From: an uncultured Myxococcales bacterium
GTDB lineage: Bacteria; Myxococcota_A; Polyangia; Fen-1088
Assembly: GCA_964616265.1 (NCBI GenBank)
Contig: CAZTTW010000002.1
Location: 1-30,660 of the forward strand
Reading direction: 5' to 3'
Length of the DNA stretch: 30,660 nt
Translations under genes and position numbers: made by a program
Shown here: positions 1-30,660 of the stretch, piece by piece
How the letters are laid out: the number at the start of each line of letters is the position of its first letter
How positions within the stretch are numbered: the stretch's first letter is position 1
Notes under the pieces: generated by a model
The model's database searches: none
What the model was told of the DNA's origin: nothing
The model's input: only the letters and a program-made list of their open reading frames with translations

Positions 1-1
1 C

Positions 2-730
2 CTTGCCCTCGCCCTTCATGAGCGCCGCGAAGACCTTGCTAGCAGGAATACCCTTCGCTTCGAGCTTCTTGCCGCGCGCAATTTCGTCTTCGACGGCCGC
101 CTTGAACTGCTCGTACGGCACGGCGCCACGAATGGGGCGACCGTTGATGAAGAAGTTCGGAGTGCCCTGCACGCCCATCTTCTTGCCCAGCTCTAAATCG
201 TCGTCGACGCGCTTCTTGGTGGCCGGCGAATCGATGTCCTTCTTGAACTTCTCGACGTCGAGACCGATCTCCTGCGCGTACTTCTCCAAGTCGGGACGCT
301 TCAGGTTCGACTGGTTCGCAAACAATTTGTCGTGCATCTGCCAGAACTTGCCCTGGTTCTCGGCAGCCACGGCGGCCTGTGCGGCCAGCGGTGCGTCACT
401 GTGGAAGGGCAGCGGGTTGTGCTTGAAGAAGATCCGCACCGGGTATTCCTTGACCAGTCGGTCGAGGGTCGGCAAGACGCGGCTGCAGAAAGGACACTGG
501 AAATCCGAGAAGGCGACGATGGTGACGGTCGCCTTGCTCGATCCCCTGGCCTTGCCGTCAAAAGGAACGCACTTGCGCTCGACATCGTCACCCGCGACTG
601 GAGCGCCCGGCGTGGGACACGTGAACTTGGCAGCGGCCGCGCTCCCTCCCACGTTCCAGTTGCCCCGTCCCATGAAATAACCACCGGTGACGGCCCCGAT
701 GGCCAGAATGAAGATGATCACTTTGCGCAT
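2..730 (-). CDS. dsbA: DsbA-family thiol-disulfide oxidoreductase, 3' end runs off the left edge of the window
   Basis: Not in the ORF track (no stop in window). Manual translation from ATG 730: MRKVIIFILAIGAVTGGYFMG (signal/TM)...VTIVAFSDFQCPFCSRV (CxxC at 485-496)...FFKHNPLPFH...GKFWQMHDKLF...GVQGTPNFFING (cis-Pro loop). SD-like AGGAG just upstream. Confidence 0.93.
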   Translation of the reverse strand, partial: MRKVIIFILAIGAVTGGYFMGRGNWNVGGSAAAAKFTCPTPGAPVAGDDVERKCVPFDGKARGSSKATVTIVAFSDFQCPFCSRVLPTLDRLVKEYPVRIFFKHNPLPFHSDAPLAAQAAVAAENQGKFWQMHDKLFANQSNLKRPDLEKYAQEIGLDVEKFKKDIDSPATKKRVDDDLELGKKMGVQGTPNFFINGRPIRGAVPYEQFKAAVEDEIARGKKLEAKGIPASKVFAALMKGEGK

Positions 731-791
731 TGGGTCTCCTTCGACGCTCTCCCGATAAAGTCCCTCCGAAAGGAGGATTTGCTGGCGCTTG

Positions 792-864
<73 letters not shown>

Positions 865-1027
865 GAAGGTCGCTCGTCTAACACGGGCGAACCGTTCTAG
901 CAAGCGCACACCTGTGGCCAACCGGTCTGGCGCCGTCTTCATTCCCTGAATTTCCACCAAAAGATAGGTGGACTTGCGTTGTCGCGGAGCCGGTTGGGCC
1001 TTCCCCGGCAAACAACGTAGCCAGCCC

Positions 1028-1056
1028 TTCCCCCACTGCCGCCGGAGTGCTATCAC
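1028..1056 (+). promoter_or_regulatory. Possible sigma70-type promoter for tRNA-Arg
   Basis: TTCCCC-N17-TATCAC with TG at the extended -10 position, 11 nt before the mature tRNA 5' end; both boxes are imperfect. Confidence 0.3.
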
Positions 1057-1067
1057 TGGCAGCTCTT

Positions 1068-1141
1068 GCGCCCGTAGCTCAACTGGATAGAGCATCGGCC
1101 TTCGAAGCCGAGGGCTGGGGGTTCGATTCCCTCCGGGCGCG
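1068..1141 (+). tRNA. tRNA-Arg (UCG), CCA not encoded
   Basis: GCGCCCG TA GCTC AACTGGATA GAGC A TCGGC CTTCGAA GCCGA GGGCT GGGGG TTCGATT CCCTC CGGGCGC G; anticodon TCG at 1102-1104; A20 arginine identity element in the D-loop; followed by CCG. Confidence 0.96.
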
Positions 1142-1191
1142 CCGACCTTGATCTGCTGATTTTCCAGGAGGAGCCGATACCGCCTAGCACG

Positions 1192-2757
1192 CTACCCGGC
1201 GGCCCCGTCCATCAGCACCATCCCCGCCACCATGTCTACCGAGATTTGCTCCAGAGCTCGTCTGACCGTGCGGCTGTGCACGCCGGAGCGAACGACCATC
1301 ACCACTGCATCCACGGAGTCATGGATAATCGAAATGTCGCCGCTTTGGAGTATGGACGGCCCATCGACTACGACGTAGTCAAAGGCGCAGCGCCAGCGCG
1401 CAATGGATGCCGAGAAGGTTGGACCGTGAAGACCTTCGCCACCGATGGCATCCGGCGCCACGGCTAGAACGTGCAAAGCGGTGGGCCGCAGCTCCGTGGT
1501 CAGCCATGGAGCATCGATCTGTTCCCGGTGGGCAGCCATCTGTGCGTCAAAAGAGCGCACTTGTCGAAGCCCAAAAATCTCCGCCAGCCTCGGGCGACGC
1601 AGGTTAGCCTCGACCAGCAGAACACTGAGGCGACCCGACTCGGCCAAGGCCAGCGCAAGATTGGCAGCACACGTGGTCTTTCCTTCGCCGTCCTGCGCAC
1701 TCGTCACTAGGATCGCACGCGGATCCTTCTGCTCCGCGAGTCGCCGCCGCAAAGCTCGAAACGCGGCTGCTCGTTCGGTGCTCCCATCCATCAGCATGGG
1801 CAGGTCGAGCTCGTCAGTATCCGAAAGCGCGAACGGGGTTGCCTCTATCCGCGCCGGAACCACCCGGTAGTTTGCAGCGAGCACCGCAGGCCGCGCCGAG
1901 CGCAGGGTTGTTGATGGTACTGGTCTTGCTGTCCCAACCGAAATAGCTGTACCCATCGTCGATACAACCGAAGGCGAAGACGCTGGAGACGATACCGCCG
2001 TCGGAATCGATTTCTGAACCGGAATGCCTGAGGCCACAGCCCCGGCACGCGCTCGCACTGCTTCGAGCATCGACCCATCTAGCAGGATGGTCTTTGAGCT
2101 GCCGCTTCCATCCACTTCCTTGTCTTTTGCTGGCGTGGCCGGCTTTGGAGCAGGCTGCGCCGCGGGAGGATCAGGGGATTCTCGACGAATCGCCGGCGTC
2201 ATAGTCCGGACCGGAGCGGACGAGTCGACGGCAACGGTCACCACGGTCGATGGATTTGCTGGTGTGGCCGATCGAGGCATCGTCGCGCGACCGGGTACAG
2301 ATGCGGCCGACGGACCAGACGGCGTCAGGGTCCGCGCCGGCTCAGCTGGGACTGGCACCGCAGCCACTTGGATCGAAGATGGGTTTGATGGAGCCGACGG
2401 CGTCATGGTTCGCGTCAGCGGAAGCGGGCGCCCTCCGGGTGCCGGTGCGCCCGTGGGTGGAGCCACCGAGGGTGGACTTGACGGCGTGACAGTCCGCACC
2501 GGCGCGTCCGATGGCTTGGCTGCAGGCGAGGAATAGGCGGGAGTAGCAGTTCGCACCGGAGGCGATGCTCCCGGTCCCCGCAGACCTGAAAGCGAAGTGG
2601 TCCCTACGCCTTCGGACCCGGACCGAGGCTTCGATGGAGTCGACCCGATGGCTCCACGCGAAGGCACGTCCGGAAGCGACTGGATCACCTTGGAAGAGGC
2701 GGAGCCGGTCGACACGTTCGGGTGCAAGCGCGGATCTTCGATCTTGGGATCAGCCAT
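1192..2757 (-). CDS. Stand-alone CpsD/CapB (BY-kinase-like, probably pseudokinase) ATPase with ~310-aa Pro/Ser/Thr/Ala-rich N-terminal extension
   Basis: C-terminal ~200 aa has AFRALRRRL, Walker A SAQDGEGKTT, A'-like LLVEANLRRP, Walker B FDYVVVDGPS and VDAVVMVVR, as in BY-kinases. No TM segment and no C-terminal Tyr cluster. Confidence 0.88.
   Translation of the reverse strand: MADPKIEDPRLHPNVSTGSASSKVIQSLPDVPSRGAIGSTPSKPRSGSEGVGTTSLSGLRGPGASPPVRTATPAYSSPAAKPSDAPVRTVTPSSPPSVAPPTGAPAPGGRPLPLTRTMTPSAPSNPSSIQVAAVPVPAEPARTLTPSGPSAASVPGRATMPRSATPANPSTVVTVAVDSSAPVRTMTPAIRRESPDPPAAQPAPKPATPAKDKEVDGSGSSKTILLDGSMLEAVRARAGAVASGIPVQKSIPTAVSSPASSPSVVSTMGTAISVGTARPVPSTTLRSARPAVLAANYRVVPARIEATPFALSDTDELDLPMLMDGSTERAAAFRALRRRLAEQKDPRAILVTSAQDGEGKTTCAANLALALAESGRLSVLLVEANLRRPRLAEIFGLRQVRSFDAQMAAHREQIDAPWLTTELRPTALHVLAVAPDAIGGEGLHGPTFSASIARWRCAFDYVVVDGPSILQSGDISIIHDSVDAVVMVVRSGVHSRTVRRALEQISVDMVAGMVLMDGAAG
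2194..2553 (-). repeat. Six dispersed R-[TS]-x-T-P peptide repeats in the disordered N-terminus
   Basis: PVRTATP (R69), PVRTVTP (R88), LTRTMTP (R116), PARTLTP (R142), MPRSATP (R162), PVRTMTP (R184); spacing 19-28 aa. Confidence 0.85.
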
Positions 2758-2937
2758 GTTGTCGGGTCTCGTACTTCGATAAGTTCAGCCATGCTCGACC
2801 GGCCGCAGACCTCGTCAACCGAGGAATGCGCGGCCTTAGGTTAGCATGTCCAAGAATAGCGCATGTTCGAACACGCAACCGTTCTAGAAGAGCTAGCCTT
2901 CCGAAGCTGCCGCGCTACGGACGAGAGACTCGGCTCG

Positions 2938-3249
2938 TCATCGAGCCACCTCACGGATGAGAACCCTGTCAAGATGCAGCAAGCGGAGGATGGCCAGAGG
3001 TTGATCGCGAACGCCATCCACGACCAGATTGCCTCCGTATGCACGGACCACCTTGAACAAAGCCACGATCGCTCCCACGCCCGAGCTGTCGATCAGACGG
3101 AGGCGGGAAAGGTCGACGACCATCTTCGGCGGCCTCTCTTCGCCTACCTGGCTGATGAGCGGTCTGAGCTCGACAACCGAGAGCGCGTCTAGCTCACCTT
3201 CGATAACAAGTACGGAAACGCCATTCTGTGTGCTGAGATGAAAGTGCAT
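2938..3249 (-). CDS. STAS-domain anti-sigma-factor antagonist (RsbV/SpoIIAA-like)
   Basis: VLVIEGELDA...MVVDLSRLRLIDSSGVGAIV with the conserved phospho-acceptor DSSG motif; ~103 aa from ATG 3249 (ORF track extends to 3261). Confidence 0.93.
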   Translation of the reverse strand: MHFHLSTQNGVSVLVIEGELDALSVVELRPLISQVGEERPPKMVVDLSRLRLIDSSGVGAIVALFKVVRAYGGNLVVDGVRDQPLAILRLLHLDRVLIREVAR

Positions 3250-3273
3250 GTTAATAGTCAATAAGAAGAAGCA

Positions 3274-3777
3274 CTAGCTCGCCTTGCCTTCGGTCAGACC
3301 GACGCGATTGGGCCCGTTCCCATCGTCTCCGTCAAGCCGTTTCACAAGTGTAAGAATGTTGGGCGGGCCAGCAGTATATGAAACTTCGTCAACGAACGAT
3401 CGCATGATAAAGACACCAAGGCCCGACTCCGGAAGAGCCTCCAAGTCAGGCGGTGGTGCTTGGAATGGGTCGAAGCTGGCGCCCAAATCACTGATTGTAA
3501 TCCGCATCCAGTCAAAGCTGCTTTCGATCTGCATCCTAACCGATCCGATCTCTCGGCCAGCGTAGCCATGCAAAACGATGTTGTTGTATGCTTCGCCGAT
3601 GGCGGACACCATATGTGCGGTGAACTCAGAGCAGCGCGATGCGTGACTGCGACTATCAGGAATCATCAATTTGCAAGCGGAAGACACTGTGCGCAACACC
3701 ACGTCTCTATATTCGATTCTCCCTGGTACTTCCAGGCGGATGATGTTGCAGCCGTTCGCGCGGGTGAATTCAATCAT
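3274..3777 (-). CDS. RsbW/SpoIIAB-like anti-sigma factor Ser kinase (HATPase_c)
   Basis: N-box AIGEAYNNIVLHGY, G1 ITISDLGASFDP, G2 ESGLGVFIMRSFVDEVSY; ATG 3777 preferred over TTG 3807. Confidence 0.92.
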   Translation of the reverse strand: MIEFTRANGCNIIRLEVPGRIEYRDVVLRTVSSACKLMIPDSRSHASRCSEFTAHMVSAIGEAYNNIVLHGYAGREIGSVRMQIESSFDWMRITISDLGASFDPFQAPPPDLEALPESGLGVFIMRSFVDEVSYTAGPPNILTLVKRLDGDDGNGPNRVGLTEGKAS

Positions 3778-3822
3778 CGTTTCCACTGCCCCGGGACGCC
3801 CTAACAACGAGTTCGCGCAGCC

Positions 3823-4551
3823 GTGAGGACGTCAGTTCGGATTGCCAAGCGGGCATTTGACCTTCTCGCCGCAAGCATTGGGCTGGCGGTGACAGCTCCA
3901 TTATATCCCATAATCGCTGCGTTAATCTACCGAGAGTCTCCTGGTGATGTGTTCTTCAGGCAGCGCCGAGCGGGTCGCCTGCTGGGTCCCGACCCTCGCT
4001 CGCTTCACCATTTTCGTTTCCAAGAGTTCAACATCATCAAGTTCCGCACGATGAAGCTGGACGCTGAAGCCAAGACAGGCGCCGTGATTGCGGCTGAGAA
4101 CGATGACCGAGTCCTCCGAATCGGAAGCTTTCTCCGCCGTACGCGCCTGGACGAGCTTCCTCAGCTTTGGAACGTACTGCGTGGTGATATGAGCCTGGTC
4201 GGACCGCGTCCAGAGCGGCCCGAGTTGATCGGGAACCTTGCACTGGCCATACCCTTCTTCGAGGAGCGGATGCGCGGTGTCAGGCCGGGGCTGACGGGGC
4301 TGGCCCAGGTATCGCTGGGCTACACAGGACGACCGCGTCCCAACAGCAAAATCGAGGCGTACATGAGTTCCCTCACGAACCCGTTCAAAGTGGAGGGTAC
4401 CGAGGGCGCCCTGGCGGATGACATGCGCATCAAGGCGCTCTACGACTTTGCCTACGGCGCAGCCATTGAAGACTTCTTCTCGTTTGTCCGCATGGAAGCG
4501 TGGATCCTTTGGCAAACGCCGTTGGCCGTGCTCAGGAGAACAGGGCGCTGA
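3823..4551 (+). CDS. Small monotopic phosphoglycosyl transferase (Bac_transf sugar transferase, priming enzyme)
   Basis: KRAFDL...FFRQRRAG...IKFRTM...RIGSFLRRTRLDELPQLWNVLRGDMSLVGPRPERP...PGLTGLAQV; catalytic DE dyad intact. Confidence 0.95.
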   Translation: MRTSVRIAKRAFDLLAASIGLAVTAPLYPIIAALIYRESPGDVFFRQRRAGRLLGPDPRSLHHFRFQEFNIIKFRTMKLDAEAKTGAVIAAENDDRVLRIGSFLRRTRLDELPQLWNVLRGDMSLVGPRPERPELIGNLALAIPFFEERMRGVRPGLTGLAQVSLGYTGRPRPNSKIEAYMSSLTNPFKVEGTEGALADDMRIKALYDFAYGAAIEDFFSFVRMEAWILWQTPLAVLRRTGR

Positions 4552-4560
4552 GCTGAGCGC

Positions 4561-5823
4561 CTAGAAGCGCGCGGGGTACTGCGCCTCGACCGTGAACACC
4601 ACCAACTGGCGACGAAATGAGGCGAACGGCGAGGCGCCGACGGCAGAAGATACGGCGGATGCACGTTGGTCGCGAAAGGTGTAGTCGAGGCCATAGGTAA
4701 ACAGGTGTCCCGGCATCCAGCGCAGTCCGAGGTGAGTCGCAAAGACCTTGGCGGTGCCTCCCGCTCCGTTGGCGAGGGCCGAGGCGGAGTCGCTTTCCAA
4801 ATCCGCGGCTGCGAGAAACTGCAGCAGCTCGTACCGATCAAGCGGGAGAGCGATATTTAGGCCGACGAGACTGCGTTGATAGACCGTAGCAACGTAGATA
4901 CTGTCGCCTACGGATTGTTCCGCGCGTAGCCCGACCTCGCGTCCAACACGCCGCCAGAGAATGGCTGCGGATTCTGTTGGAAACACATGCACGTGATCTG
5001 TTCGTAGGAAGAGCACGCCTGCGGCTAGCTCGTGTGTGAGCTCTGCGGTCCACTCGTGTCTCCAGGTCGACTCCAACTGGGCAAACTGGCCGTCGCGGGC
5101 TGCGGTCGTGGCCTGTCCCGCCGTCGTGGGCTGTCCCGCCGTGGTGAGCTGTCCTGCCTGTGTGTTGTTGGTCGCGATGGCGCCCAATCGACCTCGCAGA
5201 CCGCCCGAGTCGCGCTGCCACAGGTGACTGATCGCGGCGCCCAGGATGAGACTTTTGTTCGAGCCCGATCCCTGGTCGCTGCCGAGCGGGCGATACATCC
5301 CGCCATCGAGGGACTGGGCGATGCTCCACGATCCGCCGAGTTGCCAGGAAAAAGCCTCGTCCGCGCTAAGAGACAAGAATTTCTGATCCCCGGCGGGACG
5401 AGGCCCAACCGTCTGCGGATTGGTGGTCGAAGTAGCGTCCAGCATCGACAGCTGCATCAACGCGGCGGATCCCCTCAGAGTGATTCGCGCCGCCGGGCTG
5501 GCCTCGATATCACTCGACAGGCTCAGCGTTTGCGCAAGAACGGAGCTTTGTGTATTCCCCGTCCACGAGGTAGCCATAATGGCATAGGCGATCTGTTCTT
5601 GGGTCAGTCGGCCGATATGACCCAACTCAAGGCGTCCTTGGGCCGTCACAAACCCAGCGGCCGAATGGGCCGTCGCATCCGGCTGCGACGTCGGATTGTC
5701 GCTTGCGCCGACCGAGCTACCCGCAAAGACATGGTACGCAACTTCGGCATGTCCGAAACGTGCCATCCCAAGCAGGATCACGATGAAGGCTGCACTCGGC
5801 AGGGAGGGAAAGCGTCCCATCAT
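4561..5823 (-). CDS. Probable outer-membrane beta-barrel, EpsX/Wzp-like OPX partner
   Basis: Signal peptide MMGRFPSLPSAAFIVILLGMARFGHA|EVA; many amphipathic alternating beta-strand-like segments; ends RQLVVFTVEAQYPARF with terminal Phe; lies in an EPS locus with a short OPX. ORF track start 5865 is probably too long. Confidence 0.68.
   Translation of the reverse strand: MMGRFPSLPSAAFIVILLGMARFGHAEVAYHVFAGSSVGASDNPTSQPDATAHSAAGFVTAQGRLELGHIGRLTQEQIAYAIMATSWTGNTQSSVLAQTLSLSSDIEASPAARITLRGSAALMQLSMLDATSTTNPQTVGPRPAGDQKFLSLSADEAFSWQLGGSWSIAQSLDGGMYRPLGSDQGSGSNKSLILGAAISHLWQRDSGGLRGRLGAIATNNTQAGQLTTAGQPTTAGQATTAARDGQFAQLESTWRHEWTAELTHELAAGVLFLRTDHVHVFPTESAAILWRRVGREVGLRAEQSVGDSIYVATVYQRSLVGLNIALPLDRYELLQFLAAADLESDSASALANGAGGTAKVFATHLGLRWMPGHLFTYGLDYTFRDQRASAVSSAVGASPFASFRRQLVVFTVEAQYPARF
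5102..5155. repeat. 3 x 18-bp imperfect in-frame tandem repeat (AGQxTT x3) inside the barrel gene
   Basis: GCGGTCGTGGCCTGTCCC / GCCGTCGTGGGCTGTCCC / GCCGTGGTGAGCTGTCCT; protein reads AGQLTTAGQPTTAGQATT. Confidence 0.9.
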
Positions 5824-5922
5824 AGGAGGTGCGAACCATAACACGAAGGGACCACGCCACAGCATACTGCCGGCGCAGACGTGCGAGCCAACGGTCGCGC
5901 AGGCCGCTCTCCAGCGAATGCG

Positions 5923-7146
5923 TCAGCGCCAATCGAAACGATAGCGTTCAATTTGAAGGTTCTTCTTCAGCCGTTGACGGGGCATCAGGTAGAGCGACGA
6001 CGCGTCTTCGTTGGCGCGATCGATGGTCAGAGTGCCAGTAAAAGGCTCGCCGCTCGGGTCGGCCTCGTAGTCAATAGAGAGCGCCCGGACCCAGTGTCGG
6101 CCATCGCGCGAGGCCAGAACGGACATTCGTTTCGGCGGTGAGTACTTCTTGGTAAACGTGGTTTCTGGCTCGTAGGCCGTCGCCATGGTGATCGTGCCGT
6201 CGGCCAGGGACGCCGTGTACCAAATAGGGTTCTCCGTTTCGAATACTGCCTCTCGGGTGCTTCGCTGGAAATCGTAGCGGTAGATGTGGCTGGGTTCGAC
6301 ATTGTCCCACGTGCCCCAGTACAAGGCGTCCTTCGTCGGCAGGACATCCATTGTGCGCCAGGTGTAGTCTCCGCCACCGAGCAATTGAAGGGTCTTGAAG
6401 TCGTCGTCTGTATAGGAGATCTGAGAGACTTTGGCGTCGCAGCCCGTCGTAACCCACAGTCGATTCCGATAGCGATCGAACGTTACGGCATGCACGTGAA
6501 GCGACACTCCCGGGGGGTAGGTATAGGCAACGTCCCATTTCCGTCCGTCATCGGTGCCACGCCAAATCTGCCAGCGTCGCGGTGGCGTTTCAAAGATGAA
6601 CTCTCCATAGTAGACCTTGTCGTCGTCGGCAACGGCCGCTGCGTGCGAATACGGGCCGGGGCTGTCGAGGGACAAGGCCTGTACCAGTTCGAAGCTGGCG
6701 CCACCGTCGGTAGAGCGATAGATGCCATCGAAATACATGACAAGGATTGTCCCCGATTTGAGGCGATTCAGGCCGTCCGCGCCCTCGCGCTGGAGAACGG
6801 GAGCCAGCAGGCGCGACGACGTCACCAGACGCTTCGTCTTGGCGACGAGGGAGCTCCCGCTGTACGCGCCTACCGGGACGAGCTCGCTCGCGTCGTGTGA
6901 AGCGGCATAAAGGTTGCGGCCTTGAGCCGCGTAAAGGAGATCCTTCGTGATGCCCGTAATGTCGGCTCCCTCGAGGGTCCCCGTATGCGTCACTTCCAGC
7001 TCGGGGGAAGAGGTGACAACGTTGGACCGTGCTGTCCAGCCCAGGCGGGGAGGGCCAAGAACGATCGTTATCGCAGCGCCGACTGCCAAGAGCGCCAGCG
7101 CAAGCCCGACGACGAAGAAACGGACCTTTCCGGGATACTTGCTCAT
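5923..7146 (-). CDS. Membrane-anchored BNR/Asp-box beta-propeller protein (sialidase-like fold, putative glycoside hydrolase)
   Basis: N-terminal TM (FFVVGLALALLAVGAAITIVLG); Asp-box-like repeats YRSTDGGASF, WRGTDDGRKW, SYTDDDFKTL, LASRDGRHW. Confidence 0.75.
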   Translation of the reverse strand: MSKYPGKVRFFVVGLALALLAVGAAITIVLGPPRLGWTARSNVVTSSPELEVTHTGTLEGADITGITKDLLYAAQGRNLYAASHDASELVPVGAYSGSSLVAKTKRLVTSSRLLAPVLQREGADGLNRLKSGTILVMYFDGIYRSTDGGASFELVQALSLDSPGPYSHAAAVADDDKVYYGEFIFETPPRRWQIWRGTDDGRKWDVAYTYPPGVSLHVHAVTFDRYRNRLWVTTGCDAKVSQISYTDDDFKTLQLLGGGDYTWRTMDVLPTKDALYWGTWDNVEPSHIYRYDFQRSTREAVFETENPIWYTASLADGTITMATAYEPETTFTKKYSPPKRMSVLASRDGRHWVRALSIDYEADPSGEPFTGTLTIDRANEDASSLYLMPRQRLKKNLQIERYRFDWR

Positions 7147-7185
7147 TCTTGTTGACTCCGGCGCTCGGGCAAAATTCCTGTCACT

Positions 7186-8283
7186 CTAAACCGTTGCGGA
7201 GCGCATCTTCTTTTCCAGGCGCTCGCGCAACCGCAGGATGGGTTTCTCGACAAGATGGTAACTCACGGTAGCGGCCGCGAATGCGAGGCCGATGTTCACC
7301 GGAAACGTGGTGAACCAGCGCGTGTGGTACCGGCACAGGAAGAGTTGCTGCCAAAGGTACAGCGAGTAGGACACCACCCCGACCCAGACCAACGGCCAAC
7401 TGTTTAGAAGTCTCCCGATCGGCGATTCATGAAATCGGATCGACCAGTCGACGCACATGGCAACCCCCACGTTGACAACGGTCCGCCCGGCCAGCAACGA
7501 CAGGCCGACGCTCGGGACGAGGGTGTGGCTGGCCACGACGATCAGCGGGACGAGCACGAACCACGGTGACTCGAGAATCGCCCGGTATCGGTCGTTGTCC
7601 CACAGCCGCTGCCGGAGGATGGCGAGGACACAACCCGTGGCGAGCGCGTCGAAGACGAACGGGAACCCCTGATCGACCAGCGGGCGCTGGGCAGGCCAAA
7701 AGTAGTAGAGCGTCACGCGGAACAACGGCGCCGCGAGCATCGCGCCTACCGAGATCCGAAGGCCGCCCGCGACCCCAAGGTAGGCCACCGCTGCGGGCCA
7801 TAGCAGATAGAATTGCTCCTCTACAGCGAGCGACCAGGTATGGCCCAGCCACCAGGTGTGGTCGGCGCGGAAATTCATTGTGTATGTCGCCGCGGCCAGA
7901 ACGTCCGCGTGACTGAGCTGCACCCGCACCTGCTCGTTCGCGCCCGCCAGAATGCCCATCGCTCCGAGAGCGACAACGACTGCTAGGAAGACGTACATCG
8001 CCGGAAAGATCCGCAGCGTGCGCCGGAAGTAGAACATTTTCAGAGAGATGGTCCCCGCGCGGTCTTTCTCCTTCAATAGAAGGCCGGTGATGAGGTAGCC
8101 AGAGATCACGAAGAACACCGTGACGCCCAATGCTCCCCACGCGAACGGCAGCCATTGCACGGGAAGGCCCGCCGTGCCGAGCAAATGGCCGAGCAGCACC
8201 ATCACGATGGAAATGGCCCGAAGTCCGTCGAGCGACGGGATTCGTTTCGAAGCGCCGTCCTTCAGCAAAGCGCGAGGGCCCAT
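7186..8283 (-). CDS. Acyltransferase family 3 (OafA/NodX-like O-acyltransferase, AT3 domain only)
   Basis: RIPSLDGLRAIS, GVTVFFVISGYLIT, FYFRRTLRIFP, HTWSLAVEEQFYLLWP, SYSLYLWQ; polytopic; no fused SGNH domain. Confidence 0.95.
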   Translation of the reverse strand: MGPRALLKDGASKRIPSLDGLRAISIVMVLLGHLLGTAGLPVQWLPFAWGALGVTVFFVISGYLITGLLLKEKDRAGTISLKMFYFRRTLRIFPAMYVFLAVVVALGAMGILAGANEQVRVQLSHADVLAAATYTMNFRADHTWWLGHTWSLAVEEQFYLLWPAAVAYLGVAGGLRISVGAMLAAPLFRVTLYYFWPAQRPLVDQGFPFVFDALATGCVLAILRQRLWDNDRYRAILESPWFVLVPLIVVASHTLVPSVGLSLLAGRTVVNVGVAMCVDWSIRFHESPIGRLLNSWPLVWVGVVSYSLYLWQQLFLCRYHTRWFTTFPVNIGLAFAAATVSYHLVEKPILRLRERLEKKMRSATV

Positions 8284-8488
8284 CGTGCTCGTGACCAGCG
8301 GTCGCTAGCCGGCAATGGCCGTCCTCCGTTGGGAGGGAAAACACGGGAGGAGTTGGCGGGTGCCACGAGGCGCGAGTCTTAGCACGGGACCCGAACCAAG
8401 ATGATCGAAAGCGCCCCGAATCACGACGAGCGGTCGTGCGCGTGGCGCATTTTTTTGTTCATTTTGATGACGAAAGGCCTGTGGTACC

Positions 8489-8516
8489 TTGCAGTCTTTG
8501 CAAACGCAACTATCCT
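8489..8516 (+). promoter_or_regulatory. Candidate sigma70-type promoter for the dehydrogenase operon, overlapped by a TTGCA-N5-TGCAA palindrome
   Basis: TTGCAG (8489-8494)-N16-TATCCT (8511-8516), 17 nt before ATG 8534; T-rich tract upstream at 8450-8466. Confidence 0.45.
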
Positions 8517-8533
8517 GAGAGGCTGGAAAAGAC

Positions 8534-9859
8534 ATGACTTCCCTTGCGGATAAGATCGCGAATAAGTCGGCTGTTATAGGCGTAATCGGCCAAGGCTACG
8601 TTGGGCTACCTCTTGCGCTCGTCTTCTGGGAGGCTGGATTCAAGGTCGTCGGTTTCGACGTCGACAAGAAGAAGGTTGAGCTCCTAAACAAGGGCGAATC
8701 GTTCATCAAGCATGTCGGTCCGCAGCGCGTTGCATCCGCGGTACGCAGTGGCGCCTTCTCGGCGACTTCCGACTTCGATCGATTGAGCGAGTGCGATGCG
8801 ATTCTGATCTGCGTTCCGACGCCGCTGGGAAAGCATCGCGAACCCGACAACTCGTACATTCACGCAACGGCGCGAGAGATTTCGCGGCGTCTGCGGCCTG
8901 GGCAACTGGTCGTTCTCGAGTCCACTACGTACCCGGGCACCACCGACGAAGAGGTCTTGCCGATCCTTGAAGAGAGCGGCCTCAAGTCGCCAGCGGACTT
9001 CTTCCTCGCCTTCTCGCCCGAGCGGGAAGATCCCGGAAACCAAAACTTCTCGACGCGAACCATTCCCAAGGTCGTGGGTGGCATCAACAACGAATCGACC
9101 GAGGTGGCAGTTGCCCTGTACCGTGCGGGCCTCGATCGCGTTGTGCAGGTTTCCCATTCGCGGGTCGCGGAATCGACCAAGCTGCTCGAAAATATTTTTC
9201 GCTCGGTCAACATCGCGCTGGTCAACGAGCTCAAGATGACATTCTTGACCATGGGCATCGACGTTTGGGAAGTGATCGCAGCGGCGAGCACGAAGCCATT
9301 CGGCTACATGCCGTTCTATCCTGGCCCAGGACTCGGCGGACATTGCATTCCGCTCGACCCCTTCTATTTGTCTTGGAAGGCGGCGGAGCACGGAATCTGG
9401 ACGCGCTTCATAGAGCTTGCCGGCGAGATCAACACCCAGATGCCACGCTTCGTGATCTCGCGGGTCGCGGACGCGTTGAACGAAGACGGCAAGGCACTCA
9501 AAGGTTCTCGAGTGCTGCTGCTTGGTCTCTCTTACAAGGCAAACATCGACGATCCTCGCGAATCGCCTTCGTTCGAGCTGATGGAAAAGCTGACCGAAGC
9601 GGGTGCAATCGTGCAGTACTGCGACCCGTACTTTCCCGAGATGCCTCACATGCGCAAGTACGACTTCGCGCTTCGTTCAGTTCCGTGCACAGCAGAGGCT
9701 TTTGCCAAGTTTGATGCGGTGGTTGTGGCGACTGCCCATGATGAATTCAAAGACCCTGCGCTGTATCGAAACGTGAAGCTGCTGGTGGACACTCGCAACA
9801 TGATCGCACCACTGATGAAGGATCGAGGGCCGACTTATGGACGCCTCGTCAAGGCTTAG
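8534..9859 (+). CDS. wbpA: Nucleotide-sugar dehydrogenase, WbpA-like UDP-N-acetyl-D-glucosamine 6-dehydrogenase
   Basis: Rossmann VIGQGYVGLPLA; ICVPTPL; LESTTYPGTT; SPEREDPGN; KLLENIFRSVNIALVNE; catalytic GPGLGGHCIPLDP; YKANIDDPRESP. Closely colinear with P. aeruginosa WbpA as recalled. Confidence 0.92.
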   Translation: MTSLADKIANKSAVIGVIGQGYVGLPLALVFWEAGFKVVGFDVDKKKVELLNKGESFIKHVGPQRVASAVRSGAFSATSDFDRLSECDAILICVPTPLGKHREPDNSYIHATAREISRRLRPGQLVVLESTTYPGTTDEEVLPILEESGLKSPADFFLAFSPEREDPGNQNFSTRTIPKVVGGINNESTEVAVALYRAGLDRVVQVSHSRVAESTKLLENIFRSVNIALVNELKMTFLTMGIDVWEVIAAASTKPFGYMPFYPGPGLGGHCIPLDPFYLSWKAAEHGIWTRFIELAGEINTQMPRFVISRVADALNEDGKALKGSRVLLLGLSYKANIDDPRESPSFELMEKLTEAGAIVQYCDPYFPEMPHMRKYDFALRSVPCTAEAFAKFDAVVVATAHDEFKDPALYRNVKLLVDTRNMIAPLMKDRGPTYGRLVKA

Positions 9860-9860
9860 G

Positions 9861-10661
9861 ATGTCTCTTTTGCGCAAAGTGGGAGTGGTCGCAGGACTGG
9901 CCTTGACGGCTTTGGGCTGCAAGCAGCGAGTACCGGACGACTATACGAGTTTGGTTCGCTCACCCGGCGCCAATCCTGGCAAGCCTTCCAAGGCACTGTC
10001 GATGGTTTGGCTACACCATAGTACCGGAGACGCGCTTCTGCGCGGCGGACTGTTGGACGCACTGAATGCCGACGGGATCGTCTTTCACGACATTAACTAT
10101 GATCAAGCTGTGGTGGATGGATACGTGGTTGGTGATCACACGGACATTCCTGACTGGCCCAAGACATTCAACACGCCCAAGTACTTCGATGTCGTCAAGA
10201 GCTGGAAGCTGTCGGATGGGGGCAAACACCACGATATCGTGATGTTCAAGAGTTGCTTCCCCAATTCCGACATCACAAGCGACCGGATGCTGGACGAGTA
10301 CAAGCAGGATTTTGGTGCACTGGTTGGGACATTCCGGGCGAATCCAGACATCCTTTTCATTGGAATGTCGACACCACCCCTGGTCAAAGCAAAGACAACC
10401 CCCGACGCCGCAAAGCGCGCGCGCCTGTGGTCGCAGTGGCTTACGACGCAATATGCTCAGGACTTGAATAACGTGAAGATCTTCGACCTCTTCGATGCTT
10501 TGGCCATTGCGGCTGATAAGCCGGATTCAAACACACTCGTGCCCCAGTTCTCGAAAAGTTCCAAGGATTCGCATCCCTCACCAGAGGGCGCACAAGCCGT
10601 TACGAGGCTGTTCATTCCCTGGCTGAACCGAGCCGTGCGTGAGTCGGGTTTTTCGGATTGA
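9861..10661 (+). CDS. Lipoprotein with SGNH-hydrolase-like motifs (putative polysaccharide O-acyl esterase/transferase)
   Basis: ATG 1 nt after the wbpA stop; lipobox LTALG-C; WLHHSTG (candidate nucleophile Ser), DIVMFKSCFPNS, C-terminal KDSHPSPEG (Asp/His). Confidence 0.62.
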   Translation: MSLLRKVGVVAGLALTALGCKQRVPDDYTSLVRSPGANPGKPSKALSMVWLHHSTGDALLRGGLLDALNADGIVFHDINYDQAVVDGYVVGDHTDIPDWPKTFNTPKYFDVVKSWKLSDGGKHHDIVMFKSCFPNSDITSDRMLDEYKQDFGALVGTFRANPDILFIGMSTPPLVKAKTTPDAAKRARLWSQWLTTQYAQDLNNVKIFDLFDALAIAADKPDSNTLVPQFSKSSKDSHPSPEGAQAVTRLFIPWLNRAVRESGFSD

Positions 10662-10847
10662 TGTAGCGTAGGTCCTCGCCGGTTCGCCAGTGCCAGTGCC
10701 CGCCAACTGCAGCAACTCGGCGGGAGGCAGCACGACCGTGCCACTACTTCGGTCCCGCGTTTCGAAAGCGGCCCCAGTCACGTGCAAGTTACCAAGATGA
10801 CATTCGGCTTGACCGGCTACTCACAGTCTGATTTGTTCAATACGCGC

Positions 10848-11004
10848 TAAGATCCTATTTCAGCAGGCCCGAAGCGCGCCAGGCAGCAATGCCACAGACG
10901 AAGTGGAGCATCGCGAAGTACGTATCCTTCCGAGTCTCCCAACGCACAAGGATCCGGCGGAATCGATTCAGCCAACCGTGCGTGCGCTCGACCAACCACC
11001 GTCT
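10848..11004 (-). mobile_element. IS5-family transposase 3' remnant with probable right end
   Basis: Minus-strand frame 11004-10855 reads RRWLVERTHGWLNRFRRILVRWETRKDTYFAMLHFVCGIAAWRASGLLK*, matching the RWxVERTxxWLxRFRRLxxRWE C-terminal signature of IS5 DDE transposases. An in-frame TAG at 11038-11040 closes the frame upstream. Candidate end (TAA)GATCCTATTTCAG at 10848-10863. Confidence 0.85.
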
Positions 11005-11136
11005 CGAATGGGCGTTGACCCGGTGGAACTGCAAGTTCTACAGGCCTGACTTCCGGATCTTCTCAGTCAGCGATCGACTGAGCGTCGTCGATGTCGCCGG
11101 AACAACCGTGTGAAAGTAAGATATACTCGCGTCGTC

Positions 11137-12198
11137 ATGCAGGCGCCCCTCGTCTCCGTCGTCATTCCCGGCTTCAATTGCGCGCGATACATACGTCAGG
11201 CTCTCGAGAGTGTCCTGGCACAAACCTACCCAAACATCGAAACGATCCTCGTCGACGATGGATCGACTGACGATACTCCGAGTGTCGTTGCCCCATTCCT
11301 GGATCGAATCACTTACCACCGTCAGCGCAATGGCGGGCTCGCTGCAGCTCGCAACACCGGGATGAGTCTCGCGCGCGGTGAGTACATTGCCTGGTTCGAT
11401 GCAGATGACCTTTGTGCCAAGGATCGCATCCTGGCGCAGGTCGCGTATCTCGCAAGCCATCCCGATGTCGTCGCCGTGGGTTCGAACTTCTCAGCCTTTG
11501 ATGCGGACATTGGGACGTTCGACAAAGCTCATGCCGCTCGGTACTACACTCAGATCAAGAAGAATGGTCTGGATGGCCTCTTTCCGAACGTGATCGATTT
11601 TTACGGCAGCGGCATTGATTGTGCTCCGCAGGCTCTCGGAAAATCGTATCGAGTTCACTCGGGCGACGTGTGGCAACGTCTCGTCCTAGGCAACTTCATC
11701 CATCCACCGACCTTGACGATGCGAAAGGAAGCGCGTGAACGAGCAGGATGGACGAGGCTCGGCAACAGAAGAGGGGGAGACTGGGAATACATCATCGCCT
11801 TGGCGAAGCTCGGACCGCTGGCATTCATTTACGATGCGCTGCTCGAATATCGGTGCCACCCAGAACAGATGTCCTCGTCGACAGGTTCTCCGGACCCGGC
11901 GCTGGACTGTGTTGAGATAGTCGAACGCCTTCTGGCCGATCCCGATGTCCTCTGCAACGAGGCCCTTCAGGCGAGCCTACGCGAAAAGCGCGGAGAACTA
12001 CACCTGGACGCTGCGTACGCTTTGGCGGAACTGAGCCCCGCCCGCGCCCTCCTACACCTTCGCGAATCCTGGAAGAGTCCGGCCGCCAGGAAGCACATTC
12101 CTCGAAATCTTGCCAGGATTCTCATGCCTCGTGCAGGTCTTCGCCTGTTGCGCCGATTGCGCCGCGAGGATCTGTCGACCGCCCATCGACGACAGTAA
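11137..12198 (+). CDS. Glycosyltransferase family 2 (GT-A fold)
   Basis: VSVVIPGFN...ALESVLAQTY..ETILVDDGSTD...NGGLAAARNTG...YIAWFDADD (DxD); alternative GTG start at 11110. Confidence 0.95.
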   Translation: MQAPLVSVVIPGFNCARYIRQALESVLAQTYPNIETILVDDGSTDDTPSVVAPFLDRITYHRQRNGGLAAARNTGMSLARGEYIAWFDADDLCAKDRILAQVAYLASHPDVVAVGSNFSAFDADIGTFDKAHAARYYTQIKKNGLDGLFPNVIDFYGSGIDCAPQALGKSYRVHSGDVWQRLVLGNFIHPPTLTMRKEARERAGWTRLGNRRGGDWEYIIALAKLGPLAFIYDALLEYRCHPEQMSSSTGSPDPALDCVEIVERLLADPDVLCNEALQASLREKRGELHLDAAYALAELSPARALLHLRESWKSPAARKHIPRNLARILMPRAGLRLLRRLRREDLSTAHRRQ

Positions 12199-12305
12199 CC
12201 CGGGCGATGGTGTAGCCGCTGCGGACAATAGCGTGTCGCGACTAGACCGGAACGACGGGCCTGACGTGAACCCAACTCGCCCCGAGGCGGTCCACCCCTA
12301 CGGCA

Positions 12306-14540
12306 CTATCGATCATACGCGCCTCGATCATGGCCGGTGCCCTGGGGCGCCGGATTTGCCGAAAACCCGTAAGGCCTCGGCCCGAGGGGAGCCGACCCAC
12401 TGTTGATACATTCGGATCCGTTCAACAGACTGAAATCGGTGCCGGCGTTCGCGAATTTCGGATCGCCGTAGGTACCGGTCGCGTCCTCAGATGCCTTCGA
12501 TCTGTGTCTTCCGTTGGCATCGTAGTATTGGTTATTTCGGAACGTATCCTGTCCTACGTCGATGGCCACGAAGTCGCCGGAGTGATTGTAAGGAGAGCCA
12601 AAAGGCAGCATGAAAATGTTGTTGCGAACATCAACCGTCTTCCCGCTGGTGCCACCGTCGTCGTAATAGCCGTACCTGCGGCCATTGCCCAGTCGATCCC
12701 AACCATAGATGACGTTGTTGTACACCCTGATGTTGTTGTTCGCGGTTGTGGCGGCTCCGACGATCCGAATGCCGGCCTCGCCCGAGTAGAGGACGATGTT
12801 GTCGTACCAAACGGCCGAATCGGTCATGTTGCCCTGGTTGAGGCCGTGCTTGTTCGCATTCTCGACCCAGTTGTGGTGGACGGAGATCTTCTGCAGCGTC
12901 TCGTCCGATTGCGAATCGTAGGTCTGGATGCCGTTACCCGCCGTCAGATTTCGAATGGTATTGAAGGCCACCACCACATCCCTGGCAGAGTGGGTCGAGC
13001 CATCGAGGTAGATGCCGTGGTTTTGATTGTCCGCCACAACTCCCCCGATGTCATGGATGTAGTTGGCGGCGATGACCATATGGTACCCATTGCCCGCGAT
13101 ACCAGCGGCATTGGTGATATTGGCGGCGTTGGACTTCCAGGGCCAGGTTAGCTCTGTGTTGATCACTCGACAGTAGTCACAAGAACTGTCGAGATTAATC
13201 GGCGCGGCATCACGAGCACCGTACTGAGATGACGAGATGAAGATGCGCGACCACGCAAACCACTTGGCATAAGGCGCACTACCATCATAGGGATTGGCAG
13301 TCGTCGCGCGGGCATTGTCATTGGCGATGAAACCGCCGCCGCCCGCGTCGTGGCCGGTACTGGCGGTCGGGTAGAACGAGGCCAGCTCAGGCAAGTTCGC
13401 TCCCGCTGCGCCAGGGTACGACGTGATGCAGATCGGACCGCGATTTCTCGCTCCCGTGGGTGCGGTTCCGCCGATACGGAAGAGATTGGCCACGAAGTAA
13501 CCGTCACCGGCGTATTTATAGTCGCCACCTCTCACCACGACATAGGTCCCGGGCGGCGTGCCGTCCTTGGCCGTATCGCCTCTGGCCTTGCGAAGCGCTC
13601 CGGAAAATCCGTCGCTGCTCTGGACGTGCTGGTACGGATGGGAAAACGAGCCATCGTTGGCATCCCCGCCGTTCACGATATCGACAAAGTAGATGCTCCC
13701 TGGCTGGACCATCCACGTCAGCGAATCGGCGGTGCCGTCATACTTGGTCAGCAGACTCACGTAGTTGCCGCTGGCATCGGTGGCATTGGACGGGCGCACT
13801 CCGTTTACGGTCATGTCGATCTTGAGTGCTGTGCCATTGGCTGCCGCCCCGCAAAGAGGACCGACCTGCACGCCAAGCACATGGAGTCCCATCAGGTTGG
13901 CCGCTTTGCTGTTCGTCCCGCCAAGCAGCGGCTGCAGGAAGCGATAGTTGGCCACTTCACAACCGCCGATATACAGGTGGCTCGTCGAGCCCCAATCGGA
14001 AAAGTTGCCAAAGTTCTTTCCGATGACACTCAGGTAAGCGCCCTTGCCACCCTCCCCACCCGATGTCGGGCCGGAAATGAAATCGGTGAACAGCATGAGC
14101 GGCGCATCGTTGTTGGAGCATGTAACAAGAATGTTCGTGATGTTGCTCGTCCCGACTGCGCCGCTACCGTTCATGACAATGCAGGTTTGCGCCGTCGGCT
14201 GAGTACGAACGGTGATCGAGTAGCTCGTATTGACGGGAACCGAAAACGAATACGTGCCATTGGCGGACAGTGCGAGAGGATTAGTGCCGTTGTTCTGCAA
14301 CACCACTCTCTTCCCAACTCCTAGGTTCGAGAGCTTTCCGCCTACCGTGACGGTGCCTGCCAGACCGCCAACTGCTTGGCCACGTGCCCCCTCCACTGTG
14401 GTCAAGCTTCCGCCCCCCTCGGGGCGTTTAGAGCCATCGCAAGTGCTACTTGCCGTCACCAAGACCGTGGCAGCCAAGAGTCCGGCGAATAGTTGAAGGC
14501 CGATCTCAGAGATAACAATACGAGGAAAGGTCATTCTCAT
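12306..14540 (-). CDS. Exported modular protein: Ig-like module + IPT/TIG-like module + right-handed beta-helix (pectin-lyase-like) + DRGAY-type C-terminus
   Basis: N-terminal hydrophobic segment; VVLQNNG...ANGTYSF...QPTAQTCIVMNGSG...NILVTC module; FTDFISGPTSGGEGGKGAYLSVIGKNFG; beta-helix-type repeats (NYIHDIGG, NHGIYLDG, FNTIRN, GNGIQTY, HHNWVEN, YNNVIY, RNNIFM); ends DPKF...DRGAYDR. ORF track start 14594 is probably too long. Confidence 0.75.
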   Translation of the reverse strand: MRMTFPRIVISEIGLQLFAGLLAATVLVTASSTCDGSKRPEGGGSLTTVEGARGQAVGGLAGTVTVGGKLSNLGVGKRVVLQNNGTNPLALSANGTYSFSVPVNTSYSITVRTQPTAQTCIVMNGSGAVGTSNITNILVTCSNNDAPLMLFTDFISGPTSGGEGGKGAYLSVIGKNFGNFSDWGSTSHLYIGGCEVANYRFLQPLLGGTNSKAANLMGLHVLGVQVGPLCGAAANGTALKIDMTVNGVRPSNATDASGNYVSLLTKYDGTADSLTWMVQPGSIYFVDIVNGGDANDGSFSHPYQHVQSSDGFSGALRKARGDTAKDGTPPGTYVVVRGGDYKYAGDGYFVANLFRIGGTAPTGARNRGPICITSYPGAAGANLPELASFYPTASTGHDAGGGGFIANDNARATTANPYDGSAPYAKWFAWSRIFISSSQYGARDAAPINLDSSCDYCRVINTELTWPWKSNAANITNAAGIAGNGYHMVIAANYIHDIGGVVADNQNHGIYLDGSTHSARDVVVAFNTIRNLTAGNGIQTYDSQSDETLQKISVHHNWVENANKHGLNQGNMTDSAVWYDNIVLYSGEAGIRIVGAATTANNNIRVYNNVIYGWDRLGNGRRYGYYDDGGTSGKTVDVRNNIFMLPFGSPYNHSGDFVAIDVGQDTFRNNQYYDANGRHRSKASEDATGTYGDPKFANAGTDFSLLNGSECINSGSAPLGPRPYGFSANPAPQGTGHDRGAYDR

Positions 14541-14951
14541 CGGGGATGGCGGCAAGCAAGTCATGACAGTCCCCTGGCAATCGCAGCCGAGCACAGATTG
14601 AGACCGGTAACGACAAAACGAGTCAGGTTAGTCATCTTTGGGCGCCTTGGACCGGGGTAGAAGGCCGTACGCTTGGGCAGCCTACAGCCTGGCCTTGGAT
14701 GGTCTGAATAGTCAGGCTCGCACGGGCGGCCCATACCTTACTACCTTTGCACAACTAAGCAACCCGCACTGTCGAGGACAGCGGTAGTGAAGGCGCACTC
14801 GCATCCTTGGCTCATCCTCCCGCATTCGTCCGACGCAAGATCATGGCGGCGGCTCCACGGACAAAGTGCTGAAAGCGCGATAGCGCGACCTTATCCGAGT
14901 GGCGCGCTGGAGACTGGCCAAGTGCGACCATCCGCTGTAGATTCGCCGGCC

Positions 14952-16448
14952 TTGACGTCCGGTTCCCCACTCAAGCGTCTCCTTGTCCACGTCTCCCACT
15001 ACTCGTTGGCCAGCCTGCTGACGACGGTTGCCGGAGTCATCTCGTTTCCGTTCATGACTCGGGTCTTCAGCGTCGCTGAGTACGGGACCATCAACCTCAT
15101 TGCGGCGACCTTGACGTTGGCAGTCGCCGTCGGCAAAGTAGGCGTCCAGCACTCGGTGATCCGCTACCACAGTGAAATCGCGAGCGGGAAGCGGATCTTC
15201 AGTCTCGACCAACTCTATTCGACAACGCTCATCGGTATGGGGGCAACCGGGCTCGCCATGGGCGTCCTCCTCCTGGCCGCCACTCTCTTCGGCCCCGATC
15301 GTTGGTTCCATGCCATTCCCAACCTGCGCCTCTACTTTGCCATCAGCTCGGTGGTGTGCATGTCCCAGGTCCTCGAGAGCGTGGTCATCAATTTGGTCCG
15401 CGCCAAGCAGCTCACCACGCTGCTCATGGTGTACCAGGTCGTCAAGCGCTACGCGATGCTCGGCCTCGTCGTGGTCGGCGTACTGTTCGTCGCGCGGAGC
15501 CTCACGTCCTTCTACGCCGCCATGGTCTTCACCGAAGTCACGGCCATGCTGGTGCTCGCGCTCCACTTCTTTCGCAAACACGTCGACGCTCCCCTCAAGG
15601 CTTCCAGCTTCTCGTCGCCGCTCTATACCGAGCTACTTCGGTTTGGCATCCCCATGATGGTCGGTTACGAGCTCTCCGGCATCATCCTCTCGGTAGGCGA
15701 CCGCTACGTGATCGAAGGCATGATGGGCGGAGAGTCGCTCGGCCTCTACTCCGCCGCCTACAACCTCTGCGGATACGTCCAATCGGTGGTCATCTCGTCG
15801 GTCGGACAGGCCATCATGCCGATCTACATGCAGATGTGGGATCAGAAGGGGCGCGACGAGACGGCGGCCTTCATCAGCCGGTCACTTCGCACTTACTGCC
15901 TGTTCGCCGCCCCGGTGGTTGCGGGCATCGCCGCCGTCGGGCCCGAGCTTCTGCCGGCGCTCGCGTCCGCCAAGTACGCCAGCGCGGTGACGGTACTGCC
16001 ATGGGTGATCGGCGGCATGGTCCTCGACGGTATGACCGCCATGGTGGGTGCCGGTCTGTTCATTCATCGGAAAACCACCGTCATCGTGAGCATCATCATG
16101 TCGTGTGCGGTGCTCAACATCGGCCTGAACTTCTTGCTCATCCCGCCACTCGGCGTGGTCGGCGCCGCGATCGCGACGTTGGCTGCCTACGCCGCCATGA
16201 CGGTGGCGATGGCGCTCTTCAGCCACCGCTTGCTGCCGGTCCACTTGCCCTGGGCGTCGCTCGCGCGCTCCGGCGCAGCCTCGGCGATCATGTTTGCCGT
16301 CGTGTACTTCGTCTACCCTGGGCACCGGCTTCTCACCGTGGCAGTGCGGGCCATGCTGGGTGCGCTCGTCTACGCCGTGGTGATCGTCGCCATCGACGGG
16401 GACGCGCGGCAGCTCGCGCGTAAGCTGCGCGCGCGCCTCCGGCGCTGA
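14952..16448 (+). CDS. wzx: Wzx oligosaccharide flippase (MOP superfamily)
   Basis: ~12-14 hydrophobic segments; FPFMTRVFSVAEYGTINL, LLRFGIPM, GDRYVI, LGLYSAAYNL, LNIGLNFLLIPPLGVVGAAIAT. Start uncertain (TTG 14952 chosen; ORF track gives GTG 14787). Confidence 0.93.
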   Translation: MTSGSPLKRLLVHVSHYSLASLLTTVAGVISFPFMTRVFSVAEYGTINLIAATLTLAVAVGKVGVQHSVIRYHSEIASGKRIFSLDQLYSTTLIGMGATGLAMGVLLLAATLFGPDRWFHAIPNLRLYFAISSVVCMSQVLESVVINLVRAKQLTTLLMVYQVVKRYAMLGLVVVGVLFVARSLTSFYAAMVFTEVTAMLVLALHFFRKHVDAPLKASSFSSPLYTELLRFGIPMMVGYELSGIILSVGDRYVIEGMMGGESLGLYSAAYNLCGYVQSVVISSVGQAIMPIYMQMWDQKGRDETAAFISRSLRTYCLFAAPVVAGIAAVGPELLPALASAKYASAVTVLPWVIGGMVLDGMTAMVGAGLFIHRKTTVIVSIIMSCAVLNIGLNFLLIPPLGVVGAAIATLAAYAAMTVAMALFSHRLLPVHLPWASLARSGAASAIMFAVVYFVYPGHRLLTVAVRAMLGALVYAVVIVAIDGDARQLARKLRARLRR

Positions 16449-16584
16449 GCTGTCCACCGCGCGCGGCCCGAGTAGGGCGCGTGCCCGCGCTCCCACAGAA
16501 GCAACCGAAGTGGCACGTTGGCAAGCATGCCGTCCGGGAGCGCACTGTCCGCGCTGCCCGAAGAGGTCCCTCGGCCGGGCTCGG

Positions 16585-18207
16585 CTAGGTCGGCTTTCGG
16601 AGATAGAAAAACGTCGCGTACACGATGAAGACAACCACTACCAGCGCGCCGGCCATCACGGTGTGCAACCGGCTGCGCCGCTGTTCGCGGGGACTATGCG
16701 CGTGAGGAATGCTGACCAAGATAGGAAGGTTGGAACTCGCCTCGAGCTGGGCGCCGCTGCGGATCCGTCCGTCGAGCATGACAAGCGCGCATACGAGCCC
16801 GACCGGCAAGAGCGCGGCCACGAGTAGACCGATCAGGAGGATGTGAAGGAGGCGAATGCTCACCGGCGTCGTGGGCAACTCGGGCGGCTCCTGAACTTGC
16901 AAGCGAAGTCCGCGCTGCTCTGCCAGCTCCAAGGCGACACGCTGTTGCTCGCGGCGCTTGAGCAGCTCCTGATAGATATCTCGCGTCGCCTCGTAGCTAC
17001 GCAGAAGCTCGGCTATGGCCGCATCCTGCCGGACTCGCATATCCGGATCCGGTATGTTGCCGGGGACACCCGGGGTCAACCGCGCTCTCGGGTTACTGGG
17101 TGCCGCCGCGATCTCGGGGGGATCCGAGCGGGGACGTTCTCCTGTGACCGCCGCGATCTTCTTTTGGACTTCTTCAAGCCGCGATCGGGTGGCGCGTTTG
17201 ATGTCGTTCTCCATGGCGACGGCCGTCGCCTGGGCGTTCTCCCGCTCAGCCTTCGCCCGCGTGGCGTCGTCCTGGGCGCGCGCCAGCTCGCCGCGGAGCC
17301 TCTTCACGTCCGGGTGCTCATCGGTGTAGCTGGCGAGGAGTCGGTTGAGCTCGCCCTGGAGCTGCACGACTCGCTCGCGGTACCGGTTTTCTGTCTGTAC
17401 CAGGTCCGCAGAGACCGAGCTGCGAGTACGACCCAACTCTGCAGTGAGCGCGGCCTCCTCCTGGCGAAGATCTGCCAGCTCGTCAGAGGAGACTCGGCTT
17501 GCGCGTGGCGGCGACGTGCCACTCGACGTGTCGCTCGCGAGAGCGCGGATCGTGGGCGAGTGTCGGTGGACGGCACGTGGCATCTCGCTGCTCGGCCCGG
17601 GCAAGCTCACCTCGTGGGCGCGGTCGTAGGCCAACACCTGGTCGTGGATGGTCGCGAGCGTCTTAGAGTATTCCTTGACCTGACCGTCGACGAATTCGAA
17701 GTTGAAACGGCTTGTACTCTCCTCAGGGAGGACACTCTCCCGGATGTAGATATCGGTGAGCTTCTTAGCAAGCTCAAGAGCGCGCTGCGGCTGGGAATCG
17801 GAATAGGTGAGCGTGACGAGAGTGGGTCCGGTTGGGCCCGCCCCCGAACTGCTGATCGCGATGCGCGAGCGGAGCTGCGCGAGGAGCCGCTCCTCGGCTC
17901 GCGGATCCGACTGTGCCCCCCAGCCGCCCAGGGCTGCCAGTTCCCGGAGAATCCTCTTGCTCGTGATGATCTGGTTGACCAACGTGGAGTGGGGGGCCTC
18001 GGCCGTTCCCGTCCCGGGAGCGATGGTGCTTCTCGGCTCGACCAGAATTGTCGAGGAAGCGGAGTACTTCTTCGGCCAGTAGAAACCGACGCCCAGGGTC
18101 GCGAGGGCGGCAACGCAAAACAGCGAGGCGAGCGTAAGAATTCGCACCCGCCCCTCTTTGAGGACGAGTGCGAGGAACTCCTGTATGGGGACGGACTGTT
18201 GCGCCAT
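16585..18207 (-). CDS. wzc: Wzc/GumC-like polysaccharide co-polymerase without fused kinase domain
   Basis: TM1 followed by WPKKYSASSTILVE; long coiled-coil periplasmic region with YTDEHPDVKRL; TM2 followed by LDGRIRSGAQLEASSNLPILVSIP; extra C-terminal hydrophobic helix. Confidence 0.9.
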   Translation of the reverse strand: MAQQSVPIQEFLALVLKEGRVRILTLASLFCVAALATLGVGFYWPKKYSASSTILVEPRSTIAPGTGTAEAPHSTLVNQIITSKRILRELAALGGWGAQSDPRAEERLLAQLRSRIAISSSGAGPTGPTLVTLTYSDSQPQRALELAKKLTDIYIRESVLPEESTSRFNFEFVDGQVKEYSKTLATIHDQVLAYDRAHEVSLPGPSSEMPRAVHRHSPTIRALASDTSSGTSPPRASRVSSDELADLRQEEAALTAELGRTRSSVSADLVQTENRYRERVVQLQGELNRLLASYTDEHPDVKRLRGELARAQDDATRAKAERENAQATAVAMENDIKRATRSRLEEVQKKIAAVTGERPRSDPPEIAAAPSNPRARLTPGVPGNIPDPDMRVRQDAAIAELLRSYEATRDIYQELLKRREQQRVALELAEQRGLRLQVQEPPELPTTPVSIRLLHILLIGLLVAALLPVGLVCALVMLDGRIRSGAQLEASSNLPILVSIPHAHSPREQRRSRLHTVMAGALVVVVFIVYATFFYLRKPT

Positions 18208-18314
18208 CTGGCAATCGCGGCAATAGACTATAGATCACATCTTGAATCTTGGCATCCGACCTCCGCCCAATACCGGCAGCTCCACCTAAGCTCGGTCTTC
18301 GACCAGGTTGACAT

Positions 18315-18330
18315 CTCCAAGGCTCCAAGG
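18315..18330. repeat. 8-bp perfect tandem repeat CTCCAAGG x2 just beyond the 3' end of the second AT3 gene
   Basis: ctccaagg ctccaagg at 18315-18322 and 18323-18330. Confidence 0.8.
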
Positions 18331-18344
18331 CATGCGACTCGTGC

Positions 18345-19439
18345 TCAGTGGCGAGCCGCGCCACTGCTGATCCAACGTCGCATCGGAGTTTCAAACCAAC
18401 GGAATGACGCCGAGGCGAAGGCGATTACAGCGATGAAGTTGACCGCGACGCCCAGCCAGAGACTACCACTGCGCTGCTCGACGAGACGCTGCGCGGTGTA
18501 TCCCACTAACCCGTGGAAGAGGTAGATGCCATACGATATTTGGCCGACATGGACTGCGAAGCGGTTCCCAAGTAGACGCGCAACGAAGCCCTCACCGTTC
18601 GACGCAACGACCGTGATCAGGACAAGCATGGCGATCATCGGGGGCTCGACCACGAAGACGAAGCCATACCTGAACGCGGTACCGAACGAATCCATCGCAG
18701 GCAAGGCGAGGACCATCGCCACCAGCAGCAGCCCGAGGCCTGGTACACGCAACACCGCCGCCAGCCGCGTCCGCCAGACGGAAGACCGCACGAGACAAGC
18801 CAGCAAACAACCCGTTGCTAGTTCATCGGCTCGCGTCTCGAGCGCCCGATAAAGATAGTGGAACGACGCATCGGTACACGCGAGCAAGAACCACCGCCAG
18901 CACCACACGGCGAGCACAATGAGCGCCAAGGCTCGCGCGACGTTCGCCTTTCGTCGCAGGAGGAAGGAGGCAAGCATGGGCCATAGCAGGTAAAACTGCT
19001 CTTCGACCGACAGAGACCAGCAATGCGAGACTAGGTTGGTTTGAGCTCCCGTAAAGGCCTGATAGTAGTTCGTGACGTAAAGTACCGACGACAATATCGC
19101 CGCCCAGGGAACGGTGTGACGCCTGAGCAAGGCCACGCCAATCCCCGTGCCGATGAAGAGATAGAAGGCCGGCATTAGGCGGGCAATCCGACGCCGGTAG
19201 AAGCCGAGGAAATCGATGCGGCCGCTCGCCGCGAATTCATCGAGCAGCAGCCGGCTAATCAAGAACCCCGACAGCACGAGGAATATTTTCACTCCCAGTC
19301 CGGCGAGCCCCGGAAGCAACGCGAAATGCCCTTCGGTCGCGTGGCCCCACATGACGAACAGGACCGCCATCGCGCGCAAGAAGTCCAGTCCCCCAATGCG
19401 CGGAGAGCAAACCGCGGCTTCGATAGCGGCAGCGTCCAT
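18345..19439 (-). CDS. Second acyltransferase family 3 (AT3-only O-acyltransferase)
   Basis: RIGGLDFLRAMAV, GVKIFLVLSGFLIS, FYRRRIARLMP, HCWSLSVEEQFYLLWP, ISYGIYLFH; ATG 19439 preferred over 19511. Confidence 0.95.
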   Translation of the reverse strand: MDAAAIEAAVCSPRIGGLDFLRAMAVLFVMWGHATEGHFALLPGLAGLGVKIFLVLSGFLISRLLLDEFAASGRIDFLGFYRRRIARLMPAFYLFIGTGIGVALLRRHTVPWAAILSSVLYVTNYYQAFTGAQTNLVSHCWSLSVEEQFYLLWPMLASFLLRRKANVARALALIVLAVWCWRWFLLACTDASFHYLYRALETRADELATGCLLACLVRSSVWRTRLAAVLRVPGLGLLLVAMVLALPAMDSFGTAFRYGFVFVVEPPMIAMLVLITVVASNGEGFVARLLGNRFAVHVGQISYGIYLFHGLVGYTAQRLVEQRSGSLWLGVAVNFIAVIAFASASFRWFETPMRRWISSGAARH

Positions 19440-19582
19440 TGCTTGCCAACGAAGTGGAGCGCGCACGGACTTCTTGTTCGGGAGGGAGCGGGAGCTGAGT
19501 ACTGTCTGCATGCGAACCCTTGAGATGCCAACGATGCTAACGAATGTCAGCTTTTCTCTTAGGGGACGCTAGCGCTGTCGCG

Positions 19583-19624
19583 AGAGTCTCAAGGCTCAGG
19601 CAAGAGTCTCAAGCGCTCAGGGCA
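19583..19624. repeat. Imperfect ~20-22 bp tandem duplication that includes the OPX stop codon
   Basis: AGAGTCTCAAGGCTCAGGCA (19583-19602) followed by AGAGTCTCAAGCGCTCAGGGCA (19603-19624). Confidence 0.8.
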
Positions 19625-20204
19625 GATAGACAGTGTCGCCCGCGACGATGACGAGATTCATCTCGGGACGCTTGCCACTGTAGATTGCGGCCAGGTCGAT
19701 GGGGATGCGACGGGTCCCGCCGGACGTGTTACGGATGAGCACAACGTTGGAAAGAGAGGCGAAGCGATTCGGCCCCCCGGCCATAGCGAGGGCCTCGGTA
19801 ACCGTCACAAAACGGTGCGAGGAGAACATTCCCTGATGTTCGGCGTTGCCCATTACCGTGAACTGGTAGCTGTTGACTTCGGACACGGCCACCGAGACTT
19901 GGACCGAGTCATCCTTGACGTAGGATTTGAGACGCGTCTCGATCTGGCTACGCAACGCTGAGGTCGTGCGTCCAGCAGCGGCCAAGTCACCGATGAGGGG
20001 CATGGTCAGGGTGCCGTCCGGTCGAACTCTGGCGTCGATGGACAGGTCGGGCATGTGCCACACGTTGATGCGCACCATATCTGCTACCCCGACCACGAAC
20101 TCCTTCAGACGTGGATCTGGCTCGCTGGCGTAGTCGAAGACCTGGTTGCTTGCGCATCCGAAAGCGGCCAGCAGCGCAGTCCAGAGAATCAAGTGTCGAG
20201 GCAC
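19617..20204 (-). CDS. wza: Short OPX (Wza-like) polysaccharide export lipoprotein, Poly_export + one SLBB domain, no C-terminal outer-membrane helix
   Basis: GTG 20204, lipobox LLAAFG-C; FVVGVADMVRINVW...VRPDGTLTMPLIGDLAAAGRT; VMGNAEHQG...EALAMAGG; ends NLVIVAGDTVYLP*. ORF track start 20411 is too long. Confidence 0.92.
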   Translation of the reverse strand: MPRHLILWTALLAAFGCASNQVFDYASEPDPRLKEFVVGVADMVRINVWHMPDLSIDARVRPDGTLTMPLIGDLAAAGRTTSALRSQIETRLKSYVKDDSVQVSVAVSEVNSYQFTVMGNAEHQGMFSSHRFVTVTEALAMAGGPNRFASLSNVVLIRNTSGGTRRIPIDLAAIYSGKRPEMNLVIVAGDTVYLP

Positions 20205-20485
20205 AATGGAGATTCTTATAACACAAGAAGCGCGACCGAGAATGTTGCAACGCCATTGGAAATTCCCATCTTGACGACTCGCGTTGATGAGGGTTATCGG
20301 GTCGGCGCGGTGCCAGTCTGGATGCTCTCGCCCGTTGGCGATTCCGGGCTTTGGTTCTGCGTCGCCGTCGAGCGAGGCCAGGCTGAAGTGGCAGCGCGTC
20401 CGTCCGTCCACCTACCAATGTCGTCCGGCGAACTACTCCGACCTGCGCTCCCTCCGCCAACAGACTCGTCGATGTAGTGCTAGTG

Positions 20486-22552
20486 CTAGAACGGGCTGGT
20501 ATTCCCAATCTGTTCCCAGACGTACTTTGTCAGCGTCTTGTTGCTTGCGCACCAACCACTGGCATTGTGCCCTCGCGTATTGATCGCTTCGCCATTGAGC
20601 AACGTCCCATCAGGTCCCGCACACAAATCCTGCTTGATGAAGTCTTCATTCGGAAATGGCCACAACGAGGTGTCAGTGAGGGTGCCATTCACATAGCGCT
20701 TGATCACCGTAGCGCCCCGGTTCGTGCCTGCGGTTCCTGACCCATTGCCCGGCGTTCCCGTCTCGGTGCGGAGTAAGTAGGAAAGCTGAGGACTCTCTTT
20801 GCTCAGGGTCGCGTCGTTGGGGATTTCCAATGGTGAACAACCGAACACTTCATTGTTCGAGGCCACAATTCGCGTACCAGATCCAGAAACGTCCTGAAAG
20901 CAAGGTGAGCTCGCGGGACTTAGATTGCTGATCAAGTTGTCATTGAACTCCACCGCTTTCCATTCGGGTGGAGCATCAACACGAACACCCGTTCCCTTCA
21001 CGTTGTACACAGTATTGTGACTCAGGCTGATCTTACTGTGAGGAGTTCCTTGGTCGTTGCTCACCCATATACCGTTGCTGTTGCCCTTGGATTGGAACGG
21101 GGCGTTTCCATTCGCGATTACGTTGTCTATGGCGGTGATGGTGCCGCCAACGGAAGACAAGCTATCGAAAAACATGATGCTTTCAGATGTGGACACGGTA
21201 TTGATGGCCATGTTTCCGTACCAGGAAACACTTCCAAGGCCTCTCGGCAGGCCGGGCGGGAATGCCGGCGGGGTCAATTGGACCGAAGAGGTCGTAAAGA
21301 AAGCCGCATGAACATCGCCTGTGCCGTCTGTACCGACATCGAAGTCGAGCGTGATGTTGTTCTCGGCTACTGATTGATCCTCTGAGTAGAGTACAAGCCC
21401 AGCCTTGGGATTTCCGTCTACCGAACCATCGTAGCGAGTGACGGTGCGACGAGCTACGTTCTGGAGCCCTCCGTGCAATGCGATGCCGTAGCGGGCGCCA
21501 AATCCCCAAGTCCAGCACTCCTCGATAGTAATATTGCTCGATGACTCCGAGTCTACGGCCGTGCAGTTGTCACATTTTGGATCGGGGTAGGCCGCCCCCA
21601 GCTGATGGAGATAGATGTCATCGGATTCTTCTACGTGAACCGGCTCGTATCCCGCGGCGCTGTGTAAGAAAACGATATTGCCAACCTCAATGTGCTGTCC
21701 CTTAAAGATAAACAAAGGATACCGAGAACCACCACCGTCCACCGTTACGGCATGAGGGCGATAGCCTAAAATCCTCGTACGCTTCGATGAGGACTGACCA
21801 TTCTTGCCCTCGTCTGTGCTCCACGGGCTAAAGGATCCGTTGGAGGCCCCTATCGTATCGGAGTAAACGCCGTCATCAATATACAGGGTGTCCCCGGCCA
21901 CCATGGAAGTGAGAGCCTTGTGGAAAGTGGCGAAGGCCGTGGCAATCGAGCGGCCATCGTAGCTGTCCTTGCCTTGGCGAGAAACCCACCAAATATCAGC
22001 GCCGGTTGGCGGCTGTCCGCCTGCCCCGCCTGGCGCGGTCGATCCGCCAACACCCGCAATGCCTCCAACGCCAGCTGCGCCGCCAGCGGCGCTTCCACCG
22101 ATCGCATTGTTGCCGCCCGCAGCACTAGCGCCGGTGCCGGTGCCAGCGTCGATTCCCGTTCGACCGCCCACGCCACCTGCCCCGGCCAGTGGAGTCGAAC
22201 TACTACGACCCGCAGTTCCTCCAGCGCCCCCGCCGGTGCCAGCGTCCGCACCTGTTCGACCACCCGCACCAGCTGCACCGTCTGCTTCTGCGGTTCCGCT
22301 GCTGCCGGCACCGCCCTTGCCGCCTGCGGCGCTTCCGCCGGTCGCATTGTTGCCGTCCGCGGCAGTGCCGCCACTAGCCGAGCCGTCACCCCCACTCGCT
22401 CCTCCCGTACCACCGCCGCCCGTGCCCACGTGACCGCCAGAGGACGCGCCGTCGGTCCCATTCTGCGTCGCGGACTCGTTCGACGAACAAGCGAACGTCG
22501 CAGTGCCAATTAAAAGGAGAGGGACATAAAGCGGTAGCGAAGGTCGAATCAT
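20486..22552 (-). CDS. Lipoprotein with Gly/Ala/Thr-rich linker and right-handed beta-helix domain (PL9/DUF1565-like, putative polysaccharide lyase/hydrolase)
   Basis: Lipobox TATFA-C22; ~165-aa Gly-rich linker; WWVSRQGKDSYDG...FATFHKAL...AGDTLYIDDGVY (typical beta-helix cap); repeats NITIEECW, YGIALHG, NNITLD, NGIWVS, HNTVYN, NDNLISN. Confidence 0.8.
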   Translation of the reverse strand: MIRPSLPLYVPLLLIGTATFACSSNESATQNGTDGASSGGHVGTGGGGTGGASGGDGSASGGTAADGNNATGGSAAGGKGGAGSSGTAEADGAAGAGGRTGADAGTGGGAGGTAGRSSSTPLAGAGGVGGRTGIDAGTGTGASAAGGNNAIGGSAAGGAAGVGGIAGVGGSTAPGGAGGQPPTGADIWWVSRQGKDSYDGRSIATAFATFHKALTSMVAGDTLYIDDGVYSDTIGASNGSFSPWSTDEGKNGQSSSKRTRILGYRPHAVTVDGGGSRYPLFIFKGQHIEVGNIVFLHSAAGYEPVHVEESDDIYLHQLGAAYPDPKCDNCTAVDSESSSNITIEECWTWGFGARYGIALHGGLQNVARRTVTRYDGSVDGNPKAGLVLYSEDQSVAENNITLDFDVGTDGTGDVHAAFFTTSSVQLTPPAFPPGLPRGLGSVSWYGNMAINTVSTSESIMFFDSLSSVGGTITAIDNVIANGNAPFQSKGNSNGIWVSNDQGTPHSKISLSHNTVYNVKGTGVRVDAPPEWKAVEFNDNLISNLSPASSPCFQDVSGSGTRIVASNNEVFGCSPLEIPNDATLSKESPQLSYLLRTETGTPGNGSGTAGTNRGATVIKRYVNGTLTDTSLWPFPNEDFIKQDLCAGPDGTLLNGEAINTRGHNASGWCASNKTLTKYVWEQIGNTSPF
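21995..22486 (-). repeat. Gly/Ala/Thr low-complexity linker with internal duplications in A-B-B-A order
   Basis: A = GNNAxGGSAAGG (DNA 22081-22115 vs 22321-22355, 3 mismatches in 35 bp); B = GGRTGxDAGTG twice, 96 bp apart. Confidence 0.85.
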
Positions 22553-22900
22553 GATTGTCTCTCGAGCGTTGGGTCAAGGTTCCATTTGCACAGTTAGCGG
22601 AACTCCGTCATTGGCCCCATCCCGAGGGTGAAATGAGCCACAGCTCATTCATCGTATACCTATGACGCAAACCTCGCTACTAGAACCAGTGAGGACTCAT
22701 CAGGCGGGCAGATCTACGCGACGCATTTAGACGAAGTTCAGCGCTGACTTCTTCTTACCGTCGGTGTGGAGCGAAACAGTGACTGGACCGGTCGGCGATC
22801 AAATCGAGGAGATGGGCCGATGGACTTGACTGATAGTCGATAGGCGAAGCTGACGGCTCGAGATGTGGTGTGTTCCGGTCACGGACAGACGCTCGGAAAT

Positions 22901-24073
22901 TCAGGGCACGCCTGCTGGTCGACCGGTCATGTCGACAAACGCCGCGAGCACCGCCCCTGCATTGGCGGTCCAAGTGTGGTGCTCCACCACGTAGGCACGA
23001 CCGGCATTTCCTAGGTGCTCGCGAAGAGCAGGATCGCCTACCAAGCGCAGAATCTGTGCTGCCATCTGCGCTCCGTTTCCAGGATCAATCAATAGGCCGG
23101 TATGTCCATCGTCAAGAATTTCGGTGACCGGCCCCACACGCGGGGCAATGACAGCCTTTCCCATGCCCAGGTATTCGAAGATCTTCATCGGCGAGCCGTA
23201 GCTGTTCGAATTCAACAGCACGGTGATGTCCATGGCGGCCACCAGTGCTGGAACTTCGGCGTGCGGCTTGCGCCCGGTGAACACTACACGATCTTCAAAG
23301 TGTTGGGTGCGGCAAAACTGTTCGAGCTGACCGCGAAATTCTCCGTCACCGACAAAAAGAAACGAGACTTGGTCGCTTTGGGTGAAGACCTGTTGCAGGA
23401 CCGCGGGAAATTCCAATATTCCCTGCCAACGATTCATGGTGCCGACGAAACCAACCACAATGCCTGTGAGTCCAAGGCGGGTTCGCAATTGTGAATCGAC
23501 ATGGCGATGCGGACTAAACCAGTCCGGATCGATCGCGTTGTGACAGACCGTGATGCGCTCACCGGGCACGCCGAGTTGCTCGAGCATCTGCTTTTGCACG
23601 TGCGTGACCGTAATCAGATGTTCCGCCGCCCGCAAAATGCGGCCCTCGATCGCATGCGCCAGCCGGCGGAAAAACAGGCCGTAGTACCGCGCCCAAGCCT
23701 GGGCGTAGGGCGTGTTCACTTCGAGGATGAATCGAACACGCCGTTGCCGTGCCAGCATGACTCCCGCAAAGCTGTACAGGGAATAGCGTTCGTAGATCAG
23801 ATCGGGCTGGAATTCCTTGATCGCGCGGCGCAAGCGTAGAAAAGCGATCAAGTTGTAGCCGATCTGCAGGAGTTCGAACACTGCCTGAGGAGCGGCCCGC
23901 TTGATTCGCCCCAGAAGTGTGGGCCGCTGTTCGCCTGTCGGTTTCTGAGTCAGTGGGGCGGGACCAACGATGCGCACTTCATGCCCAAGCGTGCGAAGCG
24001 CCTGAACGATGGCATCGATGTGGATAGACTCGGGTTCCTCGCCCTGGGTGCGGTGGTGGTAAAGGATACGCAT
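22901..24073 (-). CDS. Glycosyltransferase family 4 (GT-B fold)
   Basis: MRILYHHRT...LGHEVRIVGP; PDLIYERYS; VVGFVGTM; FLFVGDG; YGSPMKIFEYLGMGKAVIAP; GLLIDPGN. Confidence 0.94.
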   Translation of the reverse strand: MRILYHHRTQGEEPESIHIDAIVQALRTLGHEVRIVGPAPLTQKPTGEQRPTLLGRIKRAAPQAVFELLQIGYNLIAFLRLRRAIKEFQPDLIYERYSLYSFAGVMLARQRRVRFILEVNTPYAQAWARYYGLFFRRLAHAIEGRILRAAEHLITVTHVQKQMLEQLGVPGERITVCHNAIDPDWFSPHRHVDSQLRTRLGLTGIVVGFVGTMNRWQGILEFPAVLQQVFTQSDQVSFLFVGDGEFRGQLEQFCRTQHFEDRVVFTGRKPHAEVPALVAAMDITVLLNSNSYGSPMKIFEYLGMGKAVIAPRVGPVTEILDDGHTGLLIDPGNGAQMAAQILRLVGDPALREHLGNAGRAYVVEHHTWTANAGAVLAAFVDMTGRPAGVP

Positions 24074-24106
24074 CGCTGGTTTGGTTGCGAAGTTGTCGCC
24101 GGAGGC

Positions 24107-24748
24107 TCAGAGCGAGCGAAAGCTCAGCCCGTCGGCACGCCAACGCGGTAGCAGATGTTTCATCGCGGCCACTGTATGTTCATTGTGATCGTGCAGCAAG
24201 ACGATATCGCGCGGCTGTACGGGCCGTTGAGCGAAACGTCCGAGCAAAGCCTGTAGTCCATCGCACTGATAGTCACTGTAGGTACGGGTCCAGTGCACGA
24301 CGTGATATCCGAGCCCAGTGGCGGCTCGAAGCGAACTCAGATCGAGTCGACCACGCGGCGGCCGGAACAACCACGTGTCGACGCCGCAGGCGTCACGTAT
24401 CGATTGCCGACCGCGCGCCAGCTCCACATCGACTTCCGCGCGAGACATGCCGACGATCTCACGATGCTGGAACGTATGATTGCCAAGGCCGTGACCATCG
24501 GCCGCTATACGTCGAACCACTTCTGGATGCTTGTCGACCTTGTCGCCGACCACGAAGAACGTCGCCTTGACACCGGAGTCGCCCAAAACGTCGAGGAGAG
24601 TCGGCGTGAATTCTGGATGTGGACCATCGTCGAAGGTCAGTGCAGCGTCGACCGTGTCGGACGAGAGCCGCCAGGTGAAGCGTTGACGAAGGATCAGCCC
24701 CTGGAGCAGCTCTTTCGCCGCGTTCCTAAGCAACGGATGCACGTTCAA
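24107..24748 (-). CDS. Polysaccharide deacetylase, CE4/NodB family
   Basis: All five CE4 motifs: LTFDDGP, GNHTFQH, FRPPRG, WTRTYSDY, IVLLHD. TTG 24748 is preceded by SD GGAGG. Confidence 0.95.
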   Translation of the reverse strand: MNVHPLLRNAAKELLQGLILRQRFTWRLSSDTVDAALTFDDGPHPEFTPTLLDVLGDSGVKATFFVVGDKVDKHPEVVRRIAADGHGLGNHTFQHREIVGMSRAEVDVELARGRQSIRDACGVDTWLFRPPRGRLDLSSLRAATGLGYHVVHWTRTYSDYQCDGLQALLGRFAQRPVQPRDIVLLHDHNEHTVAAMKHLLPRWRADGLSFRSL

Positions 24749-24805
24749 CCCCCTCCAGCAGTTGTTCGATAGATTCGAGATTGCGCCGGGCGATTGCCGA
24801 CCCAA

Positions 24806-26269
24806 TCAGAAGCACAGCAGCACCCCGTCCATCTTGCCCACGCCTGCATCGGCAAAACTCATCGTCGATCGCGTCGACGTCGCTCGCAACACAAAATGCG
24901 TGCCCCCCGGCGTCTCGGTGGCGTTCACCAGCTCCAGCCACTCAAGGCGAACCTGCGCGGCCTCGACATGCTCTCTCGTTTCGAGAAGGACCTGACCTGA
25001 GACATCTGCGGTCTCAAAGCTGAGGCGTTCGGAACCTGTCTCCACAGAACGGAGGCAACCTCGGAGCTCCTTGAGCAGCGGATGACGCATCCTCAAGCGC
25101 ATGACGTGGTCGCCCTCGATCTCCTGCAGGCTGATGCCCGCTTCCCGGCAGATCCGTGGCACGTGGCGGGCGTCGAGCGAATAGTAATACGTCGTCGGTC
25201 GCCCGACCGCGTAGTCGAGGAATTGGTCCGGATTGCCCTCCAACCCGGCCTCGGCGGCTTTGGCGATATTGTAGGCCTGTCGTGCCGTTACATAGTGCAG
25301 TTGAAAGCGCACACCGTCGTTGAACTCAGTCCCGAGGGTGCGGTGCATGGCCAGCGCTTTCTCCCCAAACAGCGCATCGAAGTCGCGCTCGATTGCGCCG
25401 TGCGTATGCAGCTTGACGAACAGCCATTCAGGCCGGCCTTGGACATGGACGTTGCAATGGAGCCAGACCGGAATCCGATCGGGCCGGCCCCAATTGCTGC
25501 TCGTGAGGCTTGCGTTCTCCAGCCGCGGATGGCCGGGCGCGCGCCAGTTGAGCGCCAGCGGCCCCTGCATCATGAACAGCGCTGAGGCCGGTGGCGGTGT
25601 ACCGACGCGGACGTCTGGGCCCGAGTCATGGGCCTTCGGTCGCGACTTGTCAGCGCGGCCGTAGTAGAGGCTATTGATCTTGCGCGTCTGCGCCTCGTTG
25701 CCCGACGGCATCGTCAAGTCCCCCCAGAAGCCCACCTCGCGCAGAATGTCCAACTCGTCGTTCACACCGCAATAGCGGCCACCGCACGAGTTGCCGAGAG
25801 CCCAATCGCCGTGGATAAAACCAAAGCGCGTACGGGGAGGTGCTCCGGCCTCTAGCAGCAAGCCCCAGCGGTTGTATTCCTGCAGGGTCGCCCGTAGATC
25901 GCGGCGCAAGGTCTCGGAGGTGTCCCCATCGTGGTGATAGTGCAGCTCTACCTCGCCCAGTCCGTCGAAGGCCATCTGAGCCAGGCTGGCCAGGTGCTCG
26001 TTCCCGTGATGAGGGGGGTAAAACCAGGAGTGCAACGGCGCCATCCCGATTTCACTGCGGCAACGTTCCTGGAGGCGAGCGTAGCCGCTGTGACAGGCTT
26101 GAAGGCGTTCGAACGGCTGCTCGGGCCGCGTGGCCGCGTGGCGCGGCTCGAAGTGATCACATACCAGGAACATGATGTGCGTGGTCCGGCCCTGTCGAAG
26201 AGCTCCGGCACGGACGCGCCCAAGCGCATCCATCAAGTAGGTAGGAAGCCAACGATCGAGTCGCCGCAT
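24806..26269 (-). CDS. Conserved uncharacterised protein, putative NodB/GH57-like barrel carbohydrate-active enzyme
   Basis: Motif-like His/Asp/Glu segments CDHFEP, HSWFYP, EVELHYHH, FGFIHGDWALGNS, WGDLTMPS, FVKLHTHGA, LHYVTARQAYN; directly upstream of the CE4 gene; ATG 26269 preferred. Fold assignment is inference. Confidence 0.55.
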   Translation of the reverse strand: MRRLDRWLPTYLMDALGRVRAGALRQGRTTHIMFLVCDHFEPRHAATRPEQPFERLQACHSGYARLQERCRSEIGMAPLHSWFYPPHHGNEHLASLAQMAFDGLGEVELHYHHDGDTSETLRRDLRATLQEYNRWGLLLEAGAPPRTRFGFIHGDWALGNSCGGRYCGVNDELDILREVGFWGDLTMPSGNEAQTRKINSLYYGRADKSRPKAHDSGPDVRVGTPPPASALFMMQGPLALNWRAPGHPRLENASLTSSNWGRPDRIPVWLHCNVHVQGRPEWLFVKLHTHGAIERDFDALFGEKALAMHRTLGTEFNDGVRFQLHYVTARQAYNIAKAAEAGLEGNPDQFLDYAVGRPTTYYYSLDARHVPRICREAGISLQEIEGDHVMRLRMRHPLLKELRGCLRSVETGSERLSFETADVSGQVLLETREHVEAAQVRLEWLELVNATETPGGTHFVLRATSTRSTMSFADAGVGKMDGVLLCF

Positions 26270-26363
26270 ATGCCTATGATAACCGTTAAGCTTTCGACTA
26301 TGGCAAAAGGTAATCGAGCCGGGCAACTATAGCAGCGCCTACGCGTCCATCGCTTGCGTTGCC

Positions 26364-27620
26364 TCAGGGGCCGCTAGCCCCTGCTGACTTCCGTAGCAAC
26401 TCGACGTTCTTCCTCGCCAAAGACATCCAGGTCATGTCCTCCACCGAGCGCCGGATGCGCGTGCGGTCCCACTTGGCGGACAGCGCGCACCGCAAGGCCG
26501 CGGCCAAGGCGTCGGAATCCCCGGGCTGGGTCAAGATTCCGTTCGCTTGATCGACGATGACCTCCGGAAGGCCGCCTACAGCCGTCGCCACCACAGGTAC
26601 GGCACTCGCCAGAGACTCGATCACCACGTTGGGCATGCCCTCGCTGTGACTCGGAAGGCAGAGCAGGTCCGCTGCACCAATCCAAGTTGCCACCCGTGAT
26701 TGCGGCACACCGCCAACAAATCGAACCTCCGGAGCTATACCAAGCGTCTGCGCCAAATGCTGCAGCTCACTGCGAAGGTGCCCCTCGCCTACAAGCACCA
26801 GCGTCGTCGGGACCGACCCCAGTTCGCCGCAGCTATGAAGCTTGGCCCAAGCTCTTAGTAAAACATCGAGGCCCTTGACGGCGACCAGGTTGCCGACGAA
26901 GAGCACGATGAGTCCTTTCGTCGAGAGGCCCAGCTCCGCACGGCAATCGATCTGGTCTCGCGGGGCAAAAACCGATGGATCAAACCCTGCACACGGAATG
27001 ATGGCTGTTCTTGCCGCAATCTCTGGTACCAGTGCCACAATCTTTTCTCGGAGGGCCCCACTGACGGCAATCACCGCGCTGGCGTGCCGCAGAGCCCATC
27101 TGATCTGCCGTCGCAAAAAGCCGCGCGCGGCATGGATGTTGATATCACTGCCGTGGGCGGTGATGACATACCGCAATCCAAGCGCCCGGGCGGCAAGCGC
27201 CCCCCCGACGCCGTCGGGGAACGCGCAGTGGACATGCACCACAAGACCCGGATCCGCAAGCGCAGCTCGTCGCATCAATCTCACCACGCCAACGCCAAAC
27301 CCTAGGCCATGAACGACGCCCAATCCAGGTGGCGCCAGAAATCGAGGATGCTGCAGCTTGATGCCGTCGACGGTCTCCTCGCGAGGCACTCGCGCTACGT
27401 CTGGCCAACGCCGCGACTTCCAACCTGGCGGAGCCCATGGAACCGGAGCGATGACGTTCAGTCGACACAGTTGGCGCATGGCCGCCACAAGGTTCTTGAC
27501 GAACAGCGTGCGCCGAGGCTGCTGCGAGTTGGGAAAGAACGTGGTCACTACCTGCACGCAGGGGCCGGCAGGGCAAGTGAAATCGGCAAGACCGGTCTCG
27601 TGCAAATTGGCCTGAGGCAT
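26364..27620 (-). CDS. Glycosyltransferase family 4 (TuaC-like)
   Basis: VVTTFFPN, HVHCAFPDG, ITAHGSDIN, VLFVGNLVAVKG, SHSEGMPNVVIESLASAVPVVATAVGGLPEV; start at ATG 27620 or slightly downstream. Confidence 0.94.
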   Translation of the reverse strand: MPQANLHETGLADFTCPAGPCVQVVTTFFPNSQQPRRTLFVKNLVAAMRQLCRLNVIAPVPWAPPGWKSRRWPDVARVPREETVDGIKLQHPRFLAPPGLGVVHGLGFGVGVVRLMRRAALADPGLVVHVHCAFPDGVGGALAARALGLRYVITAHGSDINIHAARGFLRRQIRWALRHASAVIAVSGALREKIVALVPEIAARTAIIPCAGFDPSVFAPRDQIDCRAELGLSTKGLIVLFVGNLVAVKGLDVLLRAWAKLHSCGELGSVPTTLVLVGEGHLRSELQHLAQTLGIAPEVRFVGGVPQSRVATWIGAADLLCLPSHSEGMPNVVIESLASAVPVVATAVGGLPEVIVDQANGILTQPGDSDALAAALRCALSAKWDRTRIRRSVEDMTWMSLARKNVELLRKSAGASGP

Positions 27621-27819
27621 GCTGCTATCCGACTGGCGGAGTACCCGCGCGAAGCGGGTCACTTCGACCCGATGATTGGAACGCGGAGCCGTCGGTCTGC
27701 GAGCCCGTAGCCGGCGTGCAGGCTCCTCGCGCCACAATCGTCTGTCTATTTGAATGCCCGCACGAATCCGTAGTCAATTTCATCGGCATGGTTCCAGCGT
27801 CCCGGCAAGAGCGCGCAGA

Positions 27820-29085
27820 TCAGTCCTGGGGATCTTGCGGTGCGGGTTCGTCACGACGTTCACTGTCTGCCTTCGGCGACTTCACGAGACCCAATTCTTT
27901 GACGGCTCTGATGAGACGGGCCTTGACCTTGGGCAGGTACAGACGCCGCGCCCGGTACACCCAAGCGCCTGGGCTGCGTCGGAGCGCAGTCAAATACACG
28001 GTCTCCCGGTCACGGCATGGGAACTCCTCTTTGTGAGCATGCTCCCCGCGCAAGAAATCGAGGACCCCATGTCCCTCGCCAATCGCGCTCTCCAGCATGT
28101 AGGTCAAGAGGACCTTCCCGGAATTGGAATAGTCAGGGTCAAACCCGACCTGCATGACGTAGATCGCATTGCGAAACCGGTAACAGTACTGCATAGCCGC
28201 GACCTGGCCAGAGAGCTCCAAACAATAGAGCCGAAGTCGATCGCGCGACATGCACGCCTTCATCACCGCGCGATGAAAACCAAGATACTCTGGCGAGGTA
28301 AACCCATGGTTCTTGACGACACGGCTGAATCGCTTGTGATGCAGTTGGGCCAACCGGTCGAATGCCTCATCCATCTTGGATGGGTCATCCCAAATGAAAA
28401 AGCGCGACGCATGCGACGTGCTGAGCTTCTTACGGTTGTATCGCATTAGTCTGCGGCGATGACCGCTCAGCGTCTCTAAGAACCTCTCCCACGTCGGGGG
28501 CAACTCGATATACGTAATTCGCTCCGAGCGCCCCTTGAGCGTTTCGAGTTGCGCGGCATTCGCGACCTCGGCCATCGCGGTGGTGAACGCACACGCCGGA
28601 TTCATGTCAGACAAGTCCAGCACATCCCACTCCCGAAGCTCCAGTGCGGCTTCAGCGAGCGCTCGCGCGACGATGTGCTCGCGCCCCGCTGAGAGTATGG
28701 GGCCGAGGTCATCCGGCGATGTGTCTCCACCGCTACCGACGAAGCGAAGCAATCGCACCGGATAGCGCATCATCGGGAGGGTATGAATATAGAGCGGGAG
28801 AATACCAACGATCGCATCCCCGGCCATCGCGACGAGAAGGCGAAGCGGCTTGCCCTTGCCATAGCTCTGCCACCAAAGGTGTTGCCAATCGAATGTCTCG
28901 AACACACTCGTGATCGCGGCGCACCGTTGCAGTTCCTCCCATTCCTTGGCGAGGGCAGCAAACTCTTCGGCGTCCTGGATAACCCGCACGCGTATGGCTT
29001 CTGCCGGGCTTGCTTGGATCGGGGAAGTCACGCAAGGCCCCTGATTTCGGAGCAGCACGATCGGTTGAGCTCCCATAGGCACCAA
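27820..29085 (-). CDS. GNAT-family acyltransferase, CelD/BcsL (Acetyltransf_6, FemAB-related) type
   Basis: FAALAKEWEEL, FETFDWQHLWW, VGILPL, DDLGPI, WDVLDLSDM, RLRLYCLELSGQVAAMQY, QVGFDPDY, LDFLRGEHAHK. Confidence 0.88.
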   Translation of the reverse strand: MVPMGAQPIVLLRNQGPCVTSPIQASPAEAIRVRVIQDAEEFAALAKEWEELQRCAAITSVFETFDWQHLWWQSYGKGKPLRLLVAMAGDAIVGILPLYIHTLPMMRYPVRLLRFVGSGGDTSPDDLGPILSAGREHIVARALAEAALELREWDVLDLSDMNPACAFTTAMAEVANAAQLETLKGRSERITYIELPPTWERFLETLSGHRRRLMRYNRKKLSTSHASRFFIWDDPSKMDEAFDRLAQLHHKRFSRVVKNHGFTSPEYLGFHRAVMKACMSRDRLRLYCLELSGQVAAMQYCYRFRNAIYVMQVGFDPDYSNSGKVLLTYMLESAIGEGHGVLDFLRGEHAHKEEFPCRDRETVYLTALRRSPGAWVYRARRLYLPKVKARLIRAVKELGLVKSPKADSERRDEPAPQDPQD

Positions 29086-29512
29086 CAGAAAAGTCGCGAC
29101 GAATGTAGATTGGCCATCTGATTAGGCAGAAAATAGGAAGGAAAGTGCCGGATAGGACATCGTTCGGGGAGATTACCAGAAATCACGCTCACGGCAGGCC
29201 TTATGCACTGCCAGCGACGCCTTGTCTGCAGGCTCATAGCCCAAGGTGTTCTGGATAGTCCTGGGCCAACACCCTGTCGACTGATTTGGACGCCAGGTCC
29301 GCGCGGTTGAACGTCGCTGTCGGCACGGTGACTGGGAGAAAGTGACCCTTTGTTCGACCGAAAGGGTTTGGACGGGTTGGACGGCCAGTGGGACGCCCCA
29401 TGCGCCGAGCATCGTCGGGGTTGGGTGTTGTATGCCGGCGCTGAAAGTCAGTCGCACCAGAGGCCTTGCCCATGCGTGCACGCCACGACTGCCACGATCA
29501 CCGCTGGCCGCC

Positions 29513-30415
29513 TCAGTGGATCTCGAACACGAAGGTTGTGTAGGGAAAAAACAATTGCGACGGCACGCGCAGCGCACGACAGATTCGCTTCAAGCCGGCG
29601 TTGCACAAACTCAGCGCCTCGGTCGCCGTCCCGGGGCTGCCCTTGCGTCGGCGCGCGATGACGTTGTCCATCGAATTGAATTCGTTCATTATTGTCCGGT
29701 CGACGAGTCTTCGTCCGCTTGATCGGACCCAACGCCGCAATTCGAAGTAGGTCAGGCCGTATGGGACATTGAGGCGTCGCATCTCTGTGCGTCGGAACAG
29801 CGGGAAGAGCCGGCCAGTGTAGTAATCGACCGGATAGAGCCCGTTTTCGGTTGACAACACCAGGTGCCCGCCGGGCCGCAACACGCGGACAAGTTCGCGG
29901 ACGTATTCATCCCGCCGCGCCGGAATGAACTCGAACACCGAATTGCAAGTCACCACATCGAAACTGGCATTGGGAAACGGGAGTCCTGGTTCGATCCCGA
30001 TCTCGACGGTGCGGACCTTTTCGTCGCCAAACCCGAAATACCGTGCCCGCCATTCGCAGGCGTCAAGCGACACGCGTGTGGGATCCGATGCGGTGACCGT
30101 GGCACCCTTCAAGGCCACCGCGACAGCCAGCGCACCGGTGCCGGAACCAAAGTCCAGGACTTCCTTGCCCGCAAGCCCGATCGTCCTGTTGATCGGATCG
30201 GCCAGGTTGGAAGTGTGCGAAAACATGCGGGCGAATTGCACGCGGCAGGCCCGCACCAGCCGGGCACGAGCCTCCTCGTCGAGCTCGTTGCGACGACGCA
30301 CCCCGAATCCCTTGTCTGATTCGGAGTAGATGTCCTGCAGCGAAGCACCCTTGACGAAGCACTCTAGGAAATTTCGGTAGGCCGGATGGTCTTCGTCGAT
30401 GATCGGTTCAGACAT
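29513..30415 (-). CDS. Class I SAM-dependent methyltransferase
   Basis: Motif I EVLDFGSGTG, VTASDP, LPFPNASFDVVTCNSVFEFI, VRVLRPGGHLVLS; ATG 30415 with SD-like AAGGGA (ORF track start 30499). Confidence 0.92.
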   Translation of the reverse strand: MSEPIIDEDHPAYRNFLECFVKGASLQDIYSESDKGFGVRRRNELDEEARARLVRACRVQFARMFSHTSNLADPINRTIGLAGKEVLDFGSGTGALAVAVALKGATVTASDPTRVSLDACEWRARYFGFGDEKVRTVEIGIEPGLPFPNASFDVVTCNSVFEFIPARRDEYVRELVRVLRPGGHLVLSTENGLYPVDYYTGRLFPLFRRTEMRRLNVPYGLTYFELRRWVRSSGRRLVDRTIMNEFNSMDNVIARRRKGSPGTATEALSLCNAGLKRICRALRVPSQLFFPYTTFVFEIH

Positions 30416-30660
30416 GTAATGTGTTCCCTTGCTCGCAGTCCGCGCCCGTAGCCGTGCTCCCTGGAAACCGATGCTATCGCCAAGCCGTACGGTCTCCAAC
30501 GCTAGTTTCGTGGTTCACCCACTTTGGGGAGCGTATTCGTTCGCCGGTCTGCGCTGCTTCGCCAGTCACCCTGGACTTCCTGTGCTATTGGGCAGAGTCT
30601 CGCACGCCTGGGCTACTGAGCGAACTCGTAAGCGCCGATGTCGAAGGCTTTGCCTAGCGG

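What the first reader, a model, noticed from the sequence alone, without database searches (positions are those of the whole stretch)
1192..20204. EPS export system with a split co-polymerase/pseudokinase, a composite OPX/beta-barrel translocon and its own partner-switching module
Seen: kinase-less PCP (16585-18207), short OPX (19617-20204), barrel-like protein (4561-5823), stand-alone degenerate BY-kinase (1192-2757), and an RsbW-like kinase plus STAS gene co-oriented directly upstream of it. Known: Myxococcus xanthus EPS uses EpsV (PCP), EcpK (BY pseudokinase), EpsY (short OPX) and EpsX (barrel); Vibrio fischeri syp uses a STAS protein (SypA) controlled by an RsbW-type kinase (SypE). Inference: this locus combines both designs, possibly a phosphorylation-gated export machine in which STAS state and the repeat-bearing pseudokinase control polymerisation or secretion. 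I do not recall this combination being described, but could not search.
Basis: partly seen in the sequence, partly recalled or inferred. Interest (0 to 1): 0.82.

Follow-up and report, generated by a model that had tools for sequence, protein, structure and literature searches.

The report
Polysaccharide export locus with phospho-switch
This is a myxobacterial gene cluster for making and exporting a surface polysaccharide; it carries a small kinase/STAS switch that is conserved next to the pathway's first enzyme in related genomes, so the switch probably turns synthesis on and off at the protein level, as reported in Vibrio and cyanobacteria.

Summary
- a PCP with no kinase domain
- a 195-aa lipoprotein OPX with D1 and D2 only
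- an outer-membrane barrel with 18 predicted strands
- a stand-alone BY-kinase-fold protein with an intact Walker A, a broken Walker A' (ExN) and no C-terminal tyrosines
- an RsbW-type kinase and a STAS gene directly upstream of it

The kinase/STAS pair is not an accident of this window. In 45 related Myxococcota loci, STAS follows the kinase in 40. The small phosphoglycosyl transferase (PGT) lies next to the pair on the opposite strand in 32 of 43. PP2C phosphatases, PCPs and tyrosine-less BYK-like genes often follow downstream.

The combination is not unprecedented: published annotation of the Vibrio syp locus lists comparable parts. The evidence also points to initiation rather than export as the controlled step. 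The PGT is the most constant neighbour, and a natural STAS–PGT fusion is among the PGT's closest relatives. This mirrors Anabaena All4160 with HenR and Alr3423.

Verdict: a real feature, and a new, split myxobacterial variant of a known regulatory idea. The target is inferred, not shown. Interest is moderate.

The parts
791..864 (-). tRNA-Phe(GAA). Together with tRNA-Arg it marks the left edge of the polysaccharide locus.
   Evidence: ARAGORN; Rfam tRNA, 69.7 bits. A DsbA-like gene beyond it runs off the left end of the window.
1068..1143 (+). tRNA-Arg(TCG), at the locus boundary.
1192..2757 (-). Stand-alone BY-kinase-fold protein, 521 aa. The first ~320 aa are disordered, rich in P, S, A and T, and carry five RTxTP motifs. 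The C-terminal P-loop domain has an intact Walker A, a degenerate Walker A' (ExN) and no tyrosine cluster.
   Evidence: The long ORF is real: its N-terminus M(A/S)DPKIQD and the repeats are conserved in L001, L004 and L005, and an independent caller also gives 521 aa.
2938..3249 (-). Single-domain STAS protein, 103 aa. The predicted phospho-acceptor is the Ser directly after Asp in LIDSSGVG (Ser59 in the 107-aa ORF numbering).
   Evidence: Pfam STAS 5e-15. TIGR00377 is above its cut-off. PDB relatives are TM1442 and SpoIIAA. The motif is invariant in orthologues.
3274..3777 (-). RsbW/SpoIIAB-type GHKL serine kinase, 167 aa, a single domain.
   Evidence: HATPase_c_2 3e-20. The best PDB match is B. 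subtilis RsbW, with the N, G1 and G2 boxes aligned. These residues are invariant across orthologues.
3823..4551 (+). Small monotopic phosphoglycosyl transferase (Bac_transf, 242 aa), the initiating enzyme. It is divergent from the kinase gene, with about 45 bp between the start codons.
   Evidence: Bac_transf 8e-48. One N-terminal hydrophobic helix and an RLDELPQ motif. It is 55-92% identical in 32/43 related loci at the same position. The STAS-PGT fusion P0171 is 42% identical over the full length.
4561..5823 (-). Outer-membrane beta-barrel, 420 aa, with 18 predicted strands. It is the candidate partner of the short OPX.
   Evidence: AF2: pLDDT 80.1, pTM 0.74, signal helix plus 18 strands. 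Foldseek finds only OM barrels. The protein ends in ...YPARF. It matches no Pfam or NCBIfam family.
5923..7146 (-). Membrane-anchored protein of 407 aa with a weak BNR/sortilin-like match. Role unknown.
7186..8283 (-). Acyl_transf_3 membrane O-acyltransferase.
8534..9859 (+). UDP-glucose/GDP-mannose dehydrogenase (supplies a uronic-acid precursor).
9837..10661 (+). Predicted lipoprotein of 274 aa with a weak GDSL/SGNH match.
11110..12198 (+). GT2 glycosyltransferase.
12306..14594 (-). Secreted or anchored protein of 762 aa that matches no family. Its repeat composition suggests a beta-helix.
14787..16448 (+). Wzx-type flippase (Polysacc_synt).
   Evidence: The weak best NCBIfam match is HfsF.
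16585..18207 (-). PCP-2-type co-polymerase with no kinase domain, 540 aa. After TM2 it carries a CapA/Wzc-like linker and then a third TM.
   Evidence: Wzz and GNVR, both below cut-off. TIGR03007 at 200.8 bits over nearly its full length, below the cut-off of 278.9. Aligns to PslE and Wzc around TM2. Hydropathy analysis.
18345..19511 (-). Second Acyl_transf_3 O-acyltransferase.
19617..20204 (-). Short OPX lipoprotein, 195 aa, with D1 (PES) and one SLBB (D2). It has no domain that could span the outer membrane.
   Evidence: Poly_export 2e-20 plus SLBB. Lipobox. TIGR03027 at 119.8 bits and EpsY at 78.8 bits, both below cut-off.
20486..22552 (-). Secreted lipoprotein-like protein of 688 aa, Gly-rich at the N-terminus, matching no family.
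22901..24073 (-). GT4 glycosyltransferase.
24107..24805 (-). Polysaccharide deacetylase (NodB fold).
24806..26326 (-). Conserved protein of unknown function ('u506'). In relatives it recurs next to STAS, the PGT, the OPX or the barrel.
   Evidence: No Pfam, NCBIfam or PDB match. It is 36-44% identical in at least 18 related loci.
26364..27737 (-). GT4 glycosyltransferase.
27820..29085 (-). FemAB-like GNAT (Acetyltransf_6).
29513..30499 (-). SAM-dependent methyltransferase.

Best explanation
The window holds most of a Wzx/Wzy-type pathway for a secreted polysaccharide from an uncultured Myxococcota bacterium.

The pathway parts:
- A small monotopic PGT starts the repeat unit on the lipid carrier.
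- GT2 and GT4 transferases, acyl-, acetyl- and methyl-transferases and a deacetylase build and decorate it.
- Wzx flips it across the inner membrane.
- A kinase-less PCP works with a cytoplasmic BY-kinase-fold protein. That protein can probably still bind ATP (Walker A and B are kept) but cannot autophosphorylate on tyrosine.
- A D1D2 OPX lipoprotein and an 18-strand barrel form the outer-membrane exit.

The regulatory layer is a partner-switching-like phospho-switch. The RsbW-type kinase phosphorylates the STAS protein on the serine of its DSSG motif. A PP2C phosphatase removes the phosphate. In relatives that phosphatase is encoded next to the module; in this genome it must lie elsewhere.

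The STAS protein, not a sigma factor, is the output, as with SypA. The most likely scheme is that unphosphorylated STAS binds the small PGT encoded back-to-back with the module and permits initiation, while phospho-STAS does not. This would be a split form of the cyanobacterial STAS-PGT fusion enzymes.

Shown here: gene identities, motifs, folds, conserved synteny, and the existence of a closely related STAS-PGT fusion. Inferred: that phosphorylation occurs, its direction of effect, and the PGT as the binding partner.
For: Parts.

The module belongs to the pathway. In 45 Myxococcota loci found with the kinase:
- STAS is adjacent in 40/45.
- The orthologous small PGT (55-92% identical) is adjacent and divergent in 32/43.
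- A PP2C lies within 3 kb downstream in 14/38.
- At least one EPS gene is present in 21/26 complete loci.

Pfam-annotated contexts from metagenomes agree.

Catalytic competence: the kinase N, G1 and G2 boxes and the STAS DSSG motif are invariant.

A non-sigma output is plausible:
- No sigma-factor domain appears in seven Pfam-annotated contexts.
- A rough tblastn with sigma queries found none in the window or in 40 of the 45 kinase-anchored loci.

The PGT as target:
- It is the most constant neighbour. Among 26 complete loci, 7 have the PGT but no BYK-like gene and only 2 the reverse.
- P0171, a natural STAS+Bac_transf fusion, ranks 32nd of 54,289 relatives of this PGT. It aligns over the full length at 42% identity, and its STAS domain aligns to the window STAS.

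Published precedents:
[quoted passage not shown] It is switched by the kinase Alr3423 and the SpoIIE phosphatase HenR (PMC13555669).
- M. xanthus EpsW activates the PGT EpsZ by direct binding (PMC12802240).
- SypA is the downstream partner of SypE and acts below transcription (PMC10120452).
Against: - No interaction was tested. No multimer modelling was possible with these tools.
- The window itself has no PP2C gene.
- In this window and its closest relatives the BYK-like gene, not the PGT, is co-oriented with kinase-STAS. The wider conserved order is kinase-STAS-(PP2C)-(PCP)-BYK-like, which fits a PCP/BYK target equally well.
- Synteny among related genomes partly reflects shared ancestry.
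- Only one STAS-PGT fusion was found among the ten N-terminally extended PGT relatives checked. It comes from an unrelated genome of 46.5% GC with no kinase nearby.
- Some paralogous kinase-STAS pairs have no adjacent PGT (L009, L010, L015, L032).
Confidence: 0.45

Rival explanations
1. The STAS/kinase switch acts on the polymerisation and export scaffold. STAS, or the kinase-like protein, binds the tyrosine-less BYK-like ATPase or the PCP tail. That would gate PCP oligomerisation, and so polymerisation or secretion, in place of the missing tyrosine-phosphorylation cycle.
For: - Kinase, STAS and BYK-like genes are co-oriented and adjacent in the window, L005 and L006.
- More distant loci keep the order kinase-STAS-(PP2C or a ~340-aa ORF)-PCP-BYK-like.
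- Every BYK-like protein near a module (25 of 25) lacks the tyrosine tail and the DxD motif, so something other than autophosphorylation must control it.
- The PCP keeps the post-TM2 linker that aligns to the same segment of PslE and Wzc. In CapA this segment contacts the kinase domain (from memory).
Against: - BYK-like linkage is looser than PGT linkage: 14/26 against 19/26 complete loci, and 7 loci have the PGT but no BYK-like gene.
- No STAS-BYK fusion was seen.
- The fusion evidence points to the PGT.
- The published pseudokinases EcpK and HfsB are proposed to work by constitutive scaffolding, with no dedicated switch.
Confidence: 0.25
2. This is a classical partner-switching system. The RsbW-like protein is an anti-sigma factor, unphosphorylated STAS releases a sigma factor encoded elsewhere, and that sigma factor transcribes the divergent PGT and export operons.
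For: - The best family and structure matches are RsbW, SpoIIAB, SpoIIAA and TM1442.
- The module sits at a very short divergent intergenic region, the place where transcriptional control would act.
- One sub-clade (L028, L029, L037, L038, L048) has an ECF-sigma-like ORF 5-9 kb downstream.
Against: - No sigma gene is present in the window or in the annotated contexts of close relatives.
- ECF sigma factors are normally held by their own anti-sigma factors rather than by RsbW-type kinases (general knowledge).
- The intergenic sequence is poorly conserved.
- In the polysaccharide-linked precedents (SypA, All4160) the STAS side is the output.
Confidence: 0.15
3. The kinase/STAS pair is a passenger regulator with no role in this polysaccharide pathway, and its position is historical accident.
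For: Some paralogous pairs lie away from any PGT (L009, L010, L015, L041, L043).
Against: - The adjacency persists while kinase identity falls to 32-50% across orders of Myxococcota.
- Even the copies without a PGT sit among glycosyltransferase, beta-helix and BYK-like genes.
Confidence: 0.05

Closest known systems
Vibrio fischeri syp locus: SypA (STAS) and SypE (kinase-REC-PP2C)
   Same: - A STAS protein and an RsbW-type serine kinase are encoded inside a polysaccharide locus. By published annotation that locus also holds a stand-alone P-loop 'capsular synthesis / partitioning ATPase' (sypD), an OPX (sypC) and a Bac_transf-type sugar transferase (sypR).
- STAS is the downstream, active partner and works below transcription.
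   Different: - SypE is a single three-domain protein, and an RscS/SypF phosphorelay controls its activity through the REC domain. Here the kinase is a separate 167-aa protein, and the phosphatases are separate genes (PP2C alone or FHA-GAF-PP2C) that are absent from this window.
- SypA's target is still unknown.
Anabaena PCC 7120 All4160 / HenR / Alr3423, and the related STAS-Bac_transf fusions such as XssP
   Same: - An RsbW-type kinase and a SpoIIE/PP2C phosphatase set the phospho-state of a STAS domain, and that domain directly controls a polysaccharide biosynthetic enzyme rather than a sigma factor.
- A fusion of this kind (P0171) is among the closest relatives of the window PGT.
   Different: - There, STAS is fused to the enzyme. 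The paper calls such fusions widely conserved in cyanobacteria and rarely found outside that lineage.
- Here STAS is a separate gene divergent from the PGT, in Myxococcota.
- The genes are clustered here but dispersed in Anabaena.
Myxococcus xanthus EPS pathway: EpsZ/EpsW, EpsV/EcpK, EpsY/EpsX
   Same: - The overall design matches: Wzx/Wzy type, a kinase-less PCP with a stand-alone tyrosine-less BYK-fold partner, and a D1D2 OPX lipoprotein with an 18-strand barrel.
- The initiating PGT is regulated after translation by a small phospho-switch protein (EpsW).
   Different: - EcpK lacks all Walker motifs and ends in a basic helix. This protein keeps Walker A and B and ends in a beta-strand.
- EpsZ is a large monoPGT regulated by a receiver-domain protein. 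Here a small monoPGT is paired with STAS.
- The EpsY model scores 78.8 bits against a cut-off of 320.
- The barrel and OPX genes are 14 kb apart in this window.
XrtA/PEP-CTERM-associated export set (TIGR03007, TIGR03018, TIGR03027)
   Same: These are the best-scoring NCBIfam models for the PCP, the BYK-like protein and the OPX. The PCP match runs nearly full length and includes the third TM.
   Different: - All scores are below the curated cut-offs.
- The Pfam scans of the window's ORFs reported no exosortase family.
Caulobacter HfsA/HfsB
   Same: A kinase-less PCP-2 with a stand-alone BY pseudokinase that lacks the tyrosine tail. The Wzx here has HfsF as its best, weak, NCBIfam match.
   Different: No partner-switching module is reported for hfs, and no sequence-level test was done here.

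Membership tests
Bacterial tyrosine kinase (BYK; CapB / Wzc C-terminal domain) | P-loop fold of the Wzc/CapB type | tested here: met
   phmmer against PDB: VpsO 7e-12, then BceF, CapAB, Etk and Wzc. AF2 pLDDT 90.5. The Foldseek top 50 are all BYK domains, with TM 0.66-0.79.
Bacterial tyrosine kinase (BYK; CapB / Wzc C-terminal domain) | Walker A GK[ST] | tested here: met
   SAQDGEGKTT, conserved in most relatives.
Bacterial tyrosine kinase (BYK; CapB / Wzc C-terminal domain) | Walker A' hhhhDxDxR | tested here: not met
   The motif is VLLVEANLR. It aligns to VpsO LLIDCDLRK. ExN or a similar change is present in all family members inspected.
Bacterial tyrosine kinase (BYK; CapB / Wzc C-terminal domain) | C-terminal tyrosine cluster | tested here: not met
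   The last tyrosine is residue 461 of 521, and the tail reads ...MVLMDGAAG. None of 25 locus-linked homologues has a tyrosine in the last 25 residues. Among the 120 database homologues, 5 have a single tyrosine in the last 20 residues and none has a cluster.
EcpK-type BY pseudokinase | All Walker motifs lost, and a basic C-terminal helix | tested here: not met
   Walker A and B are retained. The AF2 model ends in a beta-strand plus 5 residues. The EcpK description is from PMC12004946.
EcpK-type BY pseudokinase | Stand-alone BYK-fold protein without phospho-tyrosine sites, paired with a kinase-less PCP-2 in one pathway | tested here: met
   Physical interaction cannot be tested here.
PCP-2 co-polymerase, bipartite (kinase-less) type | Two TM helices around a large coiled-coil periplasmic domain, with Wzz and GNVR motifs and no cytoplasmic kinase domain | tested here: met
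   TM helices at 20-44 and about 455-482. Wzz and GNVR hits are below cut-off. TIGR03007 scores 200.8 bits against a cut-off of 278.9. The PslE and Wzc alignment ends at the post-TM2 linker. An extra third TM is present.
D1D2 OPX (EpsY-like short OPX) | Lipoprotein signal, PES/Poly_export D1, a single SLBB D2, no D3 or D4 | tested here: met
   The protein is 195 aa.
D1D2 OPX (EpsY-like short OPX) | Scores as an EpsY equivalog (NF041843) | tested here: not met
   78.8 bits against a cut-off of 320. The best model is TIGR03027 at 119.8 bits against 180.
18-strand beta-barrel partner of short OPX (EpsX/Wzp type) | Signal peptide plus an 18-stranded OM barrel | tested here: met
   The AF2 model has 18 strands, with pLDDT 80.
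18-strand beta-barrel partner of short OPX (EpsX/Wzp type) | AlgE-like as the closest solved fold, and sequence homology to EpsX | tested here: inconclusive
   The Foldseek top 50 are TonB-dependent receptors, FadL, OmpG and CymA. AlgE is not listed. No EpsX sequence was available for comparison.
18-strand beta-barrel partner of short OPX (EpsX/Wzp type) | Gene coupled to the OPX gene | tested here: inconclusive
   The two genes are 14 kb apart in the window. In relatives L011, L016 and L051 they are close, in the order barrel-u506-OPX.
Partner-switching system (RsbW/RsbV, SpoIIAB/SpoIIAA) | GHKL serine kinase with N, G1 and G2 boxes, plus a STAS protein with the conserved phospho-serine | tested here: met
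Partner-switching system (RsbW/RsbV, SpoIIAB/SpoIIAA) | Cognate PP2C phosphatase | tested here: inconclusive
   Absent from the window and from the ~5.4 kb of contig to its left. Present within 3 kb in 14/38 related loci.
Partner-switching system (RsbW/RsbV, SpoIIAB/SpoIIAA) | A sigma factor as the sequestered target | tested here: not met
   There is no sigma gene in the window or in annotated relatives. ECF-like ORFs occur in only 5 distant loci. A sigma factor encoded elsewhere cannot be excluded.
STAS-Bac_transf fusion enzymes (All4160 / XssP type) | STAS and PGT in one polypeptide | tested here: not met
   They are separate, divergent genes here. The PGT is nevertheless 42% identical over its full length to a true fusion, P0171.
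SypE/SypA system | Three-domain SypE (kinase-REC-PP2C) | tested here: not met
   The kinase is a single 167-aa domain.

The most novel reading that the evidence does not exclude
The STAS switch couples both ends of the pathway. Unphosphorylated STAS would alternate between the kinase, the initiating PGT and the ATP-bound, tyrosine-less BYK-like scaffold, so that initiation and PCP-driven polymerisation and export start together. In that case serine phosphorylation of a STAS protein would have functionally replaced the tyrosine autophosphorylation cycle of classical BY-kinases. In this lineage the RTxTP repeats of the BYK-like N-terminus could serve as phospho-threonine docking sites for the FHA-GAF-PP2C phosphatases encoded beside the module in relatives.
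Probability: 0.12. Interest if true: 0.75.

Novelty: new variant of a known kind. Interest (0 to 1): 0.48.

Why it matters
How bacteria control costly polysaccharide pathways after transcription is only now becoming clear. The examples so far are EpsW acting on EpsZ in 2025 and All4160/HenR in 2026. The target of Vibrio SypA is still unknown after more than a decade.

These Myxococcota loci show the same logic in separate parts: kinase, STAS, often a phosphatase, the small PGT next door, and a tyrosine-less BYK-like protein downstream. The arrangement is conserved across at least 45 genomes. Combined with the STAS-PGT fusion, it nominates the initiating PGT as a concrete, testable target for stand-alone STAS proteins in polysaccharide loci, possibly including SypA and SypR.

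It also shows that a large myxobacterial group annotated 'CpsD/CapB tyrosine kinase' lacks the kinase signature while keeping the ATP-binding motifs. It is therefore a type of BYK-like protein different from EcpK.

Tried and rejected
- Foldseek of the barrel model did not return AlgE, only generic OM barrels. The similarity to the AlgE fold reported for EpsX could therefore not be reproduced or denied.
- DNA tandem-repeat search of the BYK-like N-terminus found nothing. The repeats exist only at the peptide-motif level and only in the closest relatives, so they cannot explain the widely conserved synteny.
- The promoter and terminator scan of 900-4700 found no more than chance would give. Alignment of the kinase-PGT intergenic region showed no conserved motif.
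- u506 and the two large secreted proteins matched no Pfam, NCBIfam or PDB entry, even at permissive thresholds.
- A linker-fused STAS-PGT AlphaFold run was considered and dropped, because the tool returns no inter-chain contact or PAE data.
- A mirror-tree comparison of STAS against the PGT and against the BYK-like protein was considered and dropped, because shared phylogeny would dominate the signal.
- Exosortase association was considered because of the NCBIfam best hits, and not adopted. All scores are below cut-off, and the Pfam scans reported no exosortase family.
- The homologue search with the kinase found only a tight clade of about 250 proteins and gave no view beyond this lineage.

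Full report
**What is in the window.** The window is about 60% GC. From the two tRNA genes at 791-1143 to its right end it is a single polysaccharide locus. Pfam and NCBIfam scans give the following genes:
- a BY-kinase-like gene, 1192-2757(-)
- STAS, 2938-3249(-)
- an RsbW-type HATPase_c_2 kinase, 3274-3777(-)
- a small Bac_transf PGT, 3823-4551(+)
- a protein matching no family, 4561-5823(-)
- acyltransferases, a UDP-sugar dehydrogenase and GT2/GT4 transferases
- a Wzx flippase, 14787-16448(+)
- a PCP, 16585-18207(-)
- a short OPX, 19617-20204(-)
- a deacetylase, a FemAB-like GNAT and a methyltransferase

No Wzy polymerase was recognised. The source contig (64,488 bp) ends about 86 bp beyond the right end of the window, so Wzy may lie off the contig. 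To the left of the tRNAs the contig encodes DsbA-like and redoxin proteins, not EPS genes and not a phosphatase.

**Checking the observation.**
- *BYK-like protein.* Its C-terminal 200 aa are a BY-kinase fold. The best solved relatives by sequence are VpsO (7e-12), BceF, CapAB, Etk and Wzc. An AlphaFold model (pLDDT 90.5) retrieves only BY-kinase domains in the Foldseek top 50. Walker A (GEGKT) and Walker B (VVVDGPS) are present. Walker A' reads VLLVEANLR where VpsO has LLIDCDLRK. The protein ends ...MVLMDGAAG, with no tyrosine in the last 60 residues.
- *Its N-terminus.* The first ~320 aa are 55% Pro, Ser, Ala and Thr and carry five (P/A)xRTxTP(S/A) motifs. This long N-terminus is real. Its first residues and the repeats are conserved in L001, L004 and L005, where gene callers had truncated the gene. 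Another caller gives 521 aa for the window's own contig.
- *PCP.* It has TM1, a ~410-aa periplasmic region and TM2, then a short cytoplasmic segment, LDGRIRSGAQLEASSNLPILVSIP. That segment aligns to the post-TM2 linker of PslE and Wzc. A third TM follows, and there is no kinase domain.
- *OPX.* Read from GTG 20204 it is a 195-aa lipoprotein with Poly_export and one SLBB domain.
- *Barrel.* The 420-aa protein has only 19 database relatives. It models as a signal helix plus 18 beta-strands, with pLDDT 80.

- *Contexts of BYK-like homologues.* Four of five relatives show HATPase_c_2 plus STAS beside a 242-aa Bac_transf gene. In L006 and L005 a SpoIIE/PP2C gene lies directly after the BYK-like gene.
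- *Genome scan.* A scan of GTDB representative genomes with the kinase alignment returned 45 loci, nearly all titled Myxococcales, Polyangia, Haliangiales, Polyangiaceae or 'delta proteobacterium' MAGs.
- *Neighbours by tblastn with the window's proteins.* The counts are:
  - STAS directly downstream in 40/45
  - the orthologous PGT adjacent and divergent in 32/43 loci with enough upstream sequence
  - a PP2C within 3 kb downstream in 14/38
  - among 26 loci with at least 7 kb on both sides: PGT in 19, BYK-like in 14, OPX in 14, at least one EPS gene in 21
- *Gene order.* The recurrent order is PGT (divergent), then kinase, STAS, a PP2C or a ~340-aa ORF, PCP and BYK-like.
- *Copies without a PGT.* Even these sit among glycosyltransferase, beta-helix and BYK-like genes.
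- *The BYK-like proteins.* Every one near a module lacks the tyrosine tail and the DxD motif. Among the 120 best database homologues none has a tyrosine cluster and E-x-N/S/T predominates, including those annotated 'CpsD/CapB family tyrosine-protein kinase'.

**How it most likely works.** The kinase retains the RsbW N, G1 and G2 boxes, and STAS retains the DSSG serine, both invariantly. Reversible serine phosphorylation of STAS is therefore the reasonable core, although it is inferred. The open question is what the switch controls.

Three observations favour the initiating PGT.
- It is the most constant neighbour. Seven complete loci have the PGT but no BYK-like gene, and only two the reverse.
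- An exhaustive HMMER search with the PGT found 54,289 relatives. [quoted passage not shown] The Bac_transf part aligns to the window PGT over its full length at 42% identity. The STAS part aligns to the window STAS and keeps a DGSG motif. P0171 sits in another Wzx-type polysaccharide locus.
- A 2026 study describes All4160 of Anabaena as a STAS-containing glycosyltransferase that is switched off by the kinase Alr3423 and switched on by the SpoIIE phosphatase HenR. [quoted passage not shown]

The window therefore looks like a split version of that design. M. xanthus supplies a parallel principle: the receiver protein EpsW activates the PGT EpsZ by direct binding.

No sigma-factor gene is linked to the module in the window or its close relatives. 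Only one distant sub-clade shows an ECF-like ORF several kb away.

**What remains open.** The BYK-like gene shares the operon direction with the module, and a tyrosine-less BYK-fold protein that keeps its ATP-binding motifs needs some other form of control. I rank it second at 0.25. A classical anti-sigma role ranks third at 0.15. No protein-protein interaction could be modelled or tested here.

**Comparison with known systems.**
- *Split PCP/pseudokinase and composite OPX/barrel.* Both are published for M. xanthus. This BYK-like protein differs from EcpK, which has lost all Walker motifs and ends in a basic helix.
- *NCBIfam.* The PCP, OPX and BYK-like proteins score best against the XrtA/PEP-CTERM-associated models and below every cut-off. 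EpsY scores 78.8 bits against 320. They are therefore not members of the named equivalog families.
- *Vibrio syp.* Published tables of this locus list sypA (STAS), sypE, sypD (capsular synthesis protein / partitioning ATPase), sypC (OPX) and sypR (sugar transferase). SypA is the downstream partner, and its target is still unknown. The 'combination' is therefore not unprecedented. I could not compare Syp sequences directly.
- *Literature searches.* Full-text searches combining STAS with partner-switching, exopolysaccharide, Myxococc- or phosphoglycosyl transferase found no description of this myxobacterial arrangement.

**Verdict.** The feature is a real, conserved regulatory add-on to a Wzx/Wzy pathway. 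It is best described as a new, split, gene-clustered myxobacterial variant of the STAS-based control of polysaccharide synthesis known from Vibrio and cyanobacteria. Its value lies in nominating the small PGT, and secondarily the BYK-like scaffold, as the target of stand-alone STAS proteins. Interest is moderate (0.48), because each component and the general principle are already published and the mechanism here is inferred.

Noticed in passing
window 24806-26326 (-): A conserved protein of unknown function ('u506') with no Pfam, NCBIfam or PDB match. Homologues 36-44% identical occur in at least 18 related loci. They often lie directly beside STAS (L018-L020), beside the kinase gene (L006), or between the barrel and OPX genes (L011, L016, L051).
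   Followed up: partly
window 12306-14594 (-) and 20486-22552 (-): Two large secreted or lipoprotein-like proteins (762 and 688 aa) with Gly-rich N-termini and a repeat composition suggesting beta-helix. They match no family. They may be polysaccharide-modifying or -degrading enzymes.
   Followed up: partly
window 1-30660; source contig ena:ERZ27245619 k141_1048305: No Wzy polymerase is recognisable in the window. The contig ends about 86 bp beyond the window's right end, so the locus is probably truncated by the assembly.
   Followed up: partly
window 1-745 (-), 791-864, 1068-1143: A DsbA-like thioredoxin-fold gene runs off the left end; on the contig it is an 868-aa multi-DsbA protein. Two tRNA genes, Phe-GAA and Arg-TCG, separate it from the EPS locus.
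   Followed up: yes
L028, L029, L037, L038, L048 (BYK-like genes about 2.3-4.7 kb downstream of the kinase): In this sub-clade the BYK-like protein has also lost the Walker A lysine (EGTTT) and carries a CxxC...CxxC insertion resembling a zinc ribbon. The same loci have an ECF-sigma-like ORF 5-9 kb downstream of the kinase.
   Followed up: partly
L007/L009, L008/L010, L013/L016/L022: Single MAGs carry two or three kinase-STAS pairs. Copies not beside a PGT are preceded or followed by an FHA-GAF-PP2C phosphatase and lie among other polysaccharide genes.
   Followed up: partly
L002 / L003 10767-13143: An IS21 element (istA/istB) is inserted between the PCP and the BYK-like gene of a related locus. 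The BYK-like gene lies on the opposite strand there.
   Followed up: no
L055 8001-9041 (NCBI GCA_029979945.1, 46.5% GC): A natural STAS-Bac_transf fusion protein (P0171) lies inside a Wzx-type polysaccharide locus of an unidentified organism, with no RsbW-type kinase within 8 kb.
   Followed up: partly
window 16585-16680 (PCP residues 511-539): The PCP has a third, C-terminal transmembrane helix after the cytoplasmic linker. The TIGR03007 model covers this helix as well.
   Followed up: no
window 1860-2757 (BYK-like residues 1-300); L001, L004, L005: Besides the RTxTP repeats, a short motif KT(I/M)LLDGSMLEAVRARA is conserved inside the otherwise disordered N-terminus, and is duplicated in L001. 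It may be a docking helix.
   Followed up: no

Follow-up and report, generated by a model that had tools for sequence, protein, structure and literature searches.

A conserved RxxTP motif array in the predicted disordered tail of a BY-kinase-like ATPase from a Polyangia polysaccharide cluster

Results

A BY-kinase-like ATPase gene lies in a Wzx/Wzy polysaccharide cluster

We identified, near one end of the 30.7-kb window (the whole stretch of DNA analysed here), a gene (1192..2757, reverse strand) whose 521-aa product is a stand-alone P-loop ATPase of BY-kinase-like type with a predicted disordered N-terminal tail of ~300 aa. The gene is part of a Wzx/Wzy polysaccharide cluster, and the cluster's co-polymerase has no kinase domain. 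This PCP-2-like co-polymerase (16585..18207, reverse strand; weak GNVR match) has three hydrophobic segments and no P-loop domain, and a ~30-aa loop after TM2 contains the sequence LPILVSIPH. The PCP gene of relatives lies directly next to their ATPase gene. The co-polymerase is the presumed membrane partner of the ATPase.

Upstream of the ATPase gene are genes for a STAS anti-sigma antagonist (2938-3261, reverse strand; Pfam STAS, 5e-15; NCBIfam ant_ant_sig) and an RsbW-like Ser kinase (3274-3807, reverse strand; Pfam HATPase_c_2, 3e-20; NCBIfam RsbW). A small initiating phosphoglycosyl transferase (Bac_transf, Pfam accession PF02397, 8e-48) is encoded divergently (3823..4551, forward strand), and its gene adjoins the RsbW-like/STAS pair in relatives as well. 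The RsbW-like/STAS synteny is kept at eight relatives' loci (L003, L091, L093, L009, L134, L135, L136 and L140), and two others (L086 and L007) have the STAS gene only.

STAS/RsbW-type switches are known to control polysaccharide synthesis, examples being SypA/SypE in Vibrio fischeri (PMC4517449) and All4160/HenR/Alr3423 in Anabaena (bioRxiv 10.64898/2026.04.08.717354). As in these systems, a STAS gene and an RsbW-like kinase gene (with a SpoIIE-type phosphatase gene in relatives) are found here in a polysaccharide cluster, next to Bac_transf. The Anabaena system fuses its STAS domain to Bac_transf (bioRxiv 10.64898/2026.04.08.717354), whereas STAS and Bac_transf are separate neighbouring genes in the window. 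Neither the SypA/SypE nor the Anabaena system has a known link to a BY-kinase-like tail.

The ATPase domain retains Walker A and B and lacks a tyrosine cluster

A preliminary description of this DNA, made from the sequence alone, had called the protein BY-kinase-like, and both sequence and structure comparisons bear this out. Sequence searches of the PDB (phmmer) matched VpsO, BceF, CapB, Etk and Wzc. Foldseek returned the same group (Wzc 3la6, CapA2B2 4jmp, VpsO 6u1q, BceF 6z0p and Etk 3cio; E 5e-11 to 1e-8, probability 1.00). All NCBIfam BY-kinase models fall below their curated cut-offs for the 521-aa protein (TIGR03018, 78.8 bits vs 230.65; TIGR01007, 65.5 vs 108; EpsG, 58.4 vs 313.8). Scores for MinD models (NCBIfam) and MinD structures (PDB) are much lower than those for BY-kinases, and the sequence AQDGEGKT does not match the deviant Walker A of MinD/ParA proteins (KGGxGK[ST], with its signature Lys).

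In alignments, Walker A (SAQDGEGKT, aa 353-361; 1675..1701, reverse strand) is intact, with G359 and K360 invariant, as is Walker B (YVVVDGP; 1357..1377, reverse strand), with D465 invariant. Walker A' is a variant, VLLVEANLRRP (1591..1623, reverse strand), in which E383 and N385 replace the two catalytic Asp residues; its aligned counterparts are LLIDCDLRKP in VpsO, LLIDADMRR in BceF and LIVDGDMRKP in CapB. Among the 126 family members with parsable Walker motifs (of 184 screened), Walker A' is ExN in 104, and Asp occupies the second position in only one. The invariance of Walker A, Walker B and E383 suggests that nucleotide binding still matters.

The 521-aa protein has three Tyr residues in total (Y75, Y297 and Y461), with none in its last 40 residues. 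A C-terminal Tyr cluster (at least three Tyr in the last 25 residues) was found in 0/126 parsed family members, so the absence of this cluster, which had been noted for the single protein, extends to the family. An altered Walker A' and the lack of a Tyr cluster typify this large, mostly uncultured Polyangia family.

EcpK of Myxococcus xanthus and HfsB of Caulobacter crescentus are stand-alone BY pseudokinases that scaffold kinase-less PCP-2 proteins (PMC12004946). They do so without any phospho-switch; cycles of binding and unbinding have been proposed, with no trigger named (PMC12004946). We class the 521-aa ATPase with BY-kinase-like scaffolds of this type. Like EcpK and HfsB, it is a stand-alone cytoplasmic BY-kinase fold with an unstructured N-terminus and no C-terminal Tyr tail, and its gene is in a Wzx/Wzy cluster with a kinase-less co-polymerase; like EcpK, it belongs to a myxobacterial lineage. 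Unlike EcpK, which has none of the Walker A, A' and B motifs and ends in a basic helix, it keeps A and B invariant, has A' altered to E-x-N and stops directly after the last strand. No long motif-array tail has been described for EcpK or HfsB.

The fold and the best sequence and structure matches are shared with CapB/CapA (S. aureus), Wzc/Etk (E. coli), VpsO and BceF. Also in common with canonical BY-kinases are an FRxLR helix, Walker A/B, LRRP after Walker A' and a genomic role beside a co-polymerase. The protein departs from canonical BY-kinases in its E-x-N for D-x-D, its lack of a Tyr cluster, its scores below the NCBIfam cut-offs and its N-terminal 300-aa RxxTP tail.

The tail contains six copies of a conserved motif

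The tail contains six copies of an R-[TS]-x-T-P motif, which start at aa 69, 88, 116, 142, 162 and 184 of the translated ORF (start-to-start spacing 19, 28, 26, 20 and 22 aa) and span exactly the 2194-2553 interval in which six copies had been described. All are encoded on the reverse strand. Copy 1 (RTATP, aa 69-73; 2539..2553), in the context PVRTATPAY that ends in Y75, is the best conserved: all 6 clade-A orthologues share its V, R, A, T, P, A and Y. Copy 2 (RTVTP, aa 88-92; 2482..2496) keeps R, T and P in 5/6 orthologues. T-P is retained in 6/6 orthologues in copy 4 (RTLTP, aa 142-146; 2320..2334), with R in 4/6, and also in copy 5 (RSATP, aa 162-166; 2260..2274). Copy 3 (RTMTP, aa 116-120; 2398..2412) falls in an indel region and is present in 2/6 orthologues, and most orthologues show copy 6 (RTMTP, aa 184-188; 2194..2208) only in decaying form or not at all.

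We rejected the possibility that the start codon is mis-called and the tail non-coding: the N-terminal sequence M[AS]DPK, which supports the start codon of the 521-aa ORF, is kept in orthologues, as are the motif positions. Gene callers often shorten relatives of this protein; P0009, for example, was called at 329 aa from an ORF of 520 aa.

Orthologues were sought by scanning genome contigs. With the single protein as query, no relative was found; with an alignment, the scan recovered only one close genome (the uncultured MAG MFD04752.bin.1.7) and distant Polyangia. One relative, P0001, is 99% identical. When 182 aa of the tail alone were searched against 5.8 billion proteins, there were no matches, not even to P0001, presumably owing to the composition filter of HMMER. 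Orthologues at 55-63% identity hold the motifs in place while the spacers diverge, and identity in the orthologue alignment is 0.67 for the motif core vs 0.25 for the rest of the tail. The motif search in orthologues was thus positive, with copies kept at position.

These alignments refine the motif to an extended consensus, P-[VA]-R-x-x-T-P-[AS]-x-P. Of the two Thr positions first described, only the second, before Pro, is invariant; the first (T/S, motif position 2) is not conserved and can be K, R, I or V in relatives. In 113 family N-termini, RxxTP was observed 94 times against 17.5 expected (5.4-fold), whereas RxxSP (25 vs 22 expected, 1.1-fold) showed no enrichment, nor did KxxTP in family N-termini (7 vs 4.3 expected). 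In the sequences compared, the motif therefore shows a strict preference for Thr rather than Ser and for Arg rather than Lys. Strict use of Thr marks out the ligands of FHA domains and those bacterial kinases that prefer Thr.

The array is unevenly distributed within the family. Significant arrays independent of this one are present in other clades, as well as in the distant members P0130, P0160 and P0127. Proteins whose domains are nearly identical carry between 0 and 6 copies, some members have short tails or no motifs, and sister clades (clade B) have neither a Tyr cluster nor an array. Across six-frame ORFs of 134 loci, a sample biased towards the family, arrays of at least three copies are confined to this ATPase family.

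The preliminary description had also held that the motif is conserved rather than recently duplicated. Tandem Repeats Finder detected no tandem DNA repeat in the array. DNA similarity between copies is limited to the 25 nt encoding the motif (68-80%), and codons differ from copy to copy (Thr ACT/ACC/ACG/ACA, Arg CGA/CGG, Pro CCC/CCG/CCA). The lack of a tandem repeat and this synonymous variation, on which we reject a recent DNA duplication, accord with that earlier claim, as do the positions kept in orthologues. On these DNA comparisons, selection on the array acts on the peptide sequence rather than on the DNA.

The motif might instead be left over from old internal duplications, in a region rich in Pro/Ala/Ser/Thr that serves as a spacer or entropic bristle with no specific function. 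A strong compositional bias does exist (of 310 N-terminal residues, P 53, A 46, S 46 and T 29), short-tailed or motif-less family members exist, and copies 3 and 6 have been gained, lost or are decaying among orthologues. However, 200,000 composition-preserving shuffles of the 310-aa N-terminus gave a mean of 0.08 R[TS]xTP matches and a maximum of 3, never 6. The higher identity of the motif core, the recurrence of Arg/Thr-specific enrichment in distant lineages and, as regards recent duplication, the synonymous codon diversity also argue against this explanation, which we consider very improbable.

The tail is predicted to be disordered and accessible. In an AlphaFold2 model, aa 1-300 have block-mean pLDDT values of ~28-55 and no secondary structure except one helix at aa 230-241 (231-240 block mean 66), while the ATPase domain reaches ~82-95. 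The model thus agrees with the disordered N-terminus proposed from sequence. The helix (MLEAVRARAGAV) follows a second conserved element, KTILL (aa 222-226; element and helix together 2035..2094, reverse strand), which includes T223 and lies where it had been reported; [KRQ]T followed by three hydrophobic residues is 11-fold enriched across the family. The tail ends at a strand (aa 304-310; 1828..1848, reverse strand) that packs on the ATPase domain with high confidence (301-310 block mean pLDDT 93), and P301 and A302, just ahead of this strand, are conserved.

A tail of this kind could regulate its own ATPase, with the Arg motifs acting in cis or in trans on the ATPase ring. They might be pseudo-substrates in a neighbour's active site, like the Tyr tail of Wzc/CapB, or Arg-finger-like stimulators, as in the ParG/ParF and MinE/MinD pairs. 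The motif Arg is invariant, as are Walker A, Walker B and E383, and the flexible tail of canonical BY-kinases is known to enter the neighbouring active site (PMC12004946). In the AlphaFold2 model, however, no motif is placed on the domain (motif pLDDT ~45-55), though a monomer model is blind to binding in trans. Moreover, one active site needs no six copies, and nearly identical domains carry anywhere from none to six. We therefore regard self-regulation as quite unlikely.

Ser/Thr signalling genes recur at related loci

An FHA-GAF-PP2C phosphatase gene is beside or near the ATPase gene in five relatives' loci; the loci compared are a small and phylogenetically non-independent sample. In L134, L135 and L091 this FHA-GAF-SpoIIE (PP2C) gene is within the cluster; in L087 and L137 it abuts the 3' end of the ATPase gene, with no STAS gene nearby. 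The cluster phosphatase has, in sequence, the FHA phospho-Thr-binding residues GR, SRxH and NGT. The ATPase gene of one relative, P0033 (three RxxTP copies), is followed after 2 bp by a Hanks Pkinase gene.

The distribution of these genes is patchy. FHA-PP2C and Hanks kinase genes are absent within 10 kb at the three array-less clade-B loci, which favours phospho-signalling. Both FHA-GAF-PP2C and Hanks kinase are also absent from L138. FHA-PP2C presence does not track motif number, as P0007 (L135) and P0018 (L091) have no motifs, and the FHA domain could thus bind a different Thr element or a different protein. The PP2C may also simply be the phosphatase of the STAS protein.

The main rival to phospho-signalling is a multivalent docking array that works independently of phosphorylation. 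Each P-[VA]-R-x-x-T-P-[AS]-x-P would be an extended or polyproline-II ligand of a candidate TPR, SH3-like or other peptide-binding partner, and the array would tether the co-polymerase/ATPase complex or gather it into clusters, in the manner of eukaryotic LC8-type TQT arrays. The conservation and specificity evidence applies equally here, since a binding pocket could explain strict Arg and strict Thr just as well. Pro at -2 and +4 and the disordered context suit a short linear motif that is bound in extended form. Ser/Thr signalling genes are also missing near the ATPase gene in two cases: no Hanks kinase, FHA protein or PP2C is encoded in the window or in the 21-kb locus of the closest genome (L005). 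On the other hand, the clusters show no conserved candidate reader domain, and the recurrent neighbours that recognise peptides are phospho-specific (FHA) or catalytic (Pkinase, PP2C). Docking of this kind is possible, if somewhat unlikely.

Discussion

We tentatively favour a reading in which the tail is a phospho-Thr signalling or docking platform that regulates the co-polymerase/ATPase module, while judging it a little short of probable. The strict Thr/Arg preference, the recurring FHA-GAF-PP2C gene and the single Hanks kinase gene lend the phospho-array circumstantial support. Against it, most non-CMGC Hanks-type kinases disfavour Pro at +1. The missing Hanks kinase, FHA and PP2C genes in the window and in L005 also count against it, as do the precedents EcpK and HfsB, which scaffold with no phospho-switch (PMC12004946). 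A literature search on proline-directed bacterial kinases and myxobacterial phosphoproteome motifs returned nothing usable.

The adjacent RsbW-like kinase is an unlikely writer of the motif: STAS/RsbW presence is uncorrelated with the array, as clade B has the pair without an array and L005 an array without the pair. Nor can the array be a general replacement for the Tyr cluster, as had been suggested, because the Tyr-less sister clade B has no array.

Under the phospho-Thr reading, the ATPase, probably incapable of Tyr autophosphorylation, would dock on the co-polymerase's cytoplasmic loop, like CapB on CapA and EcpK on EpsV. A Hanks-type Ser/Thr kinase would phosphorylate the Thr before Pro, with Arg at -3 as a specificity determinant, and the FHA-GAF-PP2C phosphatase would bind and erase the phospho-Thr sites. 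The KT-hydrophobic-LL and TPxY elements possibly join as further Thr-centred phospho-sites. Several copies would allow graded, multivalent recruitment. The phospho-tail would in turn control assembly or activity of the co-polymerase/ATPase complex and couple it to the STAS/RsbW-like partner switch, which probably governs the initiating sugar transferase.

A more specific scheme is that Ser/Thr phospho-signalling has replaced Tyr autophosphorylation as the PCP-2/BY-kinase switch, with a Hanks kinase writing and an FHA-GAF-PP2C phosphatase reading and erasing the multisite RxxTP tail, which would physically link polymerisation and export to the STAS/RsbW switch that controls the initiating phosphoglycosyl transferase. 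We consider this full scheme doubtful.

There is a mycobacterial precedent for the phospho-Thr reading. In the M. tuberculosis transporter Rv1747, phospho-Thr sites in a disordered linker bind the protein's own FHA domains. Like Rv1747, the 521-aa protein has a disordered segment with several conserved Thr sites, and, as in Rv1747-type systems, genes for an FHA-domain protein and a Hanks kinase adjoin the ATPase gene in relatives. Unlike in Rv1747, the phospho-sites here are putative, the FHA domain is on a separate PP2C phosphatase and the motif has Pro at +1.

These observations address how a Wzx/Wzy system is switched when the kinase partner of its co-polymerase cannot phosphorylate tyrosine. 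A conserved array of Thr/Arg-specific motifs on the ATPase is the candidate switch, and gene neighbourhood connects it with an FHA-PP2C phosphatase, a Hanks kinase and a partner-switching module. If true, this would be a direct link in myxobacteria between Ser/Thr signalling of the eukaryote-like type and the assembly of polysaccharide chains, and would extend the set of defined bacterial short linear motifs by one whose architecture is multivalent. If the array is instead a plain docking array, it still marks the interface that positions these scaffolds.

A threonine-proline motif array on a BY-kinase-like ATPase

We identified six R-[TS]-x-T-P copies in the N-terminal tail of a 521-aa BY-kinase-like ATPase encoded on the minus strand (window 1192-2757). 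Translation gives RTATP, RTVTP, RTMTP, RTLTP, RSATP, and RTMTP starting at residues 69, 88, 116, 142, 162, and 184, which exactly reproduces the span (window 2194-2553) and start-to-start spacing (19-28 aa) of the preliminary description. Composition-preserving shuffles of the 310-aa N-terminus (200,000) contained a mean of 0.08 and a maximum of 3 R[TS]xTP copies, versus 6 in the real sequence. Tandem Repeats Finder detected no tandem DNA repeat, synonymous codons differ between copies, and DNA likeness between copies (68-80%) is limited to the 25 nt encoding the motif. The six-copy array is neither a chance occurrence nor a duplication artefact, and the original argument against a recent DNA duplication holds.

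ATPase residues ~330-515 match the BY-kinase models TIGR03018 (3.5e-22), TIGR01007, and EpsG and, more weakly, MinD, with all BY-kinase and MinD scores under curated cut-offs. PDB matches (phmmer) are VpsO, BceF, CapB, Etk, and Wzc. We built an AlphaFold2 model from 29 family sequences, and Foldseek places its ATPase domain (pLDDT ~82-95) on Wzc, CapA/B, VpsO, BceF, and Etk (E 5e-11 to 1e-8). All three approaches thus agree with the proposed BY-kinase-like identity. Walker A (SAQDGEGKT) and Walker B (VVVD465) are intact and invariant in alignments. The Walker A' segment is VLLVEANLRRP, in which E383 and N385 align with two Asp of VpsO, BceF, and CapB. No hydrophobic segment is present in the ATPase. 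As had been predicted, the N-terminus appears disordered: pLDDT is low over residues 1-300, where a helix (230-241) is the only secondary structure. A confident strand (304-310) packs against the ATPase domain. It is unlikely that the tail is self-regulatory.

The ATPase has only three Tyr (Y75, Y297, and Y461), none near the C-terminus, which bears out the reported absence of a C-terminal Tyr cluster; the protein cannot use this switch. It departs from canonical BY-kinases in Walker A', the Tyr cluster, and curated score thresholds. Of the systems described so far, the BY pseudokinases EcpK and HfsB (PMC12004946) come closest. EcpK-type proteins have lost all Walker motifs, whereas the window ATPase retains Walker A and B and, unlike EcpK and HfsB, bears a long motif-carrying tail.

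A whole-protein search recovered 42 close relatives, nearly all metagenomic, and a profile search against 1.84 billion representatives yielded 595 at E<=1e-30. Where the genome is named, it is a Polyangia MAG or Sorangium, with MAG MFD04752.bin.1.7 nearest. Among the 126 parsable sequences of the top 184 family members, Walker A' reads ExN in 104, DxN in 11, and ExH, ExS, DxH, or ExD in the remainder, and none has at least three Tyr in its last 25 residues. Loss of the Tyr switch is therefore a family trait rather than a peculiarity of the window gene.

Conservation of the array and other tail elements

The motif was suspected to be conserved, and copies 1, 2, 4, and 5 are indeed kept in position in the six closest full-length orthologues (55-63% identity), with spacers that vary in sequence and length. 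This set includes the true 520-aa ORF of locus L001 (7428-8990), which the gene caller cut to 329 aa (8001-8990). The shortened call is the family protein P0009; its actual ORF has five motifs. Gene callers cut off the tail in several relatives, so the array is under-represented in database entries. At copy 1, V-R-x-A-T-P-A-Y is invariant. The R, T, P core of the described motif stands (mean identity 0.67 versus 0.25 for the remaining tail), but its first T/S, at position 2, is variable in relatives.

Across 113 family N-termini, RxxTP is observed 94 times versus 17.5 expected, with no enrichment of RxxSP (25 versus 22) or KxxTP (7 versus 4.3). Preferred flanks are Pro at -2, Val/Ala at -1, Ala/Ser at +5, and Pro at +7. 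The array consists of a conserved short linear motif, specific for Arg and Thr, on the disordered tail of a BY-kinase-fold ATPase. We consider it highly improbable that this tail is a functionless spacer.

Arrays significant against shuffles also occur in other clades, including P0012, P0017, P0019, P0030, and P0031 (3-4 copies each) and P0013 (six copies, e.g., PVRTTTPGF and PVRVPTPAR). P0130, P0160, and P0127 (<50% identity) have significant arrays too. No array was found in a sister clade (clade B), with its short tail starting M-x-E-Q-R-x-[DE]-N-T-P-T-Y-G-[YH]-R, or in distant relatives from Polyangia, among them Wzc-like fusions of Sorangium. Since array-less clades also lack the Tyr cluster, the suggestion that the array generally replaces it cannot hold. 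Among all six-frame ORFs from 134 loci, only this ATPase family has arrays with at least three copies.

TPxY is enriched 9.5-fold in family tails and is their most widely shared element, as RxATPAY in the closest orthologues (clade A), NTPTYGY in clade B, RRDTPAYG in P0032, and KTPTYVE in P0160. The window instance, TPAY (window 2533-2544, minus strand, residues 72-75), holds the sole Tyr of the first 296 residues and might therefore serve as a displaced Tyr site or as an FHA-type pT+3 ligand. A further element, [KRQ]T plus three hydrophobic residues directly after it, is enriched 11-fold. KTILL lies at residues 222-226, with T223 correctly assigned, within KTILLDGSMLEAVRARA (window 2035-2094, minus strand, residues 222-241), which clade A retains and L001 carries in duplicate. 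Other clades repeatedly have simpler [KQ]T-hydrophobic-LL units, in some cases straight after RxxTP (VRTATPAKTLLL). The Thr with Leu at +3 in KTILL-type units fits the classical FHA preference.

Genomic context

The window is a Wzx/Wzy polysaccharide cluster. It encodes a Bac_transf initiating transferase, GT2 and GT4 glycosyltransferases, a UDP-sugar dehydrogenase, acyltransferases, a deacetylase, a methyltransferase, a Wzx flippase, and a short Poly_export/SLBB protein (264 aa; window 19617-20411, minus strand). The latter sits with a 434-aa protein (window 4561-5865, minus strand) that has a signal-like N-terminus, ends in Phe, lacks a Pfam match, and is conserved in relatives; the pair may be akin to the composite OPX/beta-barrel translocon in the EPS pathway of M. 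xanthus. Three further minus-strand proteins lack Pfam matches. The gene for one (506 aa; window 24806-26326) is the one most consistently linked to the ATPase gene in relatives (L001, L086, L091, L093, L008, and L009; 40-42% identity). The others (762 aa, window 12306-14594; 688 aa, window 20486-22552) have signal-like N-termini, the second with a long Gly/Ala/Ser/Thr-rich low-complexity stretch, and a related 606-aa protein adjoins Bac_transf in L001.

The co-polymerase (540 aa; window 16585-18207, minus strand) has a weak GNVR match and no kinase domain. Its third hydrophobic segment lies at the extreme C-terminus (residues 512-538), leaving a ~30-aa loop (LPILVSIPHAHSPREQRRSR) that probably binds the ATPase. 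By analogy with CapB/CapA and EcpK/EpsV (PMC12004946), we infer that the ATPase acts on this kinase-less co-polymerase.

The ATPase gene is immediately preceded, on its own strand, by RsbW-like kinase and STAS genes, which form a triad with Bac_transf (window 2938-4551) that is kept across the family whether the array is present or absent. The triad also occurs at L091, L093, L009, L134, L135, L136, and L140; L007 has Bac_transf and STAS only. The window Bac_transf is a small phosphoglycosyl transferase, and the STAS protein has the usual DSSG phospho-site (LIDSSGVG). The triad resembles a split form of the cyanobacterial STAS-Bac_transf fusions All4160 and XssP, which obey a partner switch. 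Ser/Thr phosphatase or partner-switch precedents in polysaccharide synthesis include pssZ (PMC6071215), SypA/SypE (PMC4517449), and All4160/HenR (bioRxiv 10.64898/2026.04.08.717354); unlike the window system, none is known to involve a tail on a kinase-like ATPase.

Phospho-signalling genes and a possible role for the tail

The gene surroundings of relatives give the most telling evidence. We identified FHA-GAF-SpoIIE (PP2C) phosphatase genes, all on the minus strand, within the clusters of L134 (19461-21149), L135 (13783-15483), and L091 (~16092-17756). They lie tail-to-tail with the ATPase gene in L087 (1133-2788; clade A, at least four motifs) and L137 (11267-12913; the distant P0032), and at both loci no STAS gene lies within 10 kb. 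The FHA domain of the cluster phosphatase has the GR, SRxH, and NGT residues. On the contig of P0033, a distant family member, a Hanks-type Pkinase gene (2364-3884) begins 2 bp past the ATPase gene (1196-2362) on the same strand, and the tail has three RxxTP (p=0.002). A 400-aa gene, possibly a co-polymerase, overlaps this ATPase gene upstream.

At three clade-B loci, where tails lack the array, neither FHA-PP2C nor Hanks kinase genes were found within 10 kb. The array's association with these genes is imperfect. They are absent within reach in L005, L138, and the window, where Pkinase, FHA, and PP2C domains occur in no ORF. In L135 and L091 the phosphatase gene is present though the tails lack RxxTP. 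The window cluster edge is marked by tRNA-Phe(GAA) (window 791-864, minus strand) and tRNA-Arg(TCG) (window 1068-1143, plus strand), directly downstream of the ATPase gene, which may explain the missing phosphatase gene. The main rival reading, that the array serves phosphorylation-independent docking, is a less probable account than a phospho-Thr platform.

The array itself is real and conserved. For its mechanism, we infer, tentatively and at somewhat short of even odds, such a phospho-Thr platform: a Hanks kinase would write phospho-Thr on the tail, an FHA-PP2C protein would read and erase it, and the tail would thereby tie the ATPase complex to the partner switch. The array is of moderate-to-high interest as a testable regulator of co-polymerase systems that work independently of phosphotyrosine.

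Follow-up and report, generated by a model that had tools for sequence, protein, structure and literature searches.

A kinase–STAS gene pair kept beside the phosphoglycosyl transferase gene in Polyangia exopolysaccharide clusters: a candidate sigma-independent phospho-switch

As a rule, annotation treats partner-switching modules as anti-sigma systems. The window (that is, the whole stretch of 30,660 nucleotides analysed here) carries an RsbW-type kinase gene followed by a STAS gene inside an exopolysaccharide cluster, and the question raised by this locus is what such a pair acts on when no sigma factor is encoded with it. The first-pass annotation had suggested that the STAS protein may be a direct effector on the exopolysaccharide (EPS) machinery rather than an anti-anti-sigma factor. 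After the comparative analysis described below, it is considered slightly more probable than the opposite that the kinase and the STAS protein form a sigma-independent phospho-switch dedicated to the EPS pathway. That the small phosphoglycosyl transferase (PGT) is the specific partner of the STAS protein is a more tentative proposal, to which we give somewhat less than an even chance. The features concerned are collected in Table 1.

Table 1. Features of the kinase–STAS region, with positions in the window.
Feature	Position	Strand	Evidence or remark
BY-kinase-like P-loop ATPase without Tyr cluster, 521 aa; alternative target	1192..2757	-	TIGR03018 3.5e-22, under cut-off
Weak terminator-like hairpin, about 60 nt past the STAS stop	2860..2877	-	Pattern scan only
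Single-domain STAS protein, 103 aa, DSSG with putative phospho-Ser	2938..3249	-	STAS 5.4e-15
Spacer of 24 nt, kinase stop to STAS start	3250..3273	-	Sequence read; tandem order in 29/33 loci
RsbW-type GHKL serine kinase, 167 aa	3274..3777	-	HATPase_c_2 3e-20
Divergent kinase/PGT intergenic region, 45 bp	3778..3822	.	Closest relatives and L054 have similarly short spacers
Small monotopic PGT (PglC/SypR type), 242 aa; proposed target	3823..4551	+	Bac_transf 7.7e-48

Pfam searches of every large ORF, together with NCBIfam, identified the window as a Wzx/Wzy-type exopolysaccharide cluster. It encodes the small Bac_transf priming transferase, a UDP-glucose dehydrogenase and GT2 and GT4 transferases, and its modifying enzymes comprise two acyltransferases, a deacetylase, a GNAT-type acyltransferase and a methyltransferase. 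Export is represented by a Wzx flippase and a short Poly_export/SLBB (OPX) protein, and the PCP (16585-18207) resembles the chain-length determinant of the XrtA system (TIGR03007, 2.5e-59, under its cut-off); several other proteins are without any family match. The left border of the cluster is formed by tRNA-Arg and tRNA-Phe, and a multi-DsbA protein, a thioredoxin, a GH113 protein and an ABC transporter are encoded in the approximately 10 kb past the left end of the window. Identical or near-identical DNA is present on several metagenome contigs, and the relatives of the cluster all belong to Myxococcota/Polyangia MAGs. A sigma-70 promoter scan of positions 1000-4800 gave no candidate.

The kinase gene is on the minus strand, with its ATG at 3777 and its TAG at 3276-3274, and its product is a single-domain protein whose Pfam match is over the cut-off. 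The nearest relatives in the PDB are RsbW (6m36) and SpoIIAB, and the N box (EAYNNIVLHGY), the G1 box (SDLGASFDP) and the G2 box (ESGLGVFIM) align with those of 6m36. E62, N66, D97, G99, G119 and G121 are unchanged in 24 orthologues, and judged by these residues the kinase is catalytically intact. The equivalog models of the two well-known families are not reached, the score being 49.3 bits for RsbW (cut-off 145) and 35.8 bits for SpoIIAB (cut-off 135). The same 167-aa product was called on 11 metagenome contigs; since 252 homologues were found, the best 120 of which are 56-82% identical and nearly all metagenomic, the kinase family lies far beyond what chance would give. Truncated calls of the PGT (166 aa) and the kinase (112 aa) at two strain-variant loci (L007 and L008) were ruled out as true truncations by alignment: the DNA of L007 is the same as that of the window over the PGT/kinase stretch and that of L008 differs by a few substitutions, and therefore only the starts chosen by the gene caller differ.

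The STAS gene follows on the same strand (ATG at 3249, TGA at 2940-2938). In addition to the STAS family of Pfam, its product matches STAS_2 (2.3e-12), and TM1442 and SpoIIAA are its nearest relatives in the PDB. At the superfamily level the protein reaches TIGR00377, 'anti-sigma factor antagonist' (56.7 bits, cut-off 53.45); the SpoIIAA equivalog model is not reached (43.1 bits, cut-off 114.75). The segment LRLIDSSGVG, which contains the putative phosphorylation site, is unchanged in all 33 orthologues recovered. Thus the earlier description of this pair, with intact HATPase boxes, an intact DSSG site and genes 24 bp apart, is borne out in each of these respects. The hairpin past the STAS gene, with 7 pairs and a poor T-tract, suggests that the kinase and STAS genes may constitute a bicistronic unit. 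A search for RNA sequencing runs covering this region returned none.

On the other side of the kinase gene lies the PGT gene, the sole Bac_transf gene of the cluster according to Pfam. The PDB relatives of its product are PglC and WbaP, the Asp-Glu dyad is present in RLDELPQL, and there is an N-terminal re-entrant helix; by these features the PGT is catalytically intact. No second priming enzyme is encoded in the cluster, and the PGT is thus a logical place for control. The sequence of the 45-bp spacer between the two divergent genes is common only to the closest relatives, and a similarly short spacer occurs at L054, one of the further metagenome loci. The C-terminal tail of the PGT was also considered as a docking site for the STAS protein. 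In plasmid records, the only full-length matches to the PGT are those of Plesiomonas and one Sphingomonas PGT of the XrtA type (TIGR03013); because the latter also matches over its full length, the tail is not specific to STAS-bearing loci, and the docking idea was dropped.

Downstream of the STAS gene, at a distance of 180 nt, is the gene of the BY-kinase-like protein, which begins with a Pro/Ser-rich N-terminus. Its Walker A motif is GEGKTT and its Walker A' motif is degenerate (ExN), and its C-terminal tail holds no Tyr, either in the window or in any orthologue. With these motif features, and with scores under the cut-offs of both TIGR03018 and TIGR01007, the protein does not qualify as a BY-kinase.

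In order to see which of these neighbours belongs with the pair, a scan of one genome per species was carried out, which yielded 33 related loci, all in Myxococcota/Polyangia MAGs; neighbours were counted by tblastn with the window proteins and from ORF maps. The kinase and STAS genes stand in tandem at 29 of the 33 loci, the small PGT gene directly adjoins the kinase gene in divergent orientation at 22 and lies about 2 kb off at one more, and a BY-kinase-like gene and a SpoIIE-family phosphatase gene are found within 10 kb of the pair at 13 and 11 loci, respectively, it being understood that synteny shared among related MAGs partly reflects descent. In close relatives about 45 bp separate the PGT and kinase genes, and the two remain adjacent down to 40-50% kinase identity, with the other genes of the cluster rearranged. 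Three further metagenome loci (L052/L053 and L054) carry the same triad in gene sets that are otherwise very different (GlmS, pectate-lyase-like proteins, other GTs), and neither a BY-kinase-like gene nor a PP2C or sigma factor gene was found there within 8-10 kb. That is to say, the triad is kept while its surroundings differ, and thus the invariant unit is the PGT gene with the divergent kinase–STAS pair. A more distant clade (L030, L035, L037, L038 and L045) has another arrangement, an operon in the order kinase, STAS, X, PCP and BY-kinase-like gene, in which X denotes a coiled-coil protein with two TM segments, about 340 aa long and without a Pfam family. At L035, L037 and L038 there is no PGT within 10 kb, and the pair is tied to the PCP-like and BY-kinase-like genes. 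At L023 and L026 the BY-kinase-like gene comes directly after the STAS gene.

Sigma factors were looked for at several levels. Pfam detected neither a sigma factor domain nor a SpoIIE domain in any large ORF of the window, no sigma factor was found in the approximately 10 kb beyond its left end, and there is no Sigma70 domain in the Pfam-annotated neighbourhoods of the related loci. RpoE, SigB and SigF seeds, used without a positive control, gave no match by tblastn or phmmer in the window and all fetched loci (822 kb). When 112 neighbour ORFs of 130-340 aa that had no assignment were sorted by Pfam family, no sigma family appeared among the families with at least two members. Overall, a sigma factor gene adjoins the pair in 0 of about 40 related loci.

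With regard to the phosphatase, tblastn with two PP2Cs of the family as queries gave no match in the window or its contig extensions. So the statement of the first-pass annotation that neither a sigma factor nor a PP2C phosphatase gene is nearby stands, for the extended contig as well; its description of the pair as an orphan is correct locally and fails for the family, as a phosphatase of the (FHA)-GAF-SpoIIE type occurs near the pair in the 11 loci counted above. A GAF-SpoIIE protein (430 aa) is encoded directly upstream of the kinase at L046, and an FHA-GAF-SpoIIE protein (545 aa) directly downstream of the STAS gene at L047; with these two as queries, 8 of the 11 phosphatase-bearing loci were seen to have the PGT too. 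In two MAGs the same contig has a pair beside the PGT (L013, L015) and a second pair beside a PP2C (L014, L016), and the STAS proteins of the two kinds of locus are alike, with a nearly identical phospho-Ser region. The SpoIIE phosphatases beside the pairs of relatives therefore indicate that the family has a cognate PP2C, which is locally absent from the window and is probably encoded elsewhere in the source genome. It has been reported that Sorangium cellulosum, also of the Polyangia, has 13 SpoIIE-like phosphatases, FHA and GAF fusions included, which are mostly unlinked to kinase genes (PMC2887360); therefore an unlinked phosphatase is unremarkable in this class.

Two systems outside the Myxococcota bear on the target of the pair, and the first of them is Syp. 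The best match of the window STAS protein in the plasmid database is a STAS protein of Plesiomonas shigelloides (plasmid p1), which is 38.7% identical. It is encoded in a locus of the order GNVR, GT, GT2, sugar transferase, STAS, x, SLBB, x and SpoIIE, the last protein of which is HATPase_c_2-REC-SpoIIE; this is the architecture of SypE, so the locus is syp-like. In front of this STAS gene, 18 nt upstream, is the Plesiomonas PGT gene, whose product is in turn the best plasmid-database match of the window PGT, with 46% identity over the full length. In the locus of Vibrio fischeri, sypA and sypR are situated at opposite ends. In the regulatory pathway SypA functions below SypE, and its non-sigma target is described as an 'as yet unknown protein target'; loss of sypA and sypE together gives the phenotype of a sypA mutant, which makes the STAS protein the output (PMC10120452). 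The window resembles the Syp systems of V. fischeri and Plesiomonas in that a single-domain STAS protein with a DSSG-type site is encoded inside a Wzx/Wzy-type polysaccharide locus, together with a SypR-like small PGT and in the absence of a sigma factor. In Syp, the STAS protein is phosphorylated by an RsbW-type kinase domain and opposed by a PP2C, and by its gene content the window pair appears to be of the same kind. The differences are that SypE unites kinase, receiver and PP2C in one protein whereas the window kinase stands alone, that the Polyangia phosphatase is a separate (FHA)-GAF-SpoIIE protein absent from the window, and that the phylum is Myxococcota.

The second system is cyanobacterial. 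In Anabaena PCC 7120, All4160 consists of an N-terminal STAS domain fused to Bac_transf; phosphorylation of Ser74 by the RsbW-like kinase Alr3423 inactivates it and HenR, a REC-SpoIIE phosphatase, reactivates it, and a second STAS-Bac_transf fusion, All2285, adjoins another RsbW-like kinase gene (Harada et al. 2026, PMC13555669). This strategy was called lineage-specific to cyanobacteria by the authors (PMC13555669). By Pfam, XssP on pSYSM (NC_005229) is built in the same order, STAS covering residues 9-99 and Bac_transf residues 124-310. The PGT domain of XssP and the window PGT share 40% identity, and BLASTP gave no alignment between the XssP STAS domain and the window STAS protein. Like All4160/Alr3423/HenR, the window has a stand-alone RsbW-like kinase and a Bac_transf priming enzyme, here encoded by tightly linked genes and candidates for functional partners; the cyanobacterial output is this priming glycosyltransferase rather than a sigma factor, and by analogy the same is proposed for the window. 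On the other hand, the window STAS is a separate 103-aa protein encoded on the strand opposite to the PGT, whereas in cyanobacteria STAS forms the N-terminal part of one polypeptide with the PGT, and HenR carries a receiver domain in place of the GAF/FHA domains of the phosphatases found in the Polyangia family. Among the 150 closest STAS representatives (exhaustive HMMER), 10 multi-domain proteins were scanned with Pfam and none was a STAS-Bac_transf fusion; the fusions among them are kinase-STAS, STAS-SIR2 and TIR-DUF7779-STAS. As close relatives show no such fusion and the XssP STAS domain no similarity, the argument from the fusion is one of analogy together with homology of the PGT domain. 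The earlier suggestion of a STAS effect on the EPS machinery is favoured on comparative grounds, namely the preserved triad, the lack of a sigma factor in the 33 loci and the metagenome loci, the PGT and STAS homology with syp, and the cyanobacterial fusion. As regards its precedent, SypA does act independently of a sigma factor (PMC10120452), but it is no longer the only case, since a 2026 study of Anabaena demonstrated that a STAS phospho-switch controls a PGT directly (PMC13555669).

From the conservation of the triad, the homology with syp and the fusion seen in cyanobacteria, we propose the following mechanism. The unphosphorylated STAS protein would bind the cytoplasmic face of the PGT and permit or activate the first committed Und-P-sugar step; the kinase would phosphorylate the first Ser of DSSG, by which the pathway is turned off; and an (FHA)-GAF-SpoIIE PP2C encoded elsewhere would remove the phosphate upon a ligand or phospho-Thr signal, by which the pathway is turned on again. 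The polarity, in which the unphosphorylated form corresponds to polysaccharide ON, is taken by analogy from SypA/SypE and All4160/Alr3423/HenR.

This proposal has to be weighed against other explanations, of which the most conventional is a canonical anti-sigma module: the kinase would sequester a sigma factor encoded at an unlinked site, and the unphosphorylated STAS protein would free it, so that EPS genes or unrelated genes are transcribed. With the Bacillus systems RsbV-RsbW-(RsbU/RsbP) and SpoIIAA-SpoIIAB-SpoIIE the pair shares the kinase and STAS fold families and motifs and the adjacent gene order, and the phosphatase of the related Polyangia loci is likewise a PP2C with a sensory domain. 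RsbW, SpoIIAB and SpoIIAA are the nearest solved relatives, all catalytic and phospho-site motifs are canonical, NCBIfam places the STAS protein in the anti-sigma factor antagonist superfamily, and signalling genes in Polyangia genomes are often unlinked (PMC2887360). However, no sigma factor is co-encoded at any of the related loci, the scores for the three equivalog models are far under their cut-offs, the gene that stays attached to the pair is that of a membrane enzyme, the PGT, and the characterised relatives from EPS loci, SypA and All4160, are sigma-independent. With these points on both sides, an unlinked sigma factor is regarded as unlikely.

The complex for polymerisation and export is another candidate, in which the STAS protein or the kinase would bind the Tyr-less BY-kinase-like ATPase or the PCP and control chain assembly. 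Lacking the Tyr cluster, this ATPase, whose Walker A' is degenerate, would need some other regulatory input, and its gene is close to the STAS gene in the window and next to it at L023 and L026; the operons of the distant clade mentioned above join the pair to PCP-like, PCP and BY-kinase-like genes, three of them with the PGT missing from the 10 kb around. Against this, L052/L053 and L054 retain the PGT triad without a BY-kinase-like gene nearby, and over the 33 loci the BY-kinase-like gene within 10 kb is clearly less frequent than the adjacent PGT (13 vs 22). In the window itself a terminator-like hairpin separates the STAS gene from the BY-kinase-like gene, and to our knowledge there is no precedent for a STAS protein regulating a BY-kinase. 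The BY-kinase-like/PCP assembly complex is therefore the less likely target, and as an explanation of the whole it is judged quite unlikely. Very unlikely, in our estimate, is a partner switch in the strict sense, in which the PGT takes the role of the sigma factor: the kinase would bind and inhibit the PGT and the unphosphorylated STAS protein would pull the kinase off. Its logic is that of the canonical system, and it is the kinase gene and not the STAS gene that abuts the PGT gene; yet the phenotype of the sypA sypE double mutant identifies the STAS protein as the output (PMC10120452), and the cyanobacterial PGT is fused to STAS and not to the kinase.

For the reading preferred here, in which the STAS protein acts on the EPS pathway itself, it is necessary to separate what is already known from what is added. 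Sigma-independent control of a polysaccharide pathway by a STAS phospho-switch has a precedent in Syp and, as of 2026, a second one in Anabaena. What is new is an unfused form of three genes that is conserved in another phylum and in which the kinase stands alone; another type of phosphatase, GAF/FHA-SpoIIE; and a homology that, at the level of sequence, connects Polyangia, syp-like loci and cyanobacteria through one class of PGT. Taken together, these three points lead to SypR being named as a candidate target of SypA. In the literature we found no report of the PGT/kinase–STAS arrangement in Myxococcota, nor of a link between SypA and SypR.

The comparative evidence points to a whole family of such modules, in an uncultured and EPS-rich class, that is tied to the first enzyme of exopolysaccharide synthesis, and a mechanism known by experiment only from Anabaena (2026) would be extended to a second phylum in an unfused form. 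More widely, and with less assurance than the proposal of the PGT as partner, STAS proteins could be general and direct post-translational gatekeepers of monotopic PGTs across phyla, and the STAS protein may be fused to the PGT in cyanobacteria, encoded alongside it in Polyangia and placed in the same locus in Vibrionaceae. If this were true, SypA would act on the priming transferase SypR, and what was called 'lineage-specific' regulation in 2026 would be an ancient and widespread control of the entry into Und-P-linked polysaccharide synthesis. For annotation, it follows that RsbW/STAS pairs beside Bac_transf genes should not be named anti-sigma factors and antagonists.

Two further matches of the STAS protein were set aside as polysaccharide-linked relatives: the match on a replicon of Vibrio sp. 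THAF190c, taken for a syp locus, is actually a PP2C-STAS pair without a PGT, and the polysaccharide context is absent from the Pseudanabaena match. As a separate observation, a plasmid of Nostoc flagelliforme carries GT, deacetylase, STAS, SpoIIE and RsbW-like genes in one group.

Paralogous kinase-STAS pairs were found on two MAG contigs (L013/L014 and L015/L016), each of which carries two pairs 50-90 kb apart. On both contigs, one pair adjoins PGT and the other adjoins (FHA)-GAF-SpoIIE, the latter lying within a second sugar-metabolism locus with UGDH, epimerase and GT2 genes. Because the phospho-site regions of the paralogous pairs are nearly identical, cross-talk is plausible. A low-molecular-weight phosphatase (LMWPc) domain is also present in another related locus, L046. 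Separately, both kinase and STAS are tandemly duplicated in L033, and the STAS reading frame of L041 is broken across three frames, owing either to decay into a pseudogene or to faulty assembly.

Positions of the features discussed, in the window unless a related locus is named
Feature	Position	Strand	Remarks
868-aa protein	1-729	-	many repeated DsbA/thioredoxin domains; starts beyond the tRNAs
tRNA-Phe(GAA)	791-864	-	left bound of EPS cluster
tRNA-Arg(TCG)	1068-1143	+	left bound of EPS cluster
BY-kinase-like protein	1192-2757	-	R[ST]x[ST]P repeat in six copies
PGT and kinase start region	3700-3950		compared with gene calls of L001, L007, L008
434-aa protein	4561-5865	-	no family; signal-peptide-like N-terminus; ends in ...YPARF
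Short Poly_export/SLBB protein	19617-20411	-	264 aa
Duplicated kinase and STAS	L033, 5827-7569		
Broken STAS frame	L041, 10426-10700		

Among the closest non-orthologous relatives of the window STAS are proteins (P0146, P0155, P0161 and P0250) in which the fusion partner of STAS is TIR + DUF7779 or a SIR2-like domain. Such partners are typically met in anti-phage defence and in effectors that deplete NAD, and the fusions hint at the existence of STAS-controlled defence proteins.

The N-terminal 320 aa of the BY-kinase-like protein are rich in Pro, Ser and Ala, and the repeats located there (e.g., PVRTATP, PVRTVTP and LTRTMTP) look like proline-directed Thr phospho-sites. FHA, a phospho-Thr-binding domain, is frequent in the phosphatase of the kinase-STAS family. 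Among the BY-kinase-like orthologues, the repeats were seen only in L013, in a frameshifted fragment with 2 copies.

As for export, a protein ending of the ...YPARF kind is typical of outer-membrane beta-barrels, and many of the related loci have a homologue of the 434-aa protein close to the triad (L015, L017, L019, L020, L022 and L045). Together with the Poly_export/SLBB protein, the 434-aa protein may form an export pair (split OPX plus porin). In a distant clade (L030, L035, L037, L038, L045, L017 and L020), a conserved protein of ~340 aa is encoded between STAS and the ~500-aa PCP; its coiled-coil region is flanked by two TM segments, a PCP-like layout, it matches no Pfam family, and the window holds no homologue of it. 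At the left border of the EPS cluster, no foreign-island signature was seen in the composition.

In public annotation of identical or near-identical DNA (gene calls of L001, L007 and L008, set against the window), the length given for PGT is 166, 200 or 242 aa, and that for the kinase is 112 or 167 aa. Since only the long forms keep the PGT re-entrant helix and the conserved N-terminus of the kinase, many database entries of this family are N-terminally truncated.

Follow-up and report, generated by a model that had tools for sequence, protein, structure and literature searches.

What does a histidine-rich protein do when its gene lies between those of a GT4 glycosyltransferase and a CE4 deacetylase? 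The question arises from a stretch of 30,660 nucleotides (the window) of an uncultured Myxococcales bacterium. The initial annotation had read the protein as a cytoplasmic metal-dependent deacylase, amidohydrolase or glycoside hydrolase acting on a lipid-linked repeat unit, and as a candidate for a new carbohydrate-active enzyme family. Its placement of the gene between a GT4 and a CE4 gene was correct, and all three lie on the minus strand (Table 1).

A conserved family without an annotation

The open reading frame and its translation gave a protein of 487 residues plus stop. The open frame extends to a TTG at 26326 (24806-26326). The N-termini of homologues agree with MRRLDRWLP..., the N-terminus read from the ATG at 26269, and this codon was therefore taken as the start. 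Histidine accounts for 25 residues (5.1%), against 0.8-2.9% for the majority of the other genes in the window; the CE4 protein next door (5.7%) and the downstream glycosyltransferase GT4_dn (4.1%) are also rich in it. The highest Kyte-Doolittle score of any 19-residue segment was 0.94, and thus the protein has no signal peptide, in agreement with the initial annotation, and no transmembrane segment. With this profile, and with cytoplasmic enzymes as its fusion partners, it is predicted to be cytoplasmic, which agrees with the location first proposed.

At least 1805 homologues were found at E ≤ 1e-3 among 90% clusters, and clustering at 50% identity split the family into at least 1088 clusters from more than 12 phyla; its named members are all called "hypothetical". 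In the Pfam search, the query matched no model, whereas the neighbouring CE4 protein scored E 1.4e-34 against PF01522; none of 73 diverse relatives matched a model at E ≤ 10, PF01522, PF03065 (GH57) and PF01074 (GH38) included. NCBIfam gave no match for the protein, the XrtA/PEP-CTERM deacetylase model TIGR03006 included, and searches of PDB sequences by phmmer and two profiles returned chance matches only (E > 0.09). When the family was aligned by hhalign with a 13-sequence CE4 alignment, either whole or without the insertion and termini, the probability was 0.2-0.8%, and the sole local alignment was shifted in register and not significant. The plasmid collection held one match, annotated as hypothetical. 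The 30 nearest clusters in the ESM Atlas were all unnamed, and the nearest named ones (DUF3863, Polysacc_deac_1 and DUF2334; 0.77-0.79) fell below the trusted level. The literature search found no characterised member and no newly named family. The family is conserved and is unannotated in the libraries searched (Pfam, NCBIfam and PDB sequences); the initial annotation, too, had assigned no named family.

Table 1 Features of the gene and its neighbours (positions in the window)
Feature	Residues	Position	Strand	Basis or remark
Whole gene	487 aa	24806..26269	-	Founding example here of the unannotated family
N-terminal helices (4-13, 15-25)	1-25	26195..26269	-	Model; W7-x-P9-x-Y11 motif
Catalytic (β/α)7 barrel	26-358	25196..26194	-	AF2 model and VIA-align
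DHFEP (D38, H39, E41, P42)	38-42	26144..26158	-	End of strand 1 (strand 30-39)
E106-V-E108-L-H110-Y-H112-H113	106-113	25931..25954	-	On and after strand 3 (strand 105-111)
ELHYHH	108-113	25931..25948	-	Within the strand-3 motif
FIHGDW	151-156	25802..25819	-	End of strand 4 (strand 149-153)
Insertion subdomain, ~90 aa	190-280	25430..25702	-	Strands 5/6; secondary structure of model
KLHTHG	286-291	25397..25414	-	Strand 6 (strand 282-289)
LHYVT (H325)	324-328	25286..25300	-	Strand 7 (strand 322-326); R330-E331 next
C-terminal β-sandwich	~359-475	24845..25195	-	Separate AF2 model, pLDDT 79.6
CE4/NodB deacetylase, adjacent		24107..24805; likely GTG start 24742	-	PF01522 E 1.4e-34
GT4_dn glycosyltransferase		22901..24073	-	Pfam and NCBIfam; synteny
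GT4_up glycosyltransferase, directly upstream		26364..27737	-	Pfam
FemAB-like GNAT (Acetyltransf_6), same gene string		27820..29085	-	PF13480 E 3.2e-30

Predicted barrel fold and its relatives

The AF2 model of the protein (pLDDT 86.6, pTM 0.90) contains a (β/α)7 barrel, and its catalytic domain was compared with known structures by VIA-align and Foldseek. 3rxz was the best match in both (VIA-align Z 15.7 over 231 residues, rmsd 3.1), followed among NodB/CE4-like structures by the insect chitin deacetylase 5z34 (14.8), 1z7a (14.4) and HpPgdA, 3qbu (14.0). Further deacetylases were the NDST1 N-deacetylase (13.6), ArnD (12.6), Agd3 (12.5) and the PelA deacetylase domain (11.9). Many CE4 structures matched at Z 15.7-9.7, co-linear over residues ~28-342. 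GH57 enzymes reached 13.9-13.3 (7e1y 13.9) and GH38 enzymes 12.5-11. Other superfamily members were PuuE-like 1z7a/3s6o (14.4-14.5), YdjC-type ChbG (7vi8; 10.1) and LamB/YcsF 1v6t (8.9). The comparison bears out the NodB-type barrel that had been suspected from the order of the motifs: CE4, GH57, GH38 and YdjC-type structures were all matched, CE4/NodB-like ones highest, and no characterised non-carbohydrate enzyme gave a confident match. However, the best GH57 score (13.9) lies within 2 units of the CE4-like matches, so the fold alone cannot settle the chemistry.

An alternative to be weighed here is a glycoside hydrolase or transglycosylase of the GH38/GH57 kind, by which the repeat unit or the polymer would be trimmed or remodelled. 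GH38 structures, such as the N-terminal domain of the class II α-mannosidase of Drosophila, GMII (dGMII), share the seven-stranded barrel. No other structures aligned over more residues (as many as 284), and across residues 1-344 the net difference in length is close to nil. The strand-1 H-x-E-P of the family resembles the H-x-D-P zinc motif of GH38, so that an H-x-(D/E)-P metal motif is apparently common to both. Residues 1-344 of the model aligned with 52-394 of the dGMII chain, an offset of ~51 at both ends. In dGMII, H90 and D92 are accompanied by the nucleophile D204 and the acid/base D341 (PMC13204073). By this offset, which makes the mapping approximate and dependent on range end-points, they fall on H39, E41, H153 and H290, respectively; the metal ligands would thus be kept and both catalytic carboxylates would be histidines. 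GH57 enzymes use a Glu nucleophile and an Asp acid/base, in conserved regions III and IV. The place of this nucleophile at the end of strand 4 reads H153-G154-N/D155 in the same approximate range mapping, and residue 155, Asp in the query, is Asn in 51/73 relatives. No conserved carboxylate therefore stands at the GH38/GH57 nucleophile place, approximate as the mapping is, which favours a deacylase. The family also differs from these glycosidases in having no Pfam GH38 or GH57 match in the 73 members, and the protein itself in its predicted cytoplasmic location and biosynthetic locus as opposed to a degradative context.

Outside the core of the barrel, W7 of the N-terminal helices is kept in 67/73 relatives, and these helices probably lie at the membrane surface. 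The insertion subdomain carries the conserved residues Q194, N199, G236-P237, R265 and W269 and probably forms the substrate pocket or a lid. The C-terminal extension of ~110 residues noticed at the outset is real: it is an all-β domain of ~117 residues in the model. It is poorly conserved (mean column identity 26%), specific to one clade and missing in many relatives of 350-410 residues. GH98 and PL8 enzymes supplied its best, if borderline, matches with their C-terminal β-sandwiches (Z 8.9-8.0, ~113 residues aligned); carbohydrate binding was not assigned to it, as a Z of 8.9 is too near background.

Conserved residues and a putative metal site

Conservation was counted in the 73 diverse relatives, which are 27-49% identical to the query. 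The five motifs listed in the initial annotation were all present in the order given there. Their residues lie at strand ends of the AF2 barrel and are nearly invariant, which argues against chance. On strand 1, D38 is kept in 70/73 and H39 and E41 in 72/73 each; judged from strand order and aligned ranges, DHFEP would occupy the position of MT1 (TFDDGP) in CE4 enzymes and of H-x-D-P in GH38. The strand-3 stretch (E106 67/73, E108 69/73, H110 67/73, H112 and H113 72/73 each) appears to correspond approximately in place to the two-His motif MT2. On strand 4, G154 is invariant (73/73) and H153 is kept in 64/73, whereas D155 is not conserved. A conserved loop (154-172, with N160, C167, G168 and E172) follows, modelled with low confidence (pLDDT < 50 at residues 154-156 and 161-169). 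On strand 6, H290 is invariant (73/73) and K286 is kept in 70/73, but H288 is not conserved (43/73); KLHTHG would stand approximately at MT5, the motif of the catalytic-acid His, and near the GH38 acid/base position. Strand 7 adds H325 (70/73), followed by R330 (71/73) and E331 (69/73).

All residue equivalences to CE4 and GH38 rest on strand order and aligned range end-points and are approximate. The literal MT1 and MT2 motifs of CE4 are absent, yet the conserved residues lie on matching strands, as read from strand order rather than superposition. Strand 1 ends in D38-H39 and not in the D-D of CE4, strand 3 carries H110-x-H112-H113 and not H-x-x-x-H, and strand 4 reads F-I-H153-G154 and lacks the Arg-Pro of the MT3 motif R-P-P-Y. 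The roles of MT4 and MT5 could fall to D184 (strand 5) and H290 (strand 6), and R265 of the insertion could stand in for the MT3 Arg, a residue that is replaced in Agd3 and NodB2 (PMC10967932).

The closest counterparts are CE4-like enzymes of the NodB1.2 subclass (3RXZ of M. smegmatis, 3QBU of H. pylori PgdA and the PuuE-like 1Z7A/3S6O), the best structural matches (Z 15.7-14.0). In this subclass each motif is reduced to its key residue, and Pro or Gly occurs at MT3 (PMC10967932). By the approximate mapping, the present family likewise retains no more than isolated key residues on the strands of MT1-MT5, and the invariant G154 falls at the place of MT3. It differs from NodB1.2 in an identity of only 10-14% with no HMM or profile link, in the His after the first MT1 Asp, in the E-x-E-x-H-x-H-H strand that replaces H-x-x-x-H, and in the insertion, the conserved K286 and H325 and the C-terminal β-sandwich.

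We propose that D38/H39/E41, E106/E108/H110/H112/H113, H153, D184, K286/H290 and H325 would together form a metal site at the C-terminal ends of strands 1, 3, 4, 5, 6 and 7, with one or possibly two ions. A non-catalytic NodB-like pseudoenzyme, either a scaffold of a GT4/CE4 assembly or a glycan binder, would agree with canonical CE4 motifs that are not literally reproduced, and CE4 pseudoenzymes exist (BA3943 is among the structural matches). Nevertheless, the ionisable strand-end residues are near-invariant across upwards of 12 phyla, with 27-49% overall identity to the query, which argues for an active site rather than a scaffold, and we consider such a pseudoenzyme very improbable.

Genomic context and proposed role

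The neighbouring CE4 protein keeps its TFDD, HTFQH, RPPRG and LLHD motifs, and its likely GTG start lies behind GGAGGGGG. GT4_up gave sub-threshold NCBIfam matches of the TuaC, BshA and MshA types, and the GT4 proteins of the window gave such matches to BshA, MshA and GlcNAc-PG synthase models. The locus further contains a UDP-HexNAc dehydrogenase-like gene (8534-9859). Relatives of the protein sit in Wzx/Wzy loci beside GT4/GT2 genes. Among 59 related loci, a GT4 or GT2 gene was directly adjacent in 37, a GT4 gene lay within 6 kb in 43, and a counterpart of GT4_dn (46-67% identical) was directly upstream of the family member in 24; Wzy_C (26 loci) and Wzx neighbours recurred. A CE4 gene was found within 6 kb in 17 loci, and 42 had none nearby. 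In three loci (L003, L009 and L011), CE4-type proteins of ~290 aa resembling TIGR03006 are encoded near the relatives as separate genes. CE4 was the commonest fusion partner, in at least nine representatives, and the family is also fused to GT4, GT2 and a hexapeptide acyltransferase. Apparent same-phylum fusions in L062 and L063 were not counted, as their long frames look like overlapping spurious ORFs.

Fusion to CE4 would also fit the glycosidase reading, with the two domains paired as in PgaB and PelA, where the partner domains of CE4 are glycoside hydrolases; their pairing of a CE4 with a second barrel domain recalls the fusions of CE4 to the present family. PgaB, PelA and Agd3 modify completed polymers in the periplasm or outside the cell, as parts of synthase-dependent systems, whereas the present protein and the CE4, GT4 and GT2 fusions of its family carry no export signals and the loci are of the Wzx/Wzy type. 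To our knowledge, no cytoplasmic glycosidase step exists in Wzx/Wzy pathways, and a glycosidase is improbable.

The synteny, the fusions and the membrane-anchored relatives make action on a lipid-linked repeat unit plausible. A hydrophobic segment precedes the DHFEP motif in 49/115 family representatives, directly so among the examples listed; the K/R counts of the membrane-anchored relatives are ambiguous (C-side above N-side in 22 proteins, the reverse in 17). The logic of a glycosyltransferase that adds a HexNAc and a metal hydrolase that then takes off the acyl group is shared with ArnD, GpgS plus GpgD, HfsH and MshB/BshB. In these systems deacetylases or deformylases work at the cytoplasmic face with lipid-linked sugars as substrates, MshB/BshB following GT4 enzymes. 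GpgS and GpgD, a glycosyltransferase followed by a deacetylase on GlcNAc linked to a membrane lipid, are a precedent (PMC12713373). These deacylases differ from the present protein in being CE4 enzymes proper or of the LmbE type, and none has its motif set or architecture.

From these lines we infer metal binding, hydrolysis, deacylase chemistry and a lipid-linked substrate, and whether the family is a new group of CE4-like de-N-acylases with the lipid-linked repeat unit as substrate is, in our judgement, evenly balanced. The protein would be a cytoplasmic metal-dependent hydrolase built on a divergent NodB/GH38-type (β/α)7 barrel with a ~90-residue insertion and a C-terminal β-sandwich. As CE4 enzymes do, it would use its metal to activate water, and an N-acetyl or other acyl group would be removed from a hexosamine of the undecaprenyl-diphosphate-linked repeat unit straight after a GT4 adds that hexosamine. 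The neighbouring canonical CE4 enzyme would work in parallel on another residue. Once freed, the amine could stay cationic or be re-acylated, for which the FemAB-like GNAT is a candidate. The conserved polar residues on the strands of MT1-MT5, as seen in the model and the counts, speak for the CE4-like reading. Several points count against it: no CE4 link was found at sequence level; the canonical CE4, adjacent or fused, makes a second deacetylase look partly redundant, and 42 of the loci lack a CE4 nearby; the known partner domains of CE4 in PgaB and PelA are glycoside hydrolases; and the conserved His and Glu residues outnumber those required for a mononuclear CE4 site, which leaves room for another chemistry.

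The last point leads to another reading, in which the enzyme is still a metal-dependent hydrolase with this fold but attacks another substrate or bond; candidates are a nucleotide-sugar deacylase, an amidase on a non-acetyl substituent or a phospho/pyrophosphoesterase with a binuclear His-rich site. Its barrel mouth holds ~10 conserved His, Asp and Glu residues against the Asp-His-His triad plus base and acid of CE4, the superfamily includes non-polysaccharide hydrolases (PuuE-like, LamB/YcsF and ChbG), and the UDP-HexNAc dehydrogenase-like gene lies within the locus. Yet the family recurs beside, or fused to, glycosyltransferases and CE4 rather than nucleotide-sugar enzymes, and the anchor just before the domain in many relatives (the examples listed) fits a membrane-bound substrate. 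A PHP/amidohydrolase-type trinuclear phosphoesterase, considered on account of the many histidines, is retained only as part of this broader reading, as such folds fall outside the 50 best structural matches. We regard the other-substrate hydrolase as unlikely.

A new carbohydrate-active enzyme family with this protein as its founder is a tentative proposal whose chance we put a little short of even. Such a family would consist of cytoplasmic, membrane-proximal NodB/GH38-hybrid barrels, unusually His-rich and possibly binuclear, that edit undecaprenyl-diphosphate-linked units outside the current CE and GH families; they may, for example, remove N-acyl groups beyond the reach of the adjacent CE4 or catalyse a reaction other than deacetylation, such as the cleavage of amide- or phospho-linked substituents. 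Agd3 (CE18) is reportedly a divergent NodB enzyme that founded a new CE family.

The family fills at least 1088 clusters in over a dozen phyla and lies in Wzx/Wzy loci; in the libraries searched it had neither a Pfam or NCBIfam model nor a member that is characterised or of solved structure. The mix of CE4-like and GH38-like features in its putative active site bears on the diversification of the glycoside hydrolase/deacetylase barrel superfamily. Free or re-acylated amino groups of exopolysaccharides influence their charge and adhesion and the properties of flocs or biofilms. Should the protein deacylate lipid-linked intermediates, it would represent a new family of the carbohydrate esterase type, account for the origin of free or re-acylated amino groups in some exopolysaccharides, and give thousands of "hypothetical" genes a better annotation.

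Gene X and its surroundings

The His-rich protein gene (X) lies in a TTG-initiated ORF on the minus strand. We placed its start at the internal ATG at 26269 because homologues begin there; the resulting 487-aa protein starts with MRRLDRWLP, and about 94 nt separate its gene from the stop codon of the upstream GT4 gene. Translation confirmed the coordinates of the five motifs named by the initial annotation and recovered them in the same order (see table). X contains 25 His residues (5.1%), and its best Kyte-Doolittle score was 0.94 (19-residue window), so it lacks a signal peptide, as originally proposed, and likewise a TM segment. The flanking genes also agreed with the earlier description, with a GT4 on one side and a CE4 (PF01522, E 1.4e-34) on the other, the latter with intact TFDD, HTFQH, RPPRG and LLHD motifs. 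The listed CE4 ORF opens with a TTG immediately past the X stop codon; because CE4 homologues start about 21 residues later and the GTG at 24742 has GGAGGGGG in front, the true start is probably this GTG, giving a 211-aa CE4 and a 63-nt gap to X. Beyond these flanks, the same strand carries a FemAB-like GNAT gene (two genes upstream of X), a methyltransferase gene and a second GT4 gene. Taken whole, the window is an exopolysaccharide locus of the Wzx type that includes export parts resembling the XrtA system, and GC and GC3 of X are unremarkable against the rest of it.

Features of the window and of X, with residue conservation among 73 relatives
Feature	Window position (strand)	X residues	Basis or conservation
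X, full ORF	24806-26326 (-)		from TTG
X, assigned	24806-26269 (-)	487 aa	from ATG
Upstream GT4	26364-27737 (-)
CE4, listed ORF	24107-24805 (-)		from TTG
CE4, probable extent	24107-24742 (-)		from GTG
Downstream GT4	22901-24073 (-)
FemAB-like GNAT	27820-29085 (-)
762-aa protein	12306-14594 (-)
GT2	11110-12198 (opposite to X)
Two helices		1-25	AlphaFold2 model
Barrel, seven parallel strands alternating with helices		26-358	AlphaFold2 model
Barrel strands		30-39, 80-84, 105-111, 149-153, 181-184, 282-289, 322-326	AlphaFold2 model
Insertion, ~90 residues		between strands 5 and 6	AlphaFold2 model
All-beta domain		~359-475	AlphaFold2 model
DHFEP		38-42	translation
ELHYHH		108-113	translation
FIHGDW		151-156	translation
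KLHTHG		286-291	translation
LHYVT		324-328	translation
Low-confidence loop after strand 4	~25754-25810	154-172	pLDDT below 50
Strand 1 end		D38, H39, E41	70, 72, 72
Strand 3 and after		E106, E108, H110, H112, H113	67 (+6 Asp), 69, 67, 72, 72
Strand 4 end		H153, G154	64, 73
Loop after strand 4		C167, E172	64, 72
Strand 5		D184	72
Insertion		R265, W269	72, 72
Strand 6		K286, H290	70, 73
Strand 7 and after		H325, R330, E331	70, 71, 69

Predicted fold and candidate active site

An AlphaFold2 model of X was built from a 30-sequence alignment (mean pLDDT 86.6, pTM 0.90). In a Foldseek search of the PDB the CE4-like 3rxz came first (E 1e-5), with PelA and HpPgdA next. Exhaustive VIA-align comparison gave Z 15.7 for 3rxz (rmsd 3.1 A over 231 residues), 14.8 for insect chitin deacetylase 5z34, 14.4 for 1z7a, 14.0 for HpPgdA 3qbu, 13.9-13.3 for GH57 enzymes, 12.8 for NDST1 N-deacetylase, 12.6 for ArnD, 12.5 for Agd3, 11.9 for PelA, 11.6-11.1 for GH38 and 10.1 for the YdjC-type enzyme ChbG (7vi8), with matches co-linear over about residues 28-342. 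Re-examined Foldseek matches agreed (NDST1 13.6, GH38 up to 12.5). All 50 of the best VIA-align rows belong to the glycoside hydrolase/deacetylase seven-stranded barrel superfamily, and the NodB-type barrel predicted from the motifs is thus present in the model; CE4, GH57, GH38 and YdjC, the comparisons originally suggested, all matched structurally, 3rxz best. Folded separately, the C-terminal domain (pLDDT 79.6) resembled the beta-sandwiches at the C-termini of GH98 and PL8 enzymes with Z 8.9-8.0; because these values lie near the tool's stated background, we label it a predicted beta-sandwich accessory domain and nothing more specific. Its mean column identity of 26% indicates weak conservation, and the numerous relatives of 350-410 aa lack this domain.

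Conservation was counted over 73 relatives 27-49% identical to X. The positions counted in the table are nearly invariant; within the named motifs, D155 (Asn in 51/73) and H288 (43/73) are not conserved. In the model, strands 1, 3, 4, 5, 6 and 7 carry the conserved residues at or just past their C-terminal ends, and such strand ends are where this superfamily has its active site; that X is a pseudoenzyme seems highly improbable. Model confidence is lowest in the loop that follows strand 4, yet G154, N160, C167, G168 and E172 in it are invariant or near-invariant, which suggests a mobile active-site lid; C167 could be a ligand or catalytic residue.

We compared X strand by strand with the neighbouring CE4 and with published roles of the CE4/NodB catalytic motifs MT1-MT5 (PMC10967932). 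Judged from strand order, D38-H39 would occupy the MT1 (Asp-Asp) position, H110/H112/H113 that of the two MT2 histidines, H153-G154 that of MT3, D184 that of the MT4 Asp and invariant H290 that of the MT5 catalytic-acid His. The NodB1.2 subclass, which includes the best matches of X (3RXZ, 3QBU, 1Z7A, 3S6O), has Pro or Gly at MT3 (PMC10967932). Conserved His and Glu outnumber the needs of a CE4 mononuclear site, so a second metal or another reaction is conceivable; other hydrolytic chemistry or another substrate on the same fold we regard as unlikely, though worth weighing.

By analogy with PgaB and PelA, X might instead be a GH38/GH57-like glycosidase partnering the CE4, which we consider improbable. 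As a separate, independent clue to the site, residues 52-394 of the Drosophila Golgi mannosidase II chain aligned to model residues 1-344, with an offset of ~51 at both ends. In that enzyme H90 and D92 are Zn ligands, D204 is the nucleophile and D341 the acid/base (PMC13204073), and the offset hints that they correspond to H39, E41, H153 and H290 of X. If this mapping holds, X retains the GH38-type metal ligands and has His in place of each glycosidase carboxylate, a pattern that would speak for metal-activated water and against a retaining glycosidase of the GH38/GH57 type.

Family spread, gene neighbourhoods and fusions

A word-indexed search (8000 candidates scored) returned at least 1805 relatives at E<=1e-3, none with a precomputed Pfam domain; the best 120 were 53-83% identical to X, and every source-given name among the matches listed was "hypothetical protein". 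Exhaustive search of 50% representatives yielded 1088 clusters at E<=1e-3, of which 262 reached E<=1e-30. X itself matched nothing in Pfam or NCBIfam, carbohydrate-related Pfam models gave no match to 73 diverse relatives even at E<=10, and PDB sequence searches with X and two family profiles gave chance matches only, in agreement with the initial annotation, which could assign no named family. Species-representative genomes with the family came from Beta- and Gammaproteobacteria, Polyangia, Acidobacteriota, Nitrospirota, Planctomycetota, Calditrichia, Bacteroidota, Elusimicrobia, Omnitrophota, Deferribacteres, KSB1, Desulfuromonadales and Anaerolineae. Its distribution is patchy in the phylum to which the window belongs (8/151 sampled genomes, the window's included). 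X is 37-40% identical to the seven other copies there and 50-63% identical to proteobacterial copies and one Polyangia MAG (loci L002-L034 compared with L061-L065); its cassette may have been transferred horizontally.

Gene context was compared across 59 related loci in species-representative genomes. A homologue of a window glycosyltransferase directly adjoins the family member on the same strand in 37; 43 loci have a GT4 within 6 kb, and 17 have a CE4 within that distance. Counterparts of the downstream GT4 (46-67% identical) lie directly upstream of the family member in 24/59 loci, and a GT2 directly downstream in 24/59. Compared with window 22901-27737, the string upstream GT4 - CE4 - downstream GT4 - X - GT2 is kept in 11 other loci (named: L007, L014, L016, L023-L025, L029-L031, L034); the window order differs, being upstream GT4 - X - CE4 - downstream GT4 with the GT2 apart. 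Unbiased neighbour clustering found Wzy_C-type polymerases in 26 loci, Wzx flippases in 16 and 7, AsnB-like amidotransferases in 9 and methyltransferases in 8. An AsnB-like glutamine amidotransferase lies near the family at L044:4849-6726 and in eight other loci; its recurrence together with the Wzy_C polymerase-like genes hints that these polymers also bear amidated uronic acids. The 762-aa window protein, without a Pfam match, has homologues (25-33% identical) no more than 6 kb from the family in 15-16/59 loci and is a further unannotated recurrent part of them. The Elusimicrobia MAG locus L040 carries two family copies (7980-9080 and 14442-15551), and a GT2 gene lies immediately before each of them.

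Among the 150 best representatives, nine are fused to CE4, N-terminally in P0164, P0170, P0184, P0187, P0199, P0206, P0226 and P0256 and C-terminally in P0183; other partners are GT4 (P0229), GT2 (P0175), a hexapeptide acyltransferase (P0166) and a VanZ-like membrane domain (P0213). The metagenomic P0145, P0147 and P0154 begin with a right-handed beta-helix (NosD/pectate-lyase-like), followed by one TM segment and the family domain. One polypeptide may thus cross the membrane and place a polysaccharide-active domain on either side. P0147 and P0154 N-termini bear a CEPLE.RR(L/F) motif, which we take to be the one known from planctomycete secreted proteins. Of 115 representatives, 49 have a hydrophobic segment on the N-terminal side of DHFEP; in the examples inspected it comes directly before the conserved W-x-P-x-Y helix, and the K/R count around it favours neither membrane orientation. 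Because cytoplasmic enzymes occur as fusion partners, and export signals are absent from X and from the CE4, GT4 and GT2 fusions, the family domain is predicted to lie on the cytoplasmic side, at the membrane surface.

Place among known families and proposed reaction

X would work most like CE4/NodB enzymes, but it has neither their family HMM match nor literal MT1-MT3 motifs; GH57 and GH38 HMMs likewise did not match, and the catalytic residues of both probably differ too. We therefore class X as representing a new family of a known barrel superfamily. The case resembles that of Agd3, reportedly the founder of family CE18.

With about even confidence, we propose that X is a metal-dependent de-N-acylase whose substrate is a hexosamine in the undecaprenyl-diphosphate-linked repeat unit, modified shortly after its addition by a GT4. 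The GT4 would add the hexosamine to the lipid-linked unit and X would then remove its N-acyl group, most simply as a deacetylase, while the neighbouring canonical CE4 would perform the same reaction on a different residue. This scheme is supported by sub-threshold matches of the window GT4s to BshA, MshA, TuaC and GlcNAc-phosphatidylglycerol synthase models; BshA, MshA and GlcNAc-PG synthase are GlcNAc transferases. GpgS/GpgD, a GT and a deacetylase that act in turn on membrane-lipid-linked GlcNAc, provide a recent experimental precedent that also supports it (PMC12713373). The freed amine could stay cationic or be re-acylated; re-acylation would be in line with the FemAB-like GNAT and with P0166, the fusion to a hexapeptide acyltransferase.
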